Source: a virus
Taxonomy: Duplodnaviria; Caudoviricetes
Virus record (IMG/VR): IMGVR_UViG_3300002220_000279
Location: 2,162 to 66,161 of that record
Length of the DNA stretch: 64,000 nucleotides
Reading direction: 5' to 3' (one strand)
Each line of letters opens with the position of its first letter. The stretch's first letter is position 1. The position numbers and the translations under genes are program-made. The notes beneath the pieces were generated by a model. That model was not told where the DNA came from. It saw only the letters and a list, made by a program, of their open reading frames with translations, and did no database searches. Positions 1 through 64,000 of the stretch are shown here, piece by piece.

Positions 1-34
1 TTTCTTTCTCTTATTCCTAAGAACTTTGGCATAT

Positions 35-421
35 TTATTGCTCCATCATCATACGCAACGATAATTCATTTTCGTTACACACAATGTTAATATCTAATAT
101 ATTTTTTATTTGTTGTGGGGGAGTAGACATATCCCTTAATTCCCATATTAAGAAACTTCTAATACTGTTTCTTATCCACTCGTTAACTTTAGCAATGGTA
201 TGCTGTTCAAATTTATAATATGGGTTAGACTTAAATAACATCAACAACCCGCACACTCTTTTGTTTTTATCTTTGATTTTGTGAACCCTTTTGAAAGTTT
301 CAGAGAATATCTTTCCTTCTCTAGAAAAGGTGCTAAAGAATATATCGGACAACTCTTTGTCTTTACAAAGATTTTGTACCAGATAGTTGATATATTCAAC
401 AGTCATTTCTTTTGAATTCAT
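35..421 (-). CDS. hypothetical protein (late/virion module)
   Basis: 128-aa ORF ending in TAA, tightly packed downstream of the neck gene. Confidence 0.6.
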   Translation of the reverse strand: MNSKEMTVEYINYLVQNLCKDKELSDIFFSTFSREGKIFSETFKRVHKIKDKNKRVCGLLMLFKSNPYYKFEQHTIAKVNEWIRNSIRSFLIWELRDMSTPPQQIKNILDINIVCNENELSLRMMMEQ

Positions 422-439
422 AAATATTCCATACCCACT

Positions 440-1615
440 TTACCCCCAAGACATAAATCCACCAACGGGGACAGCGTTTTGTATTTTTTTAGCGTAGTCT
501 ATTTTCTCTGCTTCCTGCTTAAGCATTTCATTTACGTTAGTTAATTTCTCTAATGATTCTTTTAGTTCTTTTTTTAGATTTTCTTTTTCAGTATTTCCCT
601 CTTGCACAAGTGCAGCTCCATCAAGTTGTATAGAACCACCGCCATCACCAGCTCCACCTGGTATTTGGAATTTTCTGCGGACCAATCCTAATGTTATCTT
701 GTTCAAAGCTAATGAATAATTACGAATCCACTGTTGACAAAAGTTATTTAAATGTTGATAATCATAATCGGTGAAATTGGCATTAGTAAAATTAGTAACG
801 ATTGCTGACATACTTTGCTCAATAGCCGATGCCGATTCAACTAGATATCCTCCTGTTGCGGATATAGTGCTTGGATTGGGACCTACAATAGCAGGAAAGC
901 GATATCTTATAAATATACGTCTGCCGTTATACAGTTCTTTAGGTAACGGGAAAATTCTTAAAATGTTATTTACACGTTCCCAAGATACATTACTTTTCAT
1001 GAACTTATTAGTCCAAGACAAGTATTGTTGTAATTGCAGAGGATAACTTCTGGGGAATGATACATATATCTTTTCATACATCCTACTACCCATTGCGAAC
1101 TCTTTTGCCATGATATTATAAAAATTATTAACGTCATAGGGAGACATTTGGTCTGTATGATATACGTTTTGAATAATTACCTCAGGATTATTGACCTGCA
1201 AATTATCTTTTGAGTATAAATCTGTCAATAGGTCGTAATCTTGTTTATAGGCACTCATTGTAATATAACCCAAATAGTTATCAACATCTCCACCAGCTCC
1301 TACCCAAGAACCAACACCTGCTAACATCTTGTTTAAAAATCCAAAATTGAACGTTGGCAGGATATTATTCATAGGCATTTCTCTGGGTTGACCCAAGATA
1401 TTGATTAGATTAGATTTAGCCTGAGCCTCATTAACCATTGAACCGAATTCTAAATCAGCATGCTCAAAATTAGCCATAATCTGTTCATCTGTCAGTTCTA
1501 CACCCACTCCCTCATCATTTTCGCCCTCACCAAGAGTGCGTTTTGTCCACTGAATAAGTTTATCTAACTCAGCGCTTAGGGAATCTGTATAGTCACCAAA
1601 ATAAATAGCTGCCAT
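440..1615 (-). CDS. neck / head-tail connector protein, T4 gp13-like
   Basis: C-terminal WIRNYSLALNKITLGLVRRKFQIPGG...IQLDGAALVQEG resembles the gp13 C-terminus; located in the head module. Confidence 0.7.
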   Translation of the reverse strand: MAAIYFGDYTDSLSAELDKLIQWTKRTLGEGENDEGVGVELTDEQIMANFEHADLEFGSMVNEAQAKSNLINILGQPREMPMNNILPTFNFGFLNKMLAGVGSWVGAGGDVDNYLGYITMSAYKQDYDLLTDLYSKDNLQVNNPEVIIQNVYHTDQMSPYDVNNFYNIMAKEFAMGSRMYEKIYVSFPRSYPLQLQQYLSWTNKFMKSNVSWERVNNILRIFPLPKELYNGRRIFIRYRFPAIVGPNPSTISATGGYLVESASAIEQSMSAIVTNFTNANFTDYDYQHLNNFCQQWIRNYSLALNKITLGLVRRKFQIPGGAGDGGGSIQLDGAALVQEGNTEKENLKKELKESLEKLTNVNEMLKQEAEKIDYAKKIQNAVPVGGFMSWG

Positions 1616-1627
1616 ATATAATAAATC

Positions 1628-2539
1628 CTAATTTAAGAAAATTGATTCGCTTGCGTCGTGTTCTCTGTCTATAACGTTTTCTTCCGGAGTATCTTCTACG
1701 AATTTAGCATCGGTAATTTCTATTTCGTTTATCTCTGGTTTGTCAATGTAATGGTTGTGTTCATTTTCAGAGAACGCTAATTCAATAGATTTTTTGATGA
1801 TATCTTTAAATTCTTTTATATAGTCATCATCGTGAGTAAAATAATAATCTGGTAAAGATATTTCGCAGTCAAACCCACACAATAATCTTATATAGTTGGG
1901 AATACCATCATCATCACAATAGTCAATAGTAGTTAGTTCACTCACGGTAATATCTTTAATATACTCATAAATGTCGCAATTGGCTATTGAGTCGGATATT
2001 TCATCTTTACAGAAAGCCATAATCCTTTCGTCACTTTCACAGTTGCAATCGGATAGGTTTATGCAAGTATAGAATCCTAAAGTAATATTGAATCAAACTT
2101 TTTTTGACTTTTCTTTCGAAGACTCTTTTTCTCGTTGTTGTGGTTCTTCTTCGTAATCTTTGAAAATAGCAATATCAAGAATTTCTTCATCTTGAGCACC
2201 TATGCCGGTTTCTGATAAAAGTTTTCTTTTCATAGCCAATAAGTCAAAATTTCCAACAAAGTTAGATTCATATTCGTTTAGTATCTCGTCAATAGTTTGA
2301 CTTTTTTCGAATATGAGATATTTGGGGTCTATTTTAGCAACATTGTCACCAATCTTTTGCGCATTTATGTCACAGGATATATAGAAATTATCTCCCTTTT
2401 CTGCGATGATAAACGGCTTGTTGTCCACAGACTCCTTAATCACGTTTTCCACTATTTCTGTATACTGCGGTAAATACTTGAAATCTCTCTTTAGCTCTGC
2501 AAGATTTACCTTTACTTGGATACCATATTTTGCATTCAT
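1628..2539 (-). CDS. hypothetical protein, 303 aa if TGA at 2093-2095 is Trp (joins track ORFs 2093..2539 and 1628..2020)
   Basis: 24 open in-frame codons link the TGA to the ATG at 2020; an AAGGA before that ATG means two genes remains possible. Confidence 0.55.
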
Positions 2540-2557
2540 TTTTATATGTTCCTTAAG

Positions 2558-3166
2558 TTATATTTGCTGTGGTATAGTTTCATCCGCACTTGCAAAATCC
2601 TCTATAGCACTTTTATTTTTTTGTTTTTCTTTTCTTTGTCTTTCCGCTTCATCCATTAATAGAAGTATAAAAGCTTCCATCTCTTTCTTTAGTGCAGGGT
2701 TACTCATAATGCTGTCAATTAAATCAATTTTTGAAGAACCATCTGCATTATATGAGGACTCTACATCCATATTCTCAACATAGTCATTGATATAATCGTT
2801 AATTTCTAATATCATCGATTTGGTAAGCGGAATGTTATAATATCTGATTGTTTCCGCAATGGCATTTCTAATAATCTTGTTTTTATTCATTTTATCTTCC
2901 CTTTTTATTTTATCTATTGGAAATGGATTGTCATCAAACATCTGCGGTCCATAATGCTGTATAACAGATTCCCACCACACTCTCTTGTTTGACGAAAATT
3001 CAATATTGTATTTTTTTACTATGAGTTGTTTATCTACCCATTCCGGCATTGGCATAAATATATTGCCAACAGTATAAACCATTCCGCTATTGTCGTCAAT
3101 ACAATAAATAGTACCAGACTTATTATTAACTTTTACCCTATAATTCATTTTTAAAGTGTCATCCAT
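2558..3166 (-). CDS. hypothetical protein
   Basis: 202-aa ORF, AGGA upstream, TAA stop. Confidence 0.7.
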   Translation of the reverse strand: MDDTLKMNYRVKVNNKSGTIYCIDDNSGMVYTVGNIFMPMPEWVDKQLIVKKYNIEFSSNKRVWWESVIQHYGPQMFDDNPFPIDKIKREDKMNKNKIIRNAIAETIRYYNIPLTKSMILEINDYINDYVENMDVESSYNADGSSKIDLIDSIMSNPALKKEMEAFILLLMDEAERQRKEKQKNKSAIEDFASADETIPQQI

Positions 3167-3180
3167 TTAGATTATATCCT

Positions 3181-4323
3181 TTATGGGGTTTGCTTACCAA
3201 TTAGTTGCATTGTCAATTTCAGAAGCTGATTCATCGGCAGTTGTCATTGAGCAGGTGTTATATATGGCAATACCTGTTGTATTTGTTTATTTGTATATTT
3301 CATATTAGTAAGGGCAGAAGTAATTTGCTGTTGTTTAGCATTAACTGGTTGCTGTTGATTATTATTCTGTTGTTGTTTCCTATTAGCACCGCTTGGGTCT
3401 ATCCATTTTGCTAACATTTGAGAAATATCGTTAGCTGATAATTGTTCCCATTGAGCATCGTTAACCATGCCTATTTTATCAGAAATAGTATTGGCATTAT
3501 AACCTGCTTTCATTAGTGTTTGAACTACAGAAGTGTATTTAGCAATTAATTGTTTATCATTTGTCTTAGGTTGCTTGCTGTTACTCTGCGTTTTTTCTTT
3601 AGGCTTTAGTTTGTTTATAACAAGGATAAAATCTTTGTTGGCAATATCGTATTGTCCAGCGTTCCACCCTAACGTGATAAACTGTTGCCTTGCACTTTCT
3701 CTTTGTTGTTTGGCAGCTGCAATTTGCTTGTTTATAATAGGGTTGTTTGATATCTTTCCCACGAGGTTTTGAAAAATATTAGAGTATTGTGGCTCGAATG
3801 ATAAACCGATAACATATTTTGTTTTTAAAAGCTCTTTCATATTATAATTTTTAGAAGTTAAGTATTCATTTAAATCCTCATCCTCTAAAACATCGAATTT
3901 TCCAAAATTTGCTTTCCCATAATAAAGGCGCTTAATCTGTTTTTTCATCCTGTCATTTTCTGAATCCCAATTATCAGAGCCAAGCAAAACATCTTGTTCA
4001 GGTTGTGGGGGTTTCACCTCAGTTATAAGAGGTTTAACTATACGTTTTTTGACAGACGTAATAGATTCTAATAAAGTCAAACATTCTGACAAGATTTCGT
4101 TGTTTTTTACATCATCTTGGAAATATGGCAAAACATTATTGATTTCTTCTGTCAGGATTGTTTTTGTAGAATTAGACAATCCCTCGAATATGATGTTACC
4201 TGCATTCAAAGATAATCCATAATATGCGGAAATCTGTTTGGCAGAACAGAAAACTCTACCATTGAACATCAATTCTTTTTCATTGGTATTTTTTTCATTT
4301 ATAATCGTTCAGTGCTTTGTCAT
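3181..4323 (-). CDS. hypothetical Gln-rich protein, 380 aa, TGA=Trp at 4309-4311 and 3244-3246
   Basis: ATG at 4323 (MTKH[W]TIINE...); read-through ends at TAA 3181, 15 nt before the next ATG. Confidence 0.7.
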
Positions 4324-4356
4324 ATCTTTTTACCTTGTTATACTTGTATGTGCTAA

Positions 4357-4363
4357 TATATAG
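4357..4363 (-). promoter_or_regulatory. candidate late promoter CTATATA
   Basis: Motif lies between the capsid terminator and the next gene start; recurs upstream of other late units. Confidence 0.35.
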
Positions 4364-4411
4364 GGTCAATAGAAATATTTTATACTTTAATTTTTGTTTC
4401 TTTTTTGGTGC

Positions 4412-4443
4412 AAAAAAAAACCCTCCCCAATTGGAGAGGGTTT
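4412..4443 (-). terminator. Rho-independent terminator after major capsid
   Basis: Minus strand AAACCCTCTCC-AATT-GGGGAGGGTTT followed by a T-run. Confidence 0.85.
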
Positions 4444-4460
4444 GGTTAGTTATTTATAGA

Positions 4461-6149
4461 CTAATAAGTTGGGGTATTAGGCGGTTGTGCCGAATTAGTT
4501 ACAAACATTTCGTTATCTGGGTGATATTTCTTCAATACTCCAGCAACAGAACTGTCAATGTATTTCATACGAGACAAGTCGTCATACTTAAGAGCCACTT
4601 CAACACGACCATAGTAACCATCCCTAACCAGTTTTTTACCGTAACGGGACATGATACCACGTCTGTAGTTGTAGTTGTAAGGTTCGTAAATGACAGGAGT
4701 TAAGATACCCATAGTATACGGACAGAATACATATCCAGCATCCAGGAAGTTTTCACCTTTGTATCCTAACAGGATGTCATTTCTTCCCCACCAATCATAG
4801 TTATACGCTATGAACGGGTCAGGTGGAACGGAACCAGAAGCTGCCCAAATTGCAGCAGTGGTTGAGAATCCATGACCTGGGAAATAAGTGGTCATATTAG
4901 CGATTAGAGCTGCTTCAGCACCAGTGGTGGCAATGGTAGTGGCAGATGTAGCGAAAAGCAACCATTGAGCAGCAGGAGTGGTGTATAGAGCTTCATCAGC
5001 AGTAGCATTAATAGTATTAAAGGAAATGGCACCAGCAGATGTCACAACAGTGTCATATTTCTTTAAGGCTGGGACTGCACGCCACATACTGTCAACCATT
5101 GTATCAACATAGACTTTGAACTTTTTAGACAGAGTTCCGCCTTTGCTAACACCAACAGTTAATTCTAAACCATCGCTAACGTTATCTGCATCAAATCCGG
5201 TAATAGTTTCAAGGATAGAAGCCACGTCAGGGGAAACAACAATCCAGTTAGCACCGCTACGATGAGTAGAAGCTTTGATACGATTAGAAACTCTGTTAAT
5301 TTCATAAACTAACATCTTGTTCCAATCTAACTGGGTGCCGTAGAATGTCATATAGCCATAAGAACTAGCGTTGCTTTCAGCTAATGAACTCATATCTTCA
5401 TTCCAAGAACTGTAGTTGATTGCATTCTTTAGAGTGGTCTTACGTAAGTCAGCTAAGACTTCGTTGTTGATTTCTAAAGCAATGTATTCACCTAAGAATT
5501 GGGTTAGGGTTTTTTCAGCATCAATACCGTGGTAAGCGCTGACATCCTGTTCAATTTCCTGGGTCCATTCGGTCTGCAATTTACGAGTGTGGACATCAAC
5601 CTGGGTTTTGCTAATCTTAAATTTGATTTTAGGAATAGCGGTTGAGCTTTCGTAAGCTTCGGTATTATCAGGACCGGAATAGGTAGGGTCAAAGTTAATA
5701 GTGTTACCTAACACGTGCTGGGTATTAGAGCTTGTGCCATAAGGATAGGTAGCAGAAGTGGTTGAGGGACTCCAAGTCATAGATGAAGCATAACCACCAT
5801 TATAAAGGTTATAGCGGCTAGCACCATCATATACCATATCCAGATAGAAAATCTGAGTAGTAGGCAGGTCAACAGCTTGGGTACTGACCAGTTCAGTAAT
5901 AGTTAATTGAGCAAAAGTTCTGCGTAAAAGAGGGAAAGCCAATTTGTAGAAAGAAGCAATATCACCAGTGGTCATATTTTCTTTCAACATGGTCTTAATT
6001 TCTTTTTCAGTATTTTCGAGTAATTGAGCCATCACGGTCTGGTTATAAGAATTTAAATTCTTTAACAGTTTAGAGGGAGTCCATTTCTCGATTAGCTTTT
6101 GCTTGATTTGCGATTTGCTAGGAGCTACTGGGTCGCCAAAATTAATCAT
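4461..6149 (-). CDS. gp23: major capsid protein, T4 gp23-like, with a ~95-aa Ala/Thr-rich insertion
   Basis: RKLQTEWTQEIEQDVSAYHGIDAE, IALEINNEVL, GANWIVVSPDVASILE, ILLGYKG..AGYVFCPY, RGIMSRYG motifs; all Trp codons are TGG. Confidence 0.95.
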   Translation of the reverse strand: MINFGDPVAPSKSQIKQKLIEKWTPSKLLKNLNSYNQTVMAQLLENTEKEIKTMLKENMTTGDIASFYKLAFPLLRRTFAQLTITELVSTQAVDLPTTQIFYLDMVYDGASRYNLYNGGYASSMTWSPSTTSATYPYGTSSNTQHVLGNTINFDPTYSGPDNTEAYESSTAIPKIKFKISKTQVDVHTRKLQTEWTQEIEQDVSAYHGIDAEKTLTQFLGEYIALEINNEVLADLRKTTLKNAINYSSWNEDMSSLAESNASSYGYMTFYGTQLDWNKMLVYEINRVSNRIKASTHRSGANWIVVSPDVASILETITGFDADNVSDGLELTVGVSKGGTLSKKFKVYVDTMVDSMWRAVPALKKYDTVVTSAGAISFNTINATADEALYTTPAAQWLLFATSATTIATTGAEAALIANMTTYFPGHGFSTTAAIWAASGSVPPDPFIAYNYDWWGRNDILLGYKGENFLDAGYVFCPYTMGILTPVIYEPYNYNYRRGIMSRYGKKLVRDGYYGRVEVALKYDDLSRMKYIDSSVAGVLKKYHPDNEMFVTNSAQPPNTPTY

Positions 6150-6179
6150 CGTTTAGTTTCCTTTTATTTTAGTATTGAA

Positions 6180-7535
6180 TTACACGCCAGCCAAGTCAGC
6201 CATTCTGTCTCGTTCTGTTTGTTCTTTAATTATTTCGGGATTATTATTTCTGATAGTGTCAACAATCTCTTGTAATTTAGGAGAGATGTTGTGTTCTTTC
6301 AGTATATCTTTGACGTTACTAAATTTCTTTGACATGCTTTCTTTAAGCATTCCAATGGTATTTAATACAGTTTTGATTTCAACAGAATTGTTGCACTGTT
6401 GAATCAAATTCTTCATATTCATCTTATCCTGCGCGGCTATGTTGACAAGTTTGTCTATTTCAGACACTGCATTGACTTTTTCTGTGAATAGTTGAATATC
6501 TTGGAAAGTTTCTTTGAATTGCTTATTTTCCTTAATCAACGCAGATAATGCCCTGTCTGACTTTTCTTTTTCAGATTTTAATCTTTTAATTTCTGCCATT
6601 GCTTTGGAAACATTGTTTAAACCTGGTTCTTCCTGGTCAGTAGATTCCATATCTAATAATGGTTTTTCCTCACTGCCAAGTTCGGGTTCTGTTTCCACTT
6701 CGGGAGTTTCAGAATCAGCAGGAACCTCTACGGTATCCACATCATCATCATCCCATTCAAAATCATCAAATTCATCATCATCCCACGGCTCTGAATCGCT
6801 TTCAGGTGTATCTTCTCCAAGAGCTTCCTCAACCTTATCTTCGATTACATCCTCAATAACCTGACCGATTTTTTCAGCAGCTGTTTCTTCAACGCTATCT
6901 CCCAAATCGATATCAGTAATTTCGGCAGGGGTTTCTTCCGCAGGAGTTTCAGCAGGAATTTCTTCCGCAGGTAATTCATCTGCTGGGTTTTCGGAAGGAA
7001 TATCATCAGTTGGTTCTGCAGGAGTGTTGTCTGTGGTTTCTTCATCGAAGAAATCATCTTCTCCATCAGCGCCCTCAAAGATAATATCTTTCTTTTTAAA
7101 AGGGTCGTTAATGTTTTCAATTTTCATATCGGGTGTCTCCATACTATTGTCTATATTTTGATTATTTAAATCCGTTGGTGGAACGTTGTTATCGGCTATG
7201 TTCATTTTTTCACCAGCCGATTCATCTTTATTCTTGAGAGTTAGGGTAATTGATTTGTCCCCTTTATTCATTTTAGCCTCATAGATATCTCCGTCAATAT
7301 CAACTTCAACTAATGTATCTGGTAAAGTATCCCCACCAGTGTTCAGGTCTAAGTTACTATCAAGTGGCATATTGTCTAATTGGGGATTCTCATCATCCTG
7401 TGGCTGCTCGATAGCAGGAGTAGTTTCCTGTGGCTTCTTATCATCAAATAAATTTAGCTCATCGCTATTCATTTGCGTTTCTTTTAAGATAGCATCTTTT
7501 TTGAAATTGTCTTTTTTTTTCTTAAAATTCTTCAT
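6180..7535 (-). CDS. prohead scaffold/core protein, gp22-like
   Basis: Very acidic low-complexity middle, coiled-coil C-terminus ending RMADLAGV; sits immediately upstream of the capsid gene. Confidence 0.7.
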   Translation of the reverse strand: MKNFKKKKDNFKKDAILKETQMNSDELNLFDDKKPQETTPAIEQPQDDENPQLDNMPLDSNLDLNTGGDTLPDTLVEVDIDGDIYEAKMNKGDKSITLTLKNKDESAGEKMNIADNNVPPTDLNNQNIDNSMETPDMKIENINDPFKKKDIIFEGADGEDDFFDEETTDNTPAEPTDDIPSENPADELPAEEIPAETPAEETPAEITDIDLGDSVEETAAEKIGQVIEDVIEDKVEEALGEDTPESDSEPWDDDEFDDFEWDDDDVDTVEVPADSETPEVETEPELGSEEKPLLDMESTDQEEPGLNNVSKAMAEIKRLKSEKEKSDRALSALIKENKQFKETFQDIQLFTEKVNAVSEIDKLVNIAAQDKMNMKNLIQQCNNSVEIKTVLNTIGMLKESMSKKFSNVKDILKEHNISPKLQEIVDTIRNNNPEIIKEQTERDRMADLAGV

Positions 7536-7559
7536 ACTAAAATTCCCAAGTATTATTGT

Positions 7560-7566
7560 TATATAG
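7560..7566 (-). promoter_or_regulatory. candidate late promoter CTATATA
   Basis: In the 80-bp gap upstream of scaffold-capsid. Confidence 0.35.
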
Positions 7567-7615
7567 TATTAGTTCTCAAAATTATGTTTATTAATTTATC
7601 TGTTTCGGAAATATT

Positions 7616-8026
7616 TTATATATACTCCGAAAAATCCATTTGACTTATTTGTTCTATTGCGCGTTCATTTCCATATTTTTTGCTTATTTCGTGAATTTTT
7701 TCTGTAAGTTCACTATGATTTTTTATAGGCTCTGGAGTTTCCTCATTTGAAACATTTTCGTTAATTTTTGTAGGACCGCTTGCGTTGGGAGCAGCTCCCT
7801 GAATAGCTTTAATTCACATTTCCATCATATTCTGTGAGTCATTAGCCGTTTGTTGTGGTTGAGTAAAGGTAATCAAATCTAACATTGCATCTATTGTGTC
7901 TATAATGGAAGACTTATACTTGTCTTTACTGCCACTGTTACCAAGTTTTAATTCATCTCTGGCATCAAATAATTTGTGAATAGTATTAGCCAGTTTATTG
8001 TAAACTTCTTGTTTAGTCATTTTCAC
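7616..8026 (-). CDS. hypothetical protein, 136 aa, TGA=Trp at 7814-7816
   Basis: Frame stays open for 65 codons after the TGA to TAA at 7616, filling an otherwise empty gap. Confidence 0.7.
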
Positions 8027-8029
8027 ACC

Positions 8030-8923
8030 CTATCTTATGTTATTTTGTAAATTTGGTATACGTATTAAGACATACATCTTAAAAGGTTGATTATAATCTT
8101 CAATTGATTCTCTGTAATGAGTAATTATGTCATAAACATCAATATCGTTAGTATCAAACATCTTTGAACGCTTTATACTGTTAACTACTTCTTGTGATGA
8201 CTCTATTACTAAAGGCATCATATTCTTTGATATCTTCTTATCGGATTCATAGGATAAGGTTATGCAAATGAAATCTTCTTTGTTAATCGCATTTGATGTC
8301 CCCCCTTCAATTTCGATATCATCCCCTATCGCAACATTGGAATCCTCAAGAAATTTAACACCATATTGCGAGAAATACTTGTTATCAAATTCTGTTTGAA
8401 CGAAGTTTTTTATTTGGCTAATTAGGGATTCAAAATTGTATTGTTTGGCAGCATCAAGATTTTGTTGGACCAGTTCATCATCATCTATTAATTCTGACAG
8501 AATTCTTTTTTTACTTTCTTGTAGTTTATTGGATGGTTTATACAAGAATCAATATTCTGCATTGATATTAGAAATACGCGTTCAGTTCTTAAACATTCCC
8601 TGTTCAGATAACTTGTCCAAATCTTCTTTAGATTTGTATTTCTTTTTCTCAATATCTCGTATGGTTGTTATTTCCGTATCTTTTTCACCAGAAATGATTT
8701 GCTCTAATCTATTACAATTAATCATTAGATTAGAGGTATTGATGTGAAGCTTTAATACATTATCCCCAATATTGAATCCAAAATTGCTTATGATATCCTT
8801 GTCTAATAAACTTTTGGTTATCTTATCTACTTCTTCCATGACTTTATTTACATTCTCTCACAAAGGAAGATTCTCAAAATCGCCCATTTCGTAGTTGGCT
8901 TTGATTATATCAATATCTTTCAT
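8030..8923 (-). CDS. hypothetical protein, 297 aa, TGA=Trp at 8858, 8582, 8549
   Basis: AAGGA-preceded ATG at 8923; three TGAs join track ORFs 8582..8839 and 8030..8545 in one frame. Confidence 0.75.
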
Positions 8924-8942
8924 TTATCTATAGTTCCTTAAT

Positions 8943-9581
8943 TTAACGTAATACCACAGGTTTAAGGGTTTCTTGGATTCAGTGATTAAGTTGTTCATTG
9001 ACTGCTTTATTTCCATTATACCTGGTTAAGAATGCCTTATATGTGCTTGGCTCTGTAACTAAATCTCAAGTTATCACCTCTAAATTCTTTACTCGGTTTG
9101 CCCCATTTTCAAAAATTAGGTCACCCAAAGCACGAGATGACGTGCCAATGGTTCCAAATTCATCTATGATTGCTTGTGCTCTAGCGGCAAAATCGTGTTT
9201 TTCTCCCAATATTTTAATTAATCCATGCAGTTCACTATTTTCCCACCACAACTTAAGTATCCTGTGGCTAACTCTTTCCCACCTTACAAAGTCATCATCA
9301 GTGTGGTCAAGTTCTCCCGCCAGATACCCACCATCGTTAAACATTTCGTTTAAACGTTTGGATTCTCTGAACAGTTCATCATACGGGTATATGCGCTTGT
9401 TATGGTTTAGTGCATTGGCTCTCTGCATGGGACCAGAAAGAATGTATTCTCCATTGAATATGGCTTTATTATTTGCAGTTTCTTTTATAATCTTTTTGTG
9501 AATACTTTCGTTTAATTGTTCAGGACTTGAATATCTCTGAACAGCTCCGCATCCCCTCTCTACTAATAATATTTTAGCCAT
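8943..9581 (-). CDS. gp21: prohead core protease, T4 gp21-like, 212 aa, TGA=Trp at 9066 and 8979
   Basis: NHNKRIYP, GELDH, IGTSSRALG, then EVIT[TGA]DLVTEPST, matching the family (I/C)WD.V..PST motif. Confidence 0.92.
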
Positions 9582-9882
9582 CTAATTGATTTCCTTCTGT
9601 TATTTCTCCATACAGCCAATAATATTCAAGCACTTTTTCTGTTAGTAATGTTATATTGTGCAAATCTATCTTATTTTTCTTATACTCTTTTTGTATAAGG
9701 AATTCTGTTTTTGTTGCATGTTCTAATAACCTGTTATCTTTCATTTTTTTGTATAGTTCAGCATTAATAGCTTTGCAATGAGTTAAAAGGGATAAAAGAA
9801 ATTCTTTATAGTTTTGACCATCAACTTCCTTATATTCTTTTATTACTTCACTGCAAATGTTGTCAATGTCTAAATTAATCAT
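9574..9882 (-). CDS. hypothetical protein
   Basis: Probable start MINLDID at 9882 overlapping the portal stop; TAA overlaps the protease start. Confidence 0.6.
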   Translation of the reverse strand: MINLDIDNICSEVIKEYKEVDGQNYKEFLLSLLTHCKAINAELYKKMKDNRLLEHATKTEFLIQKEYKKNKIDLHNITLLTEKVLEYYWLYGEITEGNQLDG

Positions 9883-11926
9883 TTTGAGATATCCTTTCCT
9901 TAACAAAATTGTTTATAACTCTAGAAACAGATTTATCATATATAGAATATGTTTCGTTAAATAGTTCTTTTTGTTTTATGGATTTTTTAAGTCATTGTTC
10001 ACCGCTCATGGTTGGAGCTGTTGATGTTCCTCCCATTGATGGCATTGCAGAATTGTTCATCATAGGAGATGATGGAGCTACGGAATCTGTTCCCAAATCT
10101 GCACCTAATCCCATTGATGACATTGCGTCCATATCTCCGCTCAAATCAGGTCCCATTGGTGGCATAATACCACCTGCGCCCATATCACCCGGCATCATTC
10201 CCTGACCTGCTAAACTTACTAAAGGCGTTGTTCTTTTCTTTTCTTTACTAATTTCTAATAATTCTTCTACAGTATATATAACACCTTGTGTCTGTGCGAT
10301 AGTGAGTGCATATTCTGCTAATTTCTGTCTCATTTTATACGCTTCTTCGAGTGCTATTTCATCTTCCGACATATTGTGCAACTCTTTTTGGCAATAGTGT
10401 AGAGAATGAGTTCCTGCAGATACTAATGATGTTCCTACAGCTGCCTGAGAATTGAGATTCTGTAGTTTCATTTGAGCAAGCATTTCAGATGGAGCGTTGG
10501 GAATTAGTTCAAAGCTATCTATTTCCTCAGCGGTATACCCCTTAACAAACAAATGAATAACTGCTAAATGGGTCATAGCCTCTATCCATGCCTGTTGAAT
10601 CCTTGAAACCGTCTCTGCGTATCTGACATCTTCTTGTGCTAATGTATTCTTTGCATTAATGTTTTCTTCAAAAGATAAGAATGCTCTGGGGACACCTAAC
10701 CCGGATAAAAACTTTGTATGAAGATATTTAACGTCCTCTATAGCATCTCACTGTAATCCATCTATAATGCTTATATCATCTGCATCGTCTTTGTTTCGCT
10801 TGGGGACAAATAAGTTTTCATCCATTGACAGCAAACTTTTACGATAATCAATATTTCCTTGTTCATCGGTAATAACACTTCTTGTAAGATTAGTTTTGTA
10901 TTTCTCTATATATGCTGGAATATCTTCTACTGACATATTGCCAACCATAACAGTGTATTTATAACGAGACGGAGCTCTTGTTAATCTATGGATGACCATA
11001 CTGTCTTCCATAATAATTAACTGTCTCCATATCCTCCTAGCACCCTCTAATAAGGACACTCCGTAAGGCATTGCTTTGCTTTCGCCATCTAATCTACAAT
11101 GTAAAACTTGGTAATTCTCATATGTATCTTGTGTATTATTATAAAAAGGAGACCCTAAATAATGAGCATAATTGATTGCGTAATTACCTCCGGCAATCAT
11201 TTTAAAGTTATACGAAAACGGATTATTTGCATCGATTCCCTCTTGTCTTTCTATATCAAACGTTTCAACAGGTATCAAGTTTGTTATTCCACGAGTTTTA
11301 TCGTAAATAATAAAATTAAAGTGGTCTCCATATTTGGCTAAACCGCGAATCTGATGCCACCCCTTAGAGTTTAACTTTAAAGTTTTGAAAAACAAATCTT
11401 CTAAATCTCTTTGCACATCACCGTTACTAGATTTAACAGTAAACACATTACCATCAACACCCTTTTTTGTTGCATCGTTAGCTACAGCATCCAAAGCTCT
11501 GGATACCTCAGGGGAATAACTATCCATTTTTGCATATTCGCTATACCTGTATAACCTCGTATCACCATAATTAAGCATTGCATCTTGATATAACTTATTG
11601 GTAATTCGTTGAAAATATGGAGAATATACATTAGAATTTTGTTTTAAAGAAACTATAACGTCATCATAGTGCGACAAATCTGCTACAAGATTGGGGGTGG
11701 ATAAAAGTTTCCCTAATTTTTGAAAAACGCTTCTAGGGGCATATCGAATCTTGTTAAAGGTTGCTCTGGTGCTGACAATTGGAATAGTGTTAGCTTGTGC
11801 TGTAGCAATATTTTGTTCCTCAGCTCCCTGCCTTTTGTAAATTACTGGTTCAGGTCTGACAATTGGAGTAGTATTCGCCTTACGCTGATGTGTAACTTGT
11901 GAATCATATCTAATTTTATCTGGCAT
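9875..11926 (-). CDS. gp20: portal protein, T4 gp20-like, 683 aa, TGA=Trp at 10748 and 9992
   Basis: YGVSLLEGARRIWRQLIIMEDSMVIHRLTRAP, IDGLQ[TGA]DAIEDVKYL..KFLSGLGVPRAFL, TLAQEDVRYA; the two track ORFs are halves of one portal. Confidence 0.93.
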
Positions 11927-11945
11927 ATTTACATTCTCACTTTAG

Positions 11946-12314
11946 TTATATACTGTGTATTGTAGTGTATGGCTTCTTGCCATCTTTTCTTGATTTTTTT
12001 GCTAACGGATTTTCTTTTTCATCCGAACCTGCAATTATTTCCCTATCTTCAGGCTCATAGTAATCCTCAGTGTTAAATATGTAATCTAAAGAAAGAGATG
12101 TTTTGTCTTTGGGATAACCGCCATTTTTAGATTTTTTTTGCGGAGCATAATCTCTTCACTCTCCTACTCCCACAGATGCGGTATCGCAGTTTTCTTTAAT
12201 AGGTTTGTTGATTTGTTTTTGAACAACTTTTCGCTTTTCTTTTTTGTCTAAATCTACTTCATATATAGACATTGTTCCATTGTCATATTCAAATAAAAAC
12301 GTATCTTTTACCAT
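11946..12314 (-). CDS. hypothetical protein, 122 aa, TGA=Trp at 12156-12158 (absent from the track)
   Basis: TAATG coupling to the upstream gene; open to TAA at 11946, just before the portal start. Confidence 0.65.
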
Positions 12315-13096
12315 TACGGTGTTATCCTTTCCATAAGGGATATATCAAAGGTTATCCACGCACAAGCATTACTTTGTCTTGCTCCATCTGTAGTTATGTA
12401 TAACGACACATTTTCTTCCCCATCTATTTCTAATGAAAGTATATCATTGAATTGGTCATTTGCATTAGTTAGTAATTTTTGAGCGATTATTTCGGGAGGG
12501 TTTGTTCCGTTAAACTTTACTATGCCGGAATATTCGACAACATTTAAATCTGCTATATCATCGCATTGGGATACGTGTAACCTTGTTATAATGTAAGCCA
12601 TGCCCCTAACTCCGTTATTCTTCATATCTTTGAACAAAATGGGGCTTAATTTGGCAAGGTCTCCCGAAATTATGACAGGAAGTAAAAAGACATAACGATA
12701 TTTTTCAAAAATAGAATCTGTGCTATAATCAGATATCTCTGAATAAACATAATCATCCATAGATACTGCAGATGTGCTTTTGGGAGTTCTTACCGTATGA
12801 GATTTTGCTGTAATGCTATTAGATTGTATTTGCGCAGCAGTGATAGATGAAATGCTTGCGAATCCCAATGAGCCACTTAAACTGTTTATTGCATTAGACC
12901 AGATTAGCGGAGAGGTTAAGGAATTTCCTATACTTACATTATATACATTAAGTGTGTCTATGATTTCCAAACTGCTTATAGACATTTGTCCCACGTATTC
13001 CCCCTGCAAACCTTTGTATAATATCAACAACAAGTTTGCATCAATGGGAGCTTGGGGATATATTAATCCACTTAATGATTGCAGAGTATCGAACAT
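12314..13096 (-). CDS. hypothetical (probable virion) protein
   Basis: 260-aa ORF, Ser/Ile-rich, beta-like composition. Confidence 0.65.
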   Translation of the reverse strand: MFDTLQSLSGLIYPQAPIDANLLLILYKGLQGEYVGQMSISSLEIIDTLNVYNVSIGNSLTSPLIWSNAINSLSGSLGFASISSITAAQIQSNSITAKSHTVRTPKSTSAVSMDDYVYSEISDYSTDSIFEKYRYVFLLPVIISGDLAKLSPILFKDMKNNGVRGMAYIITRLHVSQCDDIADLNVVEYSGIVKFNGTNPPEIIAQKLLTNANDQFNDILSLEIDGEENVSLYITTDGARQSNACAWITFDISLMERITP

Positions 13097-13098
13097 AC

Positions 13099-13788
13099 TT
13101 AAACCTTAGATTCCTCTACATCCAATATAGATACGGCTTGGGTAGGTATAAAAAATTGTACCGTAGGATAAGAAATTTTTAGGTCACCTATAGTCATCCA
13201 CTGTTTCATTAAATTGCCGTATTTGTTATCGTAAGCAATTACGTGTATAAATGATTGTTGACTTAATTTATTTATTTCTCCAGATTTGACATAAACCCAT
13301 TTATGTTCTACTTCGTTTGATTTATTCATGTATGCTATTTTAACAACACGATATTTTTCCGCATCATTACAAGACACCTCTGCTACCGAACTTTCGTGTA
13401 AACCAACATAACTAAATTTCTTATTTTCCCACTCGTTAATCACTTTGGCGCGAACTTTAAGCGTTTGTTCTTTTTCCATTGATGAGTTTTCCTTATTAAT
13501 TGTTATTACGTAATAATCTGCTATTTTGTTGTCTGAATATTTGGAATGTTTCTTTATTCTGTGAGCAAATGCCCCCCTACTCTCTAACTCCTGTCTTAAA
13601 GTTTGGTCAAATGCATCGGATACATCAGAGTTAAGGATTATTTTACCAACTCTTAGTAACTTTTCAATTCTATTGATAGCATATTGCTTATACGAATAAT
13701 CAGCATCTCACACATCGGGATTCTCTGGGGGATTAGTAACTTTCAGACTGTCTAAATATTGAATTATTTGCTCTTTGGCATTATTCAT
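13099..13788 (-). CDS. hypothetical protein, 229 aa, TGA=Trp at 13708-13710
   Basis: ATG at 13788 reads in frame through the TGA into track ORF 13099..13479. Confidence 0.7.
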
Positions 13789-13816
13789 GTTTATAAATAT
13801 CCTTACTATTATTTAT

Positions 13817-13823
13817 TATATAG
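13817..13823 (-). promoter_or_regulatory. candidate late promoter CTATATA
   Basis: In the 59-bp gap upstream of the 13788 gene. Confidence 0.35.
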
Positions 13824-13847
13824 ATAGAATTATTGACTTTTAGCATT

Positions 13848-14588
13848 TTACATTTCCGCTCCACTAGGACCCCCTGTCAGATTGCCAGAATTGTTAATTC
13901 CTCCCAACATATTGTTGTCTCCTACGGATGATAACTGATTATCGTTCACATCTATATATTTCTTGCGTTTTAGATGTCTCTTGTCTAATTCTAGTGGCTC
14001 TTTTTCGTGTGATTGTATAAAATTCTTGATATACGGCTCCATTCAAATAGCGAATTGTAGAGTAGCGTATACGTGATGACATATCCAAACTCTCTGTAAC
14101 ATCGGGTCATTGATAACTGGCGGTCTATTTTCAGGGTAAATGGCGGCATCATATTGCGTTAGTTGATATGCTCTATAATATTGGAAAGATGGGCATGAGC
14201 AGTAAACTTTAATATCGTGGTCCAATAATCTATACTCACCCCAGTTAATTGTCTTATCTTCTTCATTATAGGGATTCTCATATGCTATATTCTTTTCCCC
14301 CGCTCTATTTGTTGATTGGAATCACCGCTCATAATCTATTTCATCTGCGCTTTTTACTGCATCTTTTATATTCTTAATGTCTGGAAATTGTATTTGATTG
14401 TAGTATCTCCTACGGAATTCGCTGTAACTACGTATTTTAAGCGTTAGTATGTTGTTATTTGAATCTCATTCAAACAGTTTTATACTGGCTTTAACCTTAT
14501 CTCCTTTGAATACTATTGTAGGGATGTCCATACCATTTAGCTGGACTAAATCGCTAGCAGATAATTCCGTAATAAGTTTTTTACACAT
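13848..14588 (-). CDS. SWIM-type zinc-finger protein, 246 aa, TGA=Trp at 14466, 14322, 14043
   Basis: VYCSCPSFQY...WICHH motif; three TGAs join fragments into one ORF that fills the gap. Confidence 0.7.
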
Positions 14589-14593
14589 ATGTT

Positions 14594-15268
14594 TTATTTC
14601 TTAAATAGTTCAGTTAGATTAAATTTGGTTTCTATGCCAATTGCGTTGGGTGAAGCATACACCCCACCATAATATTTATTGTTGTATAACACCCCTCCAG
14701 ATATTTGGATATCTATTGCGGAGTCATCGTCATTATATCTTTTTCCACCAGCTAACCCAACAAACCACTGAAACCTATCGAATCTTTTTAACATTGATGG
14801 GTCAACCAAGACGCTTAAGGAGTCTTGTGTGTAGAACAGGTCATTGGATATATATCACTGCTTAAGAGTTGTGTCTGCATAAATAACAACGTTACTCTCT
14901 ATAGTGTTTTTACCGAATACCGTAATGAACTTATCATGGAACACATTAACTGTGAGAAATGTTTCCTTTCTGCTGTCAGCTCCAAACGGATACACAAATG
15001 TTGTATCATATATAGTTTCAGTCCCGCCACCTGGCAGGGTAACAGTTACAGTTTTTACAATAATTTTAGGGGGGAGAGATTTTAGCGAATCAATGTTTGT
15101 CTTTAATTGTCTAATTGAATCCTGAAATGCAAACTGCATAAGACTATCGGCTTGATATATGCCGTTTATTTCAGTTTGATGTTTCTTATTTAAAAGATAA
15201 TAAGTTATGCCAACAGACAGAACGACAAGTATAATCATAAGCACAAGCAAAAAATAAGTTTTTGTCAT
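14594..15268 (-). CDS. N-terminally membrane-anchored protein (possible spanin-like), 224 aa, TGA=Trp at 14855
   Basis: Hydrophobic residues ~5-25, short helical segment, beta-rich C-terminus; in-frame join of two track ORFs. Confidence 0.6.
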
Positions 15269-15316
15269 TTTTTTTCTCCATAGTAAAAAATATTGCTTTT
15301 TTTTGACAATATATAC

Positions 15317-15324
15317 CTATATAG
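15317..15324. promoter_or_regulatory. palindromic CTATATAG, candidate bidirectional late promoter
   Basis: Sits between the divergent genes starting at 15268 (-) and 15421 (+), both TGA-containing. Confidence 0.4.
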
Positions 15325-15420
15325 TGTAAATGACACAAAATTGTTTTCATCTTTTACAAAAATGGAGTTATTCTATAAGTTAGAAGTTGAATACAAAATA
15401 TTAAATGTAGGAAAGGTGAA

Positions 15421-15864
15421 ATGTCTGAGAAAATGTTCGTATTATTCCTTAACCGTCAAAACTCCTCAAAAGAGAGTGTTGACAAAACCGTTGAACAACT
15501 AAAAGATATTTTTGGCGAATCTATTGGAAAATTTGGGTTATGAAAGAACATAAGCACTAAAAAGTTCTTTTTAATCTTTAATGTAGATTCTGGTAATGTG
15601 GATGTAGATTATTTTCAAAAGAAATTGCAAGACTTAGAATTAGGTCGTGCTTTAGTTATGCACAAAAAGAACAATTGTATATTTTCCATTAATGCTCTAA
15701 AACGTCTTTTATTGGCAGAATATGGAGAGTGTGTTTTTGATGTTTCCAAACAAAAAGAAATGACATTATCTTGGCAAAATTACCACAACAAGATAGCTTT
15801 ATTGAACAAAAGCGAATCGTTGGTACTTGACCCTATTCGTTTTATAAGGAACGTGGAGATTTAA
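15421..15864 (+). CDS. hypothetical protein, 147 aa, TGA=Trp at 15541-15543
   Basis: GAAAGGTGAA-ATG start; in frame with track ORF 15598..15864. Confidence 0.7.
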
Positions 15865-16733
15865 TGGATACCCCAAAAGAAAAACTTAATGATTCCCCAC
15901 AAACTATTGATGAGAAGAAATTAGAAGAGTTCATTAGCAATTCAAAAGACGGTGGATTTTATATACATCCAGAATTATTTGTGGTGATATTTCCGATGGA
16001 CAGGTCTTTGGGAGAGTTTACTGTTGAAAAACAAGTTTTATTCGAATCAATTGTGGATAATATACTCCAACAAAAAACTCTTGATAAGTTTGCTATAACA
16101 GTAGTATTCGCTTATCCAAAATCTATTGACGATAAGTGGAAAGAGTATATAAATTTGTTAACAAGCTCTCTAAACGAAAGAATATCTAAAAACGATGAGT
16201 TTAAGGAAATATTTAACTTTGTTTGCAGAGAATCTGACAAAGAAGATTTTGATTATGTTTTGGACTTTGTTAAGGACAATACTTGCCAACAGGGAAAATA
16301 TGTAACATTTAGAACTATGTCTCCTGTAAGCTGGTATCCTAGACACTTATATTTGCATTTTTCAAAATTTGAAAATAAGAAATCCCAATACGCTTGGTCA
16401 ATTTCTAAAGTTCATATTTGTAACAGAAATGAAGTAGGAAACTTAAAGTCCGAAACACTGTCATTTAGAACAACTTTCCCCAAGAACAAAGATGAGATTT
16501 TATTAGACGAAATGTGTTTTGTGTTTCCGTATATAATGGCTCAAAACTTTAACAACATTATAGAAGTAAAAGATGGAGCTAGTCTTTTACATCCATATCT
16601 ATTATTGAGTGATGCTCACAGATACAAGATGAGCGGTTTTATTCCAGAAGAAATAAGTGTAAAAGCATACGTTAATTATAGGCACAACAAAATTAGCGTT
16701 AACAAAGAAAAGAACTCCCTTAAATTTGAGTAA
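15864..16733 (+). CDS. divergent GT2-like glycosyltransferase
   Basis: GKYVTFRTMSPVSWYPRHL resembles the GT-A segment G.YI..LD.DD.W.P.HL, but the DXD is absent. Confidence 0.35.
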   Translation: MDTPKEKLNDSPQTIDEKKLEEFISNSKDGGFYIHPELFVVIFPMDRSLGEFTVEKQVLFESIVDNILQQKTLDKFAITVVFAYPKSIDDKWKEYINLLTSSLNERISKNDEFKEIFNFVCRESDKEDFDYVLDFVKDNTCQQGKYVTFRTMSPVSWYPRHLYLHFSKFENKKSQYAWSISKVHICNRNEVGNLKSETLSFRTTFPKNKDEILLDEMCFVFPYIMAQNFNNIIEVKDGASLLHPYLLLSDAHRYKMSGFIPEEISVKAYVNYRHNKISVNKEKNSLKFE

Positions 16734-16743
16734 TGAGGTAAGA

Positions 16744-17763
16744 ATGTTTAACAAAGAAAAGAATACCATTTTTGTGTATTGCCCGGATATCAACGTTTAC
16801 AATAGTACGGTTGACCTAATGTATGATTATGCAAATATAATCAAAGAACAACTTAAATATAATGTTGTTATTCTACACTCCAAAGATACCTTTGGACACA
16901 TTAATTGGAAAAACAAGCCAGAGTGCGAGATTAGATATCTAACTTCTGATATCCGTTTCGATGAACAGGATATATTGCTATTCCCTGCAGACAACGTTGC
17001 ACTATTGTTTACAATTAAGGACCTAAAGGTTAGAAAAATTCCTGTAGTTGTTGAAGCTTACAACTTTATAGCAGCTTCATTATTTACAACAAAGCATTCT
17101 GCGGCACTGCACATCAAAGATTTGGGTGTTGAAAAAGTGTTAGTATTAGATAATGACTCTGTGTTGGGAAAAGATAACATTGACACACTACTAAAGGGAT
17201 TTTTTAAAGTAAGTGACGAAGATATCATTCACCAGCCGTTTCAATACATTAACACAGACCTTTATAATGATGTTATGGAAACTACCACTGAACCTACCGT
17301 CAAACCATTAGAGGATGGAACGTTTACTGTTGAGGATGTTGTAGAAACAAAGAAAAAAGATATTGATGTTCTGATTAAAGTCGGTCACGCGGTAACCAAT
17401 TCTTTAGTTGGATATTTGGTCAACAACAATACTCACGGATGGACAATAGATTTTGTGGACTATACTATGTCAGAAAGCGTTAGAGCCAATAAAATGAAAA
17501 GCTCCAAAGTTTACATAGATGTGGACCATCATTCTATAGAAACCGCTAGAGCTCGGCATTGTAAAAATTATGTGATGGGTCACGTAATCGATACAATTAA
17601 CGAGGTAGGTGTTGAGTGTTTTATCGATATGATAAAAAAATTAATCGAAAGTGGTGAAGATAAACATTTTAAAAATCTTAACAAGAACGCCAAAAAAGTA
17701 AATTTATCCCAAACAAAGGAAATGATTAAATATGATGCATGTAAACAAGAAAAAGCCGAGTAA
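16744..17763 (+). CDS. divergent glycosyltransferase-like protein (GT-B N-terminus-like)
   Basis: TIFVYCPD...LMYDYANIIKEQLKYNVVILHSK pattern; start at ATG 16744 inferred. Confidence 0.35.
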   Translation: MFNKEKNTIFVYCPDINVYNSTVDLMYDYANIIKEQLKYNVVILHSKDTFGHINWKNKPECEIRYLTSDIRFDEQDILLFPADNVALLFTIKDLKVRKIPVVVEAYNFIAASLFTTKHSAALHIKDLGVEKVLVLDNDSVLGKDNIDTLLKGFFKVSDEDIIHQPFQYINTDLYNDVMETTTEPTVKPLEDGTFTVEDVVETKKKDIDVLIKVGHAVTNSLVGYLVNNNTHGWTIDFVDYTMSESVRANKMKSSKVYIDVDHHSIETARARHCKNYVMGHVIDTINEVGVECFIDMIKKLIESGEDKHFKNLNKNAKKVNLSQTKEMIKYDACKQEKAE

Positions 17764-17953
17764 GATAACTGGCACTCGTTCAGATAGGAATGTGAAAGCA
17801 GATGAATCTTATATTCCTACACCCGTAGCAGAAAAACAAACAAAAAAATTAGAACATGCATCTCCCGTCACAGAGATGGTGACAGAGATGACTACAGAAG
17901 AAGAATCTACCCCTAAAGGTACAAGAAAAAAGAAAGAAAGTAACCCCGAATAA
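17732..17953 (+). CDS. small hypothetical protein
   Basis: 73-aa low-complexity ORF. Confidence 0.45.
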   Translation: MMHVNKKKPSKITGTRSDRNVKADESYIPTPVAEKQTKKLEHASPVTEMVTEMTTEEESTPKGTRKKKESNPE

Positions 17954-18016
17954 CCCTGAGTTATTAAGTTATGTAAAGAAAGTTTTATATAGTAGGTTAT
18001 TTGTGATATTGATTAA

Positions 18017-18060
18017 GAGTGGCAAACCTAAATTATATAGGCTCGTCACTCTTTTTCTTT
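18017..18060 (+). terminator. probable Rho-independent terminator
   Basis: AGAGTGGCAAACCTA...TAGGCTCGTCACTCT imperfect stem followed by TTTTTCTTT. Confidence 0.5.
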
Positions 18061-18106
18061 TATGGAGTTATTTATATGTATAAGCAAAAACCCAAAGGAG
18101 AAAAAC

Positions 18107-18949
18107 ATGGGAAAATTACGTTACAAGTTAAGTGAACAAGCGGTTGAACAGAACAAACAGGAGCTTACTAATTTGCAAGGGGAAACACCATTTCTTAAAG
18201 CTGAGGAATCTATTCATTTTAGAATTCTTCCCAATTTGAGTGTTGGTGATGGCGAATCGTGGTTTAAATACCTAAAAATTCATTCCAATTTAACGCACAA
18301 TGGAAAATTTGTATTTGTCAAGTGTGCTAAAAGTGATGATGATAGTGTAGTATGCCCTATTTGCAAATATGTGGCTAAACTTTATGATAATGCTCAGAAC
18401 GATGCAGAGAAGAAAGTTGCCGCCAATATTCAGAGAAAGAACAACTGGTTTGTGCCTGTTTACGTTAGAGAGGGGTCTTGTGCTGGTCAGGTCAGATGGT
18501 GGAAAATGACACAAGACAACATTAAAAAGGTTAATGATTTCCTTGCGGGGAAACATACAAAAGACAACATTAAAAAGGTTAATGATTTCCTTGCGGAGAA
18601 ACGTACAAAAGATTGTTGTGATATTTATGACGGAACCGATTTCATTCTTACTCCAGTTACTAAAAGTATCAAAAAGGATGCTAAACCCTTTAAGATGATT
18701 GATTTCAAACTTGAAGATGATGATATCCCTTTGGCGAATAGTGATGAAGAGATGGAAAAAATTATTAATGCTCAAGAGCCATTGGAAAACATTATTAAGA
18801 CTTTTTCTGATTCGGAGCTTAAGGTTATGTTAGAAAATTATATAGCACATGTTCCCGGAGAGAGCGATGTATTAGAATCCCCTGCAGAAGCAGAAGAATC
18901 TGCTAATAAGCAGGACGAAAAATTAGACACATTGTTAGAAAGCGTATAA
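18107..18949 (+). CDS. single-stranded DNA-binding protein, gp32-like
   Basis: FRILP, HSN...FVKC...CPICKY, NWFVPVYVRE, DIYDGTDF, acidic tail; AAGGAG before ATG 18107; next to recA. Confidence 0.8.
   Translation: MGKLRYKLSEQAVEQNKQELTNLQGETPFLKAEESIHFRILPNLSVGDGESWFKYLKIHSNLTHNGKFVFVKCAKSDDDSVVCPICKYVAKLYDNAQNDAEKKVAANIQRKNNWFVPVYVREGSCAGQVRWWKMTQDNIKKVNDFLAGKHTKDNIKKVNDFLAEKRTKDCCDIYDGTDFILTPVTKSIKKDAKPFKMIDFKLEDDDIPLANSDEEMEKIINAQEPLENIIKTFSDSELKVMLENYIAHVPGESDVLESPAEAEESANKQDEKLDTLLESV
18513..18608 (+). repeat. 48-bp in-frame tandem duplication inside SSB
   Basis: aagacaacattaaaaaggttaatgatttccttgcgg at 18513 and 18561 (DNIKKVNDFLA x2). Confidence 0.9.
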
Positions 18950-18962
18950 TAGGCGGAAAATA

Positions 18963-20150
18963 ATGGCTATCAAGAAAAAAGAAGTTGACAAATCTAAAGA
19001 TTTAAACGAATCTGCAGAAAATGATTTACTTAACGAGTTCGTAAAAGAAACCAATGCAAAGGGACAGGTAGCCTATAATCCAGAACAAGATAGGGAATAC
19101 TTTGAGGTAAAACGTTGGGTATCTACTGGCTCTGTGGCTTTGGACTATAAAATGTCTGGTCGTAGAGAGGGTGGTGTCCCCTATGGTTTTATTACAGAGT
19201 TTGCCGGAGAACCGGCATCTGGAAAATCTTTGTTGGCATGGCACATTGTAAAAAACGCTCAAATTCAAGACAATGCTATTTGCGTGTATTACGATGTAGA
19301 AAGCAGAGTCAACAATTCATTTATGGACCTTATAGGTATTAACAGGCAGAAAACTACTGTTATAGAGGGACTGAAAAGTGCTGAGGACATATTTAATAAC
19401 ATAATGTTGTTCTTAAAGAAATTGTCTCTTAGTAAAAATCCCGACCGCTATGCAGTAATTATTATTGACTCTATTGCTCAAATGACATCTATTGAGGAAT
19501 TAGATAAGGATTTCGGTGAGAAAACTATGGGTTCGCGTTCAAGACTATTGCACGAACTTTATCGTAAAGTAAATGCTAGTTTGAGAAATTATAACGTGGC
19601 GTTGGTGGCTTTAAACCAAATTAGACAAAACATGAACAAGAAAAATAAGTATGATGATGACCATTATATCCCTAGTGGAACAGCCACAGAGCATAATGCA
19701 TCATTAAGAGTCCGTTTATATTGTTCATCTATGTTTAAAAATTCTGATGGTGAAGTTATTGGCAACCGTATCAGAGCTAAAATCACTAAGAACAGCTTTG
19801 TTCCTGCCAATAGAGTAGCATCGTTCCCATTATATTATGCCGACGGCATAGCTAATGAGGAATCTGTTGAGGAATTATTGGTTGATGGTGGAATCATCAA
19901 AGGAACTACGTGGAAATCGTTAACTATTGCATCAGGTAAAGAATATAAGTGGCAGGGAGCTGCTAAATTCAGGTTATTGTATTTGTCGGATGATGAATTC
20001 AGAAATTACTGTTTAGATGAGTTGGAAAATCTTCTCAAGTATGTTCCTGAAAATTGGTATAATGTCCAAAAATTTGAAGAAAAGATAGCAATCAAAGAAT
20101 CTGAAAGGGAAAAAGAAGAGACAGTATTTGACAAGTTGATAGATGAATAA
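18963..20150 (+). CDS. recA: RecA/UvsX recombinase
   Basis: STGSVALD, GFITEFAGEPASGKS (Walker A), YYDVE, IIIDSIA, ALNQIR, RIRAKITKN. Confidence 0.95.
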   Translation: MAIKKKEVDKSKDLNESAENDLLNEFVKETNAKGQVAYNPEQDREYFEVKRWVSTGSVALDYKMSGRREGGVPYGFITEFAGEPASGKSLLAWHIVKNAQIQDNAICVYYDVESRVNNSFMDLIGINRQKTTVIEGLKSAEDIFNNIMLFLKKLSLSKNPDRYAVIIIDSIAQMTSIEELDKDFGEKTMGSRSRLLHELYRKVNASLRNYNVALVALNQIRQNMNKKNKYDDDHYIPSGTATEHNASLRVRLYCSSMFKNSDGEVIGNRIRAKITKNSFVPANRVASFPLYYADGIANEESVEELLVDGGIIKGTTWKSLTIASGKEYKWQGAAKFRLLYLSDDEFRNYCLDELENLLKYVPENWYNVQKFEEKIAIKESEREKEETVFDKLIDE

Positions 20151-20992
20151 TGATTGTTAACAGAAAACCCCCTGTAGAAATAAAAGCGCCATCGGTAGTT
20201 ATTATTGATGGCGCTAATCTTAATATGATAGTTAATAGTAAATCGATTAATGTTGCGAATATTATCAATTACATCATATTTCTGTATAAAAAGTATAGAC
20301 CTCAAAAGATGGTAATTGTCTTTGAGGGGAACAATTCTCTCAAAAGACGTAGAAAGGTGTATTCGGAATACAAAAAAAACACCGGCAACATGTATAATGT
20401 TAAAAAGTTAGACATACTCCGCAATCTACCGATACACTTTCTCAATTTTGCTAATTTGGAATCAGATGATGTAATCTCTATTTTAGTTGGAAATCATTTT
20501 GAAGAATACAAGAAAATTATCGTATCAAGCGATAAAGATTATTACCAATTATTAGAAGATGATATTCTTATCTATGACCCAATACAAAAACAAGAATTTA
20601 ACCAAACGTGGTTTAAAGATACGTACGGATTCAATCCCCCCAATTTTCTTTACTACAAAGCGTTAATTGGGGATAAATCTGATAATATTAGTGGAGTATA
20701 TGGGTTTGGTAAGGAAAAGTTCAATAAGCATTTTAGCAAGTATTTTGATGAAGATTGGGATGATGAATTTGTATATGAAAAGATAAAGGACTACATAGAC
20801 AGTTCAAAATTTCAGGAGTTATTATATGTTATAAAGCAACCGAATGTTTCCCTATACAGTTTAAACGAATTAAACGGTATTGATGGAGAACTCAAAAGAG
20901 AATTGGGTTTTGACTATATGCAGATTATTAAAGAGTGTGGTATCAGTATAAAACGAGAAGAACTATTGAAATTGATTAGTCTAGGAAAATAA
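20150..20992 (+). CDS. 5'-3' exonuclease / RNase H (PIN-like, T4 rnh type)
   Basis: IIDGANL, VFEG...RRKVYSEYK, ESDDVI, SSDKDYYQL, KALIGDKSDNISGV. Confidence 0.9.
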   Translation: MIVNRKPPVEIKAPSVVIIDGANLNMIVNSKSINVANIINYIIFLYKKYRPQKMVIVFEGNNSLKRRRKVYSEYKKNTGNMYNVKKLDILRNLPIHFLNFANLESDDVISILVGNHFEEYKKIIVSSDKDYYQLLEDDILIYDPIQKQEFNQTWFKDTYGFNPPNFLYYKALIGDKSDNISGVYGFGKEKFNKHFSKYFDEDWDDEFVYEKIKDYIDSSKFQELLYVIKQPNVSLYSLNELNGIDGELKRELGFDYMQIIKECGISIKREELLKLISLGK

Positions 20993-20994
20993 GA

Positions 20995-22383
20995 ATGCAG
21001 AATGACAACGAAAGGGATATATCTCAAGAAAGATTAGATGATTATGGATATAATTTTATAGTCAAGTTGTTGAGAGTTCTAATTAACGATTTTGACCTAT
21101 ATTATCGTATTCACCAAATATTGGAACCAGAATATTTTACAAATTTCGCAGCGAAAAATGTATATGTGAAGATATCTAATTATTTTTCTGAATACGGAGC
21201 GCTTCCCAATATGGATAATTTGCAAGCATCTATTGCGGCGGAAACTGATGACTCTCGTAGAGAACAAATGATAGATTTTTTTACCGATATGCAAGAAATT
21301 ACGTTAGATTTCAATGAAGATAAATCTGTTTACGATGCAGCTCGCGGTTTTTGTGAAAGACAGAGTATGCACTCAGCATTATTAAAATCTGTAGAAATAC
21401 ACTTTCACAACAGAAATTATGGAGCTATACTGGAAGAAATAGAGCAAGCTATTATCCGCAACAATGCCACAGATTTTGGTATTGTGGGATTTAAAGATGT
21501 AAAAGCCATGTTAAAAAATATTAGAAATAACATTGTTCCGACAGGGTTTAAAGAGTTGGACAAGGTGTTAAATGGTGGAGTTGGCGGTCACGAATTAGCA
21601 ATTCTTTTTGGTCCTTATGGTAGTGGTAAGAGTCACTGGTTAGTTGCTCTGGCTTGTAATGCAATAAGAATGGGATACGATGTCACATTTTATACATTAG
21701 AAAATAGCGACAAGGTTACAAACGCAAGATTTCTATCCAATCTGACACAAATTGATATGGATACAATTTTGAACGAACCATCCCAACATGACAGGATAGA
21801 GCAAATAGTCACCCAAATGAAAAAAGAAGAGGGGTGGGGTGATTACATTATTCAGGAATTTCCATCATCTGGCACAACGGTCAATGACCTAAAAATGCAC
21901 AGAAAAAAACTTAAGTATATGAAATTTGAACCTCGTATTATCTTTATAGATTACTTGGATTTACTAACACCTATTAAAGAGCGTGGACAAACCTATACAG
22001 ACCAGGGAAAGGTAACTGTTGAAATAAGAGCTTGGACACAAGAGGAAGATATACCAATATGGAGTGTAACCCAATCTAATAAAGACAGTCTTGATGCATG
22101 TATGGTAACTGGGGGTATGGTAGCTGATTCAATGGGTAAGAATCGTGGTGTTGACTTATTGATGACACTATCTAATAGAAACTTATTGTTTATTGACAAA
22201 AGTAGGATTGGAGAATCTAAACTAGCATTTGAGATAACAAAAGATACTTCCACCAGTACATTTGAAGTTGGAGCTCCCAATAAAGAACAAGCAGAACAAA
22301 TTCTTAGCGGAGAAGTTCCAAACAAATTTACCAAACAAACGGTCAATAAATCAAAAATGCAAGACCTACTTGGAGAAATTTAA
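20995..22383 (+). CDS. dnaB: replicative DNA helicase, DnaB/gp41-like
   Basis: PTGFKELDKVLNGG, GPYGSGKS, YTLEN, IFIDYLDLL, WSVTQSN. Confidence 0.92.
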   Translation: MQNDNERDISQERLDDYGYNFIVKLLRVLINDFDLYYRIHQILEPEYFTNFAAKNVYVKISNYFSEYGALPNMDNLQASIAAETDDSRREQMIDFFTDMQEITLDFNEDKSVYDAARGFCERQSMHSALLKSVEIHFHNRNYGAILEEIEQAIIRNNATDFGIVGFKDVKAMLKNIRNNIVPTGFKELDKVLNGGVGGHELAILFGPYGSGKSHWLVALACNAIRMGYDVTFYTLENSDKVTNARFLSNLTQIDMDTILNEPSQHDRIEQIVTQMKKEEGWGDYIIQEFPSSGTTVNDLKMHRKKLKYMKFEPRIIFIDYLDLLTPIKERGQTYTDQGKVTVEIRAWTQEEDIPIWSVTQSNKDSLDACMVTGGMVADSMGKNRGVDLLMTLSNRNLLFIDKSRIGESKLAFEITKDTSTSTFEVGAPNKEQAEQILSGEVPNKFTKQTVNKSKMQDLLGEI

Positions 22384-22385
22384 TT

Positions 22386-22925
22386 ATGGACAAATATGAG
22401 AAAAATATAATAAACTCTATTTGGTTTTTAAGCAAGTGCAGTAATATTGATGATTATCTTGAATCTAAAAAGAATCTTGCATATAATTTCACCGCATTAT
22501 GCCAAATTATTAAAGAAATGAGTGAAAATCAAGATAGTCCGGATGATATAGAATCACAGACAAAGAGTATTAGATTTATGTATACTTTATACGGAACAGA
22601 GATACTCAAAAACATATCTGTATGCATTCGGGTAATATGGGAAAACGATAGAGCTAAATTTAATAATTACTTGTCAAGCATTGGTTATTTTTCTAATAAC
22701 GTTTATAGAACAAAGAAAGAAAGTCCTGTTGGATTACATTTAGAACATTTGACTACTTGTAAAAAATGGGTAGACAATATGGATTGTGCGTTTCCTAGAG
22801 AATTTATGGCACAGTTCCACACTGACCTACCCGAAATAGTAGACAATTTGTCTTATAGTAAAGTTAATGTATGTGCAGTATTGAAAATATTCTTATTCTG
22901 CCTGTTTATCGGAGATTTCAAGTAG
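22386..22925 (+). CDS. hypothetical protein
   Basis: 179-aa ORF ending TAG; 3' end overlaps the convergent rmlD end. Confidence 0.6.
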   Translation: MDKYEKNIINSIWFLSKCSNIDDYLESKKNLAYNFTALCQIIKEMSENQDSPDDIESQTKSIRFMYTLYGTEILKNISVCIRVIWENDRAKFNNYLSSIGYFSNNVYRTKKESPVGLHLEHLTTCKKWVDNMDCAFPREFMAQFHTDLPEIVDNLSYSKVNVCAVLKIFLFCLFIGDFK

Positions 22926-23768
22926 TTTAGCATCAATTAATTTATTGATATCATTTTGAAGCGTTATTTTCCAATTATCTTCATTTTCAAATAGCGCTTC
23001 AATTTTTTTTGTACTCAATACAGAATATTTTGGGCGAAGCGGGAATTGTTGATAATCAGAATACGTTGTTGGCTCTATTATACATGGAGTAGCCGATAAC
23101 CTCTTTATTTCACTTACGTAGTCAAATGCACTAGCGGGATTATTGCTTACCACATTATAAAGGCTATTACCATCAATTTCAATGAATCTCTCAATAGCTT
23201 TGGCAAGTGTAGATGACGAGGTGGGGACACTTATCATGTCAACAGGAGATACAATTTTATCTTTGGTCGATAAAAGGTTAATCATATTGGTCAAGAAATT
23301 TTCTTTTTGATATCCAAACAGTCACGATGTGCGTAGAATAAGATAATTCCTTAGCATAGACATGATAACTTGCTCTCCCATCACTTTAGATAGTCCATAG
23401 TGATTGATAGGAGCGCAAATGTCATATTCTGTGTATGGAGAGCTTTTGTCTCCCCAGAATACGAAATTGGTTGATATATGGATAAGTTTAATGTGGTCAT
23501 TATCCGATATTGCGGAGCAAATGTTTTTAACTCCCCAATGGTTAATGTTTGAACATTCTTTTTTCTCGGTTTGTGCTTTGGTTACATCGGTATATGCGGC
23601 ACAATTGATAATTATGTTGGGTGAATATTCGCCAACACAAGATTTAATTTGCTGATAATTAGTAATATCGCATTGTGACTTGTCTAAAAATACTCAATCA
23701 TTCTTGAAAAACTCCCGTTCTTGTAGGGTTTTTCCTAATAATCCATTACTTCCTAATACTATGTTCAT
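22893..23768 (-). CDS. rmlD: dTDP-4-dehydrorhamnose reductase, 291 aa, TGA=Trp at 23694 and 23322
   Basis: VLGSNGLLG, CDIT, IINCAAYTDV, IHISTNFVF, YGLSKVMGE, ILRTS[TGA]LFG, RPKYSVL. Confidence 0.92.
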
Positions 23769-23814
23769 TTTTACCGCCTATTACTTTATATAATAACTCA
23801 GATTTTATTTAGCA

Positions 23815-23828
23815 TAACTATATAGTTA
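23815..23828. promoter_or_regulatory. 14-bp palindrome TAACTATATAGTTA, candidate bidirectional late promoter
   Basis: Perfect palindrome between divergent rmlD (-) and the 23843 gene (+). Confidence 0.45.
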
Positions 23829-23842
23829 AAAGGTATATAAAA

Positions 23843-24217
23843 ATGATTAAGAACTTAGAAATTAAAATTCCGCTAACTATTAAAAAAATAAATTTTGGTT
23901 CTCAAGGCAATACATATCTTTTCAGATTCTTTGACACGTTTCCTTTCAGACAGATTAATTTAGTGGAAGAGGGATTTGATAATGTTATTTTCACAGCGGT
24001 AAATTCAGACGATGAAAGCCAACTACTATTTAAATCAACCGTAGAGTTAAGTGGCTCTTTGTCATCAAGTATGACGGCAGACATACCATTGGTCCTAGAG
24101 AGGGAACACTTAAAGCGTGGAACTGCCGACCTTTCTATAGAAATTAATTCTTTGTCAGGTTCTTCCATTACATGTAAATACAAGCAATATTTCCCAAGAC
24201 TTATCAATATAGTATAA
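23843..24217 (+). CDS. hypothetical protein
   Basis: 124-aa ORF, AAAGG upstream. Confidence 0.6.
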   Translation: MIKNLEIKIPLTIKKINFGSQGNTYLFRFFDTFPFRQINLVEEGFDNVIFTAVNSDDESQLLFKSTVELSGSLSSSMTADIPLVLEREHLKRGTADLSIEINSLSGSSITCKYKQYFPRLINIV

Positions 24218-24238
24218 ATTTTTCATAAAGGGTTCACA

Positions 24239-26395
24239 ATGTTTAGTAAAAACTTTTTAAAAGAAGATTGACTTACAGACAAGCATAAAAGAGAATATTT
24301 AATCGGAGTTAGTTCCGAAATTATCAAGATGGTTAACAAAAAACAATCATATGGTGAGATAATTGAATGACCGTGGGCGAATAAACAGAAATACCCTGCT
24401 ATACTTTATACCCCAGACCCCCTAACAAAACACAGCACATACCTTTTAATATTAATTGTTCCTAAAAGCGCCAGTATAGATTCTGCAGGTGGATTTAGCG
24501 TAAAGGGAAATTACATTATTGTATATTTGTATGTTGACGATATAATTTACAATAATTTCAAAAAAAATAACAAAGGTGTTAGTTCAGACGGATGGAGCAA
24601 TTTAATAAGTCGCTCTATAAAAGATGACAACAAAGAGTATTTCGACAGTGCATTATACCATGAATTAGAACATTGGTATGATTATCATATAAATAAGTTT
24701 AATTTTAATGCATATAAATACGGCATGATTGATGATAAGGTTACTCCCCAACAATTAAGTGCTTATCACATACAGCCATTAGAATATAATGCCTATTACG
24801 GCAACTTTATTCGAGATTTAGAATCGCTAATTAGAGAACTTAAAGAAGAAAGTGGAAGGGAAAGTGAGTTTGTAAAAAAGATGGATTCAACGCCATTTAA
24901 CGATTTTGTAAATATTGTCGATGCTATGACAAAGGGTGACAACGCTCCCCTATTTTATCATTCAGAATTCTGGAATACCATTTTACACAACGCATATTGA
25001 AAAAAGAAAACCCTTAAACGATTATATGGGTGGTATAAAAACGTTTTCCCACAGATTATAGCAGAGAGACGAAACATTACTTACACTCCATACGAAATAA
25101 AAACACAAGTTCATTATTATATGTCAATAAAAAAACAAAGTTATAAAAGTGATGCAACCAAATACGGATATCCTGATAAATTTTTACTTGCTATCGATAA
25201 AGATTTTAATGATTTTGACGAGAATAGAAAGAATTTTATCATCAACAATAAATTGGCAGAATTAGTTCCTAATAAAAATTATGACCCAAATGGGGAGAAT
25301 TTTGATGAGTGGTGGAACGTTAACTATAAGAATGTATGGCTCTATACTAAAAAGGGTGAAGAATTTGCCGATATGGATGAGGAGATATTGCCTAGTTATG
25401 CGTTGTTATCAGAATCTCCCATACCATCTTATCACGGAGGACCAAATGCTTTTGACAAATTTGATGCGTATTATATTAATACTGGTGAACAGGCTCAAGC
25501 GTTTGGATGAGGGTTATATTTTACCAGTAATCCTAAAATAGCGGAAGATTATGCTATTAAACTTGGTAGTTTTAGAAAATTTAAGATGACCCTTAATGGA
25601 GTAGATATATTAGACAACCCCAATTGAGTTAATACTATAAGTAATTATTACATATCTCATTATGGTCAACCAGATTTAGATGAACAAGATATATACGCTG
25701 CAACACATGTTTATATGAATTACTTTATAGAGTTTATTTATCGGGCATCTACTAAAACTGTTAACCAGGCTTTAAAGGACACGGATGACATAATTAGTAA
25801 TAGTTTTGAGCTTGCTGAATCCATTGAGGGAGATTACCATTCTGCTCGCGAATATGTTAGAGGTCTAGAAAACATTATTCGTAATAAAGAAATTAAAATT
25901 TTTAGACAGAAACCAAACATCAGAAATGTTTATCACGTAACTCTATGACCAGATAAAGAGCCTAATTTGTTATCTTGGACAGAAAAACCTACTGAACAAC
26001 AATTTGTTACTATTTTTAACGAGTGGAAAAAAAGTGGGTTACAGTATCCGCTTAAAACGGTAGAAGAGTGAGAAAAGGATGGAGTGCCGTTAAAAGACTA
26101 TAACGATGGAATGAATGATAATGATTGGGTAATAAATATTCCACACGGATATAATAGTATGCAACCCTCTCTGCCATCTGGCTTATTGGTGTTTAATAAT
26201 GGAGAGAATCTTTATAAAATAATAGAATCAGCCCTTAATTCGCCAATGGAAGCGAGTCATTTGTTATTAAGAGCTGGAATAGATGGAATAGTATATCCAT
26301 CGGGTATAGTAAGTGGTTATCGGGGAGAAATGGGTCAAAATTTTGTAGTATTTGACGACAATCAAATAAGAATAGAGCGAAACAAACAATTCTAA
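24239..26395 (+). CDS. multidomain zincin-like metallopeptidase + ADP-ribosyltransferase-like (polyvalent-protein type), 718 aa, seven TGA=Trp
   Basis: TGA at 24269, 24368, 24998, 25508, 25625, 25946, 26069 all in one frame; ALYHELEH; SYHGG..FDKF...GEQAQAFG[TGA]GLYFTSN; LRAGIDGIVY...NFVVFDDNQI. Confidence 0.85.
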
Positions 26396-26453
26396 TAACA
26401 TAAATTGATATGGAGTTATTTTATATAAAAAGAATAAGCATAGCGAGGTTTAA

Positions 26454-28451
26454 ATGCAAGAAACACTACTAATTACTGGGGGAGCTGGGTTCATAGGACA
26501 TCATTTCGTAGAACACTGGCTAAGGAATACTGATTGAAATATTGTTGTATTTGATAAACTGTCTTATGCATCAATGGGATTAAGCAGGTTAAGAGATATC
26601 AACGCAATTAATAATCCGAGAGTGAAAATTTTTACTAACGATATCAGAATGGATATTTCTGATGGGATTGTTAAAGAAATTGCCAACGAAATAACTTATA
26701 TCGCACATCTAGCAGCTGAAACACACGTGGATAAAAGCATACTGGACCCTAAATTGTTTGTTGAAACTAATGTATTGGGAACGTTTAACGTTTTAGAATT
26801 TGCTAAAAAATGTCCAAACCTTAAAGCATTTAATTATTTCAGCACAGATGAAGTGTATGGTCCTGCCCCAGACGGAATACTTTTCAAAGAATCTGATGGA
26901 TTAAATTGCACAAACCCTTATTCCGCTAGCAAGGCGGGAGGGCAGGAATTAGCCAGCTCTTTTGCCAATACCTACAATATGCCTTTGTTTATCAGCAACT
27001 GTCATTCTGAAGATACGCTCTGTTGGTCAAAAAATGGATTTGTGTCTGTAGATAATTTAAAAGTTGGAGATGAGGTATACACCCTTAATGACAAACAAGA
27101 GATAGAGTTAAATAAAATTGATAATATTATTCAATATGATTATATTGGAGATATGATAAACCTTGAGGGAAATTCATATTCTCAATTAGTGACTCCGGAG
27201 CATAGAGTGTTGACAAAAAAAAGATATGGGGAAAAACAATATACAGCTAAATACGCCATAGACTTGTTAAATATTGGGAGAGCAGAACGGCATTATGTTC
27301 CTACAAGCGGGAAATGGTCGCGTGGCAAGAGGGATAGTGTAAATATAAAAAAGAGTATTCGTTTTTGTAAATTTCACTACAACTCTAAAGATATACCAGA
27401 CACACTAAACACTTATGATTTATTTGAATTTTTGGGATGGTTTATATCGGAAGGCGGGTCAAATGACCGTGGAGGATTTAAAATTTCGCAAAGAAATGCT
27501 AGAAATAAAAAGAATATAATAAAGTGTATTGAAAGATTAGGATTTTCTTATGGATTAAATTCTGATGACATTCAGATGAATTCGGTTAAGTTTTGTAAAT
27601 TTTTAAAACAATTCGGCAGGAATTCTAGCGAAAAACAAATACCAAGATGGGTATTAGAATACGATGTTAGATATTTGGAAAGGTTGTTTCATTCGTTGAT
27701 GCTTGGAGATGGAACTCGCGTTAGAAGAGGTTGGAGGTATTACTCTAAATCTAAAGAATTGTGTAACCAGGTTGCAGAATTGTCAATTAAATTGGGGTAT
27801 TCTGCAAATGTCAAATCGAGAAAATGTTTAAATCCGTCAAAGACGTGTGAGAGTATTCAATATTATACTAATATTTGCAAATCTAAGAGTAGTTTGGAAA
27901 AAAGTAATATATCGATTCAAAAGTATAGAGGTAAAGTATGGTGTCTGAAAGTTAAAAATGGTAATTTTTTCGTACAACGTAATGGAAAAATATGTTGCTC
28001 CGGGAACTGCATGAATGTTTTCGGAGAAAGACAACATCCCGAAAAATTTGTTATAAAGTGTATAGCGAAAATTCTGCGTGGTGAAACAATTTATATACAC
28101 GCTAATAATGATTATCAGATAGGAACTCGCAATTATATACACGCAAGAAACGTAGCGAAAGCCATAGAGTTTTTGTTTACAAATTTTAACGTTAACGAAA
28201 GGTATAACATTAATGGAGAAAAGGAAGTTAACAATTTAGATATGCTTAAGTTTATTGCTGGCATTATTGGTAAAGAACCAAAATATGAAATAGTAAATTT
28301 TGTAGAAGAAAGACCTGGACACGATTTCAGGTATGCATTGGATGGCAGTAAAATGGAAAATATGGGGTGGTCCATTCCGATGCAATTTGAACAATCACTA
28401 ATGAAAACTGTGCAGTGGACACTAGCGCACCAAGAATGACTACAGGAGTAG
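26454..28451 (+). CDS. rmlB: dTDP-glucose 4,6-dehydratase with intein; TGA=Trp at 26535 and 28437
   Basis: ITGGAGFIG, TD[TGA]NIVVFDKL, HLAAETHVD, STDEVYG, PYSASK, MNVFGERQHPEKF, RPGHDFRYALD, WTLAHQE[TGA]LQE*. Confidence 0.9.
27000..28007 (+). mobile_element. intein (336 aa) with LAGLIDADG homing endonuclease
   Basis: Starts CHSEDT; VTPEHRVL block B; FLGWFISEG and LMLGDG motifs; ends FFVQRNGKICCSGN with +1 Cys. Confidence 0.9.
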
Positions 28452-28455
28452 TGTT

Positions 28456-28959
28456 ATGATACTATATCGTACAAAAGAAAGACAGCAAACGCACAAAATT
28501 ATTGAAAAGATATTAAAGAATCCTAAATGTGATTATTATTTGTTTCCTAGACAATATGGAATAACCACAGCCATGATTAATTTAGTTAATCAGGGTAACG
28601 GTAAGTATGGATATTTAGGAAGACAGGTAAATTGTAATGGACTAAACCACAAGTTATTTTATTCAAGTTTCCAACCCTTAATTAGGGACCACATGGTGGG
28701 CGGAGAATCTTTTGATATATTGTTTATCGACAATCGTTATTGGATTTGGGACAAACCTTTAACAGATTTTGAGATTCAAAAATTGAGTATAGTGGCAAAA
28801 AAAATAGTGTTTGTAGCTACTATAGAATTCGATGGAATTAGCAATATAAATATTCCAAAAAACAAGTCTTTACAAATAATTCAATTCTCTGCAGACGATG
28901 ATAATGACTATATGGAGTTATTATCTGAGTGGGAAAAACAACAAGGAGAACAAGATTAA
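28456..28959 (+). CDS. hypothetical protein with degenerate terminase-like P-loop
   Basis: LFPRQYGITT (cf. RQxGKT) and ILFIDN. Confidence 0.4.
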   Translation: MILYRTKERQQTHKIIEKILKNPKCDYYLFPRQYGITTAMINLVNQGNGKYGYLGRQVNCNGLNHKLFYSSFQPLIRDHMVGGESFDILFIDNRYWIWDKPLTDFEIQKLSIVAKKIVFVATIEFDGISNINIPKNKSLQIIQFSADDDNDYMELLSEWEKQQGEQD

Positions 28960-30314
28960 TGAAATTCTCAACCGATTTTTGGCAGGAAGTCCTATATTAC
29001 AAGGATAAATGTTTAACAAACAACATCCCTATTACCGTTGATGGTATTATGGATGAGTTTGAGTTATCTAACCGAATAGCATCCGGTGTATATCAAATGA
29101 TTGATAATGTAGAATTTATTCGCGAAGCACTTGTCGGTCCAGAGCCACAAAGTTACAGAAGTATGGATTCAGATACATTTGACTTTGATGATGGGGATTC
29201 TTTATTGGATGAGTCGTCTGATGAAGAACTAATTGCCGCTAACGTAAAGTATAAAAAGCAAACTCAAAGATTTGCAGATGTAAACCGTATTGAAAGAAAG
29301 TCATTCCGGGAATACGCAAGGGTAGAGAACGCATTAGTAGAATTAGATAGAGAATTATTGGAAGTTTTATCTAAGCGTCAAGTATTTCCCGATTTCCAAA
29401 TTGTCTCTCATCCACACAATGATAAAATGGGGGCTGTTGGAATTGTTCACTTGACTGACTTACATTTCAATGAGTTAGTAGATATAGCAGTTAACAAATA
29501 TGATTTTAAAGTGGCATCTAAAAGATTGCGCAAATTCATTGGAGCATCCATTAAATATTTCCAAACAGAAAATATTGAAAATGTATTTGTAGCAATGACG
29601 GGTGACTTACTGAACAATGACAATCTTCTGGACAAAATCCTTAATCAGGCATCCAATAGGGCAAAAGCCATTTTCCTGGCTCATAAATTGTTATCTCAAG
29701 CGTTTGTTGATTTAATGCAACACTTTCATCTGACCGTTGCAGGGGTAACAGGTAACGAAACAAGAATTAAGGGTGATGTTACGTTTGATACTAATATCTC
29801 ATCCGATAACTTTGATTTTATGCTTTACAATATGTTGTATGCTACATTCAGTAATTGTGAACGAATCTCGTTTGTGGGCGGACACGATACCGAAATGGTT
29901 GTAGAAGTGGCAGGTCAAAACGTTCTACTCATACATGGTCATCAAAGAAAGATTATGTCTAGTGTGACATCGGGAGTTCAGCAAATTATAGGCAAATATG
30001 CGCAGCGTGGAATTATAATTCATTTCGTTATATTCGGTCACTTGCACGAAGCTTATATTGCTGATATATTTGCCAGAAGTTCATCTATGGTAGGAGCAAA
30101 TGCATATAGCGAAGACGGTTTGCAGTTGGCAAGTAGAGCTAGCCAAAATCTTCACATATTCTACAAAGATGGTAGCAGAAATACTATTAGGGTGGATTTG
30201 CAGAACGTAAATGGCATAGATGGATATGAAATCGATGAAGATTTAGAATCATATAACGCTAAATCAATTGACAAGTTACACGAAAACACAGTAATATTCC
30301 AAGTTATAATATAA
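28959..30314 (+). CDS. calcineurin-like metallophosphoesterase
   Basis: HLTDLHF, MTGDLL, GNE, IHGH, FGHLH; TAATG-coupled start. Confidence 0.85.
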   Translation: MKFSTDFWQEVLYYKDKCLTNNIPITVDGIMDEFELSNRIASGVYQMIDNVEFIREALVGPEPQSYRSMDSDTFDFDDGDSLLDESSDEELIAANVKYKKQTQRFADVNRIERKSFREYARVENALVELDRELLEVLSKRQVFPDFQIVSHPHNDKMGAVGIVHLTDLHFNELVDIAVNKYDFKVASKRLRKFIGASIKYFQTENIENVFVAMTGDLLNNDNLLDKILNQASNRAKAIFLAHKLLSQAFVDLMQHFHLTVAGVTGNETRIKGDVTFDTNISSDNFDFMLYNMLYATFSNCERISFVGGHDTEMVVEVAGQNVLLIHGHQRKIMSSVTSGVQQIIGKYAQRGIIIHFVIFGHLHEAYIADIFARSSSMVGANAYSEDGLQLASRASQNLHIFYKDGSRNTIRVDLQNVNGIDGYEIDEDLESYNAKSIDKLHENTVIFQVII

Positions 30315-30323
30315 ATATAATTC

Positions 30324-30351
30324 TTGCTTTTTAAGATTTGTTGATTATATT
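30324..30351 (+). promoter_or_regulatory. early-type promoter TTGCTT-N16-TATATT upstream of the sigma gene
   Basis: Same motif and spacing as the repeated promoters at 34.7-57.9 kb. Confidence 0.65.
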
Positions 30352-30378
30352 AAGAGTATATTGAAAAAGGAATAGAGG

Positions 30379-31041
30379 ATGTTTATGACTAGAGCAGAAA
30401 ATCTTAATGAATTAATAAGGCAGTATAAGAAAAACCCTAGCGACAAAAACTTTGAAACAATTTATAAAGCAATGTTGCCGGCTATTCAAGATGTATTGTG
30501 GAAAAAATTGGGACTAACTAAAAAACAATATGTTAGGTATCGAGATGATATCCACCAACAGGCAGTTGTGGCTCTCCATAAAGCACTGAAAAAGGTAGAG
30601 CCCGGTCCTGGGTCAACTACTTTTGTATATTTGCGTGAATATATTAGGGGAACGGTCCACAATTTTATGCCGAGACTTACGGATTCAACTCCACCGAATC
30701 GCGATATGCTGTCTCATAAAACGAATAGTTCGTATTATTCTCACCATTTTGGTGTAGATAAGCCAGTTAATTTAGACAATGACATGGATACATCTAATAC
30801 AAGGGATGTTTGCACTAACAGTCCTAACCACACCGTACAGTGGTTTGATACGTATATGCAAAAGAACCTGTCATCAAAACATTATAAGATATTCAGAAAC
30901 TATTATGTGGACAGAATGAGTATGCAGGAAATAGCGAATAAGCATGGTGTAACGAGACAGGCAATATCCCTTTGTATGAAACATCACATAGAGCCAACCA
31001 TTAACAATGCTAAACAACTAACTCATATTTGGAGTATGTAA
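30379..31041 (+). CDS. phage RNA polymerase sigma factor (sigma70 family)
   Basis: Region-2-like QQAVVALHKALKK...FVYLREYIRG and region-4 HTH MSMQEIANKHGVTRQAIS. Confidence 0.8.
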   Translation: MFMTRAENLNELIRQYKKNPSDKNFETIYKAMLPAIQDVLWKKLGLTKKQYVRYRDDIHQQAVVALHKALKKVEPGPGSTTFVYLREYIRGTVHNFMPRLTDSTPPNRDMLSHKTNSSYYSHHFGVDKPVNLDNDMDTSNTRDVCTNSPNHTVQWFDTYMQKNLSSKHYKIFRNYYVDRMSMQEIANKHGVTRQAISLCMKHHIEPTINNAKQLTHIWSM

Positions 31042-31628
31042 TGCTAGAAAAAGATAAATATAGTTTAAGTAAACTTAACCATGATATCACATTAATCGGT
31101 TTTTCAGGTAAAAACGGTAGTGGAAAAACTACAGTGGCAACAGAATTATCTAAAATATTTACTGAGAATATGAGGATAATGTCCGAAAAAATTTCATTTG
31201 CAAGTGCTGTAAAGGACTGTGCTAGGCGGTTTTTCTTTTGGAACGGAGAGAAAGACATTGAGGGGAGACATTTGTTGCAGTGGCTCGGAACTGATGTAGG
31301 TAGAGTGTATGATGAAAATATATGGGTAAAACATCTCGTGTTAACAATTGAAAAAATATCCTTATATTACTATGATGTCTCTAAATTAATAATTATTGTT
31401 GATGATGTTAGGTTCGATAACGAAGCGAAATGGATAAGAAATTGTGGAGGACACGTATTCCAGATTAAGCGCCATTGTGAGACACAATTAGAAAACCATG
31501 CATCTGAACAGGGAATAAGTCCTACACTTATTACTGAGATTCTAGATATGGATAATATATTCAGCGTTCCCTTTGATGCTGCCCACTACATAATAACTGC
31601 ATATTTTAAAGAATTATACGATAAATAA
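31041..31628 (+). CDS. deoxynucleoside monophosphate kinase
   Basis: GFSGKNGSGKTT, SFASAVKD, RHLLQWLGTDVGR, IVDDVRFDNEA. Confidence 0.88.
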   Translation: MLEKDKYSLSKLNHDITLIGFSGKNGSGKTTVATELSKIFTENMRIMSEKISFASAVKDCARRFFFWNGEKDIEGRHLLQWLGTDVGRVYDENIWVKHLVLTIEKISLYYYDVSKLIIIVDDVRFDNEAKWIRNCGGHVFQIKRHCETQLENHASEQGISPTLITEILDMDNIFSVPFDAAHYIITAYFKELYDK

Positions 31629-31646
31629 TAAAAGTAAGGATTACAA

Positions 31647-32879
31647 ATGATTAATAAGTACGAGACAAAGCATGAACAACGCATACTACATTTAGTTGAC
31701 AACTATGCCAACGAATCTGAACGCATAGAACTAAAATCTTTTTTTTCTAATATGATAGATAATATCGATTTGTCAGAAGAAGATAGACCTATAATCGCAT
31801 TTTCTGTTCCGGCTGAAACAGGAACATCTCATTGGAGATTACTTGAACCACTTTTTTCCCTATGGAAAGAATACAGGGAACAATTCTTGTTTCTTTATTT
31901 TGAGGGAGAATCAATGAACTATAACTTGTTCAATTATGTAGATATTTGGGTACAGCACAGAGCAGGAGCATGGCACGCCAATGCTGTAGAATATAGAAAT
32001 CAATATCCCAAATCTGAAAGTGTGCCTGTAATAATACACGATGTTGATGATAATGAATTCGACATTCCTCCCGAACACCCTCTACACAAAATTTGGATTG
32101 AACACAAGAAAGACCAAATGAGCAAAACACAGATAACTAATAGTGATTATGTTACTACAACTACAAAGGCTTTAAAGAGAGCATTTGATAAATTCAACCT
32201 AAATCAAAAAATTAAAATCATTCCTAACGCTATTAACTTTGATATGAAAAATTGGAATTTAGAATACACTAGACCTGAAAAATACAAAGATAAAACTGTA
32301 TTAGGATGGAGCGGATTGTCCCACCCGGAAGATTTGGTATATTTGTCAAAAATATTCAAAGAAATCAACAAGAAATACGATGAAAAAGTATACTTTGTTG
32401 TAGCGGGTGTGAACAAATGGAAAGAATCGGACAAAATAAAGTTCGAGGAATCATATGAGGGTTTAATACATACAAGTTTCAAACCTCTAATTGATGCAGG
32501 TGTTATAGACATATTAGAGCCAAAACCTTTAGCAGAATATATGAAGTATTATCAGTTATTTGATTTGAATACAGCATACGTAGTTAATCGTAAGTGGAAC
32601 ACGTATAAAAGCAACATTAAAGCGATGGAATCGGGAGCTTTGGGTAAAGTTACAGTTATGAGTAACGTTGGACCATATAACGATTTTTCTAACGAGTTAC
32701 CCATTTCAATAGCCGACAAAGTTAATTTGATTTGTTCAAAAAATATAATGTCAGAGTGGATAAAGAATCTTTCGTACTGGATTGATAATCCTGACCGCAG
32801 AGAGATAGTAGGCAATCAGATTAGGGATTATGTTAGAGAAAAATACCACATTAAAAACGCAAACGAATTAACACATTAA
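31647..32879 (+). CDS. GT-B glycosyltransferase
   Basis: GTSHWRL..P, IHDVDD, DYVTTTT, IPNAI, LGWSG, KSNIKAMESGA...VMSNVGPY. Confidence 0.8.
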   Translation: MINKYETKHEQRILHLVDNYANESERIELKSFFSNMIDNIDLSEEDRPIIAFSVPAETGTSHWRLLEPLFSLWKEYREQFLFLYFEGESMNYNLFNYVDIWVQHRAGAWHANAVEYRNQYPKSESVPVIIHDVDDNEFDIPPEHPLHKIWIEHKKDQMSKTQITNSDYVTTTTKALKRAFDKFNLNQKIKIIPNAINFDMKNWNLEYTRPEKYKDKTVLGWSGLSHPEDLVYLSKIFKEINKKYDEKVYFVVAGVNKWKESDKIKFEESYEGLIHTSFKPLIDAGVIDILEPKPLAEYMKYYQLFDLNTAYVVNRKWNTYKSNIKAMESGALGKVTVMSNVGPYNDFSNELPISIADKVNLICSKNIMSEWIKNLSYWIDNPDRREIVGNQIRDYVREKYHIKNANELTH

Positions 32880-32896
32880 AAACGCAAACGAATTAA
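32847..32896 (+). repeat. 25-bp tandem duplication at the glycosyltransferase 3' end
   Basis: cacattaaaaacgcaaacgaattaa x2. Confidence 0.9.
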
Positions 32897-32932
32897 GATA
32901 TAATTTATACAGAGAAATCCTTACTAAATAAT

Positions 32933-32940
32933 CTATATAG
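32933..32940 (+). promoter_or_regulatory. candidate late promoter CTATATAG upstream of rpsU
   Basis: Same motif as at 15317 and 23818. Confidence 0.35.
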
Positions 32941-32967
32941 TTGCAAGATTTTCAATATGGAGAAAAA

Positions 32968-33159
32968 ATGACAATATTAAGTAAGGGTGAGCAAGAGAGC
33001 TTCTCTACACTACTAAACAGATTTAAGAAGAAAATGCGGAAAAGCGGTATACTCAGAGATTATTCAGAATCTCTTGAATACGAAAAACCATCTGTGCAAA
33101 AGAAAAAGCGATATAAAAGATGAAGAAATAAAATGAAATACGAAAACGCAAAGGACTAA
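32968..33159 (+). CDS. rpsU: ribosomal protein bS21, 63 aa with TGA=Trp at 33121 (51 aa if TGA stops)
   Basis: ESFSTLLNRFKKKMRKSGILRDY..EYEKPSV.KK is the bS21 signature; GGAG RBS. Confidence 0.88.
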
Positions 33160-33164
33160 CATCC

Positions 33165-34604
33165 ATGCCGCAAAAGATTATGAAAGAGATAGTAAAACGT
33201 GCTTTTCTATTAGAGCAGGAAATAAACAACAACAGAGATAAATACACATTATCTTATGATTCCGATTATGATGAAGACCAATTCGACTTATTTTTGGATG
33301 AATGGAGCAATTTGTGTAATTCTGTATTAGGACAACCTCCTTTTGAAGTATATGCGATGGGATTTAACCTTGATTGGAAAAAATCCTCTGGTGACTTGAG
33401 ACAAACTTATCCAGATGCCACAGCACTCTTAAAAGGGTTGATTGGCTCGTATAAAGCAGATTTTGTGGGAATAAATACCAGTGTGAACGCAAAGGGAATT
33501 AAGTTTATAGAGGTGTCCGCTTATCATCACGATTCAGCGTATACTGGTGTTCCTACACGTATCGAAATATATAACGCAAACGAATTCAGCGGTGAAATCC
33601 AAAACACAGTTGGAGAAATATCTGAGAAAAAAGGGGGTGATGAAATTCTAGAAGCTTTGCATATCTTACCACACAGAGTAGATAACCGCAATCCTATTCC
33701 TGCACATTTACGTAAGGGATTTGATAAAGAAGAGTATAAGGATATTCCGATAGATACTATTGGAACATTTCCCAGCTTAAAAAATGGGAAAAATTATATA
33801 TGTTATAGGTGGAAATCCCCAGAGGGTCACTGGATATATAATGCAATTCAAGAAGATTCTAATGAACCTATAATTCATACTGGTTATGGCAGTCCTGAAT
33901 ACATCTTTAATATTAAGGGTGTTTATACGTATGTTCACGATGCAATGAAGAAAAGGCGGGGTAATAACGTTTTTGGCGAGAATGCCGATGTAGAAAATCC
34001 TCAATTATTTAGTGTAGATAACGTGACGGAAGTATGTCAACAACTAAAGGATGGAATTAAAGCTCCTGCAGTGGGAGTATCACACTCTACGTTGGGCGGT
34101 AAAGACCGAGTAACAATTTTAATGTCTGTATCATTAGATAAGCGTGAGGATTGGAAAAATCAAATCTTTGAAAATTCCAGATATTTTAGGTTGTCTCTAG
34201 AAAGAAACGGCAGATTGCAATTATTTGTCAAATCAGGTATACCGATAAAACTTCGTTCATCTGTATGCAATTCTATAGAAATGTGTATTGCTAAAATAAA
34301 CAAATACATAAACGAAATTAATTCTCTTATGCCAGATAAAACAGTGTCGGAATCGAAAACACTTAATGAAGAATCCGCAGAGACAAGATTAAAGTTTTTC
34401 AAAACACCAAACGGTGCCAAAGTGTTTTGGGATGGGAAACCTGTAGCTAGTTTGCTAAAAATGGGGAATGGTCATCTAGACGGCTATAAGGTTGAGTTGA
34501 CACAAGATAATATATTAGATGGTGAGTGGGTTGAAACCTTATCTGATGCTAAAAAAATGTTAGCCACTTATTTCCATACCAAAGAAACTGCGGAAATGCA
34601 ATAA
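33165..34604 (+). CDS. hypothetical multidomain protein
   Basis: 479-aa ORF ending TAA, followed by a terminator. Confidence 0.75.
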   Translation: MPQKIMKEIVKRAFLLEQEINNNRDKYTLSYDSDYDEDQFDLFLDEWSNLCNSVLGQPPFEVYAMGFNLDWKKSSGDLRQTYPDATALLKGLIGSYKADFVGINTSVNAKGIKFIEVSAYHHDSAYTGVPTRIEIYNANEFSGEIQNTVGEISEKKGGDEILEALHILPHRVDNRNPIPAHLRKGFDKEEYKDIPIDTIGTFPSLKNGKNYICYRWKSPEGHWIYNAIQEDSNEPIIHTGYGSPEYIFNIKGVYTYVHDAMKKRRGNNVFGENADVENPQLFSVDNVTEVCQQLKDGIKAPAVGVSHSTLGGKDRVTILMSVSLDKREDWKNQIFENSRYFRLSLERNGRLQLFVKSGIPIKLRSSVCNSIEMCIAKINKYINEINSLMPDKTVSESKTLNEESAETRLKFFKTPNGAKVFWDGKPVASLLKMGNGHLDGYKVELTQDNILDGEWVETLSDAKKMLATYFHTKETAEMQ

Positions 34605-34626
34605 ATATATCAACAACAAAATAATT

Positions 34627-34660
34627 AGACTGTTGCTTTATAGTGACAGTCTTTTTTTTT
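34627..34660 (+). terminator. Rho-independent terminator at the zone boundary
   Basis: AGACTGTTGC-TTTATA-GTGACAGTCT stem with G-U pairs, followed by a T-run. Confidence 0.75.
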
Positions 34661-34671
34661 GAATAAATAAT

Positions 34672-34699
34672 TTGCTTTTTGGCAAAAATGGGTTATACT
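34672..34699 (+). promoter_or_regulatory. early promoter TTGCTT-N16-TATACT
   Basis: Followed by TATAAC..AAAGGAG RBS. Confidence 0.8.
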
Positions 34700-34730
34700 A
34701 TGGTTATAACATTTTTCAAAGGAGTTCGAT

Positions 34731-34967
34731 GTGACTAAAAAAGAAAACAAAAAGAATCTTAAGGGTAAACCAAGTTGGACAGTCGCTCCTAGTTGGGCGA
34801 GGTGGCTTTCACAGAACATTTATGGTCAATGGTGGTGGCACTCAAGAAAGCCGTCTATCATGACAATTACATGGATTAATCACGAGGGTAGTTATGATGA
34901 TAGTGGTTACAAATCCAACTCAGATAACTGGCGTGAATCTTTAGAATCAAGACCAAAAGTCAAATAA
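34731..34967 (+). CDS. hypothetical Trp-rich protein
   Basis: GTG start after GGAG; all Trp codons are TGG. Confidence 0.7.
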   Translation: MTKKENKKNLKGKPSWTVAPSWARWLSQNIYGQWWWHSRKPSIMTITWINHEGSYDDSGYKSNSDNWRESLESRPKVK

Positions 34968-34983
34968 ACTTGGGTATAGATTT

Positions 34984-35193
34984 ATGACTGTCAAACAAAT
35001 TAAAAGCATTTCGGATTCACTGCTAATACAAAAAATGCGTGATTTGGAAATGGATATTTACAATTACGAGACTGGTAATGGTCATCCTGAATTTGATTAC
35101 AAGAGTGGTAAAAAGGAATACGATAATCTTTATAAAGAATATAAAAGACGAAATATAGACGAATCAAAAACTAAATATGAATATGATTATTAA
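34984..35193 (+). CDS. hypothetical protein
   Basis: Packed ORF. Confidence 0.6.
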   Translation: MTVKQIKSISDSLLIQKMRDLEMDIYNYETGNGHPEFDYKSGKKEYDNLYKEYKRRNIDESKTKYEYDY

Positions 35194-35204
35194 GAGGTGT
35201 TAAC

Positions 35205-35558
35205 ATGCTACGCTACATAGTTAATCGTTCATCACTAACAAATATTCAACTGTCTGACATGGTTAGAAATTTTATTGATTGCTCTAATTGTATTTTTTCT
35301 TTTCTTTATAATGCACGTAATGAAGAAGAATATATTATCTTTTACAGTGATTTACAACAAGCGTTAAATGATGCAATTGCCCTTCCCAATGCAACAGTTT
35401 ACAATGTTAAGGATTCCAGAACAATAGAAAACATTACACAGCAATTGCGGCATGAGAGAGAATACGATGAGATGATGTCTAATATAGAAGAGGAACAAGC
35501 TAATCAGATGTTTTCTTACCATGAAGAAGATTATTGGTTTGACACGGTTAAGGATTAA
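35205..35558 (+). CDS. hypothetical protein
   Basis: GAGG RBS. Confidence 0.65.
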   Translation: MLRYIVNRSSLTNIQLSDMVRNFIDCSNCIFSFLYNARNEEEYIIFYSDLQQALNDAIALPNATVYNVKDSRTIENITQQLRHEREYDEMMSNIEEEQANQMFSYHEEDYWFDTVKD

Positions 35559-35585
35559 GATGATGGTTGGGGATAAAAAAAGTAT

Positions 35586-35613
35586 TTGCTTTTTGGTGAA
35601 AGTGGATTATACT
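35586..35613 (+). promoter_or_regulatory. early promoter TTGCTT-N16-TATACT
   Basis: Repeat of the motif with AAAGGAG RBS downstream. Confidence 0.8.
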
Positions 35614-35643
35614 GCAATTATAACGTTTTAAAAGGAGTTGAAT

Positions 35644-36054
35644 ATGAAGCCACTTAAAGATATTATCAGAGAAATTGATTTTACCCCTATGGTAGAGTTT
35701 CTCAATAATTCTTTAGACACATCTGTGCAAATTGAATTAGTAACGAGTAACAGAGAGTTTCTCTTTGACAATACAGGAATAACGCTAAAAAATGTTTCGC
35801 CAGTAAAGAAATTGGTGGATACGGGGCTGATTTAAAATACACATGTTAGTATTTTAGAGACACTCTGCGACAGAACTAATCAAACTATAATGTTCTTAAT
35901 TTCTATTTATTTAGAAGATTTTGGGACAAGGGAAAGGATTATTCGGATGTTTCCAGTCGAGATTCTCCTACCAAAAATACTGCCGTTTGGCGAAGAATAT
36001 ATTATTTATAACTACAAGAGAAAGACATGGAAATTCCCCCCGGAAAGAGGATAA
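35644..36054 (+). pseudogene. hypothetical gene interrupted by in-frame TAA at 35833
   Basis: Frame stays open 72 codons past the TAA to TAA at 36052. Confidence 0.5.
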
Positions 36055-36067
36055 AAGGAGTATTATT

Positions 36068-36397
36068 ATGAAAGATTTTGAGTATTATGGTAAAGGTGTT
36101 TTGCCATATCCGATAGCCCCAACCAAACCTACAACTGACAGACCTACTCATGAGTTTGTTGAGTTACTGGATAAATACGATTTGGATATGATAAGATTCA
36201 AGGAATCTATGGGAGAGTATCGTAAAGAAAAAGACAGGTTGGAAACGGAATTTAAGCATGATGCTCTCGAAAGTTGCGGAATATTGGGACATCCAAAAGC
36301 CGATGCGTGTTTTTCGTTAGCGTATTCGTATGGTCACTCTGCTGGATTTTCGGAAGTGTATTCGTATCTGTCAGATTTATCAGAGTTGCTAAAGTAA
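36068..36397 (+). CDS. hypothetical protein
   Basis: AAGGAG RBS before ATG 36068. Confidence 0.7.
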   Translation: MKDFEYYGKGVLPYPIAPTKPTTDRPTHEFVELLDKYDLDMIRFKESMGEYRKEKDRLETEFKHDALESCGILGHPKADACFSLAYSYGHSAGFSEVYSYLSDLSELLK

Positions 36398-36407
36398 GGG
36401 AGGTATA

Positions 36408-36647
36408 ATGGAAAAGAGTATTATAGCATCAAGTTGTGTATTTGTGGAAAGTCAAGACATTAAAATTCCGCCATCTCCATCCGAAGGACCACAATGGAAT
36501 TTCAGGGTGGAAGATTCAGAAGAACCATTAACGTATTATTATAACGTGGATATGGAAAACTTTACAGAAAATGAAATAATATCCAAAATAAGAGAAATTT
36601 TTGGTGAAAAAGCCACGATTATATCAAACGTCATAAAAAATAAATAA
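36408..36647 (+). CDS. hypothetical protein
   Basis: GGAGG RBS. Confidence 0.65.
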   Translation: MEKSIIASSCVFVESQDIKIPPSPSEGPQWNFRVEDSEEPLTYYYNVDMENFTENEIISKIREIFGEKATIISNVIKNK

Positions 36648-36662
36648 AAAGAGGATTAAACC

Positions 36663-36971
36663 ATGAATGGTAAAACAACTATAAATAATGGCGGCACAGG
36701 ACTTGCAGGAATTTTGGGCATTGTTTTTGTTATAATGAAACTTATGCATTGGGGCGATGTATCTAATTGGTCTTGGTGGTGGGTATTGAGCCCGTTTTGG
36801 ATACCTGCAGTTATTGTTATTTTGGTTTTTATGGGAATTTTTGCCTATTACTTCATAATCATGAAATGGCAAAACTTTAAATATCGCCATAACCCCAATT
36901 CATTGAGATATGTAGATGGTAAATTAATGATGAATAGCGTGTATAAGAAATCTAAAGAGGATAAACAATGA
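36663..36971 (+). CDS. small membrane protein; ends in TGA overlapping the next ATG
   Basis: LGIVFVIMKL...WSWWWVLSPFW two-TM pattern; ATGA overlap. Confidence 0.7.
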   Translation: MNGKTTINNGGTGLAGILGIVFVIMKLMHWGDVSNWSWWWVLSPFWIPAVIVILVFMGIFAYYFIIMKWQNFKYRHNPNSLRYVDGKLMMNSVYKKSKEDKQ

Positions 36972-37615
36972 GAGCAAAGAAGAATCATCCGGACATAGTT
37001 GAAATTTTTGACAAAGAAACTCTTGATAAATGGAAATCAGAACAACCAAAACGTGTCCGCAGGCTCAGATGTGTTCTTTGCGAAGAATTGTTCAATCCAG
37101 AAGAAACACAATTCGTTAATGCTATTGGCGGCAAAAAAGCGTGTTGGGGATGTTACGAGTACGCGGAAGAGCATGCCGAAAAACTTATAGAGTTTGACCC
37201 TAACTACGACAAAGAATATTACTATTTAGACTCAAAATTGGGAGATTTAACCAATATGGAACCGTCATTCCCAACACCAATCAAAAGCATTAGATACGTT
37301 AATACTGATGGGTGGAGAGGGTATACTACGTGGGACTTGATGGATGGGTATATTTCATTAACTGATGGATGGATAACTGGATATCCCGATTCCACCACCA
37401 CACGTAAAATGGCTATAGGTGAAATGTATGAGAAATTTGACTCTGATGAAATGAGACCACCAGTAACAATGTGGTGGATGTTTGGAACAACAAGCAACAT
37501 ATTCTCAACCAGCTGTAGTATTATTATCGCTGAGAGCGATAAAGAAAAGTTCTGTGAGTGGTTAAAAGACAAATTCGACTATACAACCGAAGATTTAGAT
37601 TATATGATGTCTTAA
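36968..37615 (+). CDS. hypothetical protein with CxxC pairs
   Basis: CVLC...CWGC. Confidence 0.7.
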   Translation: MRAKKNHPDIVEIFDKETLDKWKSEQPKRVRRLRCVLCEELFNPEETQFVNAIGGKKACWGCYEYAEEHAEKLIEFDPNYDKEYYYLDSKLGDLTNMEPSFPTPIKSIRYVNTDGWRGYTTWDLMDGYISLTDGWITGYPDSTTTRKMAIGEMYEKFDSDEMRPPVTMWWMFGTTSNIFSTSCSIIIAESDKEKFCEWLKDKFDYTTEDLDYMMS

Positions 37616-37624
37616 GGATTTATT

Positions 37625-37825
37625 ATGAAATACGTTTGGTGTAATCAGTGTAATAACTTTATATGGGCTAACATAAATGAAGACTATGAATTGGAATGTG
37701 CTTCATGTGGCTCTATCGACGTTGTAGCAAGCACATGTGTAATGTGCGGAGAATGTAAACCTCCGCACTCTATGACAATAGTTGATTTCTGTGGTCCAGT
37801 TTGTTCAAAATGTAATGGAGATTAA
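37625..37825 (+). CDS. small zinc-ribbon protein
   Basis: Four CxxC-type pairs. Confidence 0.6.
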   Translation: MKYVWCNQCNNFIWANINEDYELECASCGSIDVVASTCVMCGECKPPHSMTIVDFCGPVCSKCNGD

Positions 37826-37836
37826 GCACAAATAAT

Positions 37837-37864
37837 TTGCTTTTTTATAAAAATGGGTTATACT
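37837..37864 (+). promoter_or_regulatory. early promoter TTGCTT-N16-TATACT
   Basis: Upstream of the cca-like gene. Confidence 0.8.
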
Positions 37865-37892
37865 GTAGGTAAAAGAAGTTAAGGAGCTCTCG

Positions 37893-39342
37893 ATGGTAGT
37901 TAATAATTCTGTCATAACCAAAATCAAACAAGCCATACTCGGTACTCAGTTTGAGGATAAAACTTACGTAGCTGGTGGCTTTGTCAGGGACCTGATTATG
38001 GGTAAAGACAATAAGGATATTGATATCGTTGTAGAGCTCCCTAATGGTGGAGTAGAGTTGGCTAATTTCCTGCACCATGCGATAGGAGCATCAGAACCTA
38101 CTGTTTACAATAATAGTTGTGGAACTGCACAAGTAGTTATTGATGGAGAGAAGATAGAATTTGTTATGACTCGTAAAGAAAAATATGAGTTTGGCAACCG
38201 CACACCCCTTTGTGAATACGGAACTATTTATGATGATGTTAGACGTAGAGATTTCACAATCAATTCTATTCTATATAAGATTTCTACAGGGGAAATTATA
38301 GACCTGTTGGGTGGAAAGAGAGATATTGACTGCGGAAAAATCAGAACCAGCAGTTACCCTGATGAAACTTTCCAAGACGACCCGTTGAGAATTATGCGCG
38401 CAATACGATTTGCCACCAGACTAAACTTTGAAATCGAGGAAGAAACTTTTTATCAGATATCCAAGCACGTATTTGCGTTGAAAATGATTTCTGTTGAGCG
38501 CATAAGGGATGAATTTAATCAGATTATAATTGACCCCAATTTCAAGGTTGGCATGAATCTACTTCGCACATCGGGTATCCTTGATTTTATGTGCGTAGAA
38601 TTGAGTAATCTCTATAAATTGGGACAAGGGAAATATCATACTAAAGATGCGTGGGGTCATACTCTCGATGTAATGAAATTGACTAAACCAACACTGGAGC
38701 ACCGGATGGCTGCCTTGTTTCACGACAGTGGCAAACCACAAACTATTTCTAAATCTGAACTATGGTCACCAAATAGTTTCAGGGAAAATCTTTACCAATT
38801 TCCTGAATCGGTTTAGGTATAGCAATGATTTTATAAAAATGGTAGTACCTGCTGTTCAATTGCATATGAATTTTGTTGATGGAATGCTGGACAAAACAAT
38901 CCGCAAGAAAGTTAATCAGTATGGTAAAGATATTATGCTGTTTGCTTGCGATTTGGCTAAAGCCGATAGTAAAAGACCGGAAAGGCGGAGGATAGTTTAT
39001 GATATCCGCAGATTCATTGAAACAGATAATTTTACCATACAACCAAAGGTTATTCTGCCAGTGAACGGAAATGAACTGATGGAAAGATATAATCTGAAAC
39101 CAGGTCCAAAGATTGGAGCGATGGTAGAATATATTAAGGAATTGATGTTTGAAAATCCTAATATATCTAAAGAAGAAGTGTTTGAAAAAATAGATGAAAT
39201 AAACAGAACAAACCCAATTAAGTGGACAAGAATAAAAGATATAGAAAGGGAACTGGTAAAATCATCTACCGCCTATGTGCTAAATGGAGCAGTTCCGATA
39301 ATAACCATAGATTATATGGACGTTTTGAAAACTGACCAATAA
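37893..39342 (+). pseudogene. cca: CCA-adding tRNA nucleotidyltransferase (HD domain), frameshifted near 38760
   Basis: VAGGFVRD..DIDI, DVRRRDFTINS, DDPLRIMRAIRFA, ISVERIRDEF, HTKDAWGHT, LFHDSGKP in frame 1; YGHQIVS...HM...DLAKAD, PGPKIG in a different frame. Confidence 0.85.
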
Positions 39343-39363
39343 GTTGTTAAGGAGATTTTAATT

Positions 39364-39561
39364 ATGAAAACAATGATTAAGTATTTTTTGTGGGGAGTTT
39401 ATTGTATTGTATCAGCAATGATTGTTAATCACGTGTGGGTAACTTTCGACAGCGGAGCTATCCACATGACTGCTCAACATTATGTCGGTATTATGAACGG
39501 AGCGATGTGTATGGGATTGGTTACTATGATTGAAAATTACAGCAAAGGTAAACAAATATGA
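39364..39561 (+). CDS. small membrane protein; TGA stop overlapping the next ATG
   Basis: Two hydrophobic segments; ATGA overlap. Confidence 0.6.
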   Translation: MKTMIKYFLWGVYCIVSAMIVNHVWVTFDSGAIHMTAQHYVGIMNGAMCMGLVTMIENYSKGKQI

Positions 39562-39794
39562 GTAATGAAAAAGAAAGAATCTTCAAAATTTTAAATAACT
39601 GTCTGGCTTTTAACTACGAATTGACCTAATCTGTTCAAAGAATTATAATAGATTACATTAAAGCCTACTTGGGGGATAGAGTTGTCAAGTGTTTGTTTAT
39701 TACATCCAAAATAACAGGACATCCTCATTTGTGGGTTGTATTAGACACTGAGTCAATGCACATTAATTTCCAATTGAGTCCTTATACTATGTAG
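39558..39794 (+). pseudogene. small gene interrupted by in-frame TAA at 39627
   Basis: ATGA-coupled start; 54 open codons after the TAA to TAG at 39792. Confidence 0.45.
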
Positions 39795-39805
39795 AGGGGG
39801 TATAA

Positions 39806-40795
39806 ATGAACGATATGGAACTAATAGTAGACAATTACTTACTATATAAAATTATAACAGGTTCTCATCTTTATGGCACAAATACCGAAAACTCAGATAA
39901 TGATTATTCGGGGGTATTTCTTGAGCCATTTGAATATATTGCTAGTCCGTTTAAAAATATTGAAGAAATCAATTTATCTGTCCCTAATAAAGACGTTAGT
40001 GGCAAGAATACTTTCCTAGCTGTAGATGTTAAATATTACGGTTTGAAGCGTTTTATAAAATTGGTTTCGCAGTGCAATCCGAATATCATTGAGTTTTTGT
40101 TTGTACCAGACAATAAAATCTTGTATTTATCCAATGACTTTAAATCAATTCTGGATAATCGTGAGTTGTTTCTAACTCAAGAAATAGCAAGAAGATTTAT
40201 GGGGTATGCCTTTGAACAAGAAAAGAAAATGTATATAAGGTCAGAAAATTTTACGTTAATCCATCAGGCTTGGAAAAGTCTCAAAGAAGAATACCCTAAT
40301 TTGCCGCAGAATACCCCCATAATGAAAACAAAAACTGCAGACAAATATTTGGAATCTACTAGATTCTTACATCAGCACAATCCTGATAATGCGGAGTACT
40401 TGTACAAATGTGGTGATTTGCAATTCGGAACAACTTTGCACATAAAAAAGGTTATGAAAATGTTGTCTGAAAGAATACAGAAAGCATCGCACAGGACCGA
40501 TATGATATTGCATAAGGGATATGATTATAAGTTTGCCAGTCACGTTGTTAGACTGCTTGGTGAGGGATATCAACTAATGACAGAACATACGATAACATTT
40601 CCAATAATTAATGTTGATGATGTTATAGATATTAAGCGGGGGTTGTATACTATTGACAGGGTAAAAGAAATTATTGATAATTGGAAAGAAAAGTTTAGAT
40701 ATGCGGAAGAGCGTTGTGATTTACCGCCTAAAGGCAGTAATTTGAATAAAATAGAACAACTGACTTGGAAAATACAGCGGAATTGGTATGAATAA
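39806..40795 (+). CDS. DNA polymerase beta-superfamily nucleotidyltransferase (RlaP/NrdC.11-like)
   Basis: ITGSHLYGTNTENSDNDYSGVF, CNPNIIEFLF, GYDYKFASHVVRLL. Confidence 0.8.
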   Translation: MNDMELIVDNYLLYKIITGSHLYGTNTENSDNDYSGVFLEPFEYIASPFKNIEEINLSVPNKDVSGKNTFLAVDVKYYGLKRFIKLVSQCNPNIIEFLFVPDNKILYLSNDFKSILDNRELFLTQEIARRFMGYAFEQEKKMYIRSENFTLIHQAWKSLKEEYPNLPQNTPIMKTKTADKYLESTRFLHQHNPDNAEYLYKCGDLQFGTTLHIKKVMKMLSERIQKASHRTDMILHKGYDYKFASHVVRLLGEGYQLMTEHTITFPIINVDDVIDIKRGLYTIDRVKEIIDNWKEKFRYAEERCDLPPKGSNLNKIEQLTWKIQRNWYE

Positions 40796-40800
40796 ATAAT

Positions 40801-40828
40801 TTGCTTTTTTGAATAAACCGATTATATT
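40801..40828 (+). promoter_or_regulatory. early promoter TTGCTT-N16-TATATT
   Basis: Motif repeat. Confidence 0.75.
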
Positions 40829-40858
40829 GTATGTATAACCGTTTCAAAGGAGTTCAGT

Positions 40859-41188
40859 ATGAAAAAATTCACCAAAAGAGAATTCAAGGAGTTCCTAAAA
40901 AACAAATTATCGGCTGACATTAATTGGGCAATTAGTGGTTTGTTAAGGATTTATGACAATCAAACCACAGAAGAACAACAAATTGAAGATGTTAATAGAA
41001 TTAACGGGGTTGGGTTTACAGGAGTCGATGCAGAAATTTTAAGCGGTTTTGTTAATTATTATAATAAGAACAAATGCTTGACTGATAAACAAAATGAAAT
41101 CTTGCTCAAGAGAATGCCAAAATACTGGGAACAACTTCTGGCAGTTTCTGATAAAAATAAACTATATTCCGCTATGTCACAGAAATAA
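40859..41188 (+). CDS. conserved-looking phage hypothetical protein
   Basis: LLRIYDNQT.EEQ...NGVGFTGVDA. Confidence 0.7.
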   Translation: MKKFTKREFKEFLKNKLSADINWAISGLLRIYDNQTTEEQQIEDVNRINGVGFTGVDAEILSGFVNYYNKNKCLTDKQNEILLKRMPKYWEQLLAVSDKNKLYSAMSQK

Positions 41189-41202
41189 CTAAAAAATAGT
41201 AT

Positions 41203-41230
41203 TTGCTTTTTAGGGAAAATAGATTATACT
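41203..41230 (+). promoter_or_regulatory. early promoter TTGCTT-N16-TATACT
   Basis: Motif repeat. Confidence 0.8.
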
Positions 41231-41260
41231 ATAGATATAACGTTTTATAAGGAGTCAGGT

Positions 41261-43475
41261 ATGAAATACAGGAATGAAACTACGCAAAGAGAAAAGGGAA
41301 CAGGAAGACTCTACAAGTTTGGCTTTGCGGGGGTAGAAACATTTAAATACAACGACCTTATAATTCGTTTTGAAACCACAAAAGAACAACCGCAGGATAG
41401 AAAAAGTTACAGAAACCCACAATCATGCTATATTGGAAAACCTGGCAGAGAATTCAAATATGTGGGTAAAAGAACATTGGGCATTCCCAAATTAATAGAA
41501 ACTTATTATGAACTATATGGAGCGTAAAAATGAATATTAACGAGATTCATGAACAGATACAGAGAGAAAGAGATGAGAATGTTATTAATTCTGGTCAGTG
41601 GACATTGGGTGAACTAATCGATGCTCTCAACGGTATTACAGACATGGACAAGCAGGTCAGGTTTACAGACCTTAACGAAACTCACCAATATCCTCAACAT
41701 ATAACATACCCCGATAGAGCTGGTAGCTGGAGAGGTATATACAAAGAATTGGCTATTGGCTATGATTATTTTGAAAAAGGGAAACGGATTCCTACGGTTA
41801 AAGATATCCTGATACTATTAAAGGGTTGTGTGGGAACTATATTTGAGGGATATAAGGGTGGAGAATACAAAATGGAATTAGATACCCCTGTATGGGTGGA
41901 CAATAGCGGTCAGTGTTCTCATAATATGATATATGGTATTAAGGAAACTGACAGTTTTGTTGTGATACTGGTTAAAAATCAAGAACCATATCCGGGATAA
42001 ATTGGAGAGAATGAGTGTATTGTATTAGTATATCATCAAGCGATGAAATTATTTTTGCATCATTGCAATCATACCGCAACGCTGTGTTATCTAAAACCAA
42101 TGGGAACAATATCCATTTTGTTCTTGAGTATGTAGGCAAAGTAGAAAACTTGTTTAAATTATTCGTATCCGATAAAACCGATATGAGAGTTTTATATGAA
42201 ATGAATCAATATGCATCATTGATTGATAGCGAGACTGGTGTTTGCCTTGAAATAAAGGAATAACATGTATAAAAGGATTTTGAAAGTGTTTGATATAATA
42301 TATGTGTCTTCTGTAGCGTTTGTAGTTCTATTTGTAGCAGTAACTATTTACTATAACTATATTCGAAAGAAAAATGATATACCTAATCCAATTGCCGTTG
42401 AAAATACTGTTATTGAAAAAGAAGATTCTCTTGCCAATAGTCCAAGATACGTAGTTATACAAGATTTGATATCAAAGTCAGTATTACGGTTTAATATGGA
42501 CATTAATGAGGTTGGTATCGATGGTTTTGTTTGGGAAAATATGGACAAAGAATCTCGAAGGGTTCTGGTCACAATAATAGTTTTGTATATTCTTGAGGAT
42601 AACGTGGACCACTCTAAGTTACCAATTAACATATATAATATGCAAAGTGGTAATAAAGTAGCTGAATGGAGCTCAAATATAGCTATTATCGAAGGAAAAT
42701 AGGAGATTAGTATGACAAAAAAAGTTGCACAATTAGTAGAGACCATTAAAGAAAAACTTAAGAGTTGTGGTTACACCGAAGATTCTTATGGAAATTTCAA
42801 AAAGATTGATTCCAAAGGAGAGTTATACAGATACAAATTTCAGGAAATATCTTTGCGCAAGGAAACACAAGTTGTTCATTCTGATGGAACAAAATCTTGG
42901 GTAAGGCTCTCTGGCAATTATTACAGTAAGTTGGGAATCAGTGAAGACGGTAAAATAACAGGAATGAGGAGAGGATTTTAATGGCTAATTTCAAAAAGAG
43001 TATTATAATTGGTGAGAGTAAACCTAGAAAGTATTCTGCAGTAATTGATATTAAATTGGATAACTATCCAGAAGAACCTACTTTCTCCGCATCTGCATCT
43101 ATTTTTGTGGGTAAAGAATGGGAAAGTAGTGGACAGTATATTGACAATATTGCGGAATTGGTAGATGGAGCGTTAGATAGTCCTTTATATTTAGAAATAA
43201 GGGATTTGTGGGAAAAATATCACCTAAACGATTTAAACGCCGGCTGTGAACATCAACGAAAAAACTGGGATGAAAATAAGGAAATCATATTGCCTCATTC
43301 CTACAGGAAAAACGAGACAGAGAAAAAAACCGCTAGGTGGGTATATCCTAAAGACCACCCCGATGGACTACTTACTAAACCTTGTGAAATTTGCGGATAT
43401 CGTTATGGAACAGATTGGGTATACGCTCCAATTCCTAAAGCGGACCTCGATAGAATATTGGCTTTGTTTGACTAG
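41261..43475 (+). other. run of six hypothetical genes (41261-41527, 41530-42000, 42015-42263, 42265-42702 with TM helix, 42712-42981, 42981-43475)
   Basis: Tightly packed ORFs with RBS motifs, TAA/TAG stops. Confidence 0.7.
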
Positions 43476-43508
43476 TTAATTTAAATAATATTATGTATAA
43501 GGATAATA

Positions 43509-44369
43509 GTGATGAGTGAGATAATTTTAAAGGTTCTTGATGAGTATATGCAATCTCCGTTCAGGTTTTTTAAATTTGAATTGGGGGTGTGGTATCGTTG
43601 TGATGACTTTTGCAATGCTTATTCAATCGACTGTGCTGCCGGCTTTTACGCTACTGGAATTGAAGGACTGCCGTATAGTTTCAATAAAAGAAAAGGCAGT
43701 AGGGTGTTTGTATGCAAAGTAAAAGGAAAAAATGTTAATTATGACATATACAAAAGGAGGTGGGAATATATAAAATTGGTCCGGGAGATTGACAAGGATA
43801 CAATCAAGCAGCTGGCATTTGATAAATCTGCGGATATTGGCTATGACTTGGTTCACGCTATTTATCCAGTAAATCCGTTGACCGATATCGCTGAAAACGA
43901 AATAACACGGGAAGATATTGATAATCTGAGAAAATGGGATTATGTTAGGACTTCTATGAGAAATTCTGTATGGGAATCGGTAAATAATTATATTACGACT
44001 TCTATCATATCTTCTGTTAGGGCTTCCATTAGAAGTTCTCTTTGGGAACCGGTAGGGGAACATGTTAATAATTCTGTTAGGCGTTCTGTCTGGAATCTTG
44101 CAGATAATCCCATAAAAAATTCGTATAACTCCTGTTGGATAGATAACTCCATAGAGAATGCTATATGGGCTTATCTATCATCGCTATTTCCTAATATAAA
44201 AAAGTGGGAAAGTATTGACCACGAAGAGGAAAAAAATCCGTTCCATCCATGTATTGACTTGTGGATGCGTGGGTTTGTTCCATCGTTTGACGGCAAAGTT
44301 TGGAGATTACATCAGGGAAAGGATGCTAAAATAGTTTATGAATATCCTGTTGAGTATAAGGGAGTATAA
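43509..44369 (+). CDS. hypothetical protein with SV(W/R)xSV heptad-like repeats
   Basis: SVWESV, SVRASI, SVRRSVW; C-terminal DLWMRGFVPSFDGKVWRLH. Confidence 0.7.
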   Translation: MMSEIILKVLDEYMQSPFRFFKFELGVWYRCDDFCNAYSIDCAAGFYATGIEGLPYSFNKRKGSRVFVCKVKGKNVNYDIYKRRWEYIKLVREIDKDTIKQLAFDKSADIGYDLVHAIYPVNPLTDIAENEITREDIDNLRKWDYVRTSMRNSVWESVNNYITTSIISSVRASIRSSLWEPVGEHVNNSVRRSVWNLADNPIKNSYNSCWIDNSIENAIWAYLSSLFPNIKKWESIDHEEEKNPFHPCIDLWMRGFVPSFDGKVWRLHQGKDAKIVYEYPVEYKGV

Positions 44370-44373
44370 AAAA

Positions 44374-44634
44374 ATGAAAACAAATAAAATGGTTAATGCA
44401 TCACCAAACATGAAAGACCTTGTAATGATTTCAGGAGACATTAAAAAAAGTGTAACACTGTCATTCAACATTAACGGTGTTATTCACCATATCAATTTCA
44501 AAATCAACAGAGCGGATAAGGAATATGCAGAGCGTATCTTTGCAGGGTTAGTGGAAAAAATCATCGAAGATAGAAAGTCCGGTGTTGACATATGGTCATC
44601 AGAATATTTAAGTCAAAAGCATCATCAACAATAA
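44374..44634 (+). CDS. hypothetical protein
   Basis: GGAG RBS. Confidence 0.6.
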   Translation: MKTNKMVNASPNMKDLVMISGDIKKSVTLSFNINGVIHHINFKINRADKEYAERIFAGLVEKIIEDRKSGVDIWSSEYLSQKHHQQ

Positions 44635-44659
44635 CAGATAAAGATATATAAAGTTTTAT

Positions 44660-44687
44660 TTGCTTTTTAGGGAAAACGCATTATACT
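44660..44687 (+). promoter_or_regulatory. early promoter with perfect dyad TTATAC-N5-GTATAA (44681-44697)
   Basis: Motif repeat. Confidence 0.8.
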
Positions 44688-44716
44688 ATAGGTATAACGT
44701 TTTATAAGGAGTTCAT

Positions 44717-45328
44717 ATGTTTGATAGGATTGATACAACAGAGTGGAAAGTAGTATTACGCGAAAGTATACCCGAAAAATCCCTAAGTCAAGTGTTATCG
44801 GAATATCGGGAAGCTAAAAAACAAGACAAATACTATTTTGCTCCAATCCACGACAATGACTGCACAGAACTTTGGAATGCCTATAAATACGCTATAAATA
44901 TGCTTGAAGGAGCATACCCCTACAACGCAAGTATTATCCCTCATTTTGCAAGATATCTTAAAATGGGTGAATCAGATGATTTTATTAAAACTGCTGTTTA
45001 TGTATACCAAAGGAAAAATGATGCTGTGGAAACAGTAAGGACCATTAAAGACAAGTTAGAGAATGGGTGGAATCTATACGAATATCGAATGGATGGCACA
45101 GACCTGTTTAACAAATTAGTGGAAATTGATTTTTCAAGTGGTATTGACTATTTTAGTAAACGTATTGGTGTTGAGGGTAGGTTTGTCAAAGGCGGGGATG
45201 GAAATGATTGCACCAATATTTGCTTTTTACCAAAGGGAAAATCAAGGCGAGGACTTTCATTATTGAAATATATGAACGAACCCCTGTTTTACCGATTAAT
45301 AGATAAATATAGTAAAAAAGTTGTATAG
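44717..45328 (+). CDS. hypothetical protein
   Basis: AAGGAG RBS. Confidence 0.7.
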   Translation: MFDRIDTTEWKVVLRESIPEKSLSQVLSEYREAKKQDKYYFAPIHDNDCTELWNAYKYAINMLEGAYPYNASIIPHFARYLKMGESDDFIKTAVYVYQRKNDAVETVRTIKDKLENGWNLYEYRMDGTDLFNKLVEIDFSSGIDYFSKRIGVEGRFVKGGDGNDCTNICFLPKGKSRRGLSLLKYMNEPLFYRLIDKYSKKVV

Positions 45329-45341
45329 ACGGCATTCTTAT

Positions 45342-45369
45342 TTGCTTTTTAGAGAAAATGGATTATACT
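45342..45369 (+). promoter_or_regulatory. early promoter TTGCTT-N16-TATACT
   Basis: Motif repeat. Confidence 0.8.
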
Positions 45370-45398
45370 ATAATTATAACGTTTTATAAGGAGTCAGT

Positions 45399-45797
45399 AT
45401 GAAACCACTTAACAAATCTGCAAACGCTGTAATGCGAAAATTGGTTGACGGCATAGATGAAAACAATAGTTATAAAAAAATAGATAACTCTAATACAATC
45501 TTTATGCCGGTTGTGGTAGAGTGGATAGGCAAAAACAGAATTGGTGATGTGTTTTCTATAGCTCATTACTATGAACAAAATGGTGACCTTATGCGTGACC
45601 CCGAAATGACTTTTTGGAGAGGTGGCGATGGCAATTTCTATCCCGTTACATTCAGACAAGACCATTTAGGTATTTATGAAGAATCCATTTACCAAACTGA
45701 AACATCATATATGATACGTAAAAAAACACAATCAGACCATGCGCACTTTGCTAACATGTGGATGAAAAATATTAAGTATCAGCAAGGTATCAAATAA
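45399..45797 (+). CDS. hypothetical protein (DUF6908-like)
   Basis: SIAHYYEQNGDLMRDPEMTF. Confidence 0.65.
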   Translation: MKPLNKSANAVMRKLVDGIDENNSYKKIDNSNTIFMPVVVEWIGKNRIGDVFSIAHYYEQNGDLMRDPEMTFWRGGDGNFYPVTFRQDHLGIYEESIYQTETSYMIRKKTQSDHAHFANMWMKNIKYQQGIK

Positions 45798-46824
45798 TGG
45801 CTTATTTAAACCACTACGATTTCCACCTAACACAAGATTTAAAAGTTCTTATGGATGGTAAACTTTTAGCAAAGGGGTATAAAGGAAAGGTTCTAAAATA
45901 CAAAGTGCCCGATTTTTGCAAATGCGGAGCATACTTAAGTTTAGATTATCATAAATCTCAGCAAGTAGGCAGGGATGGTTATTCCGATTACATTTTAACC
46001 TGCTACGGGTGTGGACAAATTTATCAATATAAGAAATATTGTAAGAACGACATGCCTAAACATTTTATAAAAATTAAGGATGGTAAATAATATGCGCAAA
46101 GTATCACTATTTATTGCTTTACTGATAGTTATTGTCGTATTCGCAATCATAGTACCGCAAAAGGTAAGTATAAGCGCTCAATCGGATTCGTTGGGGGTTT
46201 CAATAACCGCACCGTTTGTGATAGTAGCAATCTTTCTAATATTGTTTATTATTGGGTGTTCTATTTACTATTGGATATACTGGCTTATACTGTATTTAAG
46301 TCCACACGTAGAACGCACAATATATTATATTAGATTTTGCTTAAGGTGTCCTATTGGAAAATATTTGAAAAGTTCCAATTGTAGAGACCACTGTAAGAAA
46401 ATTCCTGGCTCACCAAGATTTAAAAGGGGATATTAATATGAAAAGAGACGATTTGAAAGACAAGTACCCGCACATTTTAGAGTGCGGTGACACATATGTG
46501 GTGTTGTTAGTTGATGGATACGAAGAAACTTTTACTTTTGAGGATATATGTGATGGTATGGGGGGGTCACCAATGTCGGGATATCGAGATTTCGGTCCTG
46601 TAAGTGGAGACCACAGAATGATTAACATAATTTACGAAACTGTAAAAAAATACTTTCTCAACGAGTATCCACAATACTTTAACGATTCGGAAGAGTGTGA
46701 TGATGACGATGATGAGGAAGATTTGGAAGAAAATGTTGATACAGCAGTTTATGATTACACCGACCAGATTCTTATTGATGAAGATGCGCAAGAACAGATG
46801 GATATTGTAAGAGCAGAGGATTAG
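45797..46824 (+). other. three hypothetical genes (45797-46090 Zn-finger, 46080-46436 membrane, 46438-46824 acidic)
   Basis: Packed ORFs. Confidence 0.6.
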
Positions 46825-46828
46825 GGTA

Positions 46829-47505
46829 ATGGCATATTTACGATTATATTATAGTAATTGGTATGCATTCTGTTCAAACATAGAAAAGAATAGAAAAAAA
46901 TATGCCAAAGATATGCTGGAAATATGGTATCCATATCACGAGAACGCACTATCTATAACTTATGAACAATCACTTAGTATCACACCTGATAATATAAGGG
47001 AACACTTTAAAATTCCGATTCCTGACAGTGATATAAAAGAACTGTTTAACGCTATACATCGTTTTCAAGAGTGTACATTAAGAGATGCCGGGTTATCAAA
47101 CAAGCGTATTTTAATGCCAAAAAAATTACGGGAACGCAGAGATATGGACAGTTGGGATGATAGCAGATGGGTAGAAGAGCATATATGTGTATTTGTAAAG
47201 AATTTGAAGACCAACATACTATCCACAAACACCCTAATTGGGTAATAACTTATCATGATGATGGATACGATGAATTTCCGTATGTAAAAAATCGTCTTTA
47301 TGTTGCTCACATAAGCGAAAGAAAGATAAAATCATGGGAATTTGATTACCCCGAAGCATTAAATCTGAATTTGCAAACTCTTATTAACAAACTTGAAGAA
47401 CATGGCAATTATTCAGATGAAGAATATGAAAATGTTTACGATTGTGTAAAACAATTTATAAAAGATGTACAGGAAAGATATCCCGAATTAAAAAGGAAAC
47501 TATGA
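46829..47505 (+). pseudogene. hypothetical gene with a probable 1-bp frameshift near 47200; ends in TGA overlapping the next ATG
   Basis: Second frame lacks an RBS-linked start; GTAAAGAA would read V-K-E if one A were restored. Confidence 0.45.
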
Positions 47506-48817
47506 TGTTTGTTATAAAGTGTCATTTGTGTGGAAAGAATTATGATGAAGATGACCAAGAATTTATAAGTTGTCCACACTGTGAACACATAAAAGAAATA
47601 GATGTTAAAACTCGGGGAGGGGAAACATATACTGCATTGTGTATGTCCGATTCGGATGAGAGGGTTAACACTCAAAGTGGTTTAACTTACGCAGAGGCTC
47701 TAAAACATATTGAGAGTTGCTCTTGTAAGTCATGTTCCCAATATGCCAAATGCGGTGGGTTTCTAACACACTGTGGTGATGACAGAGATGAACAGGAATG
47801 GTTTCTAGTGCGTAACATATTAGATACGGCTTGTGGAGCAGAGTGGACCATTATAACAGATGCAGAATGGCTTCGTTTATTGACATAATCTATATAAACT
47901 AGGAGAAAAAATGAGAAGAGTAGTAAGGTGTCCGTTTTGTAACGGTGTAGGCAGTTATGAAGTACAAAAGAAAGTATTTTTTAACATGCTTTTGAAGAAT
48001 GAAAAGAAACAGTGTCCAAATTGTTCCGGCACAGGTAAAGTTGAACATATACAAAGCAGATGTAAGGTTTGCGGTCAATTCGTCACAACGACAAGATTTC
48101 ATAGACACCATAAACAAATTGTAGAGGTTTAGAAATGAAATTCAAATATATCATGTATAATGACCACTATGGCACCGGCATTATTGCGGAGGCTATAAAA
48201 GACCCAAAACATATTTTGTGGTCGGCTATTCCCGAAAATGACAGTTATAAAATGTTTAGGGATGTGTGGGGGTATGTAGAAAAGGATGAAGAAATTAATG
48301 AATACGAGATGGATTCCGAAATTGTAAAAAGGATTTTTAACGATAACTACGTAAGGATGGGTAAACCTAACAGTATGTCATTAGCATTTTACAATATAGA
48401 TAATGGCACAATAGCAAACATTTCAAATGTAGGTAAGCTTGAAAAAGCCGAACTATTATATGCAGATGGCTACGATGTTCTAGACCCAAATAAAATTGAG
48501 TTAACTATACATACTACTTTCGAATAATGTATAGGGCTGTTGGAGTTATTATTATAAGTGAGAACTTTTAAGGTGAGGAATAAAAAATGGTCTGGTTTCA
48601 CATATTGTTTAAACCATCTAATTTTGTCAAAATTAATCCTATGTGTGTTTTGTGTCATAATTGCGAGTATGATAGGGATAAGTTCCACTTAACTAAAACA
48701 CATCTATGCTATATTTTAAACACGCATATTGACCCGGCAGATGAGCCAAAGTGTAATAACAAATTTGAGATGATAAATTTCTTGGAACGATTAATCTTGG
48801 TTATTTGGGGAAGATAG
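47502..48817 (+). other. four hypothetical genes (47502-47888 Zn-finger, 47911-48132 DnaJ-type CxxCxGxG finger, 48135-48527, 48587-48817)
   Basis: CPFCNGVG / CPNCSGTG repeats in 47911-48132. Confidence 0.6.
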
Positions 48818-48819
48818 TA

Positions 48820-50028
48820 ATGGAAAAAAATAATTATCTGTTCACTAGTGAAGCAGTATCACATGGTCATCCTGATAAAATATGCGACCAAATATCTGAT
48901 TCTATTCTTGATGCCTATTTGGAACAAGATTCCAATAGCAGGGTGGCAATCGAAACCCTCGTTACTAAAAACAAAATAGTGGTTGCTGGAGAGATTAGTT
49001 CGTCAGCAAAGGTTAATGTCAAAAAGGTAATCAGAAACACAGTAAAATCAATTGGATATGATAGAAAAGAATATGGTTTTTGGCATAAATCCAAGATTTA
49101 CAATTTTATTCATAAGCAAACTCCCGAATTGCAGAATAATGCCGATACAGATAACGCAGGTGACCAGGGAATTATGTTTGGATATGCTTGCCGGGAAACT
49201 GATGATTATATGCCAATAGCATCATCATTAGCTAATTATATCTTGTATATGATACACTATGTTGACAGAAATGGATATATAAAAAAACGTATCCTTTACC
49301 CCGATGCGAAATGTCAGGTTACTATTGAATATTGTGATGGAAAACCACAAAAGATTAATAACATCTTGTTGTCGGTCAGTCACGCTAAATTAATAAGTTC
49401 AGATTTTTGTACGTATGGGTCATTCTGGGATGACCTAAAGCATATGATAAGATATTATGCCAAAGAGTTTGTAAAAAATAATTGCTCACTATATCCAGAA
49501 TTAGCAACAGAGCCATTTGATATTATTATCAACCCTGCCGGCAATTGGAACAATTTCGGTCCCGCTGCGGATTCCGGAGTTACTGGCAGAAAAATAGTAA
49601 TTGATGCATACGGTGGATGCGCTCCTGTCGGCGGTGGAGCGTTTAGCGGAAAGGATGGGACAAAAGTTGATAGGACTGCCGCTTATATGGCTAGGCATAT
49701 AGCAAAAAATATAGTTCATAACGGTATAGCAGACTCCTGTTTGGTTCAGTTCGCGTATATTATCGGTAAGCAATTTCCCATATCTATTAATGTTTTTTGT
49801 AATAATCCAAAATACCCTGAAAAGCAAATTGTTGAAATGATTGAAAGTAATTTCAATCTTTCCGTATCGTGTATGGTAACTTATTTAGGCATGCACGACA
49901 GTAATCACGCATTTAACAGTGTTTATTGTCATTTTGGTTTGAGCGCTACCCCAATGGGAGATGACGATATACGACCGTGGGAAAAATTGATAGAGTTGAT
50001 GCCAAACCCAGTTGCGAAAGAGGATTAG
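48820..50028 (+). CDS. metK: S-adenosylmethionine synthetase
   Basis: FTSEAVSHGHPDKICDQISD, AGDQGIMFGYA, YPDAKCQVT, DSGVTGRKIVID.YGG, GGGAFSGKD.TKVDR. Confidence 0.95.
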   Translation: MEKNNYLFTSEAVSHGHPDKICDQISDSILDAYLEQDSNSRVAIETLVTKNKIVVAGEISSSAKVNVKKVIRNTVKSIGYDRKEYGFWHKSKIYNFIHKQTPELQNNADTDNAGDQGIMFGYACRETDDYMPIASSLANYILYMIHYVDRNGYIKKRILYPDAKCQVTIEYCDGKPQKINNILLSVSHAKLISSDFCTYGSFWDDLKHMIRYYAKEFVKNNCSLYPELATEPFDIIINPAGNWNNFGPAADSGVTGRKIVIDAYGGCAPVGGGAFSGKDGTKVDRTAAYMARHIAKNIVHNGIADSCLVQFAYIIGKQFPISINVFCNNPKYPEKQIVEMIESNFNLSVSCMVTYLGMHDSNHAFNSVYCHFGLSATPMGDDDIRPWEKLIELMPNPVAKED

Positions 50029-50034
50029 CGTATT

Positions 50035-50259
50035 ATGGAACAAAAATTAGCATTTATAGAAACGTTTGGCAACAATTACAGTTTATTGTTTGATTCCTTG
50101 TGTGACAAAATACAGGAGATTTCAAAAAAAGAAGGATTTTGTTGTTACAGAAGTGTCTCTCATCATATATCTGGCAATGAGTCCGAAAGCTTAAAAGATT
50201 ACTCTAAATATGACCTATACAAGGGAACCGCAATAGTTGTTTATGAGATGTATGTGTAG
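50035..50259 (+). CDS. hypothetical protein
   Basis: Packed ORF. Confidence 0.55.
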   Translation: MEQKLAFIETFGNNYSLLFDSLCDKIQEISKKEGFCCYRSVSHHISGNESESLKDYSKYDLYKGTAIVVYEMYV

Positions 50260-50264
50260 TAAAT

Positions 50265-50798
50265 ATGGAAAAGAATATATCAGCTAGTGAGTTTCAAAAA
50301 CGATATGGACACTTAAAAACTCTACGTAGCTGCGCAAAAACCCCATCACAGGGAGCGAAAGTGTCCAAATACCATAATGTATCAGGATGGTGGACAAACA
50401 ACGTTAAAACTCATTATATGCACTCTATGTTAGAAAGTAATTTTGCGTGGTTTTTAGAATTTCTATTAGAAAAAGAAAAAATAAAGGAATGGATATATGA
50501 ACCAAAGCCAGCGTTTACATTCCCCACAAGGGCGAATAATACATATTTACCGGACTTCAAGGTATGGACCGAAAATGATGAAATCGTTATTTATGAAGTG
50601 AAAGGATATTTAGACAGTAGAAGTAAAATAAAGCTTAACCGTATGGCAAAATATTACCCAGATATAAAAATACAAATTATAAACAGTAAGGTAATGAAAA
50701 TAATTGAACTGCAATTCAAATCATTGATAAAAAATTGGGATAAACCGTTGTTATCCAAAGAGGAGTTAAATGGAATTAAAGAGGGTTCTGAGCAATAA
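50265..50798 (+). CDS. PD-(D/E)XK nuclease (DUF1064-like)
   Basis: SMLE, YLPDF, YEVKG. Confidence 0.75.
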   Translation: MEKNISASEFQKRYGHLKTLRSCAKTPSQGAKVSKYHNVSGWWTNNVKTHYMHSMLESNFAWFLEFLLEKEKIKEWIYEPKPAFTFPTRANNTYLPDFKVWTENDEIVIYEVKGYLDSRSKIKLNRMAKYYPDIKIQIINSKVMKIIELQFKSLIKNWDKPLLSKEELNGIKEGSEQ

Positions 50799-51009
50799 AT
50801 CGCTAAATGCTGTTGGATATTATCCATTGTCTGATTGTGATTTGTTGTGTTTTACTGGCAACTGTCCGCTTTACAAATACAATTTAGAGAGTTGTAATGA
50901 ATGCCCATTTAAATCAGAGTATGGGAATGATTATTTCCAAATGGGAGAATTCTACGATAAACCGATTAAGGAGTCTGTAGAAAAAATATTGAGAGAAAGA
51001 ATAAAGTGA
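50770..51009 (+). CDS. small Cys-rich protein; TGA stop overlapping the next GTG
   Basis: GTGA overlap. Confidence 0.55.
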   Translation: MELKRVLSNKSLNAVGYYPLSDCDLLCFTGNCPLYKYNLESCNECPFKSEYGNDYFQMGEFYDKPIKESVEKILRERIK

Positions 51010-52439
51010 AAGTTGGAAAATACGTAGAGGATATGTGCCATCCGCACAGTAAAAATCGTCGAAAAGCTCTCGCAGATGCAAAAGCATTTTACTCTGCTGA
51101 CTATGGTCCAAATATAGATGGTCCTCCAGAATCAAAACACGTAAAATCAGAAATTGCTACAAAAAATTCATTAGAATATATTGCTAATATTTTATTTGAA
51201 TTTGAGGAATTACCTAACTTTTCGGTACTGCGAGGTGGCATAGATGGGTTATATTTTGGCATGGATACCTCGCTATTAGATAAATATTTTTCACAATTAA
51301 TATTTCACTCTCACAGCAACAGAGAAGAGCAATCTAAAATAGGATTTAACAATCCCACAGGTTCTCATCACCCAAAAAATTCATTTCATATATACTCTTT
51401 TGAAAAGTCGTGTATGTCTATTGACAGTTTCGTAAAACATTGCATACCGATGTTTAAAGAAAATCCATTTAAGTGTAACATGATTATAAAACCGTCTATA
51501 GAAATTCCCGGAGCTCCATCAAATTATGGAGAATATGGACAGATTTGCTTTTTATTCTCAGATACAATAAATAATCTGTATATTGGTGGGTATTTCTATA
51601 TTTACGAAGGAGAATGTAATAGTGCGACTATATCAAGCGCTGTAGGAGAGCGTAGCGATTATAACTCACAGTTTATAAAAAAAATAGGCAATTGCATGGC
51701 TGAGTACAGCAAGCACGAATCAAAAGAAAAATACTGTATGGTTTCCCTTGTAAATAAATCTATGCAAGGATATAATTTTATCAGAGTAGATATATCCGCT
51801 AGTCTAGAACCGTTTCAAAATTTAGATTTACATTACCCTAATAAATCAAAAGAGAAATTCAGTGTATTTTACAAAAATATTGTGAAAAGAATGAGTGAAT
51901 CTACAAAAGGATTGTATATTTTTTACGGGTCACCAGGCACTGGCAAAACTTTTATGATTAGGCACTTGATGAATGATGTTCAAGAGATAAACGAAAATAA
52001 AGAGTTTATTATTGTATCGCATGATTTGTTAGGGGAGCTAGCTAAACCAGAATTTATAGGCTCAATCCTTAACTATGTGTCAGGGGGAAAAGAGATAATT
52101 CTTTTGTGTGAGGATGCAGAACAAGCAATAAAAAAGCGGGATAAAACCAGTCACAACAAAAGTGTAGTATCAACACTTCTTAATGTATCTGATGGAGTGC
52201 TAAACGATATTCTTAAATTTCAAGTTATTTTAACATTTAATACTAAAATAGACAATATAGATGAAGCATTATTAAGAGCCGGCAGATTACAAGCTATAAA
52301 AGAATTTAGTCCGTTGTCTTTAAAACATGCTAATACACTAATCAAACATTTAGGCATAGAACGCCTTGATGCTGTGGATGGAATGTCTCTATCCGAAATT
52401 TATACAGCCAAGAGTGCAAACGAAATTTTGCGGCACTAA
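51006..52439 (+). CDS. AAA+ ATPase with N-terminal extension
   Basis: FYGSPGTGKT, LLCEDAE, LLNVSDG, DEALLRAGRL. Confidence 0.88.
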   Translation: MKVGKYVEDMCHPHSKNRRKALADAKAFYSADYGPNIDGPPESKHVKSEIATKNSLEYIANILFEFEELPNFSVLRGGIDGLYFGMDTSLLDKYFSQLIFHSHSNREEQSKIGFNNPTGSHHPKNSFHIYSFEKSCMSIDSFVKHCIPMFKENPFKCNMIIKPSIEIPGAPSNYGEYGQICFLFSDTINNLYIGGYFYIYEGECNSATISSAVGERSDYNSQFIKKIGNCMAEYSKHESKEKYCMVSLVNKSMQGYNFIRVDISASLEPFQNLDLHYPNKSKEKFSVFYKNIVKRMSESTKGLYIFYGSPGTGKTFMIRHLMNDVQEINENKEFIIVSHDLLGELAKPEFIGSILNYVSGGKEIILLCEDAEQAIKKRDKTSHNKSVVSTLLNVSDGVLNDILKFQVILTFNTKIDNIDEALLRAGRLQAIKEFSPLSLKHANTLIKHLGIERLDAVDGMSLSEIYTAKSANEILRH

Positions 52440-52453
52440 AGGATTACGTTATT

Positions 52454-52720
52454 ATGAAATATAAACCAATTACGTTATCAGATATTATTATGATAAAATA
52501 TCCTGATGAAGAGTTTTTGATAGCAAATGGGTTCGATGATGCGGTTATTGGAGTTGAACCTGCATCAATGCGATTAATCCATTCTGTTTATAAAATAATG
52601 AAGATATTAGAAGAAAAGATGGAATCCGCCGACCAATTAGAAATAATGGAATACATAGAGTATAATATCGTTGGCAGTTATGTAGGGGAAAAGACACCTA
52701 TTTGGTGTTATGACATATAG
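52454..52720 (+). CDS. hypothetical protein
   Basis: ANGFDDAVIG...EYIEYNIVGSYVGEKTP. Confidence 0.7.
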   Translation: MKYKPITLSDIIMIKYPDEEFLIANGFDDAVIGVEPASMRLIHSVYKIMKILEEKMESADQLEIMEYIEYNIVGSYVGEKTPIWCYDI

Positions 52721-52775
52721 AAAAACACATCATGGAGTTATTAACATATTAGATTAAAACATACAGGAGTTATAC

Positions 52776-55700
52776 GTGGCAGATAAACAATTAAGAATCG
52801 TGCATTTTTCAGATTATCATTTACACAATAATAGTAGACAAAAAGAGTTTGCAATTGTATTCAATAATTTTTTGGATAAGTGTAAAGAAATACAACCAGA
52901 TTACATAATTTTTCCCGGTGATTGGAATCACGAAAACACTATGTTATCTACAGAAAGTATCGTATTCACCAAATGGGCGTTTAAACAGTTGTCCGATATT
53001 TGTCCTGTTATCGTATCAAGGGGCAATCACGACTCGGCTCTCAACAATAATGACAAAATCACTACGTTAGAATCCATTTTAACTGATTTTACAGATACAG
53101 TGCACCCAATATATGCATTCTATCATTCAGCTTGGCAGGAGTTCCCAGAATTCGATTTGGGTGTATTTGATTATATGGATACTCCAGAGATATTCCAAGA
53201 ATTAGCAGACAAACCTAAATCAGATAAAATTTCTATCGCTATGTATCACGGAATAGTGGGACAAGCTAGGGTATCTAAAGAGAACGAAATAAAATTAAAA
53301 AACAGTCACCTGAACATGATGCCGTATTTTTCAAATTATAGTTTTACAATGCTTGGGGATATACACCAAATGCAATACCTGAATGAGGATAAAACTATTG
53401 CTTATTCGGGAAGTATGTTACAGAATAATTTCAATGATTCTATGGACAAAGGATTCCTGCTATGGGAAATAAACAGTGACCAAACTTTTAGCGTTCAATT
53501 TATTGCAGTAGAAAATCCTTATAAAAGAATAGAAGTAGAATTAAATGATTTGGACCAAATCTTGTCTTATATTCGGGAAAAGAATCCTACTAAGAAAAGC
53601 AGTGTAAAAGTTAAACTGGTTAACGTTCCTCTGCCTGATGAACAAAAAATAATACAGGCAATTTCTACAGAATTCGGTATAAAGCCGGGAATAGTTAACA
53701 CGAAACAGAAAGTGTCTACAGAGGACTTACAACTATCTGACAGTAATAAAGATTCTTTTTATGACGTTGATTATCAAAACAAGATGCTGACAGAATATGC
53801 TAATCTGAATGAAATTAAGGTCCCCATTGAGGATATTGTCGAAATGAACACCCGATTCAATCAACAGCTCAAGTTTGAATACGGGTTTGTTAATTGGACA
53901 ATTAATCGATTAGAGTTCCAAAACTTGTTTAAATACGGTGGGGACAATATAAATAAAATTGATTTTTCGCAAATTTACGGTATTGTTGGAATCCCTGGCA
54001 ACTCTGCTATCGGGAAAAGTAGTATAGTATATATTATTTCTTGGTTATTGTTTGACAAATGCAATCTTTATGACATAGCCATAAGCGACATCCTTAATTC
54101 AAAGTCTAAAGAGGGTTATGGGGAAATAGAATTTACTATTGATGGTAGAACATTTGTTATAAAGAAAGATTTAAAGCGTTCCGGCAAAACTGTAAAATCA
54201 ACAATGATGTTTACTCAGATAATGGAAGATGGAACAAGAAAAAATGAAAATGAAGATAACTCTAATCAAACTAAAGCCAAAATACAAAAGCTGATTGGGA
54301 CATATGATGATTTTATTACCACCAATTTGTCTTTACAGGGTAAATCAGCAAATTTCATAGAGTCCAACAATTCTGAAAAGAAACGCATTGTGGCGCACTT
54401 TGTAGGTTTAAAGATATTTGATGACCTTGCGGCAATTGCAGACAAGCATTATAAAGAGTTGGGGGAAAGAATATTCGGACCCACTGATGTAGATTATTAT
54501 GCCAGTCAAATAGTGCAACTGAAACAAATGATATTCTCTGCAGAAGAGGGTAAGTCCGAAATGCTGTCTGATATAGAAAGTTTGGAAAAAAGCATAGAGG
54601 AATACAAACAATATCTCGAAGATGAGCAAAAGAACCTTAAACCCCTCTTGCTAAACCCCAACTTTAATAAAGATGTTGCCAACCAAAAGAAAGAGAGATT
54701 AGAAAAAGAGATTGCTGATATTGTAGAAAAATCGTTATTGCTTACTGGTCAAAGAAAAGAACTATATTGCGAAAGTGGGGTATATCCTACAGAACAAGAA
54801 TTGAGGAATCAGTTTAAACCCCTGTTATTGGCATCAGATTTCAATAAAGAAAAATCAGATGCTGAGCGGACCAGACTACAGCAAGAAAATAATTCAATCA
54901 GTGAACAAATTGAAATCAATAATTCAAAAATAGTAGAAGTTGAGAAAACTGAGGAAACGTATCGTCAAGAACTTAAAACTAAGGAAGAAAAAGTTCGTGT
55001 TAACTCTGAAACTCTCAACAAAATAGAACTCAAATTGTCACAACTAAAATCTAAAATTGATGACGTTAACTCTTTGCTATCCAAATCTGTAGATGGTCAA
55101 ATAACCAAACATGACGTTTGTGATAATTGTGGATTGTATTCATGGTTTTCCAAAAATCAAAGTGAAGTTGGTGAACATCAGAGCAATATAGAATATCTAA
55201 ACGAATCTAAACAAAAACTATTAGATGAAAATAAAACTCTCAATGAAGAGATATCGGTAATTCGCAAAAGTCTAAATACTATCAGCGAAAATAAAACACA
55301 CCAGTTTAACATAGACAGGTTGAATAATACAAAGCAATCTAATCAAATGAAATTAGAAAAAATTGAGCGTGACTTGAATTTAGACAAGGATAATACGGAA
55401 ATAGTCAAGCACAATGCCGTTATTCAAGAAAGATTAGATATATTTGCACATAATAATGAAATAGATAATCAACAAAGAGAATTGCAGAATGAACATAAAT
55501 CAAAAGGTATCGAGTTAACAAATATCGAATCTGATTTAAATAAATATGCTGATAACGAAAAGATTGTAGAACTCAATAAAGAAACAAATGAGAAAATAAG
55601 TCAATACAAATCTACTATCAGCGAGAAACAAAGTAAGGTAGCAGAATTAAGGGGAACTCTTAAAGCAAACGAAACTATCATAGAGAGCAATCAAAAGCAG

Positions 55701-56246
55701 ATTCACAACTATGAGATTAAGATTAAAGAGTTGGAAGAGTTCCAGAAAAAGTATGAATTGATTGATGCTTATAAAGAACTCATCAAATCTGACGGATTGC
55801 CAGAGTTTGTTTTAGAGAAAAAATTAGAGCCACTTATAGATGAAATTAATTCACTACTTACATTAACTGATTACCAAATTAACATTATTCTTGAAAAAGA
55901 GGGAAGGAAAACACAGAAAATTAATATCACCTATAAAGAGGGAGATAATGACTGGATGTCCATTAACCTTGCTTCTGGAGCTGAGAGAGCTACACTCAGT
56001 CTTATATTCCGCATAGCAATGCTGAAAATGAGTTGTTTGGGTCACTGCTCAACATTATTTATTGATGAGTTGTTTTCTCCCCTTGACGCGGACAGATTGG
56101 AATCTGTAGAGGATATGTTGCAAATAATTAAAGATTATTTTACTCATATTATATCCATTAGCCACATAGAAAGTATTAAGAGGTGTGTTGATAACACTAT
56201 TAACATTGCGAATAACGGAATGTATAGTTATGTAGTAGAGGACTAA
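52776..56246 (+). CDS. sbcCD: SbcD/Mre11 nuclease - SbcC/Rad50 ATPase fusion (gp47-gp46-like), 1156 aa
   Basis: SDYH, GDW, GNHD, MYHG, GDIH; then GNSAIGKS Walker A, coiled coil with CDNC hook, ASGAE signature, LFIDELF Walker B. Confidence 0.92.
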   Translation: MADKQLRIVHFSDYHLHNNSRQKEFAIVFNNFLDKCKEIQPDYIIFPGDWNHENTMLSTESIVFTKWAFKQLSDICPVIVSRGNHDSALNNNDKITTLESILTDFTDTVHPIYAFYHSAWQEFPEFDLGVFDYMDTPEIFQELADKPKSDKISIAMYHGIVGQARVSKENEIKLKNSHLNMMPYFSNYSFTMLGDIHQMQYLNEDKTIAYSGSMLQNNFNDSMDKGFLLWEINSDQTFSVQFIAVENPYKRIEVELNDLDQILSYIREKNPTKKSSVKVKLVNVPLPDEQKIIQAISTEFGIKPGIVNTKQKVSTEDLQLSDSNKDSFYDVDYQNKMLTEYANLNEIKVPIEDIVEMNTRFNQQLKFEYGFVNWTINRLEFQNLFKYGGDNINKIDFSQIYGIVGIPGNSAIGKSSIVYIISWLLFDKCNLYDIAISDILNSKSKEGYGEIEFTIDGRTFVIKKDLKRSGKTVKSTMMFTQIMEDGTRKNENEDNSNQTKAKIQKLIGTYDDFITTNLSLQGKSANFIESNNSEKKRIVAHFVGLKIFDDLAAIADKHYKELGERIFGPTDVDYYASQIVQLKQMIFSAEEGKSEMLSDIESLEKSIEEYKQYLEDEQKNLKPLLLNPNFNKDVANQKKERLEKEIADIVEKSLLLTGQRKELYCESGVYPTEQELRNQFKPLLLASDFNKEKSDAERTRLQQENNSISEQIEINNSKIVEVEKTEETYRQELKTKEEKVRVNSETLNKIELKLSQLKSKIDDVNSLLSKSVDGQITKHDVCDNCGLYSWFSKNQSEVGEHQSNIEYLNESKQKLLDENKTLNEEISVIRKSLNTISENKTHQFNIDRLNNTKQSNQMKLEKIERDLNLDKDNTEIVKHNAVIQERLDIFAHNNEIDNQQRELQNEHKSKGIELTNIESDLNKYADNEKIVELNKETNEKISQYKSTISEKQSKVAELRGTLKANETIIESNQKQIHNYEIKIKELEEFQKKYELIDAYKELIKSDGLPEFVLEKKLEPLIDEINSLLTLTDYQINIILEKEGRKTQKINITYKEGDNDWMSINLASGAERATLSLIFRIAMLKMSCLGHCSTLFIDELFSPLDADRLESVEDMLQIIKDYFTHIISISHIESIKRCVDNTINIANNGMYSYVVED

Positions 56247-56278
56247 TTCGCCTATTAACAAATCATTAACATTATTTT

Positions 56279-56315
56279 TGCACGGTAACATATCTAACGT
56301 TATCGTGCATTTTTT
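56279..56315 (+). terminator. Rho-independent terminator
   Basis: TGCACGGTAAC...GTTATCGTGCA stem followed by a T-run. Confidence 0.75.
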
Positions 56316-56417
56316 ATGTTAGTGATACAAAATATAGAGATATCATCAAACTTTTCAACTTTAGTTGTTATGTGTAGTAGGTTATATAAGCTTAATTTTT
56401 CATAGGTTTGTTGCTCA

Positions 56418-56933
56418 ATGAAACTATATAGAGTAGAAGGAATAGAATTAATGAAAACTACCTATATTTACAAAATTTGGAACAGAAAAGAAAAGAGATT
56501 CTTGACTACAGTTGAAATGAAAAACTTAAAATTTGTAGTAACTTTTGATGGGGAAAGTAAATTCCTTCATTTCTCAACGATTAACAGTAATTTAGAAAAG
56601 GAAAACATTACACTTGATTCGATTAGCGTTCACGCTCCAGAGGAAGTTTTTGAGTTAGTTTGGGGAATTTGTAGATATAGTGGTACCGGCAAGATTGTCA
56701 AAAAGTTATATGATGGAGATATATTCGTAAAGAAAAGACCGGGAGTGGGGTTTTCTTATGCTGTAATAAAAAATTGCGATGAGGAACAGTTTATTCTGCT
56801 TATATCTGATACTTTTCCAGAGCAACACAAGGTAATAGAATTACATGAGGGTTGGATGCATATCGGAAATGTCAGAGAAATTGGATTCATATATGATGTA
56901 TTTAGTTCGTTATGGACTTGCGATATAGAATAG
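56418..56933 (+). CDS. hypothetical protein (YopX-like)
   Basis: YKIWNRKEKRF ... KLYDGDIF ... IGNV..IG.IYD. Confidence 0.55.
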   Translation: MKLYRVEGIELMKTTYIYKIWNRKEKRFLTTVEMKNLKFVVTFDGESKFLHFSTINSNLEKENITLDSISVHAPEEVFELVWGICRYSGTGKIVKKLYDGDIFVKKRPGVGFSYAVIKNCDEEQFILLISDTFPEQHKVIELHEGWMHIGNVREIGFIYDVFSSLWTCDIE

Positions 56934-56988
56934 CGTAAATCATAGATAATAGTCAATTCGGTTTTATATAGGAGTTATTGTTATATTA

Positions 56989-57870
56989 ATGGGTAGATTA
57001 TCTAAAAAAATAAAATGTATTTGTTTACAATGCGAAAAAGAGTTTGAATCGTTACCATCACGGGGTAAATTTTGCAGCACTAATTGTAGTTATTTATTTC
57101 GTAAAAAAAGAATTAAACATATTTGTTTACAATGCGAAAAAGAGTTTGAAGTGTTACCATCGCGGGATAAAAATGGAGGGGGTAAATTTTGCAGTCAGAA
57201 ATGTAGCGGTTTATATCATCAAAAAAGAATTAAACATATTTGTTTACAATGCGAAAAAGAGTTTGAAACAATACCCTATTCTGGTGGTAAATTTTGCAGC
57301 TCTAAATGTCGTTATTTATCTATGAAAAATAATGTTAAACATATTTGTTTACAATGTGATGAAGAATTTGAAATACCATTATCATTTACAAAAAAGGGGG
57401 GTGGTAAATTTTGCAGCTCTAGATGTCGTTATTTATATTATAATGAGAATAAAGTCGCTTGTTTACAATGCGGTGAAGAGTTTAAAGCATTGCCATCACG
57501 GACAAAAAAAGGACACGATAAGTTTTGCAGTACAAAATGTAAAGGATTATATTTTAGAATATATCCCGATACAGAAAAACAAAAATATGTTAGAACAATG
57601 GCGAAATACATTAATTGGAAATATAAAGTAAATGAAAGAGATAAATATGTCTGCCAAAAATGTGGAAAATCTAATTTACAATTACACGCTCATCATATTG
57701 TGCCGTTTTCAATTCTATTTTTAGAATATTCTATAAATTCAATAGAGCAAGCGGAACAATGTGACGCGATGTGGGATATTAACAATGGTATAACCTTATG
57801 TGGTAAATGTCATCGCAAACAACATAAGAAAGCAATAAAAAAAGGTTTAACCCAACTGTCATTATTTTAA
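56989..57870 (+). CDS. HNH endonuclease with five N-terminal CxxC...KFCSxxC repeats
   Basis: Repeats of CLQCEKEFE/GGKFCS; C-terminal CQKCG...HAHHIV...NNGITLCGKCH. Confidence 0.88.
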   Translation: MGRLSKKIKCICLQCEKEFESLPSRGKFCSTNCSYLFRKKRIKHICLQCEKEFEVLPSRDKNGGGKFCSQKCSGLYHQKRIKHICLQCEKEFETIPYSGGKFCSSKCRYLSMKNNVKHICLQCDEEFEIPLSFTKKGGGKFCSSRCRYLYYNENKVACLQCGEEFKALPSRTKKGHDKFCSTKCKGLYFRIYPDTEKQKYVRTMAKYINWKYKVNERDKYVCQKCGKSNLQLHAHHIVPFSILFLEYSINSIEQAEQCDAMWDINNGITLCGKCHRKQHKKAIKKGLTQLSLF

Positions 57871-57878
57871 AATTTAAT

Positions 57879-57906
57879 TTGCTTTTTGCTCAAAGCCGAT
57901 TATACT
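57879..57906 (+). promoter_or_regulatory. early promoter; extended dyad CCGATTATAC-N5-GTATAGTCGG (57896-57920)
   Basis: Motif repeat; hairpin is followed by a T-run. Confidence 0.8.
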
Positions 57907-57941
57907 ATATGTATAGTCGGTTTTTTTATAAGGAGTTAAAA

Positions 57942-58730
57942 ATGGCAAAAAGAGTTATGCAGTTCAACATGAGACAGGACCAGTTTTACAAGTATACTGG
58001 TTATGAGTATGTCGGTGGAGACAATTTTGACTTTTGCTTTTGCGATAATTGTAATCGCCAAATTACCAATCTCTATTTTATAGAGGGTCAGACCGACAAG
58101 AAATCTTATACTGTTGGTTCAGAATGCGTTATCACACTTACCAAGCTTCTCAATCCATCTGAATTTCAGGAAGCTAAGCGCATTATGAAAAAAGAAATCA
58201 AGTATATCAAATGGTTACAAAAAGAATGCACTTATGCAATGCGTGAAACATATACTCGCGAAGGCAAAGAACACTCCACTATTCGTTTGTTTAATAAGAA
58301 ACCCACCAGGAACTACTTTCACGAATACACATATCGCATATCCGATACTGATGAGGGTCGCAAGAACTTTGACAAATACTTTACAGGAACGTGGATTACT
58401 ATGGGGGAAATTGCCAAAGAAATTTTAGAGCGTTATGCTCCTAATGCAATTGACTCTATTCCCCCCGAAATTGAAATGATAGAACGTACTGAAAGTTACG
58501 CTCTGATTTATTGCAAGAGAGAGGGTAACAAATTATTTAACAACGAAATGAATATAACTGATGATAAGGGCAAACCATCATATATAATGTATTATATTAA
58601 TGGTGTGTATTATCGCTACATGTTCTGTTCTGATAATTATGCTGATTACGACAGCTATCATTCAAGATATTATATTACATCCGATTTGGATTGGGCTTTA
58701 GCCAAACATATTAACATCAAAGAAAGATAA
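57942..58730 (+). CDS. hypothetical protein
   Basis: AAGGAG RBS; CDNC...VGSEC motif. Confidence 0.7.
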   Translation: MAKRVMQFNMRQDQFYKYTGYEYVGGDNFDFCFCDNCNRQITNLYFIEGQTDKKSYTVGSECVITLTKLLNPSEFQEAKRIMKKEIKYIKWLQKECTYAMRETYTREGKEHSTIRLFNKKPTRNYFHEYTYRISDTDEGRKNFDKYFTGTWITMGEIAKEILERYAPNAIDSIPPEIEMIERTESYALIYCKREGNKLFNNEMNITDDKGKPSYIMYYINGVYYRYMFCSDNYADYDSYHSRYYITSDLDWALAKHINIKER

Positions 58731-58742
58731 GAGAGGTTTATA

Positions 58743-59364
58743 ATGACAATTAAATTGTTTTCTGTCGTAATTTATGGTGATTACGAATCACAAGAAGAGA
58801 TTGAGTTTACTTCACGTGCATTAGCAGAGGAATTCTGCGATTGTTACAATATTGATTATTCACAAATCACAGAACATATTACAACTAATGAAGAGATTAT
58901 GCAAAAAGCAATAAACACTCTTATTGATAAGGTTAGCGAATTAGAAAGAGAGGTTAAAGATTTGCGGTCACGTAGCTACACACATTGCGTAGGTCCATAT
59001 GTTTGATTCTAAATCTTGTATATATGAACAATGTGGATTTGTTATAATTCGCAGAGCTCCTAAAAATCATGATAGTTATCCTGGTATTCTGTTCTACATT
59101 GATAATATGTGGAGAGACACTACTACAAAGAATGTAAAGGGTTTTATAAGCACCCAACCCACATGGTGGACAGACGATATCGAAAAAGCATATGTTTATC
59201 AATATGAAGGTGCTGCCAAAAATTGCCTAAAGCAAATTGAGGATTTACAGATGAGAAGATGGTCATATACTCAGCTGAATCCGATGCCGTGGGTTACATC
59301 TTTAACCAAAGCAATAAAACTTCGCGACCACGTTATTAAAAGGCATCATAATAAGAAAAAATAG
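58743..59364 (+). other. two hypothetical genes (58743-59006 ending in TGA; 58999-59364)
   Basis: Overlapping packed ORFs. Confidence 0.6.
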
Positions 59365-59367
59365 TAT

Positions 59368-59834
59368 TTGCTTTTTTAGGAAAGTAGGATGAGACAATCC
59401 CGACCACCGAGAAAAATGGCATTACAACTGATGCTTGGGTTGAAAAAAGAGGTAAGCAGTTGTATTTCTGCTCACAATCTTTTGATAGTTCTGGCAATAG
59501 GGTTAAATCCTCCAAACCAGAAATAATTGATGCTATTAGTGACATTGTAATTGATGATAACGGCAAATACAAGGTCAAGTTGGTTAAAGTTCCTATGGCT
59601 ACCGCAATAAAGGCACTCATAAATTATCCGATGCCAAGAGAAGATAGACTATTAGCAGAATCATTTATCAAAAGCGAAAGATGGTGTTTAGACGGCAAGA
59701 CACAGAAACACCTCGTTAAGATGCTTTCTAACTGCGGATTTGCCTATAATCATTACACAAGTACTAATGCTTATGAGTTCTTGATTGGTAATACCAAGAA
59801 TTTACCCGTATCAGATAAACTGTTTAAGAACTAA
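59368..59834 (+). pseudogene. truncated promoter (-35 only) fused to a headless ORF
   Basis: TTGCTT...AAAGTAGGAT then GAG ACA ATC..., with no -10, RBS or in-frame ATG. Confidence 0.5.
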
Positions 59835-61303
59835 TGGATTCTAAAATGAAACAGAAAAAGAGCGAATTAGTTGAGCTGACCGTTGAAAGAATGGCTTTAA
59901 TTGGAAAAACGGCTCTCCAATTAGCAATTGATTCTTTTAAAGAGACTCCTCCCAATATTGGAGACACCGCTACAGGTGGAGACAGGTTTAATCCAGAGTA
60001 TTGGACATTGCTGGCAATTTATAAGTTAGATTTTGAAAAACTGGGTAATAAAAAACAGAAACCTACATCAGACAAAATTTTAAAAAACTAAAGGAGTATG
60101 TTATGGAAAGAAAGAATTTGTTTTTAAGGGATGACGTTACTTTTTCGGAAGCAATTCTGGAAATGATGAGGTTAAAACTTCGTGGGTTTGATGCTTGTGC
60201 TATCAGACCGATGGCTAACGGTTTAGAAGAATTCATTTATTGGATTAATCCTAATGAAAATGGCGATTATCCCACCAACTCAGAAATTTGTAAGGGTAGT
60301 GCTACCTTTTCTTTACCCCCAACGGAACATCGCCATCCTATCGACTTTGCGGACATATCTGCCACAGACTTTAATTTGTGGGCAAAGGTTACTCTTTATG
60401 CCGAAGACGGAGAACTATCAAACGACAAAGCTCCTTATGTTTTGGGTGGATGTTATTTTCACGGCAAGGCTGAGCAGACGATAAGAGAGAACGGAACCCA
60501 TGTGGCTGATATTATTTGCACCGATGTAAAACCAGAAAAGTGGCTTGATGGCATCTATCATTGGCGTGTATTTTCTGAAACAAAGAATGCAAATGTCACT
60601 TGGGGAACGCTTTTTGTATGGCACGATGTAAACAATCATATGCATGGTTTGGCTGTGGAAACTGGCGATGAAGAATCTATTCAATACGCTATAGAATGTT
60701 ACAACAACAAGAAAACAACCCTTTAAGAAACTGGAGTTATGATTATGACAGTTAAAGAATATATTGAGATTTTGAGTGAGTATCATCCCGATACATTAGT
60801 AATTCAAGAAAGCGAAGCTTGCGGGTTAGTGGATGCCACTTTCCCCCAATTGGTATCGGTTTGTTATAACCTTGACGGGAATATCAATAAATGTAACTAT
60901 AAAGTCCATACGCTAATATCAGAAGCAATGGATAGATATAGTCAGTTTGTTGCAGACAGAAAGGGGAATATACTGATTACATTTGATGAATATCTTAAAT
61001 CCTATAATAGTTACACAATTAACGCGATAATAATCTCATAGGAGATAAAAAATGAAAGAATTAGTTATTAAACTCAATCTATCTTTTGATGATGCGTTCT
61101 GTGGATTGGACAGCGGAGATTACGATAGAATAAAAAGAGATGGATGGAAAAATTATATATATTGTTGTGAAGGAAATTATTGTTGGGGTTTTAGACCAGA
61201 AATCCCTAATTACGATGATGAATATAAATTTAACCAATCTGATAAAGATGCCAATGATTGGATTGGTATTAAAGTTGAGATTAAACAGGAATATGGTGAT
61301 TAA
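59834..61303 (+). other. four hypothetical genes (59834-60091, 60103-60726, 60739-61041, 61052-61303)
   Basis: GGAG RBS before most. Confidence 0.65.
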
Positions 61304-61304
61304 T

Positions 61305-61850
61305 ATGGGCGGCAAAAGTAAGCAGTATGTTAAAATTGTTGATACCTATGGATATCAATACGCTTCTCGTATCACAGGAAAACGTGGAGCGGTTGTTGTT
61401 GTTCCAATATATAGAGATTATGAAACTCAAGAATTAAAGCTCCAACTTATCTTAAGTGAGCGACCTACTTTTGATAAACCAATATTGGAATTTCCGGCTG
61501 GATTATTGGATGATGATTCGTTATCTATTGAGGATACTGTGCTAAAAGAATTGAGAGAAGAAACTGGTTGGACTGGCGAAATTCATTCCGTATTGGACCC
61601 AGCTCCCAGCTCTGCCGGAATAACGGATGAAATACTTTATATCGCTACAGTATTCTTAACGGAAAAACACGAGCCGTCTCATCAAGGTAATGAAAAAATA
61701 AAAGTATTGCCGTTGATGTCTTTTGTGGATTTTATTAAGTATATCAATGAGGAAGATGGTAAAATTTTGGTTTCAAGCAGATTGGTTACGTATATGTTAG
61801 GGTTTACTATTGGATATTCATTTTCAAAATTTGGATTAATGGAGTTTTAA
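61305..61850 (+). CDS. Nudix hydrolase (ADP-ribose pyrophosphatase-like)
   Basis: LEFPAGLLD...VLKELREETGW Nudix box; SSAGITDE. Confidence 0.88.
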   Translation: MGGKSKQYVKIVDTYGYQYASRITGKRGAVVVVPIYRDYETQELKLQLILSERPTFDKPILEFPAGLLDDDSLSIEDTVLKELREETGWTGEIHSVLDPAPSSAGITDEILYIATVFLTEKHEPSHQGNEKIKVLPLMSFVDFIKYINEEDGKILVSSRLVTYMLGFTIGYSFSKFGLMEF

Positions 61851-63882
61851 ATGAAAAGATTTATTATATGGTTATTTGGTATAAATAGTGGCGACCTTTG
61901 TAAAACTAATTATTGTGATAAAGAACATCACCTTACTCGGAAAATATCTCAACTTGAGAAAGAACTGCACGATGTAAGGATGCATATTATAACCCGGTTT
62001 GTTATGCATAAGGAACTCTCTAATGAAAATCAATAATAAAAAGATTGATAAACGATTCCCTGTATTTGAAAAACTAAATGCAGAAAATCTTCCATCTAGA
62101 GGTGGATATTATTATTATTTCAAACGGAGTGATGGACTTATTCATTATATACAGTGGTTTCCCGCCTTTTCTCTTAACTCTCAATTTATGAAAAAATACA
62201 AGTATTTTGCTGCCACGCCTCCGCACTTTCCTATTTGGGCGGAGATGGCTAGAAGAAAAGTTCGATTTCACTGCGATGAGTCTCCTCAATCTATAAAATT
62301 ATGGGGACTGTTTTATCCATCAGACGTTAAGAGTTTGGTTAAGAAAGGTTTGCTAATTACATCGGATGGCGAAAAAGAAATTCCCAAATGTATAACTTGG
62401 TATTACCCATCACCGGAAGCTTATGAAAAATATATTTTGCCGCTTATAAAAAAGTATACACTAAAAAATCTGACTTTTTTAGCCGGGTGGATATTCGAAT
62501 CTAATAAAGATTTTGATTAAAATCAAGGAGAAAAAATGAGTGCAAGAATGATTATTATTCTGATTGTATTAGCAATAATGACACCTTTCATTATTAGTTA
62601 TGCATTTTATTCCCTTACTCAAGATACCGTTACTGTTACTGTAACAAAGAGTGAGCGTGTAGTAAAAAGTTCACCAAATGGAGATGGTGGCTCTAATGTA
62701 TCAAGTAAATATCTTGTATTTTCTGAACAAGAGGTTTTAGAAAATACTGATTGCCTTTGGGCTTGGAAATGGGATAGCTCTGATTTTTATGCAAAGATTA
62801 AGCAGGATTCCACGTATACCTTTAAAGTGTATGGCTGGCGCGTACCATTTCTTTCATGGCACAGAAATATTGTGTCAATTGAAACAGTTGGGAAATAGGA
62901 TAATGTTTATTGATAACAGCAATATTGTTGCTTTTGGTGTATTCCAAGTTATTTTATCTGCGTATTACTCCTATTTGGGGCATAATGTGGATAACATATT
63001 TATAGAACTAAATGGTCAGGTAAAAATTAATTTTAGCTCTCCAGCTTATGGAGACGAGTCAGTTTACGTCTGTTCTGCATTGAAAAGCATCTCGCAAAAT
63101 GATTATTTATATGCAGAAAATAATCGCGGAGAATATATCAAAACTAAAATCAAGATAGATACTTTAGGGGAAAGAAATGACTACTCATATGCCACTAAAG
63201 AATTGGCAAGAATGACAAATTTCGCAATAGAAAGATTCTTGCGACCATACGTAATAGACAACATAAAAAAATATAAAAAGGGAGATACTAATGTATTATC
63301 TAACAAGTAAACACTTTAAATGTAAGTCCTGCACAAAATCCGTATTGTCAACCTTTACCAAAAAGGTAAAAAACACAACTATAACCAAAGAATGTATTTT
63401 TATGTATGGATGCCCACACGATTGTGCTGAGCCTAAAGATAAGGTTTATAAGACCAAAGATGGCGAAAAGAAATACAAGCGATTCTATGGGTATTCTCCT
63501 GACCCCAATAAGCAAGCATAAAGCGAGTTTAACGATGTTAAACAAAATAACTGATACGTTGCCTGTTCCAGAGGTTTCCAAAGAGGGAAATGATGTTTTT
63601 GTTGCCCGTTTAGAGAATAATATGGCTGTTATAAACTATATAACCGATGATGACGGCAATACACTTGTGCAAATAAGCACAATCATACAGGGAATTGACC
63701 CTAAAGACAATATACGGGACCGCAGATATACACAACAGATATTGTTTCCGCAGGGAATTTTGTGTCTTTATGATGCCTTGAAAGCATTTACTCATGAGAA
63801 TAGATTCTTTGAGGAATACAAAAAGCAGTTTGAGCAAGAAAAAGAATACCAAGAGAAAATGAAATCAGAACAAGGTAGATAA
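61851..63882 (+). other. six hypothetical genes (61851-62036, 62023-62520, 62536-62898 membrane-anchored, 62903-63310, 63291-63521, 63535-63882)
   Basis: Packed ORFs, TAA/TAG stops. Confidence 0.6.
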
Positions 63883-63888
63883 TAAATA

Positions 63889-64000
63889 ATGAGTGAAAAA
63901 AGTTTAATTGAAAAACACTTTTCTAAAGAACTCAAACAGATAAAGAGTATGACTCTTTCTAATATTGTGAGGACTGCACTTGAAAACGTTAGTGATGATT
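63889..64000 (+). CDS. 5' part of a gene running off the window
   Basis: ATG AGT GAA AAA..., open to the end. Confidence 0.5.
   Translation, partial: MSEKSLIEKHFSKELKQIKSMTLSNIVRTALENVSDD

Follow-up and report, generated by a model that had tools for sequence, protein, structure and literature searches.

Reassignment of the TGA stop codon to Trp in late genes has been described for the Jade and Agate phages of the animal gut, in which in-frame TGAs build up in structural and late modules scattered over a large genome while replication genes follow the standard code, TGA is seldom a stop, and close relatives swap TGA and TGG (Borges et al., bioRxiv 10.1101/2021.08.26.457843). The Jade clade, with genomes of about 200 kb, is marked by its placement in the large-terminase tree and by a code-change operon (tRNA, TrpRS, RF1) that precedes the lysis cassette. 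PMC11210395 cites crAss-like phages, whose hosts are taken to follow the standard code, for late-gene recoding of TAG to Gln or of TGA to Trp; PMC9523058 gives proteomic proof for code 15. Phages of Mycoplasma and Spiroplasma also read TGA as Trp, by way of the code 4 of their hosts (PMC11210395), and carry TGA in all gene classes. The preliminary description of the DNA studied here had noted that late-gene TGA-to-Trp recoding is known in phages, in agreement with Borges et al.; our phage shows the same pattern and is a solid new example of a phenomenon already published for gut phages, not a new principle. It extends this recoding from the gut to an anaerobic industrial sediment, and to a lineage with a T4-type head.

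The stretch analysed (the window, 64,000 nt) makes up roughly one third of a 212-kb phage genome from an oil-sands tailings pond, an anaerobic habitat, unlike the animal gut of Jade and Agate. The genome is close in size to that of Jade; unlike those of Jade and Agate, its recoded genes include dTDP-rhamnose enzymes, the ribosomal protein bS21 and giant ART polyvalent proteins, and no code-change module (tRNA, TrpRS, RF1) was found in the 65% of the genome examined. T4 (Straboviridae) uses the standard code and has the late promoter TATAAATA. The earlier label of T4-like jumbo phage fits the head, neck and tail genes shared with T4 (Gp23 capsid, gp20 portal (Portal_T4), gp21 protease (Peptidase_S77), gp13 neck and sheath, along with UvsX) and also the size, since an identical capsid protein sits on a 212,068-bp contig, but not the replication set, in which PolA and a DnaE-type polymerase (Pol III alpha) differ from T4. 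The T4-like Gp23, gp20 and gp21 head genes make this an unrelated virion type from that of the crAss-like phages, with which it shares reassignment of a stop codon in late genes.

The in-frame TGAs are real, and they are sense codons. In our curated gene list, which covers window positions 1–34604 with TGA counted as sense, the 30 in-frame TGAs reported at the outset were recovered, although in 14 genes rather than 15; the usable tally is 29–30, as one TGA (12345–12347, codon 7 of 11946–12365) probably precedes the true start. Fragments called under table 11 fuse into full-length genes when TGA is read through, and all 14 of these end in TAA or TAG; standard annotation does break or truncate such genes, the number again being 14 and not about 15. 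Coding density rises from 0.843 under table 11 to 0.936 under table 4 at 1–16 kb and from 0.920 to 0.983 at 16–34 kb, with no gain at 34–64 kb (0.918 to 0.900), and it drops if TAG or TAA is recoded in place of TGA. The TGAs are not sequencing errors, because independent assemblies are 100% identical (ENA over window positions 1–16149, Logan over 1–14696) and two diverged relatives retain most of them, in orthologues that run across the TGAs at 64–90% identity. Changed codons are synonymous in the same proportion, 0.60, inside the longest stretch without TGA in each gene and outside it; the gene parts lost under table 11 are thus under the same purifying selection as the remainder.

Three independent kinds of evidence support the first interpretation of these codons as Trp: TGA and TGG are interchanged between the window and its relatives, distant homologues carry Trp where the column is conserved, and purifying selection is equal to either side of the TGAs. 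In the relative with about 76% protein identity, the partners of 29 window TGAs are TGA (17), TGG (9) and other codons (3), so that 26 of 29 are TGA or TGG, and window TGGs face TGG 83 times, TGA 13 times and other codons 4 times; conversely, the TGAs of the relative lie opposite TGG (13), TGA (17) and TCT (1). Gly or Cys at these columns had been named as what would refute the Trp reading, and among 44 alignments of window TGAs to two relatives there are 27 TGA and 10 TGG, with no Gly (GGN) and no Cys; nor do conserved columns have a Gly majority. TGA opposite Gly codons, as expected of code 25, was therefore not seen, and for selenoproteins there are neither Cys partner codons in real genes nor any RNA family, SECIS included, at threshold in Rfam. 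Five sites had been quoted as falling where homologues carry Trp, and three of them do: RmlD 23322 (codon 149; Trp in all four printed structures), RmlB 28437 (codon 662; Trp in 8du1 and 1g1a) and ART 25508 (codon 424; W 83, H 41 and Y 14 among 143 distant homologues). The other two are in variable columns, with protease 9066 (codon 172) aligned across to Val in T4 gp21 (5jbl) and RmlB 26535 (codon 28) to Trp in 2hun only and to Ile and Asp in the other two PDB homologues shown.

The minus-strand head and virion genes were compared with those of two relatives, L004 and L005. The portal (gp20 family, 683 aa, 9875–11926), whose best GenBank phage match has only about 30% identity, matches phrog_213 (E = 5.4e-48) over residues 111–529, crossing the TGA at codon 393 (10748–10750), which is TGA in both relatives and Asn in T4 gp20; its TGA at codon 645 (9992–9994) corresponds to TGG in L004 and is retained in L005. 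The prohead protease (gp21 family, 212 aa, 8943–9581; phrog_207, E = 1.4e-29) has TGAs at codons 172 (9066–9068) and 201 (8979–8981), which correspond to TGG and TGA in L004 and to TCT and ATA in L005. A 297-aa gene in the scaffold position between protease and capsid (8030–8923; 79% identity to L004 over its full length) spells all three of its Trp positions TGA (8858–8860, 8582–8584, 8549–8551), with L004/L005 partners of TGG/TGA, TGA/TGA and TGA/ATA. At codon 71 (TGA 7814–7816) of a 136-aa head-module gene (7616–8026), the unbroken orthologues of 135 and 130 aa have TTC (Phe) and TAT (Tyr), both aromatic. The major capsid gene itself (Gp23 family, 4461–6149, minus strand; phrog_138, E = 3.9e-62) serves as a TGA-free comparator, having 11 TGG and no TGA, as do both relatives in lacking TGA, and the 380-aa gene directly downstream of it (3181–4323) has TGAs at codon 5 (4309–4311; TGA in L004 and L005) and codon 360 (3244–3246; TGA in L004, TGG in L005).

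Further members of this module, all on the minus strand, follow suit. Directly upstream of the portal, a gene of about 125 aa (11946–12365; orthologues 125 aa) has a TGA at codon 70 (12156–12158) that pairs with TGG in L004 and with TGA in L005, and the same two partners are found for codon 138 (14855–14857) of the 224-aa gene (14594–15268) that begins the minus-strand late block, 49 nt upstream of which stands CTATATAG, kept in a relative. A 246-aa late gene (13848–14588) has three TGAs (14466–14468, 14322–14324, 14043–14045), all of which recur as TGA in both relatives, whose proteins are 89% and 74% identical to it. Of a 229-aa late gene (13099–13788; CTATATAA 28 nt upstream) with a TGA at codon 27 (13708–13710), table 11 leaves 126 aa, and L004 has AAA at that codon in an uninterrupted orthologue of 224 aa; a 303-aa virion-module gene with no assigned function (1628–2539) is cut under table 11 at its TGA (codon 149, 2093–2095) into 130 and 148 aa, and its counterpart in L004, with GAG there, runs uninterrupted for 303 aa at 73% identity over the full length.

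Relative L020 was used for the replication genes, the RmlD-to-RmlB block and bS21. The dTDP-4-dehydrorhamnose reductase RmlD (291 aa, 22893–23768, minus strand; PDB RmlD matches down to E = 4.7e-41) has TGAs at codon 25 (23694–23696), a variable column, and codon 149 (23322–23324), both TGA in L020. On the plus strand, a 718-aa protein with an ART-PolyVal-like domain (24239–26395; PF18760, E = 1.1e-6, 29.9 bits, slightly below the curated cut-off of 31.2 bits) has 7 TGAs (24269, 24368, 24998, 25508, 25625, 25946, 26069) and 11 TGGs, the TGAs being matched in L020 by 4 TGG and 3 TGA. The dTDP-glucose 4,6-dehydratase RmlB (26454–28451, plus strand; TGAs at 26535 and 28437) is split by a 334-aa LAGLIDADG intein (27003–28004), so that PDB RmlB matches fall in two stretches, residues 4–184 and 518–664; the 329-aa RmlB of L020 is without intein and has TGA at both sites. 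Phage bS21 (32968–33159, plus strand; CTATATAG at 32933–32940) carries TGA at codon 52 of 63 (33121), and its L020 orthologue, called as Ribosomal_S21, has the same TGA and an alignable 11-codon tail. Just left of the window, two giant ORFs encode ART polyvalent proteins of 1724 and 1239 aa, with complete ART-PolyVal domains under code 4 (E = 4.4e-43), which appear as about 20 fragments under table 11. For annotation, code 4 is needed to call portal, protease, RmlB, RmlD and bS21 correctly.

The use of TGA is partitioned by gene class, and its expected restriction to late-type genes was borne out by both counts and promoter type. The TGA/TGG ratio is 18/43 in head genes and 11/23 in the RmlD-to-RmlB block, as opposed to 0/23 in the plus-strand replication block (15864–22925; SSB, UvsX, exonuclease, DnaB helicase and others), whose L020 orthologues also lack TGA at aligned positions, about 0/109 in early genes and 1/29 in a further set (Fisher p = 9e-4 and 2.7e-9, the latter against early genes). 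Trp in late genes is spelled TGA in about a third of cases, and TGG makes up about 70% of Trp codons there. The motif CTATATA(A/G), at a position conserved in a relative, in 6 of 8 cases (p = 4e-4) precedes a TGA-bearing gene by 18–50 nt, the motif being short, chosen after inspection of these same upstream regions and modestly enriched, with 20 occurrences against 9.1 ± 3.4 expected and 1 of 100 shuffles reaching 20; two genes right behind it carry no TGA. Palindromic CTATATAG at 23818–23825, between the divergent RmlD gene (50 nt away) and the 124-aa/718-aa/RmlB unit (18 nt from the 124-aa gene) and in the same place in L020, is a candidate late promoter core, and the sugar and ART genes, classed by this shared motif only, would be late as well. 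The T4 late promoter TATAAATA is not enriched here. In 14 of 14 close cases the gene that follows a sigma70-like TTGCTT-N15-17-TATAYT is TGA-free. This coincidence of promoter class and codon use makes for a clean system.

We propose, with a probability of about 0.7, that the TGA-bearing genes form a late class expressed by means of a phage-timed UGA-reading activity in a standard-code host, as in the published code-switch model. The TGA-using subset (head and neck genes, RmlD, RmlB, ART-domain proteins and bS21) appears to be late class because it lies behind the shared CTATATA(A/G) motif, and early genes would be served by sigma70-like promoters, with early and replication genes devoid of in-frame TGA. 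If the host uses the standard code, TGA-bearing messages would stay incomplete until a Trp-charged UGA-reading activity, most likely a phage suppressor tRNA(UCA) encoded in the remaining third of the genome, arises in infection, and since it would arise only then, late proteins would wait for the decoder. Capsid and sheath genes, which encode the most abundant virion proteins, have TGA at none of their 22 Trp codons, which fits the expectation for suppression that has to compete with release factor 2; this avoidance, and the use of TGA by low-copy proteins, suggests a cost of suppression.

Should the phage have no suppressor tRNA, the host tRNA-Trp(CCA) might read UGA as a near-cognate codon, helped by a phage factor that weakens RF2 or alters the ribosome or tRNA; we regard this as unlikely, though it is the stronger of the alternatives. 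ARAGORN (also with introns and relaxed thresholds) and Rfam found no tRNA of any kind in record positions 48540–187247 (138.7 kb, 65% of the 212-kb genome), where group I introns were likewise absent, the gene tables of the loci covered showed no match to RF1 or TrpRS (RF-1, tRNA-synthetase Pfam), and the sequence read yielded no identified lysis genes; the suppressor tRNA(UCA) of the main proposal, whole or intron-split, would then lie in record positions 1–48539 or 187248–212068, which make up the other 35% of the genome. UGA followed by C is the leakiest stop context, and C follows TGA more commonly (19/85) than TGG (52/545), but this +4 bias could reflect mere avoidance of the GC dinucleotide, and read-through would have to be nearly complete at every TGA of the genes that carry 7, 13 and 22 of them. 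Candidate factors would be phage bS21, an ART enzyme or an RNA-modifying enzyme, and the phage does carry bS21, three ART-domain proteins, RtcB and an RNA ligase. Sup-TCA tRNAs occur in only 15–35% of code-4 phages (bioRxiv 10.1101/2021.08.26.457843; PMC11210395). Slightly less probable again is the specific claim that a phage without a UGA tRNA of its own makes an infected standard-code cell read UGA as Trp by way of RF2, host tRNA-Trp or the ribosome, for example through bS21 or an ADP-ribosyltransferase; if true, this would be a tRNA-independent genetic-code switch and could account for the lack of a detectable suppressor in most published code-4 phages. bS21, one of the proposed agents, bears a conserved TGA itself.

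Improbable to a further degree is that the phage mirrors a host natively on code 4, as Mycoplasma and Spiroplasma phages do, with no switch at all and with uneven TGA use as a mutational or expression bias. Most GenBank code-4 phages do infect code-4 hosts (Cook et al., PMC11210395), the genome is AT-rich (34% GC), and suppressor tRNA, RF1 and TrpRS were not found in 65% of it. Against this stand the absence of TGA from replication genes and of any credible TGA from early genes, versus about 30% in late genes, and the apparent use of TGA as a stop by a few early genes, whose ORFs overlap the next start (ATGA 36968–36971, GTGA 51006–51009) or have a TAA or TAG within the next 1–10 codons; a Mollicutes phage would instead show TGA as Trp in every gene class and never as a stop. 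TGG predominates throughout, unlike in AT-rich code-4 organisms, where it is not dominant. In addition, the combination of a 212-kb T4-like myovirus, strong Shine-Dalgarno use (59% of genes) and an anaerobic tailings pond as source is unlike what is known of Mollicutes phages, and that same Shine-Dalgarno use would speak against a Bacteroidota host.

That the TGAs stand for selenocysteine or glycine (code 25), or are true stops explained by split genes, pseudogenes or errors of assembly, is highly improbable, having nothing in its favour beyond table 11 as the default code, even though code-25 bacteria could occur in such habitats, and being contradicted by the identical assemblies, the partner codons of the relatives, the ART homologue column and the selection on both sides of the TGAs. 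ORF 7584–8003 (plus strand), with 6 TGAs and no TGG, overlaps the 136-aa minus-strand gene at 7616–8026 and is spurious. In the long ORF 15729–16733, both TGAs certainly precede the true start, because homology begins at ATG 15864.

The recoding of TGA to Trp in this phage is real and well supported, and the phenomenon itself is already known: a bias of TGA-to-Trp recoding towards late genes has been published for large phages whose hosts use the standard code (bioRxiv 10.1101/2021.08.26.457843), and a 2026 jumbo-phage survey also describes TGA recoding, labelling the residue glycine (PMC13037316). In the left 34 kb of the window, abutting same-frame fragments produced by the standard code (table 11) fuse when TGA is read as Trp (table 4), as the preliminary description had led us to expect. 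By greedy ORF tiling, the coding fraction rises with table 4 from 0.843 to 0.936 over 1-16 kb and from 0.920 to 0.983 over 16-34 kb, and it drops from 0.918 to 0.900 over 34-64 kb. Recoding of TAG or TAA instead of TGA lowered coding density. Once starts and strands had been curated against relatives, positions 1-34604 contained 30 in-frame TGAs in 14 genes, the stops of which are all TAA or TAG; the total first proposed (30 TGAs in 15 genes) thus stands, and the gene number is reduced by one. The TGA at 12345-12347 is probably upstream of the true start, and both TGAs of ORF 15729-16733 in its long form certainly precede the true start, because homology is seen only from the ATG at 15864 onwards. 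Three code-4 ORFs with many TGAs and zero TGG (7584-8003, plus strand; 34633-34944, plus strand; 23818-24339, minus strand) were rejected as artefacts of that code, and the first and last of these have a conserved gene on the opposite strand.

Orthologues in two relatives remain unbroken across the window TGAs, at 64-90% identity. Relative A is a 179.5-kb JGI contig (L004 and L020) with 93% capsid identity, and the second relative is a 19-kb JGI/IMG-VR contig (L005, the same as L006) with 88% capsid identity, for which the IMG gene calls already give an unbroken portal of 681 aa with TGAs inside. When each of the 14 genes was divided into the longest piece free of TGA and the remainder, which table 11 discards, the synonymous share of codons differing from relative A was 0.60 in both (875/1461 and 559/939), and therefore the protein is under the same selection on either side of the TGAs. 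A 260-aa TGA-free gene that lies among the portal-side genes (12314-13096, minus strand) is missing from both relatives, matches nothing in Pfam or PHROG and may be a recent insertion into the late block.

The identity of the encoded residue was apparent from 9687 codons aligned with relative A (76% amino-acid identity). The partners of 29 aligned window TGAs were TGA in 17 cases, TGG in nine, and GAG, TTC and AAA in one each; those of 100 window TGGs were TGG (83), TGA (13) and other codons (4); and for the TGAs of relative A, the window codon was TGG in 13 cases, TGA in 17 and TCT in one. Not a single Gly or Cys codon was the partner of a TGA in this alignment. Thus, TGA behaves exactly like TGG, with interchange in both directions. 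For comparison with distant homologues, X was put at every TGA to keep the query from biasing the result. Codon 149 of RmlD corresponded to Trp in 4/4 of the PDB structures printed and codon 662 of RmlB to Trp in 8du1 and 1g1a, while codon 28 of RmlB was Trp in 2hun only among PDB homologues. At codon 424 of the 718-aa ADP-ribosyltransferase (ART) gene (24239..26395, plus strand), Trp was the commonest residue among 143 homologues of <60% identity (W 83, H 41, Y 14). The decoding of TGA as Trp that had been proposed is borne out by the interchange and by these sites. Variable columns, such as those of protease codon 172 (Val in T4 gp21) and portal codon 393 (Asn in T4 gp20), are unremarkable at TGA sites and are not evidence against Trp; of the sites that the preliminary description had placed at Trp positions of homologues, those in RmlD, at RmlB 662 and in the ART gene hold, and two examples lie at variable columns.

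The TGAs are concentrated in late and structural genes, in agreement with the original proposal. TGA/TGG is 18/43 in the head and neck module (35-15268, minus strand) and 11/23 in the RmlD-to-RmlB block (22893-28451), versus 0/23 in the replication block (15864-22925) and 1/29 in the genes at 28456-34604, where the sole TGA is within bS21. The 48 early ORFs on the plus strand between 34.9 and 64 kb contain 109 TGG, and their TGAs consist of two 'internal' ones, at codon 5 and codon 8 in over-extended ORFs, plus three located ≤12 codons from the end. Fisher's exact test gave p = 9e-4 versus the replication genes and 2.7e-9 versus the early genes. The late-class capsid and sheath proteins, with 11 Trp each, have zero TGA, and the capsid gene is TGA-free in all three genomes. 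By simple arithmetic, the chance of 0/22 at a 30% TGA share is ~4e-4, and TGA avoidance by these two genes is consistent with suppression being costly for abundant proteins.

A sigma70-like promoter sequence, TTGCTT-N15-17-TATAYT, re-scanned against gene starts, was located in front of 14 genes, at a distance of 25-35 nt (sites include 30324, 34672, 35586, 37837, 40801, 41203, 44660, 45342 and 57879), and 14/14 of these genes are TGA-free. The upstream regions of TGA-bearing genes have CTATATA(A/G) in common, which occurs 20 times in the window (including 7559, 13816, 15317, 23818 and 32933) versus 9.1 ± 3.4 expected, 1/100 shuffles reaching 20. It is found 18-50 nt upstream of eight genes, namely RmlD, the 124-aa gene heading the 718-aa/RmlB unit, bS21, 14594-15268, 13099-13788, 6180-7535 and two genes outside the window, and occupies the same places in relative A. 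TGA carriers account for 6/8 genes behind CTATATA(A/G) versus 0/14 behind the early promoter (p = 4e-4). Because the motif was chosen after these upstream regions had been viewed, we treat the association as supporting evidence only and the motif as a candidate late promoter. The T4 late promoter TATAAATA is not enriched in the window (18 matches versus 14.1 ± 3.5 expected). The bS21 gene (32968-33159, plus strand) is preceded by a CTATATAG motif; its TGA at codon 52 and the 11-codon tail that follows are both kept in the 179-kb relative, and two protein lengths are possible, according to whether the TGA is read.

The most heavily recoded genes seen are located just to the left of the window, where ~20 table-11 fragments become two giant ORFs under code 4 (window -9289 to -412; loci L022 and L001). 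One encodes 1724 aa (L022:9197-14371, plus strand; 22 TGA, 21 TGG) and the other 1239 aa (L001:16562-20281, plus strand; 13 TGA, 21 TGG). ART-PolyVal is matched in each over profile positions 1-139 of 140 (E = 4.4e-43 and 6.4e-15, respectively), with DUF5661 or LPD23 besides, and the two look like polyvalent proteins. Within the window, a 334-aa LAGLIDADG intein (27003-28004, plus strand) interrupts the dTDP-glucose 4,6-dehydratase RmlB (26454-28451), for which PDB homologues cover residues 4-184 and 518-664 only and which is an intein-free protein of 329 aa in the 179-kb relative. The intein contains 6 TGG and 0 TGA, the exteins 3 TGG and 2 TGA. A second sugar epimerase/dehydratase adjoins RmlC in locus L023 of the 212-kb contig (5241-6200, minus strand; window ~77482-78441); table 11 yields 88 + 192 aa and code 4 yields 319 aa with two TGAs, indicating that sugar-pathway genes beyond the window are recoded as well.

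In 129 kb of the phage, 48 table-11 ORFs end in TGA, and most of them lie inside long code-4 ORFs; the remaining ones are short early ORFs in which the TGA overlaps the next start or is followed 1-10 codons later by TAA/TAG. Such ORFs end at 36968-36971 (ATGA) and 51006-51009 (GTGA), both overlapping the next gene's start, and at 59004-59006 and 39559-39561; in-frame TAA/TAG follows 1-10 codons after the TGA in all four, as if they tolerated both codes. These TGA-terminated ORFs, together with the TGA-free early genes and the predominance of TGG everywhere, argue that TGA would be a stop codon in the host. Starts have an SD-like 4-mer in front of them in 59% of cases, versus 11% for random positions, and such SD use would speak against a host from the Bacteroidota. 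Among bacterial stop contexts, UGA-C is the weakest. In the merged 129 kb, the base after a sense TGA is C in 19/85 cases versus 52/545 after TGG, a bias for which GC dinucleotide avoidance could be an alternative source.

Neither ARAGORN, run also in intron and relaxed modes, nor Rfam detected a tRNA or group I intron in record positions 48540-187247 (138.7 kb, 65% of 212 kb), and the precomputed Pfam lists for this region contain no RF1 or TrpRS. Relaxed ARAGORN matches (ps85, or introns at ps90) had no UCA anticodon and were treated as noise, as were sub-threshold Rfam matches in the window. Terminase, baseplate and fibres were not seen in the 138.7 kb examined and should be in the remaining 73 kb of the contig, which would therefore contain a large late block. 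A Sup-TCA tRNA was detected in only 35% of code-4 phages in one study (Borges et al., bioRxiv 10.1101/2021.08.26.457843) and in only 15% in another (PMC11210395).

Distinctive features of this phage are its non-gut habitat, codon use that coincides with promoter class, TGA in the genes of dTDP-rhamnose enzymes, bS21 and giant ART proteins, and the finding of no tRNA across the 138.7 kb examined, two thirds of the 212-kb genome. The virus record (66,161 bp, 34% GC, without tRNA; the window is its bases 2162-66161) shares a letter-for-letter identical major capsid protein with a 212,068-bp ENA metagenome contig, k141_1767033 of ERZ27315067, the Logan assembly of SRR636569 and a JGI contig of 3300000558, and 100% identity extends over window 1-16149 with the ENA contig and 1-14696 with the Logan contig. 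Both SRR636569 and 3300000558 come from 2011 sampling of an oil-sands tailings pond, the Syncrude Mildred Lake Settling Basin (PMC7674155, PMC5029510). In the early region, at 59384-59390 and 53591-64000, the window record and the ENA contig differ by a ~51-nt indel, two single-base indels and 3 substitutions, reflecting either strain variation or assembly error. IMG/VR scanned with the portal gave no close relative, the 19-kb record was the sole match in a capsid alignment search, and neither JGI metagenomes scanned with the helicase nor GTDB genome contigs compared with the capsid alignment gave a match; the best portal match among GenBank phages is only ~30% identical. The phage is T4-like in its Gp23 capsid, gp20 portal, gp21 protease, gp13, sheath and UvsX, and its replication enzymes are PolA and a DnaE-type polymerase. 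Elsewhere, the 212-kb genome (L021 12488-13768, L023 8912-9997, L024 4679-7954, L026 3103-7836, L027 2414-9601) encodes RtcB and an RNA ligase, a 1091-aa DnaE-type Pol III alpha beside PolA, an intein-containing class II ribonucleotide reductase of 1577 aa, ThyX, an anti-Pycsar Apyc1-like protein and four N6/N4 methyltransferases within 7 kb, with a fifth nearby.

Follow-up and report, generated by a model that had tools for sequence, protein, structure and literature searches.

The stretch of phage DNA analysed here (64,000 nt, hereafter the window) carries a gene for ribosomal protein bS21 whose reading frame meets a TGA at codon 52 and then stays open for 11 further codons up to a TAA. This arrangement raises the question of whether the TGA ends the protein, is decoded as tryptophan, or switches between a short and a long product. 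The last possibility was put forward in a preliminary description of the window, according to which forms of 51 and 63 residues could tune ribosomes differently and thereby couple recoding to initiation control.

Genomic context and related loci

The window represents nearly all of a 66,161-nt linear IMG/VR record (34% GC; about 31% complete according to CheckV), which is a fragment of a T4-like phage. A minus-strand block at 1-15.3 kb encodes the major head protein, prohead protease, portal and adaptor, and is followed by replication genes and then by sugar-nucleotide genes. The early-looking region at 34.7-64 kb encodes an S-adenosylmethionine synthetase, a CCA-adding enzyme, RlaP, a Mre11/Rad50-like protein and a NUDIX protein; the synthetase gene (48805-50028, plus strand) is a full, three-domain one. 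The closest cultured relatives of the capsid are Flavobacterium myophages, at 39.5% identity.

Relatives of the locus were found through protein cluster tables, in which the 51-residue bS21 call had its cluster mate on two more JGI contigs, L003 (179.5 kb) and L004, each from a sample of its own. Scans of viral contigs with the window bS21, its neighbour and an alignment returned no relatives, nor did a scan of metagenome contigs. The closest bS21 sequences are those of L001, L003 and L004 only, all others being at most 51% identical. The flanking proteins of L003 and L004 are 46-81% identical to those of the window, with 75% nucleotide identity in the glycosyltransferase gene. Across the glycosyltransferase stop codon 5' of bS21, the window has a 25-nt sequence (CACATTAAAAACGCAAACGAATTAA) perfectly duplicated in tandem (32847-32896, plus strand), which L003 and L004 lack.

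The bS21 gene and its product

The features of the gene and its immediate surroundings are as follows.

32959..32962, plus strand: Shine-Dalgarno (SD) core GGAG of the bS21 gene, with a 5-nt spacer
32968..33159, plus strand: bS21 coding sequence, 63 codons and TAA with TGA read as Trp (Pfam, PHROG, PDB, AF2, Foldseek)
33121..33123, plus strand: in-frame TGA, bS21 codon 52, read as Trp; also in L003 and L004
33124..33156, plus strand: tail codons 53-63, RNKMKYENAKD, continuing the C-terminal helix
33165..34604, plus strand: gene 3' of bS21, 479 residues, no assigned function; ortholog in L001

The gene starts with the ATG at 32968, and 51 sense codons precede the TGA at 33121-33123. The TAA at 33157-33159 is separated by 5 nt from the ATG of the next gene at 33165, whose SD sequence AAAGGA (33150-33155) lies inside the last three bS21 codons. 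The preliminary description of a bS21 with a TGA at codon 52, the tail RNKMKYENAKD, a TAA and a 5-nt gap agrees with these coordinates and with the Pfam result. The product matches Ribosomal_S21 (PF01165) over residues 8-54 (profile positions 6-53 of 55), its score of 40.8 bits exceeding the cut-off of 27; residues 1-60 match PHROG 21469 'ribosomal protein S21', and its best PDB sequence matches are bacterial bS21 chains. The core motifs R-F-K and K-P-S are present, with E10, R18, F19, K40, P41 and S42 in columns that hardly vary across 46 aligned sequences. The basic C-terminal helix beyond K-P-S, with its conserved R-K/R-K/R, belongs to the read-through form alone.

Structural modelling pointed to the same identity. 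The AF2 model (pLDDT 90.8) contains helices at residues 12-26, 28-36 and 41-62, the last of them unbroken across W52. In a Foldseek search of the PDB, the first 12 matches were all bS21 chains (probability 0.89-1.00, TM 0.57-0.70, 53-65 columns aligned); the small size of the protein keeps the E-values weak (0.02 or more). With 10 K/R and 2 D/E in 21 residues, the C-terminal domain is strongly basic, and position 54 (F. johnsoniae numbering, ungapped from S42) carries an invariant Asn instead of the aromatic residue of the Bacteroidia type. In these respects the protein is like the bS21 of SD-using bacteria and unlike the Bacteroidia type, which sequesters the anti-SD. W52 and Y58 were considered as stand-ins for the Bacteroidia Tyr54, which stacks on A1534, and were rejected because position 54 is Asn and the domain is basic.

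TGA as a tryptophan codon in part of the genome

Several comparisons bear on the meaning of TGA in this phage. In RmlB (dTDP-glucose 4,6-dehydratase, 26454-28451, plus strand), TGA codons 28 and 662 align with conserved tryptophans of 2hun and 8du1. In an ART-like gene, TGA and TGG are exchanged between the window and L003 at eight orthologous Trp columns, and in the ortholog downstream of bS21 the TGG of W223 in the window corresponds to the TGA of W372 in L001. Reading TGA as sense also turns fragmented ORFs into tightly packed genes. These comparisons demonstrate, at the level of sequence, that TGA stands for tryptophan in a subset of the genes of this phage. The ART-PolyVal-like gene spans 24239-26395 of the window (plus strand) with 7 TGAs and 2659-4485 of L003 with 8.

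The window RmlB has an insertion of about 333 residues (residues ~185-517, between ...FISN and CMNVFG...) with a LAGLIDADG match, and this insertion is intein-like. The L003 ortholog has 329 residues without it, so that within this group of phages the element is a mobile one.

The in-frame TGAs are unevenly distributed. Of 29 in the window, 28 fall in the head block and in 22893-28451, where TGA makes up about 30% of the Trp codons, and the remaining one is that of bS21. In the 34.7-64 kb region, about 107 Trp codons are all TGG, and TGA occurs at gene ends only, partly in ATGA stop-start overlaps. The genes flanking bS21 are likewise free of TGA (29 TGG, 0 TGA). Among the genes, those for the capsid and scaffold have no TGA, and those for the portal, protease, sugar-nucleotide enzymes, ART-like protein and bS21 do. 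This partition is also kept in L003: in the TGA-free genes, both lineages use TGG at all of 28 orthologous Trp columns, and every TGA in rmlD and RmlB is conserved between lineages. The all-TGG early region and the 28 unswapped columns indicate that the partition is maintained by selection, and it is as would be expected if the TGA-free genes had to be translated while TGA is still a stop. The ART gene set against its TGA-free neighbours is a clean within-clade case of synonymous TGA/TGG use together with code-partition selection. The earlier view of TGA read-through in this phage is borne out, as Trp decoding in some genes and strict avoidance in others.

No suppressor tRNA (UCA), RF1 or TrpRS was found in the 66-kb record (~31% complete) or the related loci, and no tRNA gene was found in the record or in ~45 kb of related loci; the record also lacks other Rfam families. 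The window encodes a CCA-adding enzyme (PolyA_pol head domain, 37893-38816) and RlaP (39806-40795), and a relative encodes RtcB (L005, 15475-16755). The presence of tRNA maturation and repair genes, yet no tRNA gene, suggests that a tRNA set, possibly including a suppressor, lies in the missing part of the genome.

The codons after the TGA

An open stretch of 11 codons after a TGA is unsurprising at 34% GC, where a rough estimate puts its chance at about 0.5. The tail is therefore taken as real because it is conserved, not because it is open. In L003 and L004, TGA52 is kept and followed by the open tail KNKIKYDNLKKD-TAA, with 6 nt to the next ATG. Between the window and L003, the codon changes in the bS21 body are 15 synonymous and 3 non-synonymous, and codons 53-60 of the tail differ at 7 nucleotides, 6 of them in third positions, amounting to 4 synonymous and 3 conservative changes (R/K, M/I, E/D). 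The single 3-nt indel near the end of the gene keeps the frame. This protein-like divergence behind a shared TGA indicates that the TGA is older than the split of the two lineages and that the tail has been under selection at the protein level since then. A sequencing error at TGA52 was dismissed, since the same TGA is found in three assemblies from different samples.

More distant comparisons agree. The syntenic bS21 of L001 is 65% identical and has AAA (Lys) at codon 52, followed by QNKIKYDN; its codons 54-60 differ from those of the window at 5 nucleotides, all in third positions, and the two tails share the pattern N-K-x-K-Y-D/E-N. The HMMER alignment pairs ...KR-W-RNKMKYENAK of the window with ...KR-H-AKKLARENAR in the C-terminal helix of E. 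coli bS21. The 102 wider homologs all run past column 51, the median excess being 18 residues, and columns 53-55 across them form a conserved R-K/R-K/R. In addition, the long form alone produces a compact junction with the next gene (5-6 nt or overlapping) in all three lineages, and the SD sequence of that gene accounts for conservation at codons 61-63 only. The substitution pattern in L003/L004 and the homology to L001 and E. coli identify the codons past TGA52 as genuine coding sequence, the continuous model helix through W52 agrees with this, and we conclude that codons 53-63 are translated and under selection. Close homologs that all ended at residue 51 would have spoken against the preliminary view, but they carry either the TGA and a tail (L003/L004) or a lysine (L001). 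The tryptophan that alignment was hoped to reveal at column 52 is no family feature: the 102 homologs have A, R or K in this column, never W, while E. coli has H and L001 has K.

Promoters and the timing of bS21 expression

Three further elements bear on when the gene is transcribed.

30324..30351, plus strand: early-type promoter TTGCTTTTT...ATTATATT, one of nine copies
32933..32940, plus strand: CTATATAG, candidate late promoter element, 35 nt 5' of the bS21 ATG (motif sharing, conservation)
34627..34652, plus strand: terminator-like hairpin and T run, closing the unit

The early-type promoter is sigma-70-like (TTGCTTTTT...ATTATAYT), with 9 matches, all on the plus strand, against 0.28 expected. 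The copy at 30324 stands at the head of a unit made up of a sigma-like gene, a dNMP kinase gene and a glycosyltransferase gene. Between that copy and 34627 no terminator-like site was detected, so early transcripts from this promoter could run into bS21. The gene 3' of bS21 (33165-34604) is probably co-transcribed with it. The sigma-factor-like gene (30379-31041, plus strand; PHROG 351 and 1740, Sigma70_r4) lies directly after the first of the nine early-type promoters, and its product is a candidate for the factor recognising the late motif described below.

The second signal, the CTATATA core, is found 21-57 nt 5' of head-block and other TGA-bearing units at 4357, 7560, 9939, 13817, 15318 and 23819 on the minus strand and at 23818 on the plus strand. 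The motif takes the form CTATATA(A/G/T), and the site at 23818/23819 is palindromic. The 30-kb early region has a single similarly placed copy (47890). In L001 and L003, CTATATA(A/G) stands at the same place 5' of bS21, the L001 intergenic sequence being otherwise diverged; the SD block TATGGAGA of bS21 is conserved in both as well. The T4 late promoter is TATAAATA, and by analogy the short, AT-rich CTATATA motif would be a late promoter.

In L001, the order is the motif, bS21, an overlapping gene with 10 TGAs, and only afterwards an early-type promoter. This overlapping gene (4942-6918 of L001, 658 residues) is the ortholog of 33165-34604, with 39% identity, and its TGA load differs: 10 TGA and 2 TGG in L001 against 0 TGA and 7 TGG in the window. 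The shared and conserved late motif, together with the arrangement in L001, suggests that bS21 forms, with its downstream gene, a short late unit set between early and middle genes. However, the early-type promoter upstream conflicts with the late motif, and late timing of bS21 is accordingly put forward as the probable reading of mixed signals.

One product or two

Taken together, the evidence is best explained by late expression of bS21 from a T4-like phage in which TGA means Trp late in infection, with one product of 63 residues, and we regard this explanation as very probable. The recoding would be of the code-4 type in a presumably standard-code host, and TGA52 would be decoded as Trp in the same way as the 28 other in-frame TGAs of the window. 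The protein would then have a C-terminal helix continuous through W52 to about residue 62 and, by analogy with other phage bS21 proteins, would join host 30S subunits late in infection. A side effect of TGA52, or perhaps its purpose, would be that full-length bS21 appears only once TGA suppression is on, and this restriction would hold even with early read-through transcription from 30324. Several observations count against the explanation: no suppressor tRNA, RF1 or TrpRS was found in the record (~31% complete) or the related loci, the genes on either side strictly avoid TGA, the tryptophan at column 52 is unprecedented among the 102 homologs, the early-type promoter without a terminator means that bS21 may be transcribed while TGA is a stop, and the motif taken as a late promoter is short and AT-rich.

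That TGA52 is a true stop, with a 51-residue bS21 alone and the 11 codons either a decaying relic or a non-coding spacer holding the next ribosome-binding site, is in our view scarcely tenable. The public gene callers give 51 residues in three assemblies, the TGA, only 12 codons from the end, is placed like those that close early genes (36971, 39561, 51009 and 59006), and a stretch of this length could well be open by chance. However, the tail shows coding-type substitutions between TGA-bearing lineages whose neighbouring gene retains 75% nucleotide identity, keeps its frame across the 3-nt indel, and is homologous to the L001 and E. coli tails, and the ribosome-binding site of the next gene covers codons 61-63 only. 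Selection on the tail between TGA-bearing lineages removes the relic. A host that itself uses code 4, so that there would be no switch, TGA would always be Trp and the product would always have 63 residues, is very unlikely as well. It would account for the failure to find suppression machinery on the phage DNA examined (record ~31% complete) and for the consistency of TGA as Trp wherever this is testable. Against it stand the all-TGG codons at 34.7-64 kb (a chance of ~0.7^107, given 30% TGA in the late set), the 28 unswapped columns in TGA-free genes as opposed to free exchange in the ART gene, the confinement of TGA at 34.7-64 kb to gene ends and ATGA overlaps, and the Flavobacterium hosts of the nearest cultured capsid relatives. 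Flavobacterium is a standard-code host, and a standard-code host is also what the avoidance of TGA in the early genes of this phage would imply.

The two-form idea, in which an early product of 51 residues and, after the switch, one of 63 residues would each bind ribosomes and affect SD-dependent initiation in different ways, we judge to be quite unlikely. A 51-residue product of early read-through transcripts is physically possible: the promoter at 30324 and the lack of a terminator-like site before 34627 allow early transcription, the neighbouring genes avoid TGA as under the standard code, and TGA52 is kept in two diverged lineages. This retention is not special, because every TGA of rmlD and RmlB is also retained. 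Because L001 has a sense codon at position 52, the clade as a whole does not depend on a TGA gate. Missing from the short form is the basic motif columns 53-55 of the family, and none of the 102 homologs stops there. Nor does the use of SD sequences suggest a need for such tuning: an SD core lies within 20 nt of the start in about 60% of early, middle and late genes alike, compared with 7.7% of random positions, and this equal use gives no sign of initiation needing to be retuned between phases. Local programmed read-through was considered separately and rejected, as no read-through-promoting RNA structure was found 3' of TGA52 (MFE -4.5 kcal/mol; z = -0.08 against shuffles). The A1 protein of phage Q-beta is a case of this kind, in which programmed UGA read-through yields two isoforms from one mRNA, at a low fixed fraction and with an unchanged code. 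Both have a UGA near the ORF end and an in-frame extension, but the TGA of the window gene is a general late-gene Trp codon without a local stimulatory structure.

Removal of the bS21 C-terminus in F. johnsoniae provides the mechanistic precedent for two forms, since it shifts the mRNA preference of ribosomes and alters their selectivity for SD-containing mRNAs (McNutt et al. 2023, PMC9976891). However, the truncated protein was present on only 11-16% of ribosomes in that study (PMC9976891), so the phage short form may simply fail to bind. The F. johnsoniae deletion comprised residues 43-64 and left a protein largely absent from ribosomes, whereas the short form in the window lacks only the last 12 residues. 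Moreover, the F. johnsoniae effect needs the Bacteroidia-specific sequestration of the anti-SD by Tyr54, known from the ribosome structure (Jha et al. 2021, PMC7797042), and the window protein has no obvious equivalent. A related reading makes TGA52 a selected gate, with an early 51-residue form that lacks the rRNA-anchoring tail and would be inert or different on the 30S platform, and a 63-residue form after the switch; this too is unlikely.

The single 63-residue late product remains the preferred reading, and the preliminary description is modified accordingly. Its long bS21 and the split code behind it stand, as does its remark that this phage uses strong ribosome-binding sites, given the frequency of SD cores. 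The working short form has found no support so far, being without columns 53-55 and shorter than all 102 homologs, and the same SD use in early, middle and late genes gives no sign of the proposed coupling of recoding to initiation control.

Relation to known phages and implications

Phage-encoded bS21 is known in large tailed phages (Mizuno et al. 2019, bioRxiv 10.1101/174177; Chen et al. 2022, PMC9723584), where it has been proposed as a substitute for host bS21 on the 30S subunit. The window gene encodes the same small basic bS21 of a large tailed phage, but itself has a recoded TGA, whereas Chen et al. reported no stop-codon reassignment in their bS21 phage genomes (PMC9723584). In another phage group, the same authors found bS21 grouped with late genes and expressed late (PMC9723584).

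The recoding resembles that of the TGA-to-Trp phages of Borges et al. (bioRxiv 10.1101/2021.08.26.457843), with low GC, in-frame TGA mostly in structural or late genes, and standard-code compatibility in the remaining genes. There, too, a suppressor tRNA may escape detection, having been found in 35% of code-4 phage genomes. Unlike the window phage, their clades come from gut microbiomes, and unlike their pattern, the capsid and scaffold genes of the window are TGA-free. There is no occurrence of bS21 in that paper. The preliminary description knew of no published link between phage bS21 and recoding, and our literature search for S21/bS21 combined with recoding or an alternative code likewise found no paper joining them. 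Phage bS21 and TGA-recoded phages are each already documented.

bS21 is the commonest ribosomal protein gene in phages, and that of the window lies on the recoded side of a split code, between genes that strictly avoid TGA. Standard gene callers end it at 51 residues in three public assemblies; surveys of phage bS21 C-termini therefore need code 4 for recoded phages if bias is to be avoided. A modest point added here is that the recoded codon speaks, on sequence grounds and without transcriptomics, for full-length bS21 being a late product, in agreement with Chen et al. 2022 (PMC9723584), whose phages belong to an unrelated group. If the gate were true, the change of code would directly time the remodelling of host ribosomes, and a TGA timing gate, if shown, would link two separate routes by which phages take over translation.

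Follow-up and report, generated by a model that had tools for sequence, protein, structure and literature searches.

Late-biased TGA codons at tryptophan positions in a roughly 200-kb T4-like phage, a new example of a published pattern of code switching

Can a single codon carry different meanings in different gene sets of one phage? This question is raised by a stretch of 64,000 nucleotides (the window), for which TGA had been proposed to be a stop in early genes, to be avoided by replication genes, and to encode tryptophan in late genes. The source record (66 kb) is 31% complete, and the phage behind it is a T4-like phage of roughly 200 kb, about one-third of whose genome lies in the window. 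The hallmark set of T4-like myoviruses is present according to Pfam and PHROG profiles, with homologues of the gp20 portal, gp23, gp21, gp13, gp32, and UvsX (PF07230, PF07068, PF03420, PF26809, PF08804, and PF00154). A late structural module, assigned by PHROG and Pfam matches, occupies the minus strand from 1 to 15268 and includes, on that strand, the genes for a gp13-like protein (440-1615), the major head protein (4461-6149), the prohead protease (8943-9581), and the portal (9875-11926); a 451-aa virion protein is encoded at 6180-7535. Past a divergent intergenic region, the first plus-strand gene (15421..15864) encodes a 147-aa protein of a family without assignment, for which Pfam and PHROG profiles gave no match. 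It is followed on the plus strand by a replication/recombination block of eight genes (15864..22925), among them those for a gp32-like single-strand-binding protein (18062-18949), RecA/UvsX (18963-20150), a 5'-3' exonuclease (20150-20992), and a DnaB helicase (20995-22383).

Downstream lie rmlD, encoding dTDP-4-dehydrorhamnose reductase (minus strand, 22893..23768), and, on the plus strand, the gene for a 718-aa protein with an ART-PolyVal domain (PF18760; 24239..26395) and rmlB, encoding dTDP-glucose 4,6-dehydratase with a 333-residue insertion (26454..28451). A mostly TGA-free plus-strand block (28456..34604) comprises six genes, specifying a 167-aa ORF, an exonuclease (28959-30314), a sigma-like factor (30379-31041), a dNMP kinase (31029-31628), a glycosyltransferase (31647-32879), and a 479-aa ORF; inside it lies the gene for a phage bS21 (32968..33159, plus strand), recognized by a PHROG S21 match. 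The remainder of the window (34672..64000) is taken up by a plus-strand block of early and auxiliary genes, including those for a CCA-adding enzyme (37893-38816), an RlaP-type nucleotidyltransferase (39806-40795), a SAM synthetase (MetK; 48820-50028), an AAA ATPase (51006-52439), and an SbcC-like protein (52776-56246).

In-frame TGA and TGG codons were counted for each gene class. As the original prediction had stated, the early block lacks internal TGA: the 56 curated genes between 34,731 and 63,882 (9,191 codons) contain 138 TGG, and TGA never occurs in frame in their interior, although 615 TGAs (176 + 439) occur in the two other frames of the same genes. The replication block was likewise correctly described as using TGA neither as a sense codon nor as a stop (23 TGG; stops 7 TAA and 1 TAG), and so was the block with the sigma factor, kinase, and glycosyltransferase genes, whose six genes contain 29 TGG and no TGA and all end in TAA. 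Altogether, 30 in-frame TGAs are distributed over 15 genes of the window. The late structural module accounts for 17 of them in ten window genes, every gene ending in TAA or TAG; the full count for late minus-strand genes, which takes in a partial gene from just beyond the window, is 25 TGA and 56 TGG (25/81). Six other genes, lying from 15.4 to 33.2 kb, contribute another 13 TGA and 24 TGG (13/37), and TGA is present in five of them: the 147-aa gene (codon 41), rmlD (2 TGAs), the ART protein gene (7 TGAs, 11 TGG), rmlB (codons 28 and 662), and the bS21 gene (codon 52, followed by 11 codons). TGA thus makes up about 32% of the tryptophan codons of late genes, but 0/190 of those of early, replication, and auxiliary genes (Fisher test of TGA versus TGG, P = 1.7e-11 for late versus early and P = 0.0015 for late versus replication genes). 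The split runs gene by gene and is not regional, as rmlD and the ART, rmlB, and bS21 genes are interspersed with TGA-free ones from 22.9 to 33.2 kb. Within the late class, the major head protein, the 451-aa protein, and the gp13-like protein have no TGA, whereas portal and protease do, as do the enzymes. The base following sense TGA did not differ from that following TGG (P = 0.42, pooled), and no bias hinting at RF2 competition was seen.

That TGA in the late genes is read as tryptophan is shown by comparisons with homologous sequences. In at least 10 late genes, TGA and TGG exchange at homologous positions between the phage and two relatives (L003 and L007). TGA codon 149 of rmlD aligns with a conserved tryptophan of PDB entries 3sc6 and 1vl0, and both TGAs of rmlB stand opposite tryptophans of PDB entry 2hun_A. 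Since the GxxGxxG motif of RmlB lies upstream of the first TGA, this codon has to be read if an intact enzyme is to be made. On these exchanges and structure alignments, the predicted tryptophan meaning in late genes holds. Coding potential was positive for every segment between TGAs in the late structural genes, and the portal profile match spans the TGA at codon 393. Both segments flanking the TGA of the 147-aa gene score as coding, L003 and L007 sharing the position of this TGA, and all eight segments of the ART protein are coding-like, a relative's orthologue being 55-65% identical with 8 TGAs. The bS21 tail beyond TGA (RNKMKYENAK) differs from that of a relative (KNKIKYDNLK) by conservative changes only and is therefore translated. 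Glycine as an alternative meaning (code 25, as in phages of Gracilibacteria or Absconditabacteria) was rejected, TGA standing opposite tryptophan in all informative cases. The replication orthologues of L003 and L007 are also TGA-free, and the major head protein gene of each of the three phages has 11 TGG but lacks TGA.

The distribution of TGA follows promoter class. A sigma-70-like promoter (TTGCTT, a spacer of about 16 nt, TATAYT) occurs nine times versus 0.02 expected, always intergenic and on the plus strand, at 30324..30351 and starting at 34672, 35586, 37837, 40801, 41203, 44660, 45342, and 57879; the copies sit approximately 30 nt 5' of a start codon equipped with an AAGGAG ribosome-binding site. 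Shine-Dalgarno cores precede about 70% of the genes versus 9% background. When TGA usage was compared by promoter class, as had been suggested, none of the 50 genes behind the nine promoters had an internal TGA, versus 16 of the 46 genes elsewhere (P = 1.5e-6). No comparable mark of the late class emerged: the T4 late promoter TATAAATA was not enriched in the sequence searched (18 matches versus 14 expected), and YTATATAR, found before several late genes but also before TGA-free genes, was not enriched overall (19 versus 14) and was dismissed.

A recount agreed that in-frame TGA is confined in the early block to five gene ends, namely, at 36969, 39559, 47503, 51007, and 59004 (all plus strand), each with the next TAA or TAG 1 to 10 codons on. 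Four of these had been described as stop-start overlaps, which applies to ATGA at 36968, ATGA at 47502, and GTGA at 51006, but not to 39558, where the ATG opens only a 23-aa ORF and the 65-aa gene ending there (gene B, 39364-39561; TGA 39559..39561) is followed by approximately 240 nt without a credible gene. The TGA at 36969..36971 ends gene A (36663-36971), encoding a small membrane protein (phrog_1374) that would gain EQRRIIRT by read-through; in alignments with distant homologues, this TGA stands opposite the Trp/Phe of a conserved motif at the C terminus, S[KR][WF]QQR, and it looks like a tryptophan position. Gene C (47167-47505; TGA 47503..47505) overlaps the next gene and would gain three residues, and gene E (58743-59006; TGA 59004..59006) has a single codon before TAA; homologues of these two genes were sought in phage records, and none were found. 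The TGA of gene D (50770-51009; TGA 51007..51009) overlaps the start of the AAA ATPase gene, and its orthologues in L008 and L009 have a TGA at the same end in an ATGA overlap, with dissimilar tails beyond. Homologues were thus found for two of the five genes (A and D), and the conservation that the original prediction had named as speaking against it was seen at one of the five ends, 36969. From the window alone, TGA cannot be shown to be a real stop at these five ends.

Termination of early genes by TGA is better supported in a relative of 179.5 kb, in 79 kb of which both the split and the TGA-bearing orthologues recur (70 TGA and 104 TGG in late genes). Twelve of its 68 early genes end in TGA, including three consecutive ATGA overlaps and the tandem stops TGATAG and TGATAA; at one such end, reading on yields 43 codons of noncoding composition. 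Two of its single ORFs contain 22 and 26 TGAs, and its sheath and gp13 genes also carry TGA. No close relatives of the window were found by DNA in the phage collection, by the portal or ART protein in IMG/VR, by MetK in metagenome contigs, or by the major head protein in GTDB genomes; in IMG/VR, the major head protein returned contig L007 only.

TGA thus stands for tryptophan in a split by gene and promoter class that recurs in relatives, and the early and replication genes are readable under the standard code, as their codon counts support. In our judgment, the phage probably infects a host with the standard code and supplies late TGA-to-tryptophan decoding itself, the split following promoter class. 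We infer a shift in the reading of TGA during infection, the identity of the decoder, and the code of the host, the last from indirect signs (sigma-70-like promoters, strong Shine-Dalgarno sites, TGA-free early genes, and the use of TGA as a stop by early genes of the relative). Early genes, behind host-type (sigma-70-like) promoters, would be translated by the unaltered host ribosome, so that TGA would be absent internally but allowed as an end. Genes expressed later, presumably the structural module, the rhamnose enzymes, the ART-domain protein, and bS21, would have gathered TGA at tryptophan positions. Their translation would need efficient TGA decoding, because single ORFs hold 7 to 8 TGAs (22 and 26 in the relative), and the decoding factor would be made by the phage and encoded beyond this record.

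The same ORFs weigh against leaky termination without any code change, in which ordinary tRNA-Trp would read late TGAs as a dose control for low-copy proteins. The most abundant virion proteins are indeed TGA-free, and portal, protease, and enzymes are not, but if each site were read through only a few percent of the time, ORFs with this many TGAs could not be translated to their ends, and the presence of TGA in the relative's sheath and gp13 genes is at odds with dose control; we regard this explanation as highly improbable. No better are the prospects of a host that itself reads TGA as tryptophan (code 4, e.g., mollicute-like), with the split reflecting codon preference or separate gene origins. 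It would agree with the lack of a phage suppressor tRNA in the parts examined and with the gene calls that the source of one related contig made under TGA = W, but the contrast between 0/190 and about 32%, the 11 TGG codons retained by the major head protein in three phages, the ATGA overlaps, tandem stops, and noncoding read-on in the relative's early genes, and the strong Shine-Dalgarno use together with -35/-10 promoters make it very unlikely.

The original prediction went further, to three adaptive tiers in which TGA is a stop early, is shunned by replication genes as a buffer, and means tryptophan late, the whole acting as a translational timer. The raw TGA pattern is present, TGA is missing from the replication genes of three phages, and TGA terminates early genes in the relative. 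Statistical support for the tiers failed to appear: TGA ends 5 of 57 early versus 0 of 8 replication genes (Fisher P = 1.0), as expected from a 9% rate of TGA stops, and 0 of 14 with the following block included (P = 0.58). Moreover, the early TGA at 36969 stands opposite a conserved aromatic residue, and the gene directly upstream of the replication block (15421-15864) has a sense TGA conserved in three phages. A passive account fits equally, with TGG-to-TGA changes in an A+T-rich genome kept only where they are tolerated. An adaptive timer and this passive outcome cannot be told apart here, and we consider the three-tier scheme improbable.

As for the decoder supplied by the phage, no suppressor tRNA with a UCA anticodon was found by ARAGORN and Rfam in the 66-kb record (31% complete), from which RF1 (PF00472) and TrpRS (PF00579) are likewise absent, and the 98 kb scanned of the contig of the relative (55%) yielded no tRNA(UCA) either. 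Two tRNA-like elements of the relative (L030:4202-4332 and L031:3641-3722) were rejected as suppressors, neither having a UCA anticodon loop. The 98 kb encode 14 tRNAs, among them a tRNA-Trp(CCA) with C at position 9 beside a U12-A23 pair, C at position 24, and an anticodon stem of 5 bp; position 9 is a purine in every other canonical tRNA read in that cluster. Variants of tRNA-Trp(CCA) are known that read UGA with the anticodon unaltered, i.e., Hirsh G24A, A9C, and one with a 4-bp anticodon stem (PMC13092985). The relative's tRNA resembles the A9C mutant in its C9 and U12-A23 configuration, a resemblance only and seen in the relative, and differs from the other two variants by C24 and its normal 5-bp stem. 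Tentatively, the lineage might read UGA without a UCA suppressor by its own C9 tRNA-Trp(CCA), a natural counterpart of A9C/Hirsh-type mutants, although we hold this to be rather doubtful; such a tRNA, its anticodon being still CCA, would remain a substrate of the host TrpRS. The tRNA region of the window phage was sought via the relative's neighboring protein, which returned no close orthologue, and exact-pattern scans for the relative's tRNA-Trp gave no match. If a complete genome proved to be free of a UCA tRNA, the phage tRNA-Trp(CCA) would be a candidate for a new switch of codon meaning.

Among known systems, phages of code-4 hosts (Mycoplasma and Spiroplasma) are expected to use TGA as tryptophan in all gene classes and never as a stop. 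The window phage shares the codon meaning, but the lack of TGA at its 190 early and middle tryptophan codons, together with the relative's TGA-ended early genes, sets it apart from this group. It belongs instead with the phages showing late-biased TGA-to-tryptophan recoding, its TGAs falling at tryptophans of homologues and being concentrated in late genes, the structural ones included. A published model covers phages that infect standard-code hosts and recode stop codons in their late genes, and the idea of the original prediction had already been described for the TGA-recoded gut phages Jade (about 200 kb, Firmicutes infecting) and Agate (Borges et al., bioRxiv 10.1101/2021.08.26.457843). 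The window phage resembles them in the spelling of tryptophan with TGA by late genes (structural ones and others), standard-code replication genes, a predicted standard-code host, rare TGA stops, and size class (about 212 kb here). Only 35% of such genomes were reported to encode a suppressor tRNA with anticodon UCA, and Jade phages carry accessory code-change genes for RF1 and TrpRS (bioRxiv 10.1101/2021.08.26.457843), whereas the 31%-complete record of the window phage has no tRNA(UCA), TrpRS, or RF1. Here, in addition, nine explicit sigma-70-like promoters set the early class, and rhamnose-pathway enzymes and bS21 are also recoded. The TAG-to-Gln recoded crAss-like phages (Yutin et al., PMC7886860) and Lak phages, with metaproteomic proof of the recoding (Peters et al., PMC9523058), show the same late-biased stop reassignment in standard-code hosts but with another stop codon, amino acid, and phage lineage. 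Recoded jumbo phages (PMC13037316) likewise have a recoded stop inside a gp20-type portal gene and recoding concentrated in hallmark genes, although the example in that survey is TAG and TGA is treated there as Gly, whereas it is Trp in the window phage. The find is therefore a new example of a published pattern and no new principle; it does not alter how phage code switching is currently understood, its wider interest being the decoder. It offers a clean T4-like jumbo phage case in which recoded and unrecoded gene sets are tied to explicit promoter classes and in which, besides virion genes, those for a ribosomal protein and for enzymes of a sugar pathway are recoded.

Pfam and PHROG matches identified the window as part of a T4-like phage. 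Structural genes for a gp20-type portal, a gp23-type major head protein, a gp21-type prohead protease, and a gp13-like protein occupy the minus strand at 1 to 15.3 kb, and replication genes for a gp32-like SSB, UvsX/RecA, a 5'-3' exonuclease, and a DnaB helicase lie on the plus strand at 15.9 to 22.9 kb. The block at 34.7 to 64 kb is non-structural by the same searches; its 1156-aa SbcC-like ORF has as neighbors a CCA-adding enzyme, an RlaP-type nucleotidyltransferase, SAM synthetase, an AAA ATPase, and many small ORFs. The record is linear (66,161 bp, window = bases 2162 to 66161) and 31% complete according to CheckV; since a 212,068-bp contig encodes proteins identical to its portal fragment and SAM synthetase, the real genome measures about 200 kb. 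RNA-repair and translation equipment is plentiful in the lineage, including the CCA-adding enzyme (37893 to 38816), bS21, and SAM synthetase (48820 to 50028) of the window and a T4 Rnl1-type RNA ligase and RtcB in a 179.5-kb relative (loci L029 and L032).

TGA and TGG were counted in genes curated by a codon-usage score trained on long ORFs. The 30 in-frame TGAs of the window are spread over 15 genes. The 19 late genes on the minus strand, counting a partial gene immediately outside the left end of the window, contain 25 sense TGA and 56 TGG codons and end in TAA or TAG, whereas the 56 genes of the early block (34.7 to 64 kb) contain 138 TGG and no sense TGA, with five TGA stops among TAA and TAG (Fisher test, late versus early, p = 1.7e-11); over these 9,191 codons, TGA occurs 176 and 439 times in the two other frames. 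As the original prediction had it, TGA serves for neither purpose in the eight replication genes at 15864 to 22925 (23 TGG, seven TAA and one TAG stops; late versus replication, p = 0.0015) or in the six genes of the sigma/kinase/GT block at 28456 to 34604 (29 TGG, six TAA stops). A further six-gene group at 15.4 to 33.2 kb ends in TAA or TAG and has TGA in five of its genes (13 sense TGA, 24 TGG).

Three independent lines of comparison concur that TGA is tryptophan in the recoded genes, as had been claimed for the late ones. Alignments to the 179.5-kb relative (L003 and its extensions, JGI contig 3300076002, portal 88% identical) and to the 19-kb locus L007 (69% identical) run unbroken across the TGAs of the window, the relatives showing TGG or TGA at those columns, and the two codons swap in both directions in at least 10 genes. 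In solved structures, TGA codons 28 and 662 of RmlB align with Trp of PDB 2hun_A, and codon 149 of RmlD with Trp of 3sc6 and 1vl0; the RmlB nucleotide-binding motif GxxGxxG lies upstream of the first TGA, and the enzyme therefore cannot be made unless TGA is read. Finally, the eleven codons after the TGA of bS21 differ from those of the relative by conservative replacements only, which shows that this tail is translated. Glycine, the meaning of TGA in code 25, is ruled out by relatives, structures, and bS21 alike. RmlB (26454 to 28451) matches solved dehydratases in two blocks, residues 4 to 184 and 518 to 662, separated by a 333-residue insertion (27006 to 28004) that is compatible with an intein and is absent from the 329-aa protein of the relative. 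A 147-aa protein without known family (15421 to 15864), whose gene borders the divergent intergenic region and is the first on the plus-strand replication side, keeps an in-frame TGA at codon 41 in three phages.

The pattern recurs in the relative, of which 79 kb of 179.5 kb was assembled from overlapping loci. Its late-strand genes contain 70 TGA and 104 TGG codons, and TGA is borne by the same orthologues as in the window, namely, rmlB, rmlD, the ART gene, bS21, and the 147-aa gene; apart from these, no internal TGA interrupts its replication, nucleotide-metabolism, and small early genes in the 79 kb. Two adjacent giant ART-PolyVal ORFs (contig positions 57278 to 68045, loci L024 and L026) extend over 1888 and 1705 aa with 22 and 26 TGAs if TGA is Trp; the source annotation splits them into dozens of fragments. 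All 11 Trp codons of the major head protein are TGG in all three phages. L007 carries an IS605-type OrfB/TnpB gene (Cas12f1-like_TNB, L007:4260-5354) inserted in its replication module, present in neither the window nor L003.

The TGA split tracks transcription class rather than region. A sigma-70-like promoter (TTGCTT, about 16 nt, TATAYT) occurs nine times on the plus strand (30324, 34672, 35586, 37837, 40801, 41203, 44660, 45342, and 57879) versus 0.02 expected by chance, always intergenic and with a start codon and AAGGAG site about 30 nt downstream. With each plus-strand gene assigned to its nearest upstream motif, none of the 50 genes behind these promoters has an internal TGA (0 TGA, 129 TGG), versus 16 of 46 elsewhere (p = 1.5e-6), and their units contain four of the five TGA-terminated genes. 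Comparison by promoter class was the check originally proposed. Within 15.4 to 33.2 kb, TGA-bearing genes (15421 to 15864, rmlD, an ART-domain protein, rmlB, and bS21) are interspersed with TGA-free ones. The numbers do not support a separate TGA-avoiding tier of replication genes; as TGA ends 5 of 57 early genes, zero in 8 replication genes (p = 1.0), or in 14 with the next block (p = 0.58), is the chance expectation. One early unit encodes a sigma-like factor (30379 to 31041), consistent with a cascade in which transcription passes from host to phage control; no late promoter could be defined with confidence in the window. The motif GGAGTTATT, at 15364, 26412, 48542, 52734, and 56971, stands 10 to 50 nt ahead of five start codons, with three further copies inside genes, and might represent either another promoter class or a ribosome-binding site in extended form.

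TGA may be a real stop in early genes, as predicted. The strongest argument is their total lack of in-frame TGA before the gene ends: within the block it occurs solely at 36969, 39559, 47503, 51007, and 59004 (genes A to E), with TAA or TAG following 1 to 10 codons on. All five fall within 11 codons of the end of the open frame, where by our own arithmetic about 7% of codons lie, so that five of five by chance has a probability of about 1e-6; they are placed like stops and may serve as such in the window. Three of the four proposed stop-start overlaps are credible; the fourth, with its ATG at 39558, yields an ORF of only 23 codons, followed by about 240 gene-free nt. Orthologues of gene D (L008, L009) keep the overlapping TGA at the same end, with dissimilar tails beyond it. 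At one of the five ends, homology speaks against stop usage, in line with a refuting condition named in the original prediction. Gene A (36663 to 36971) encodes a small membrane protein of phrog_1374, and in alignment its TGA falls at the aromatic position of a C-terminal motif, S[KR][WF]QQR. Among 122 distant homologues, 11 have this motif, two of them with Trp at that position, and the window reads on E-Q-R; the codon is a Trp codon still in use or else a TGG recently turned into TGA. The family has an invariant WSWWWV core and a subset with S[KR][WF]QQR[LI][DE]E, at whose aromatic position the window copy (36663 to 36998) has TGA. Clearer evidence for stop usage comes from the relative, where 12 of 68 early genes called under code 11 end in TGA, including three ATGA overlaps in succession and tandem stops of the forms TGATAG and TGATAA; in one gene, read-through would append 43 codons that are non-coding in composition and run across the following gene.

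Efficient decoding of TGA is required, since single ORFs carry 7 to 8 TGAs in the window, and as many as 26 in the relative, numbers for which leaky read-through cannot account. A host using code 4 is very unlikely: none of the 190 Trp codons in early and middle genes is TGA, and the relative has TGA-terminated early genes. Sigma-70-like promoters and Shine-Dalgarno cores, the latter ahead of about 70% of genes versus 9% in random 17-mers, instead suggest a Shine-Dalgarno-dependent, standard-code bacterium, plausibly Bacillota-like by analogy with the similar-sized Jade phages. In the 66,161-bp record, 31% of the genome, ARAGORN and Rfam (at gathering and at E = 1) detected no tRNA, and domains of RF1 and of class-Ib synthetases are absent as well; these negatives carry little weight at this coverage. 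In the relative, positions 6,081 to 104,409 (55% of the contig) hold an early or middle block with 14 canonical tRNAs (Met, Phe, Tyr, Ala, Pro, Gln, Leu, Trp(CCA), Cys, Arg, Lys, Asp, Glu, and Gly) and no tRNA(UCA). Its tRNA-Trp(CCA) (L030:7036-7109) carries G73, an anticodon stem of the normal 5 bp, and C9 beside a U12-A23 pair, position 9 being a purine in the other tRNAs of the first cluster as read here. This is the configuration of the A9C mutant, one of two classic non-anticodon changes that make E. coli tRNA-Trp read UGA, although C9 or A24 is not rare among bacterial tRNA-Trp genes (PMC13092985); in the 55% read, it is a candidate UGA decoder, a lead rather than a finding. The relative also has a 70-nt RNA (L031:3826-3895) whose match to tmRNA (Rfam RF00023, 61 bits) is confined to the tRNA-like domain, with a G3-U70 pair, an ACCA end, and 2 nt in place of the 306-nt mRNA-like part; possibly it is a TLD-only "mini-tmRNA" that may act as an SmpB decoy. 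Two odd tRNA-like elements with good acceptor and T arms were missed by standard tRNA finders at default settings. L031:3641-3722, 82 nt long, combines a G3-U70 pair with a weak anticodon arm that shows CUACAAG; L030:4202-4332, 131 nt long, has a 59-nt extra arm.

The UGA decoder, so far a candidate only, is the one part that could hold something new. TGA-recoded phages of standard-code hosts have been described by Borges et al. (bioRxiv 10.1101/2021.08.26.457843), with recoding in structural and lysis genes, replication genes in standard code, TGA stops lost before recoding arises, a proposed code switch during infection, and suppressor tRNAs detected in just 35% of TGA-recoded genomes; a 2026 survey reported recoded gp20-type portals in jumbo phages (PMC13037316). 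The late-gene TGA recoding found here belongs to a kind of system already known, in a lineage that is new.
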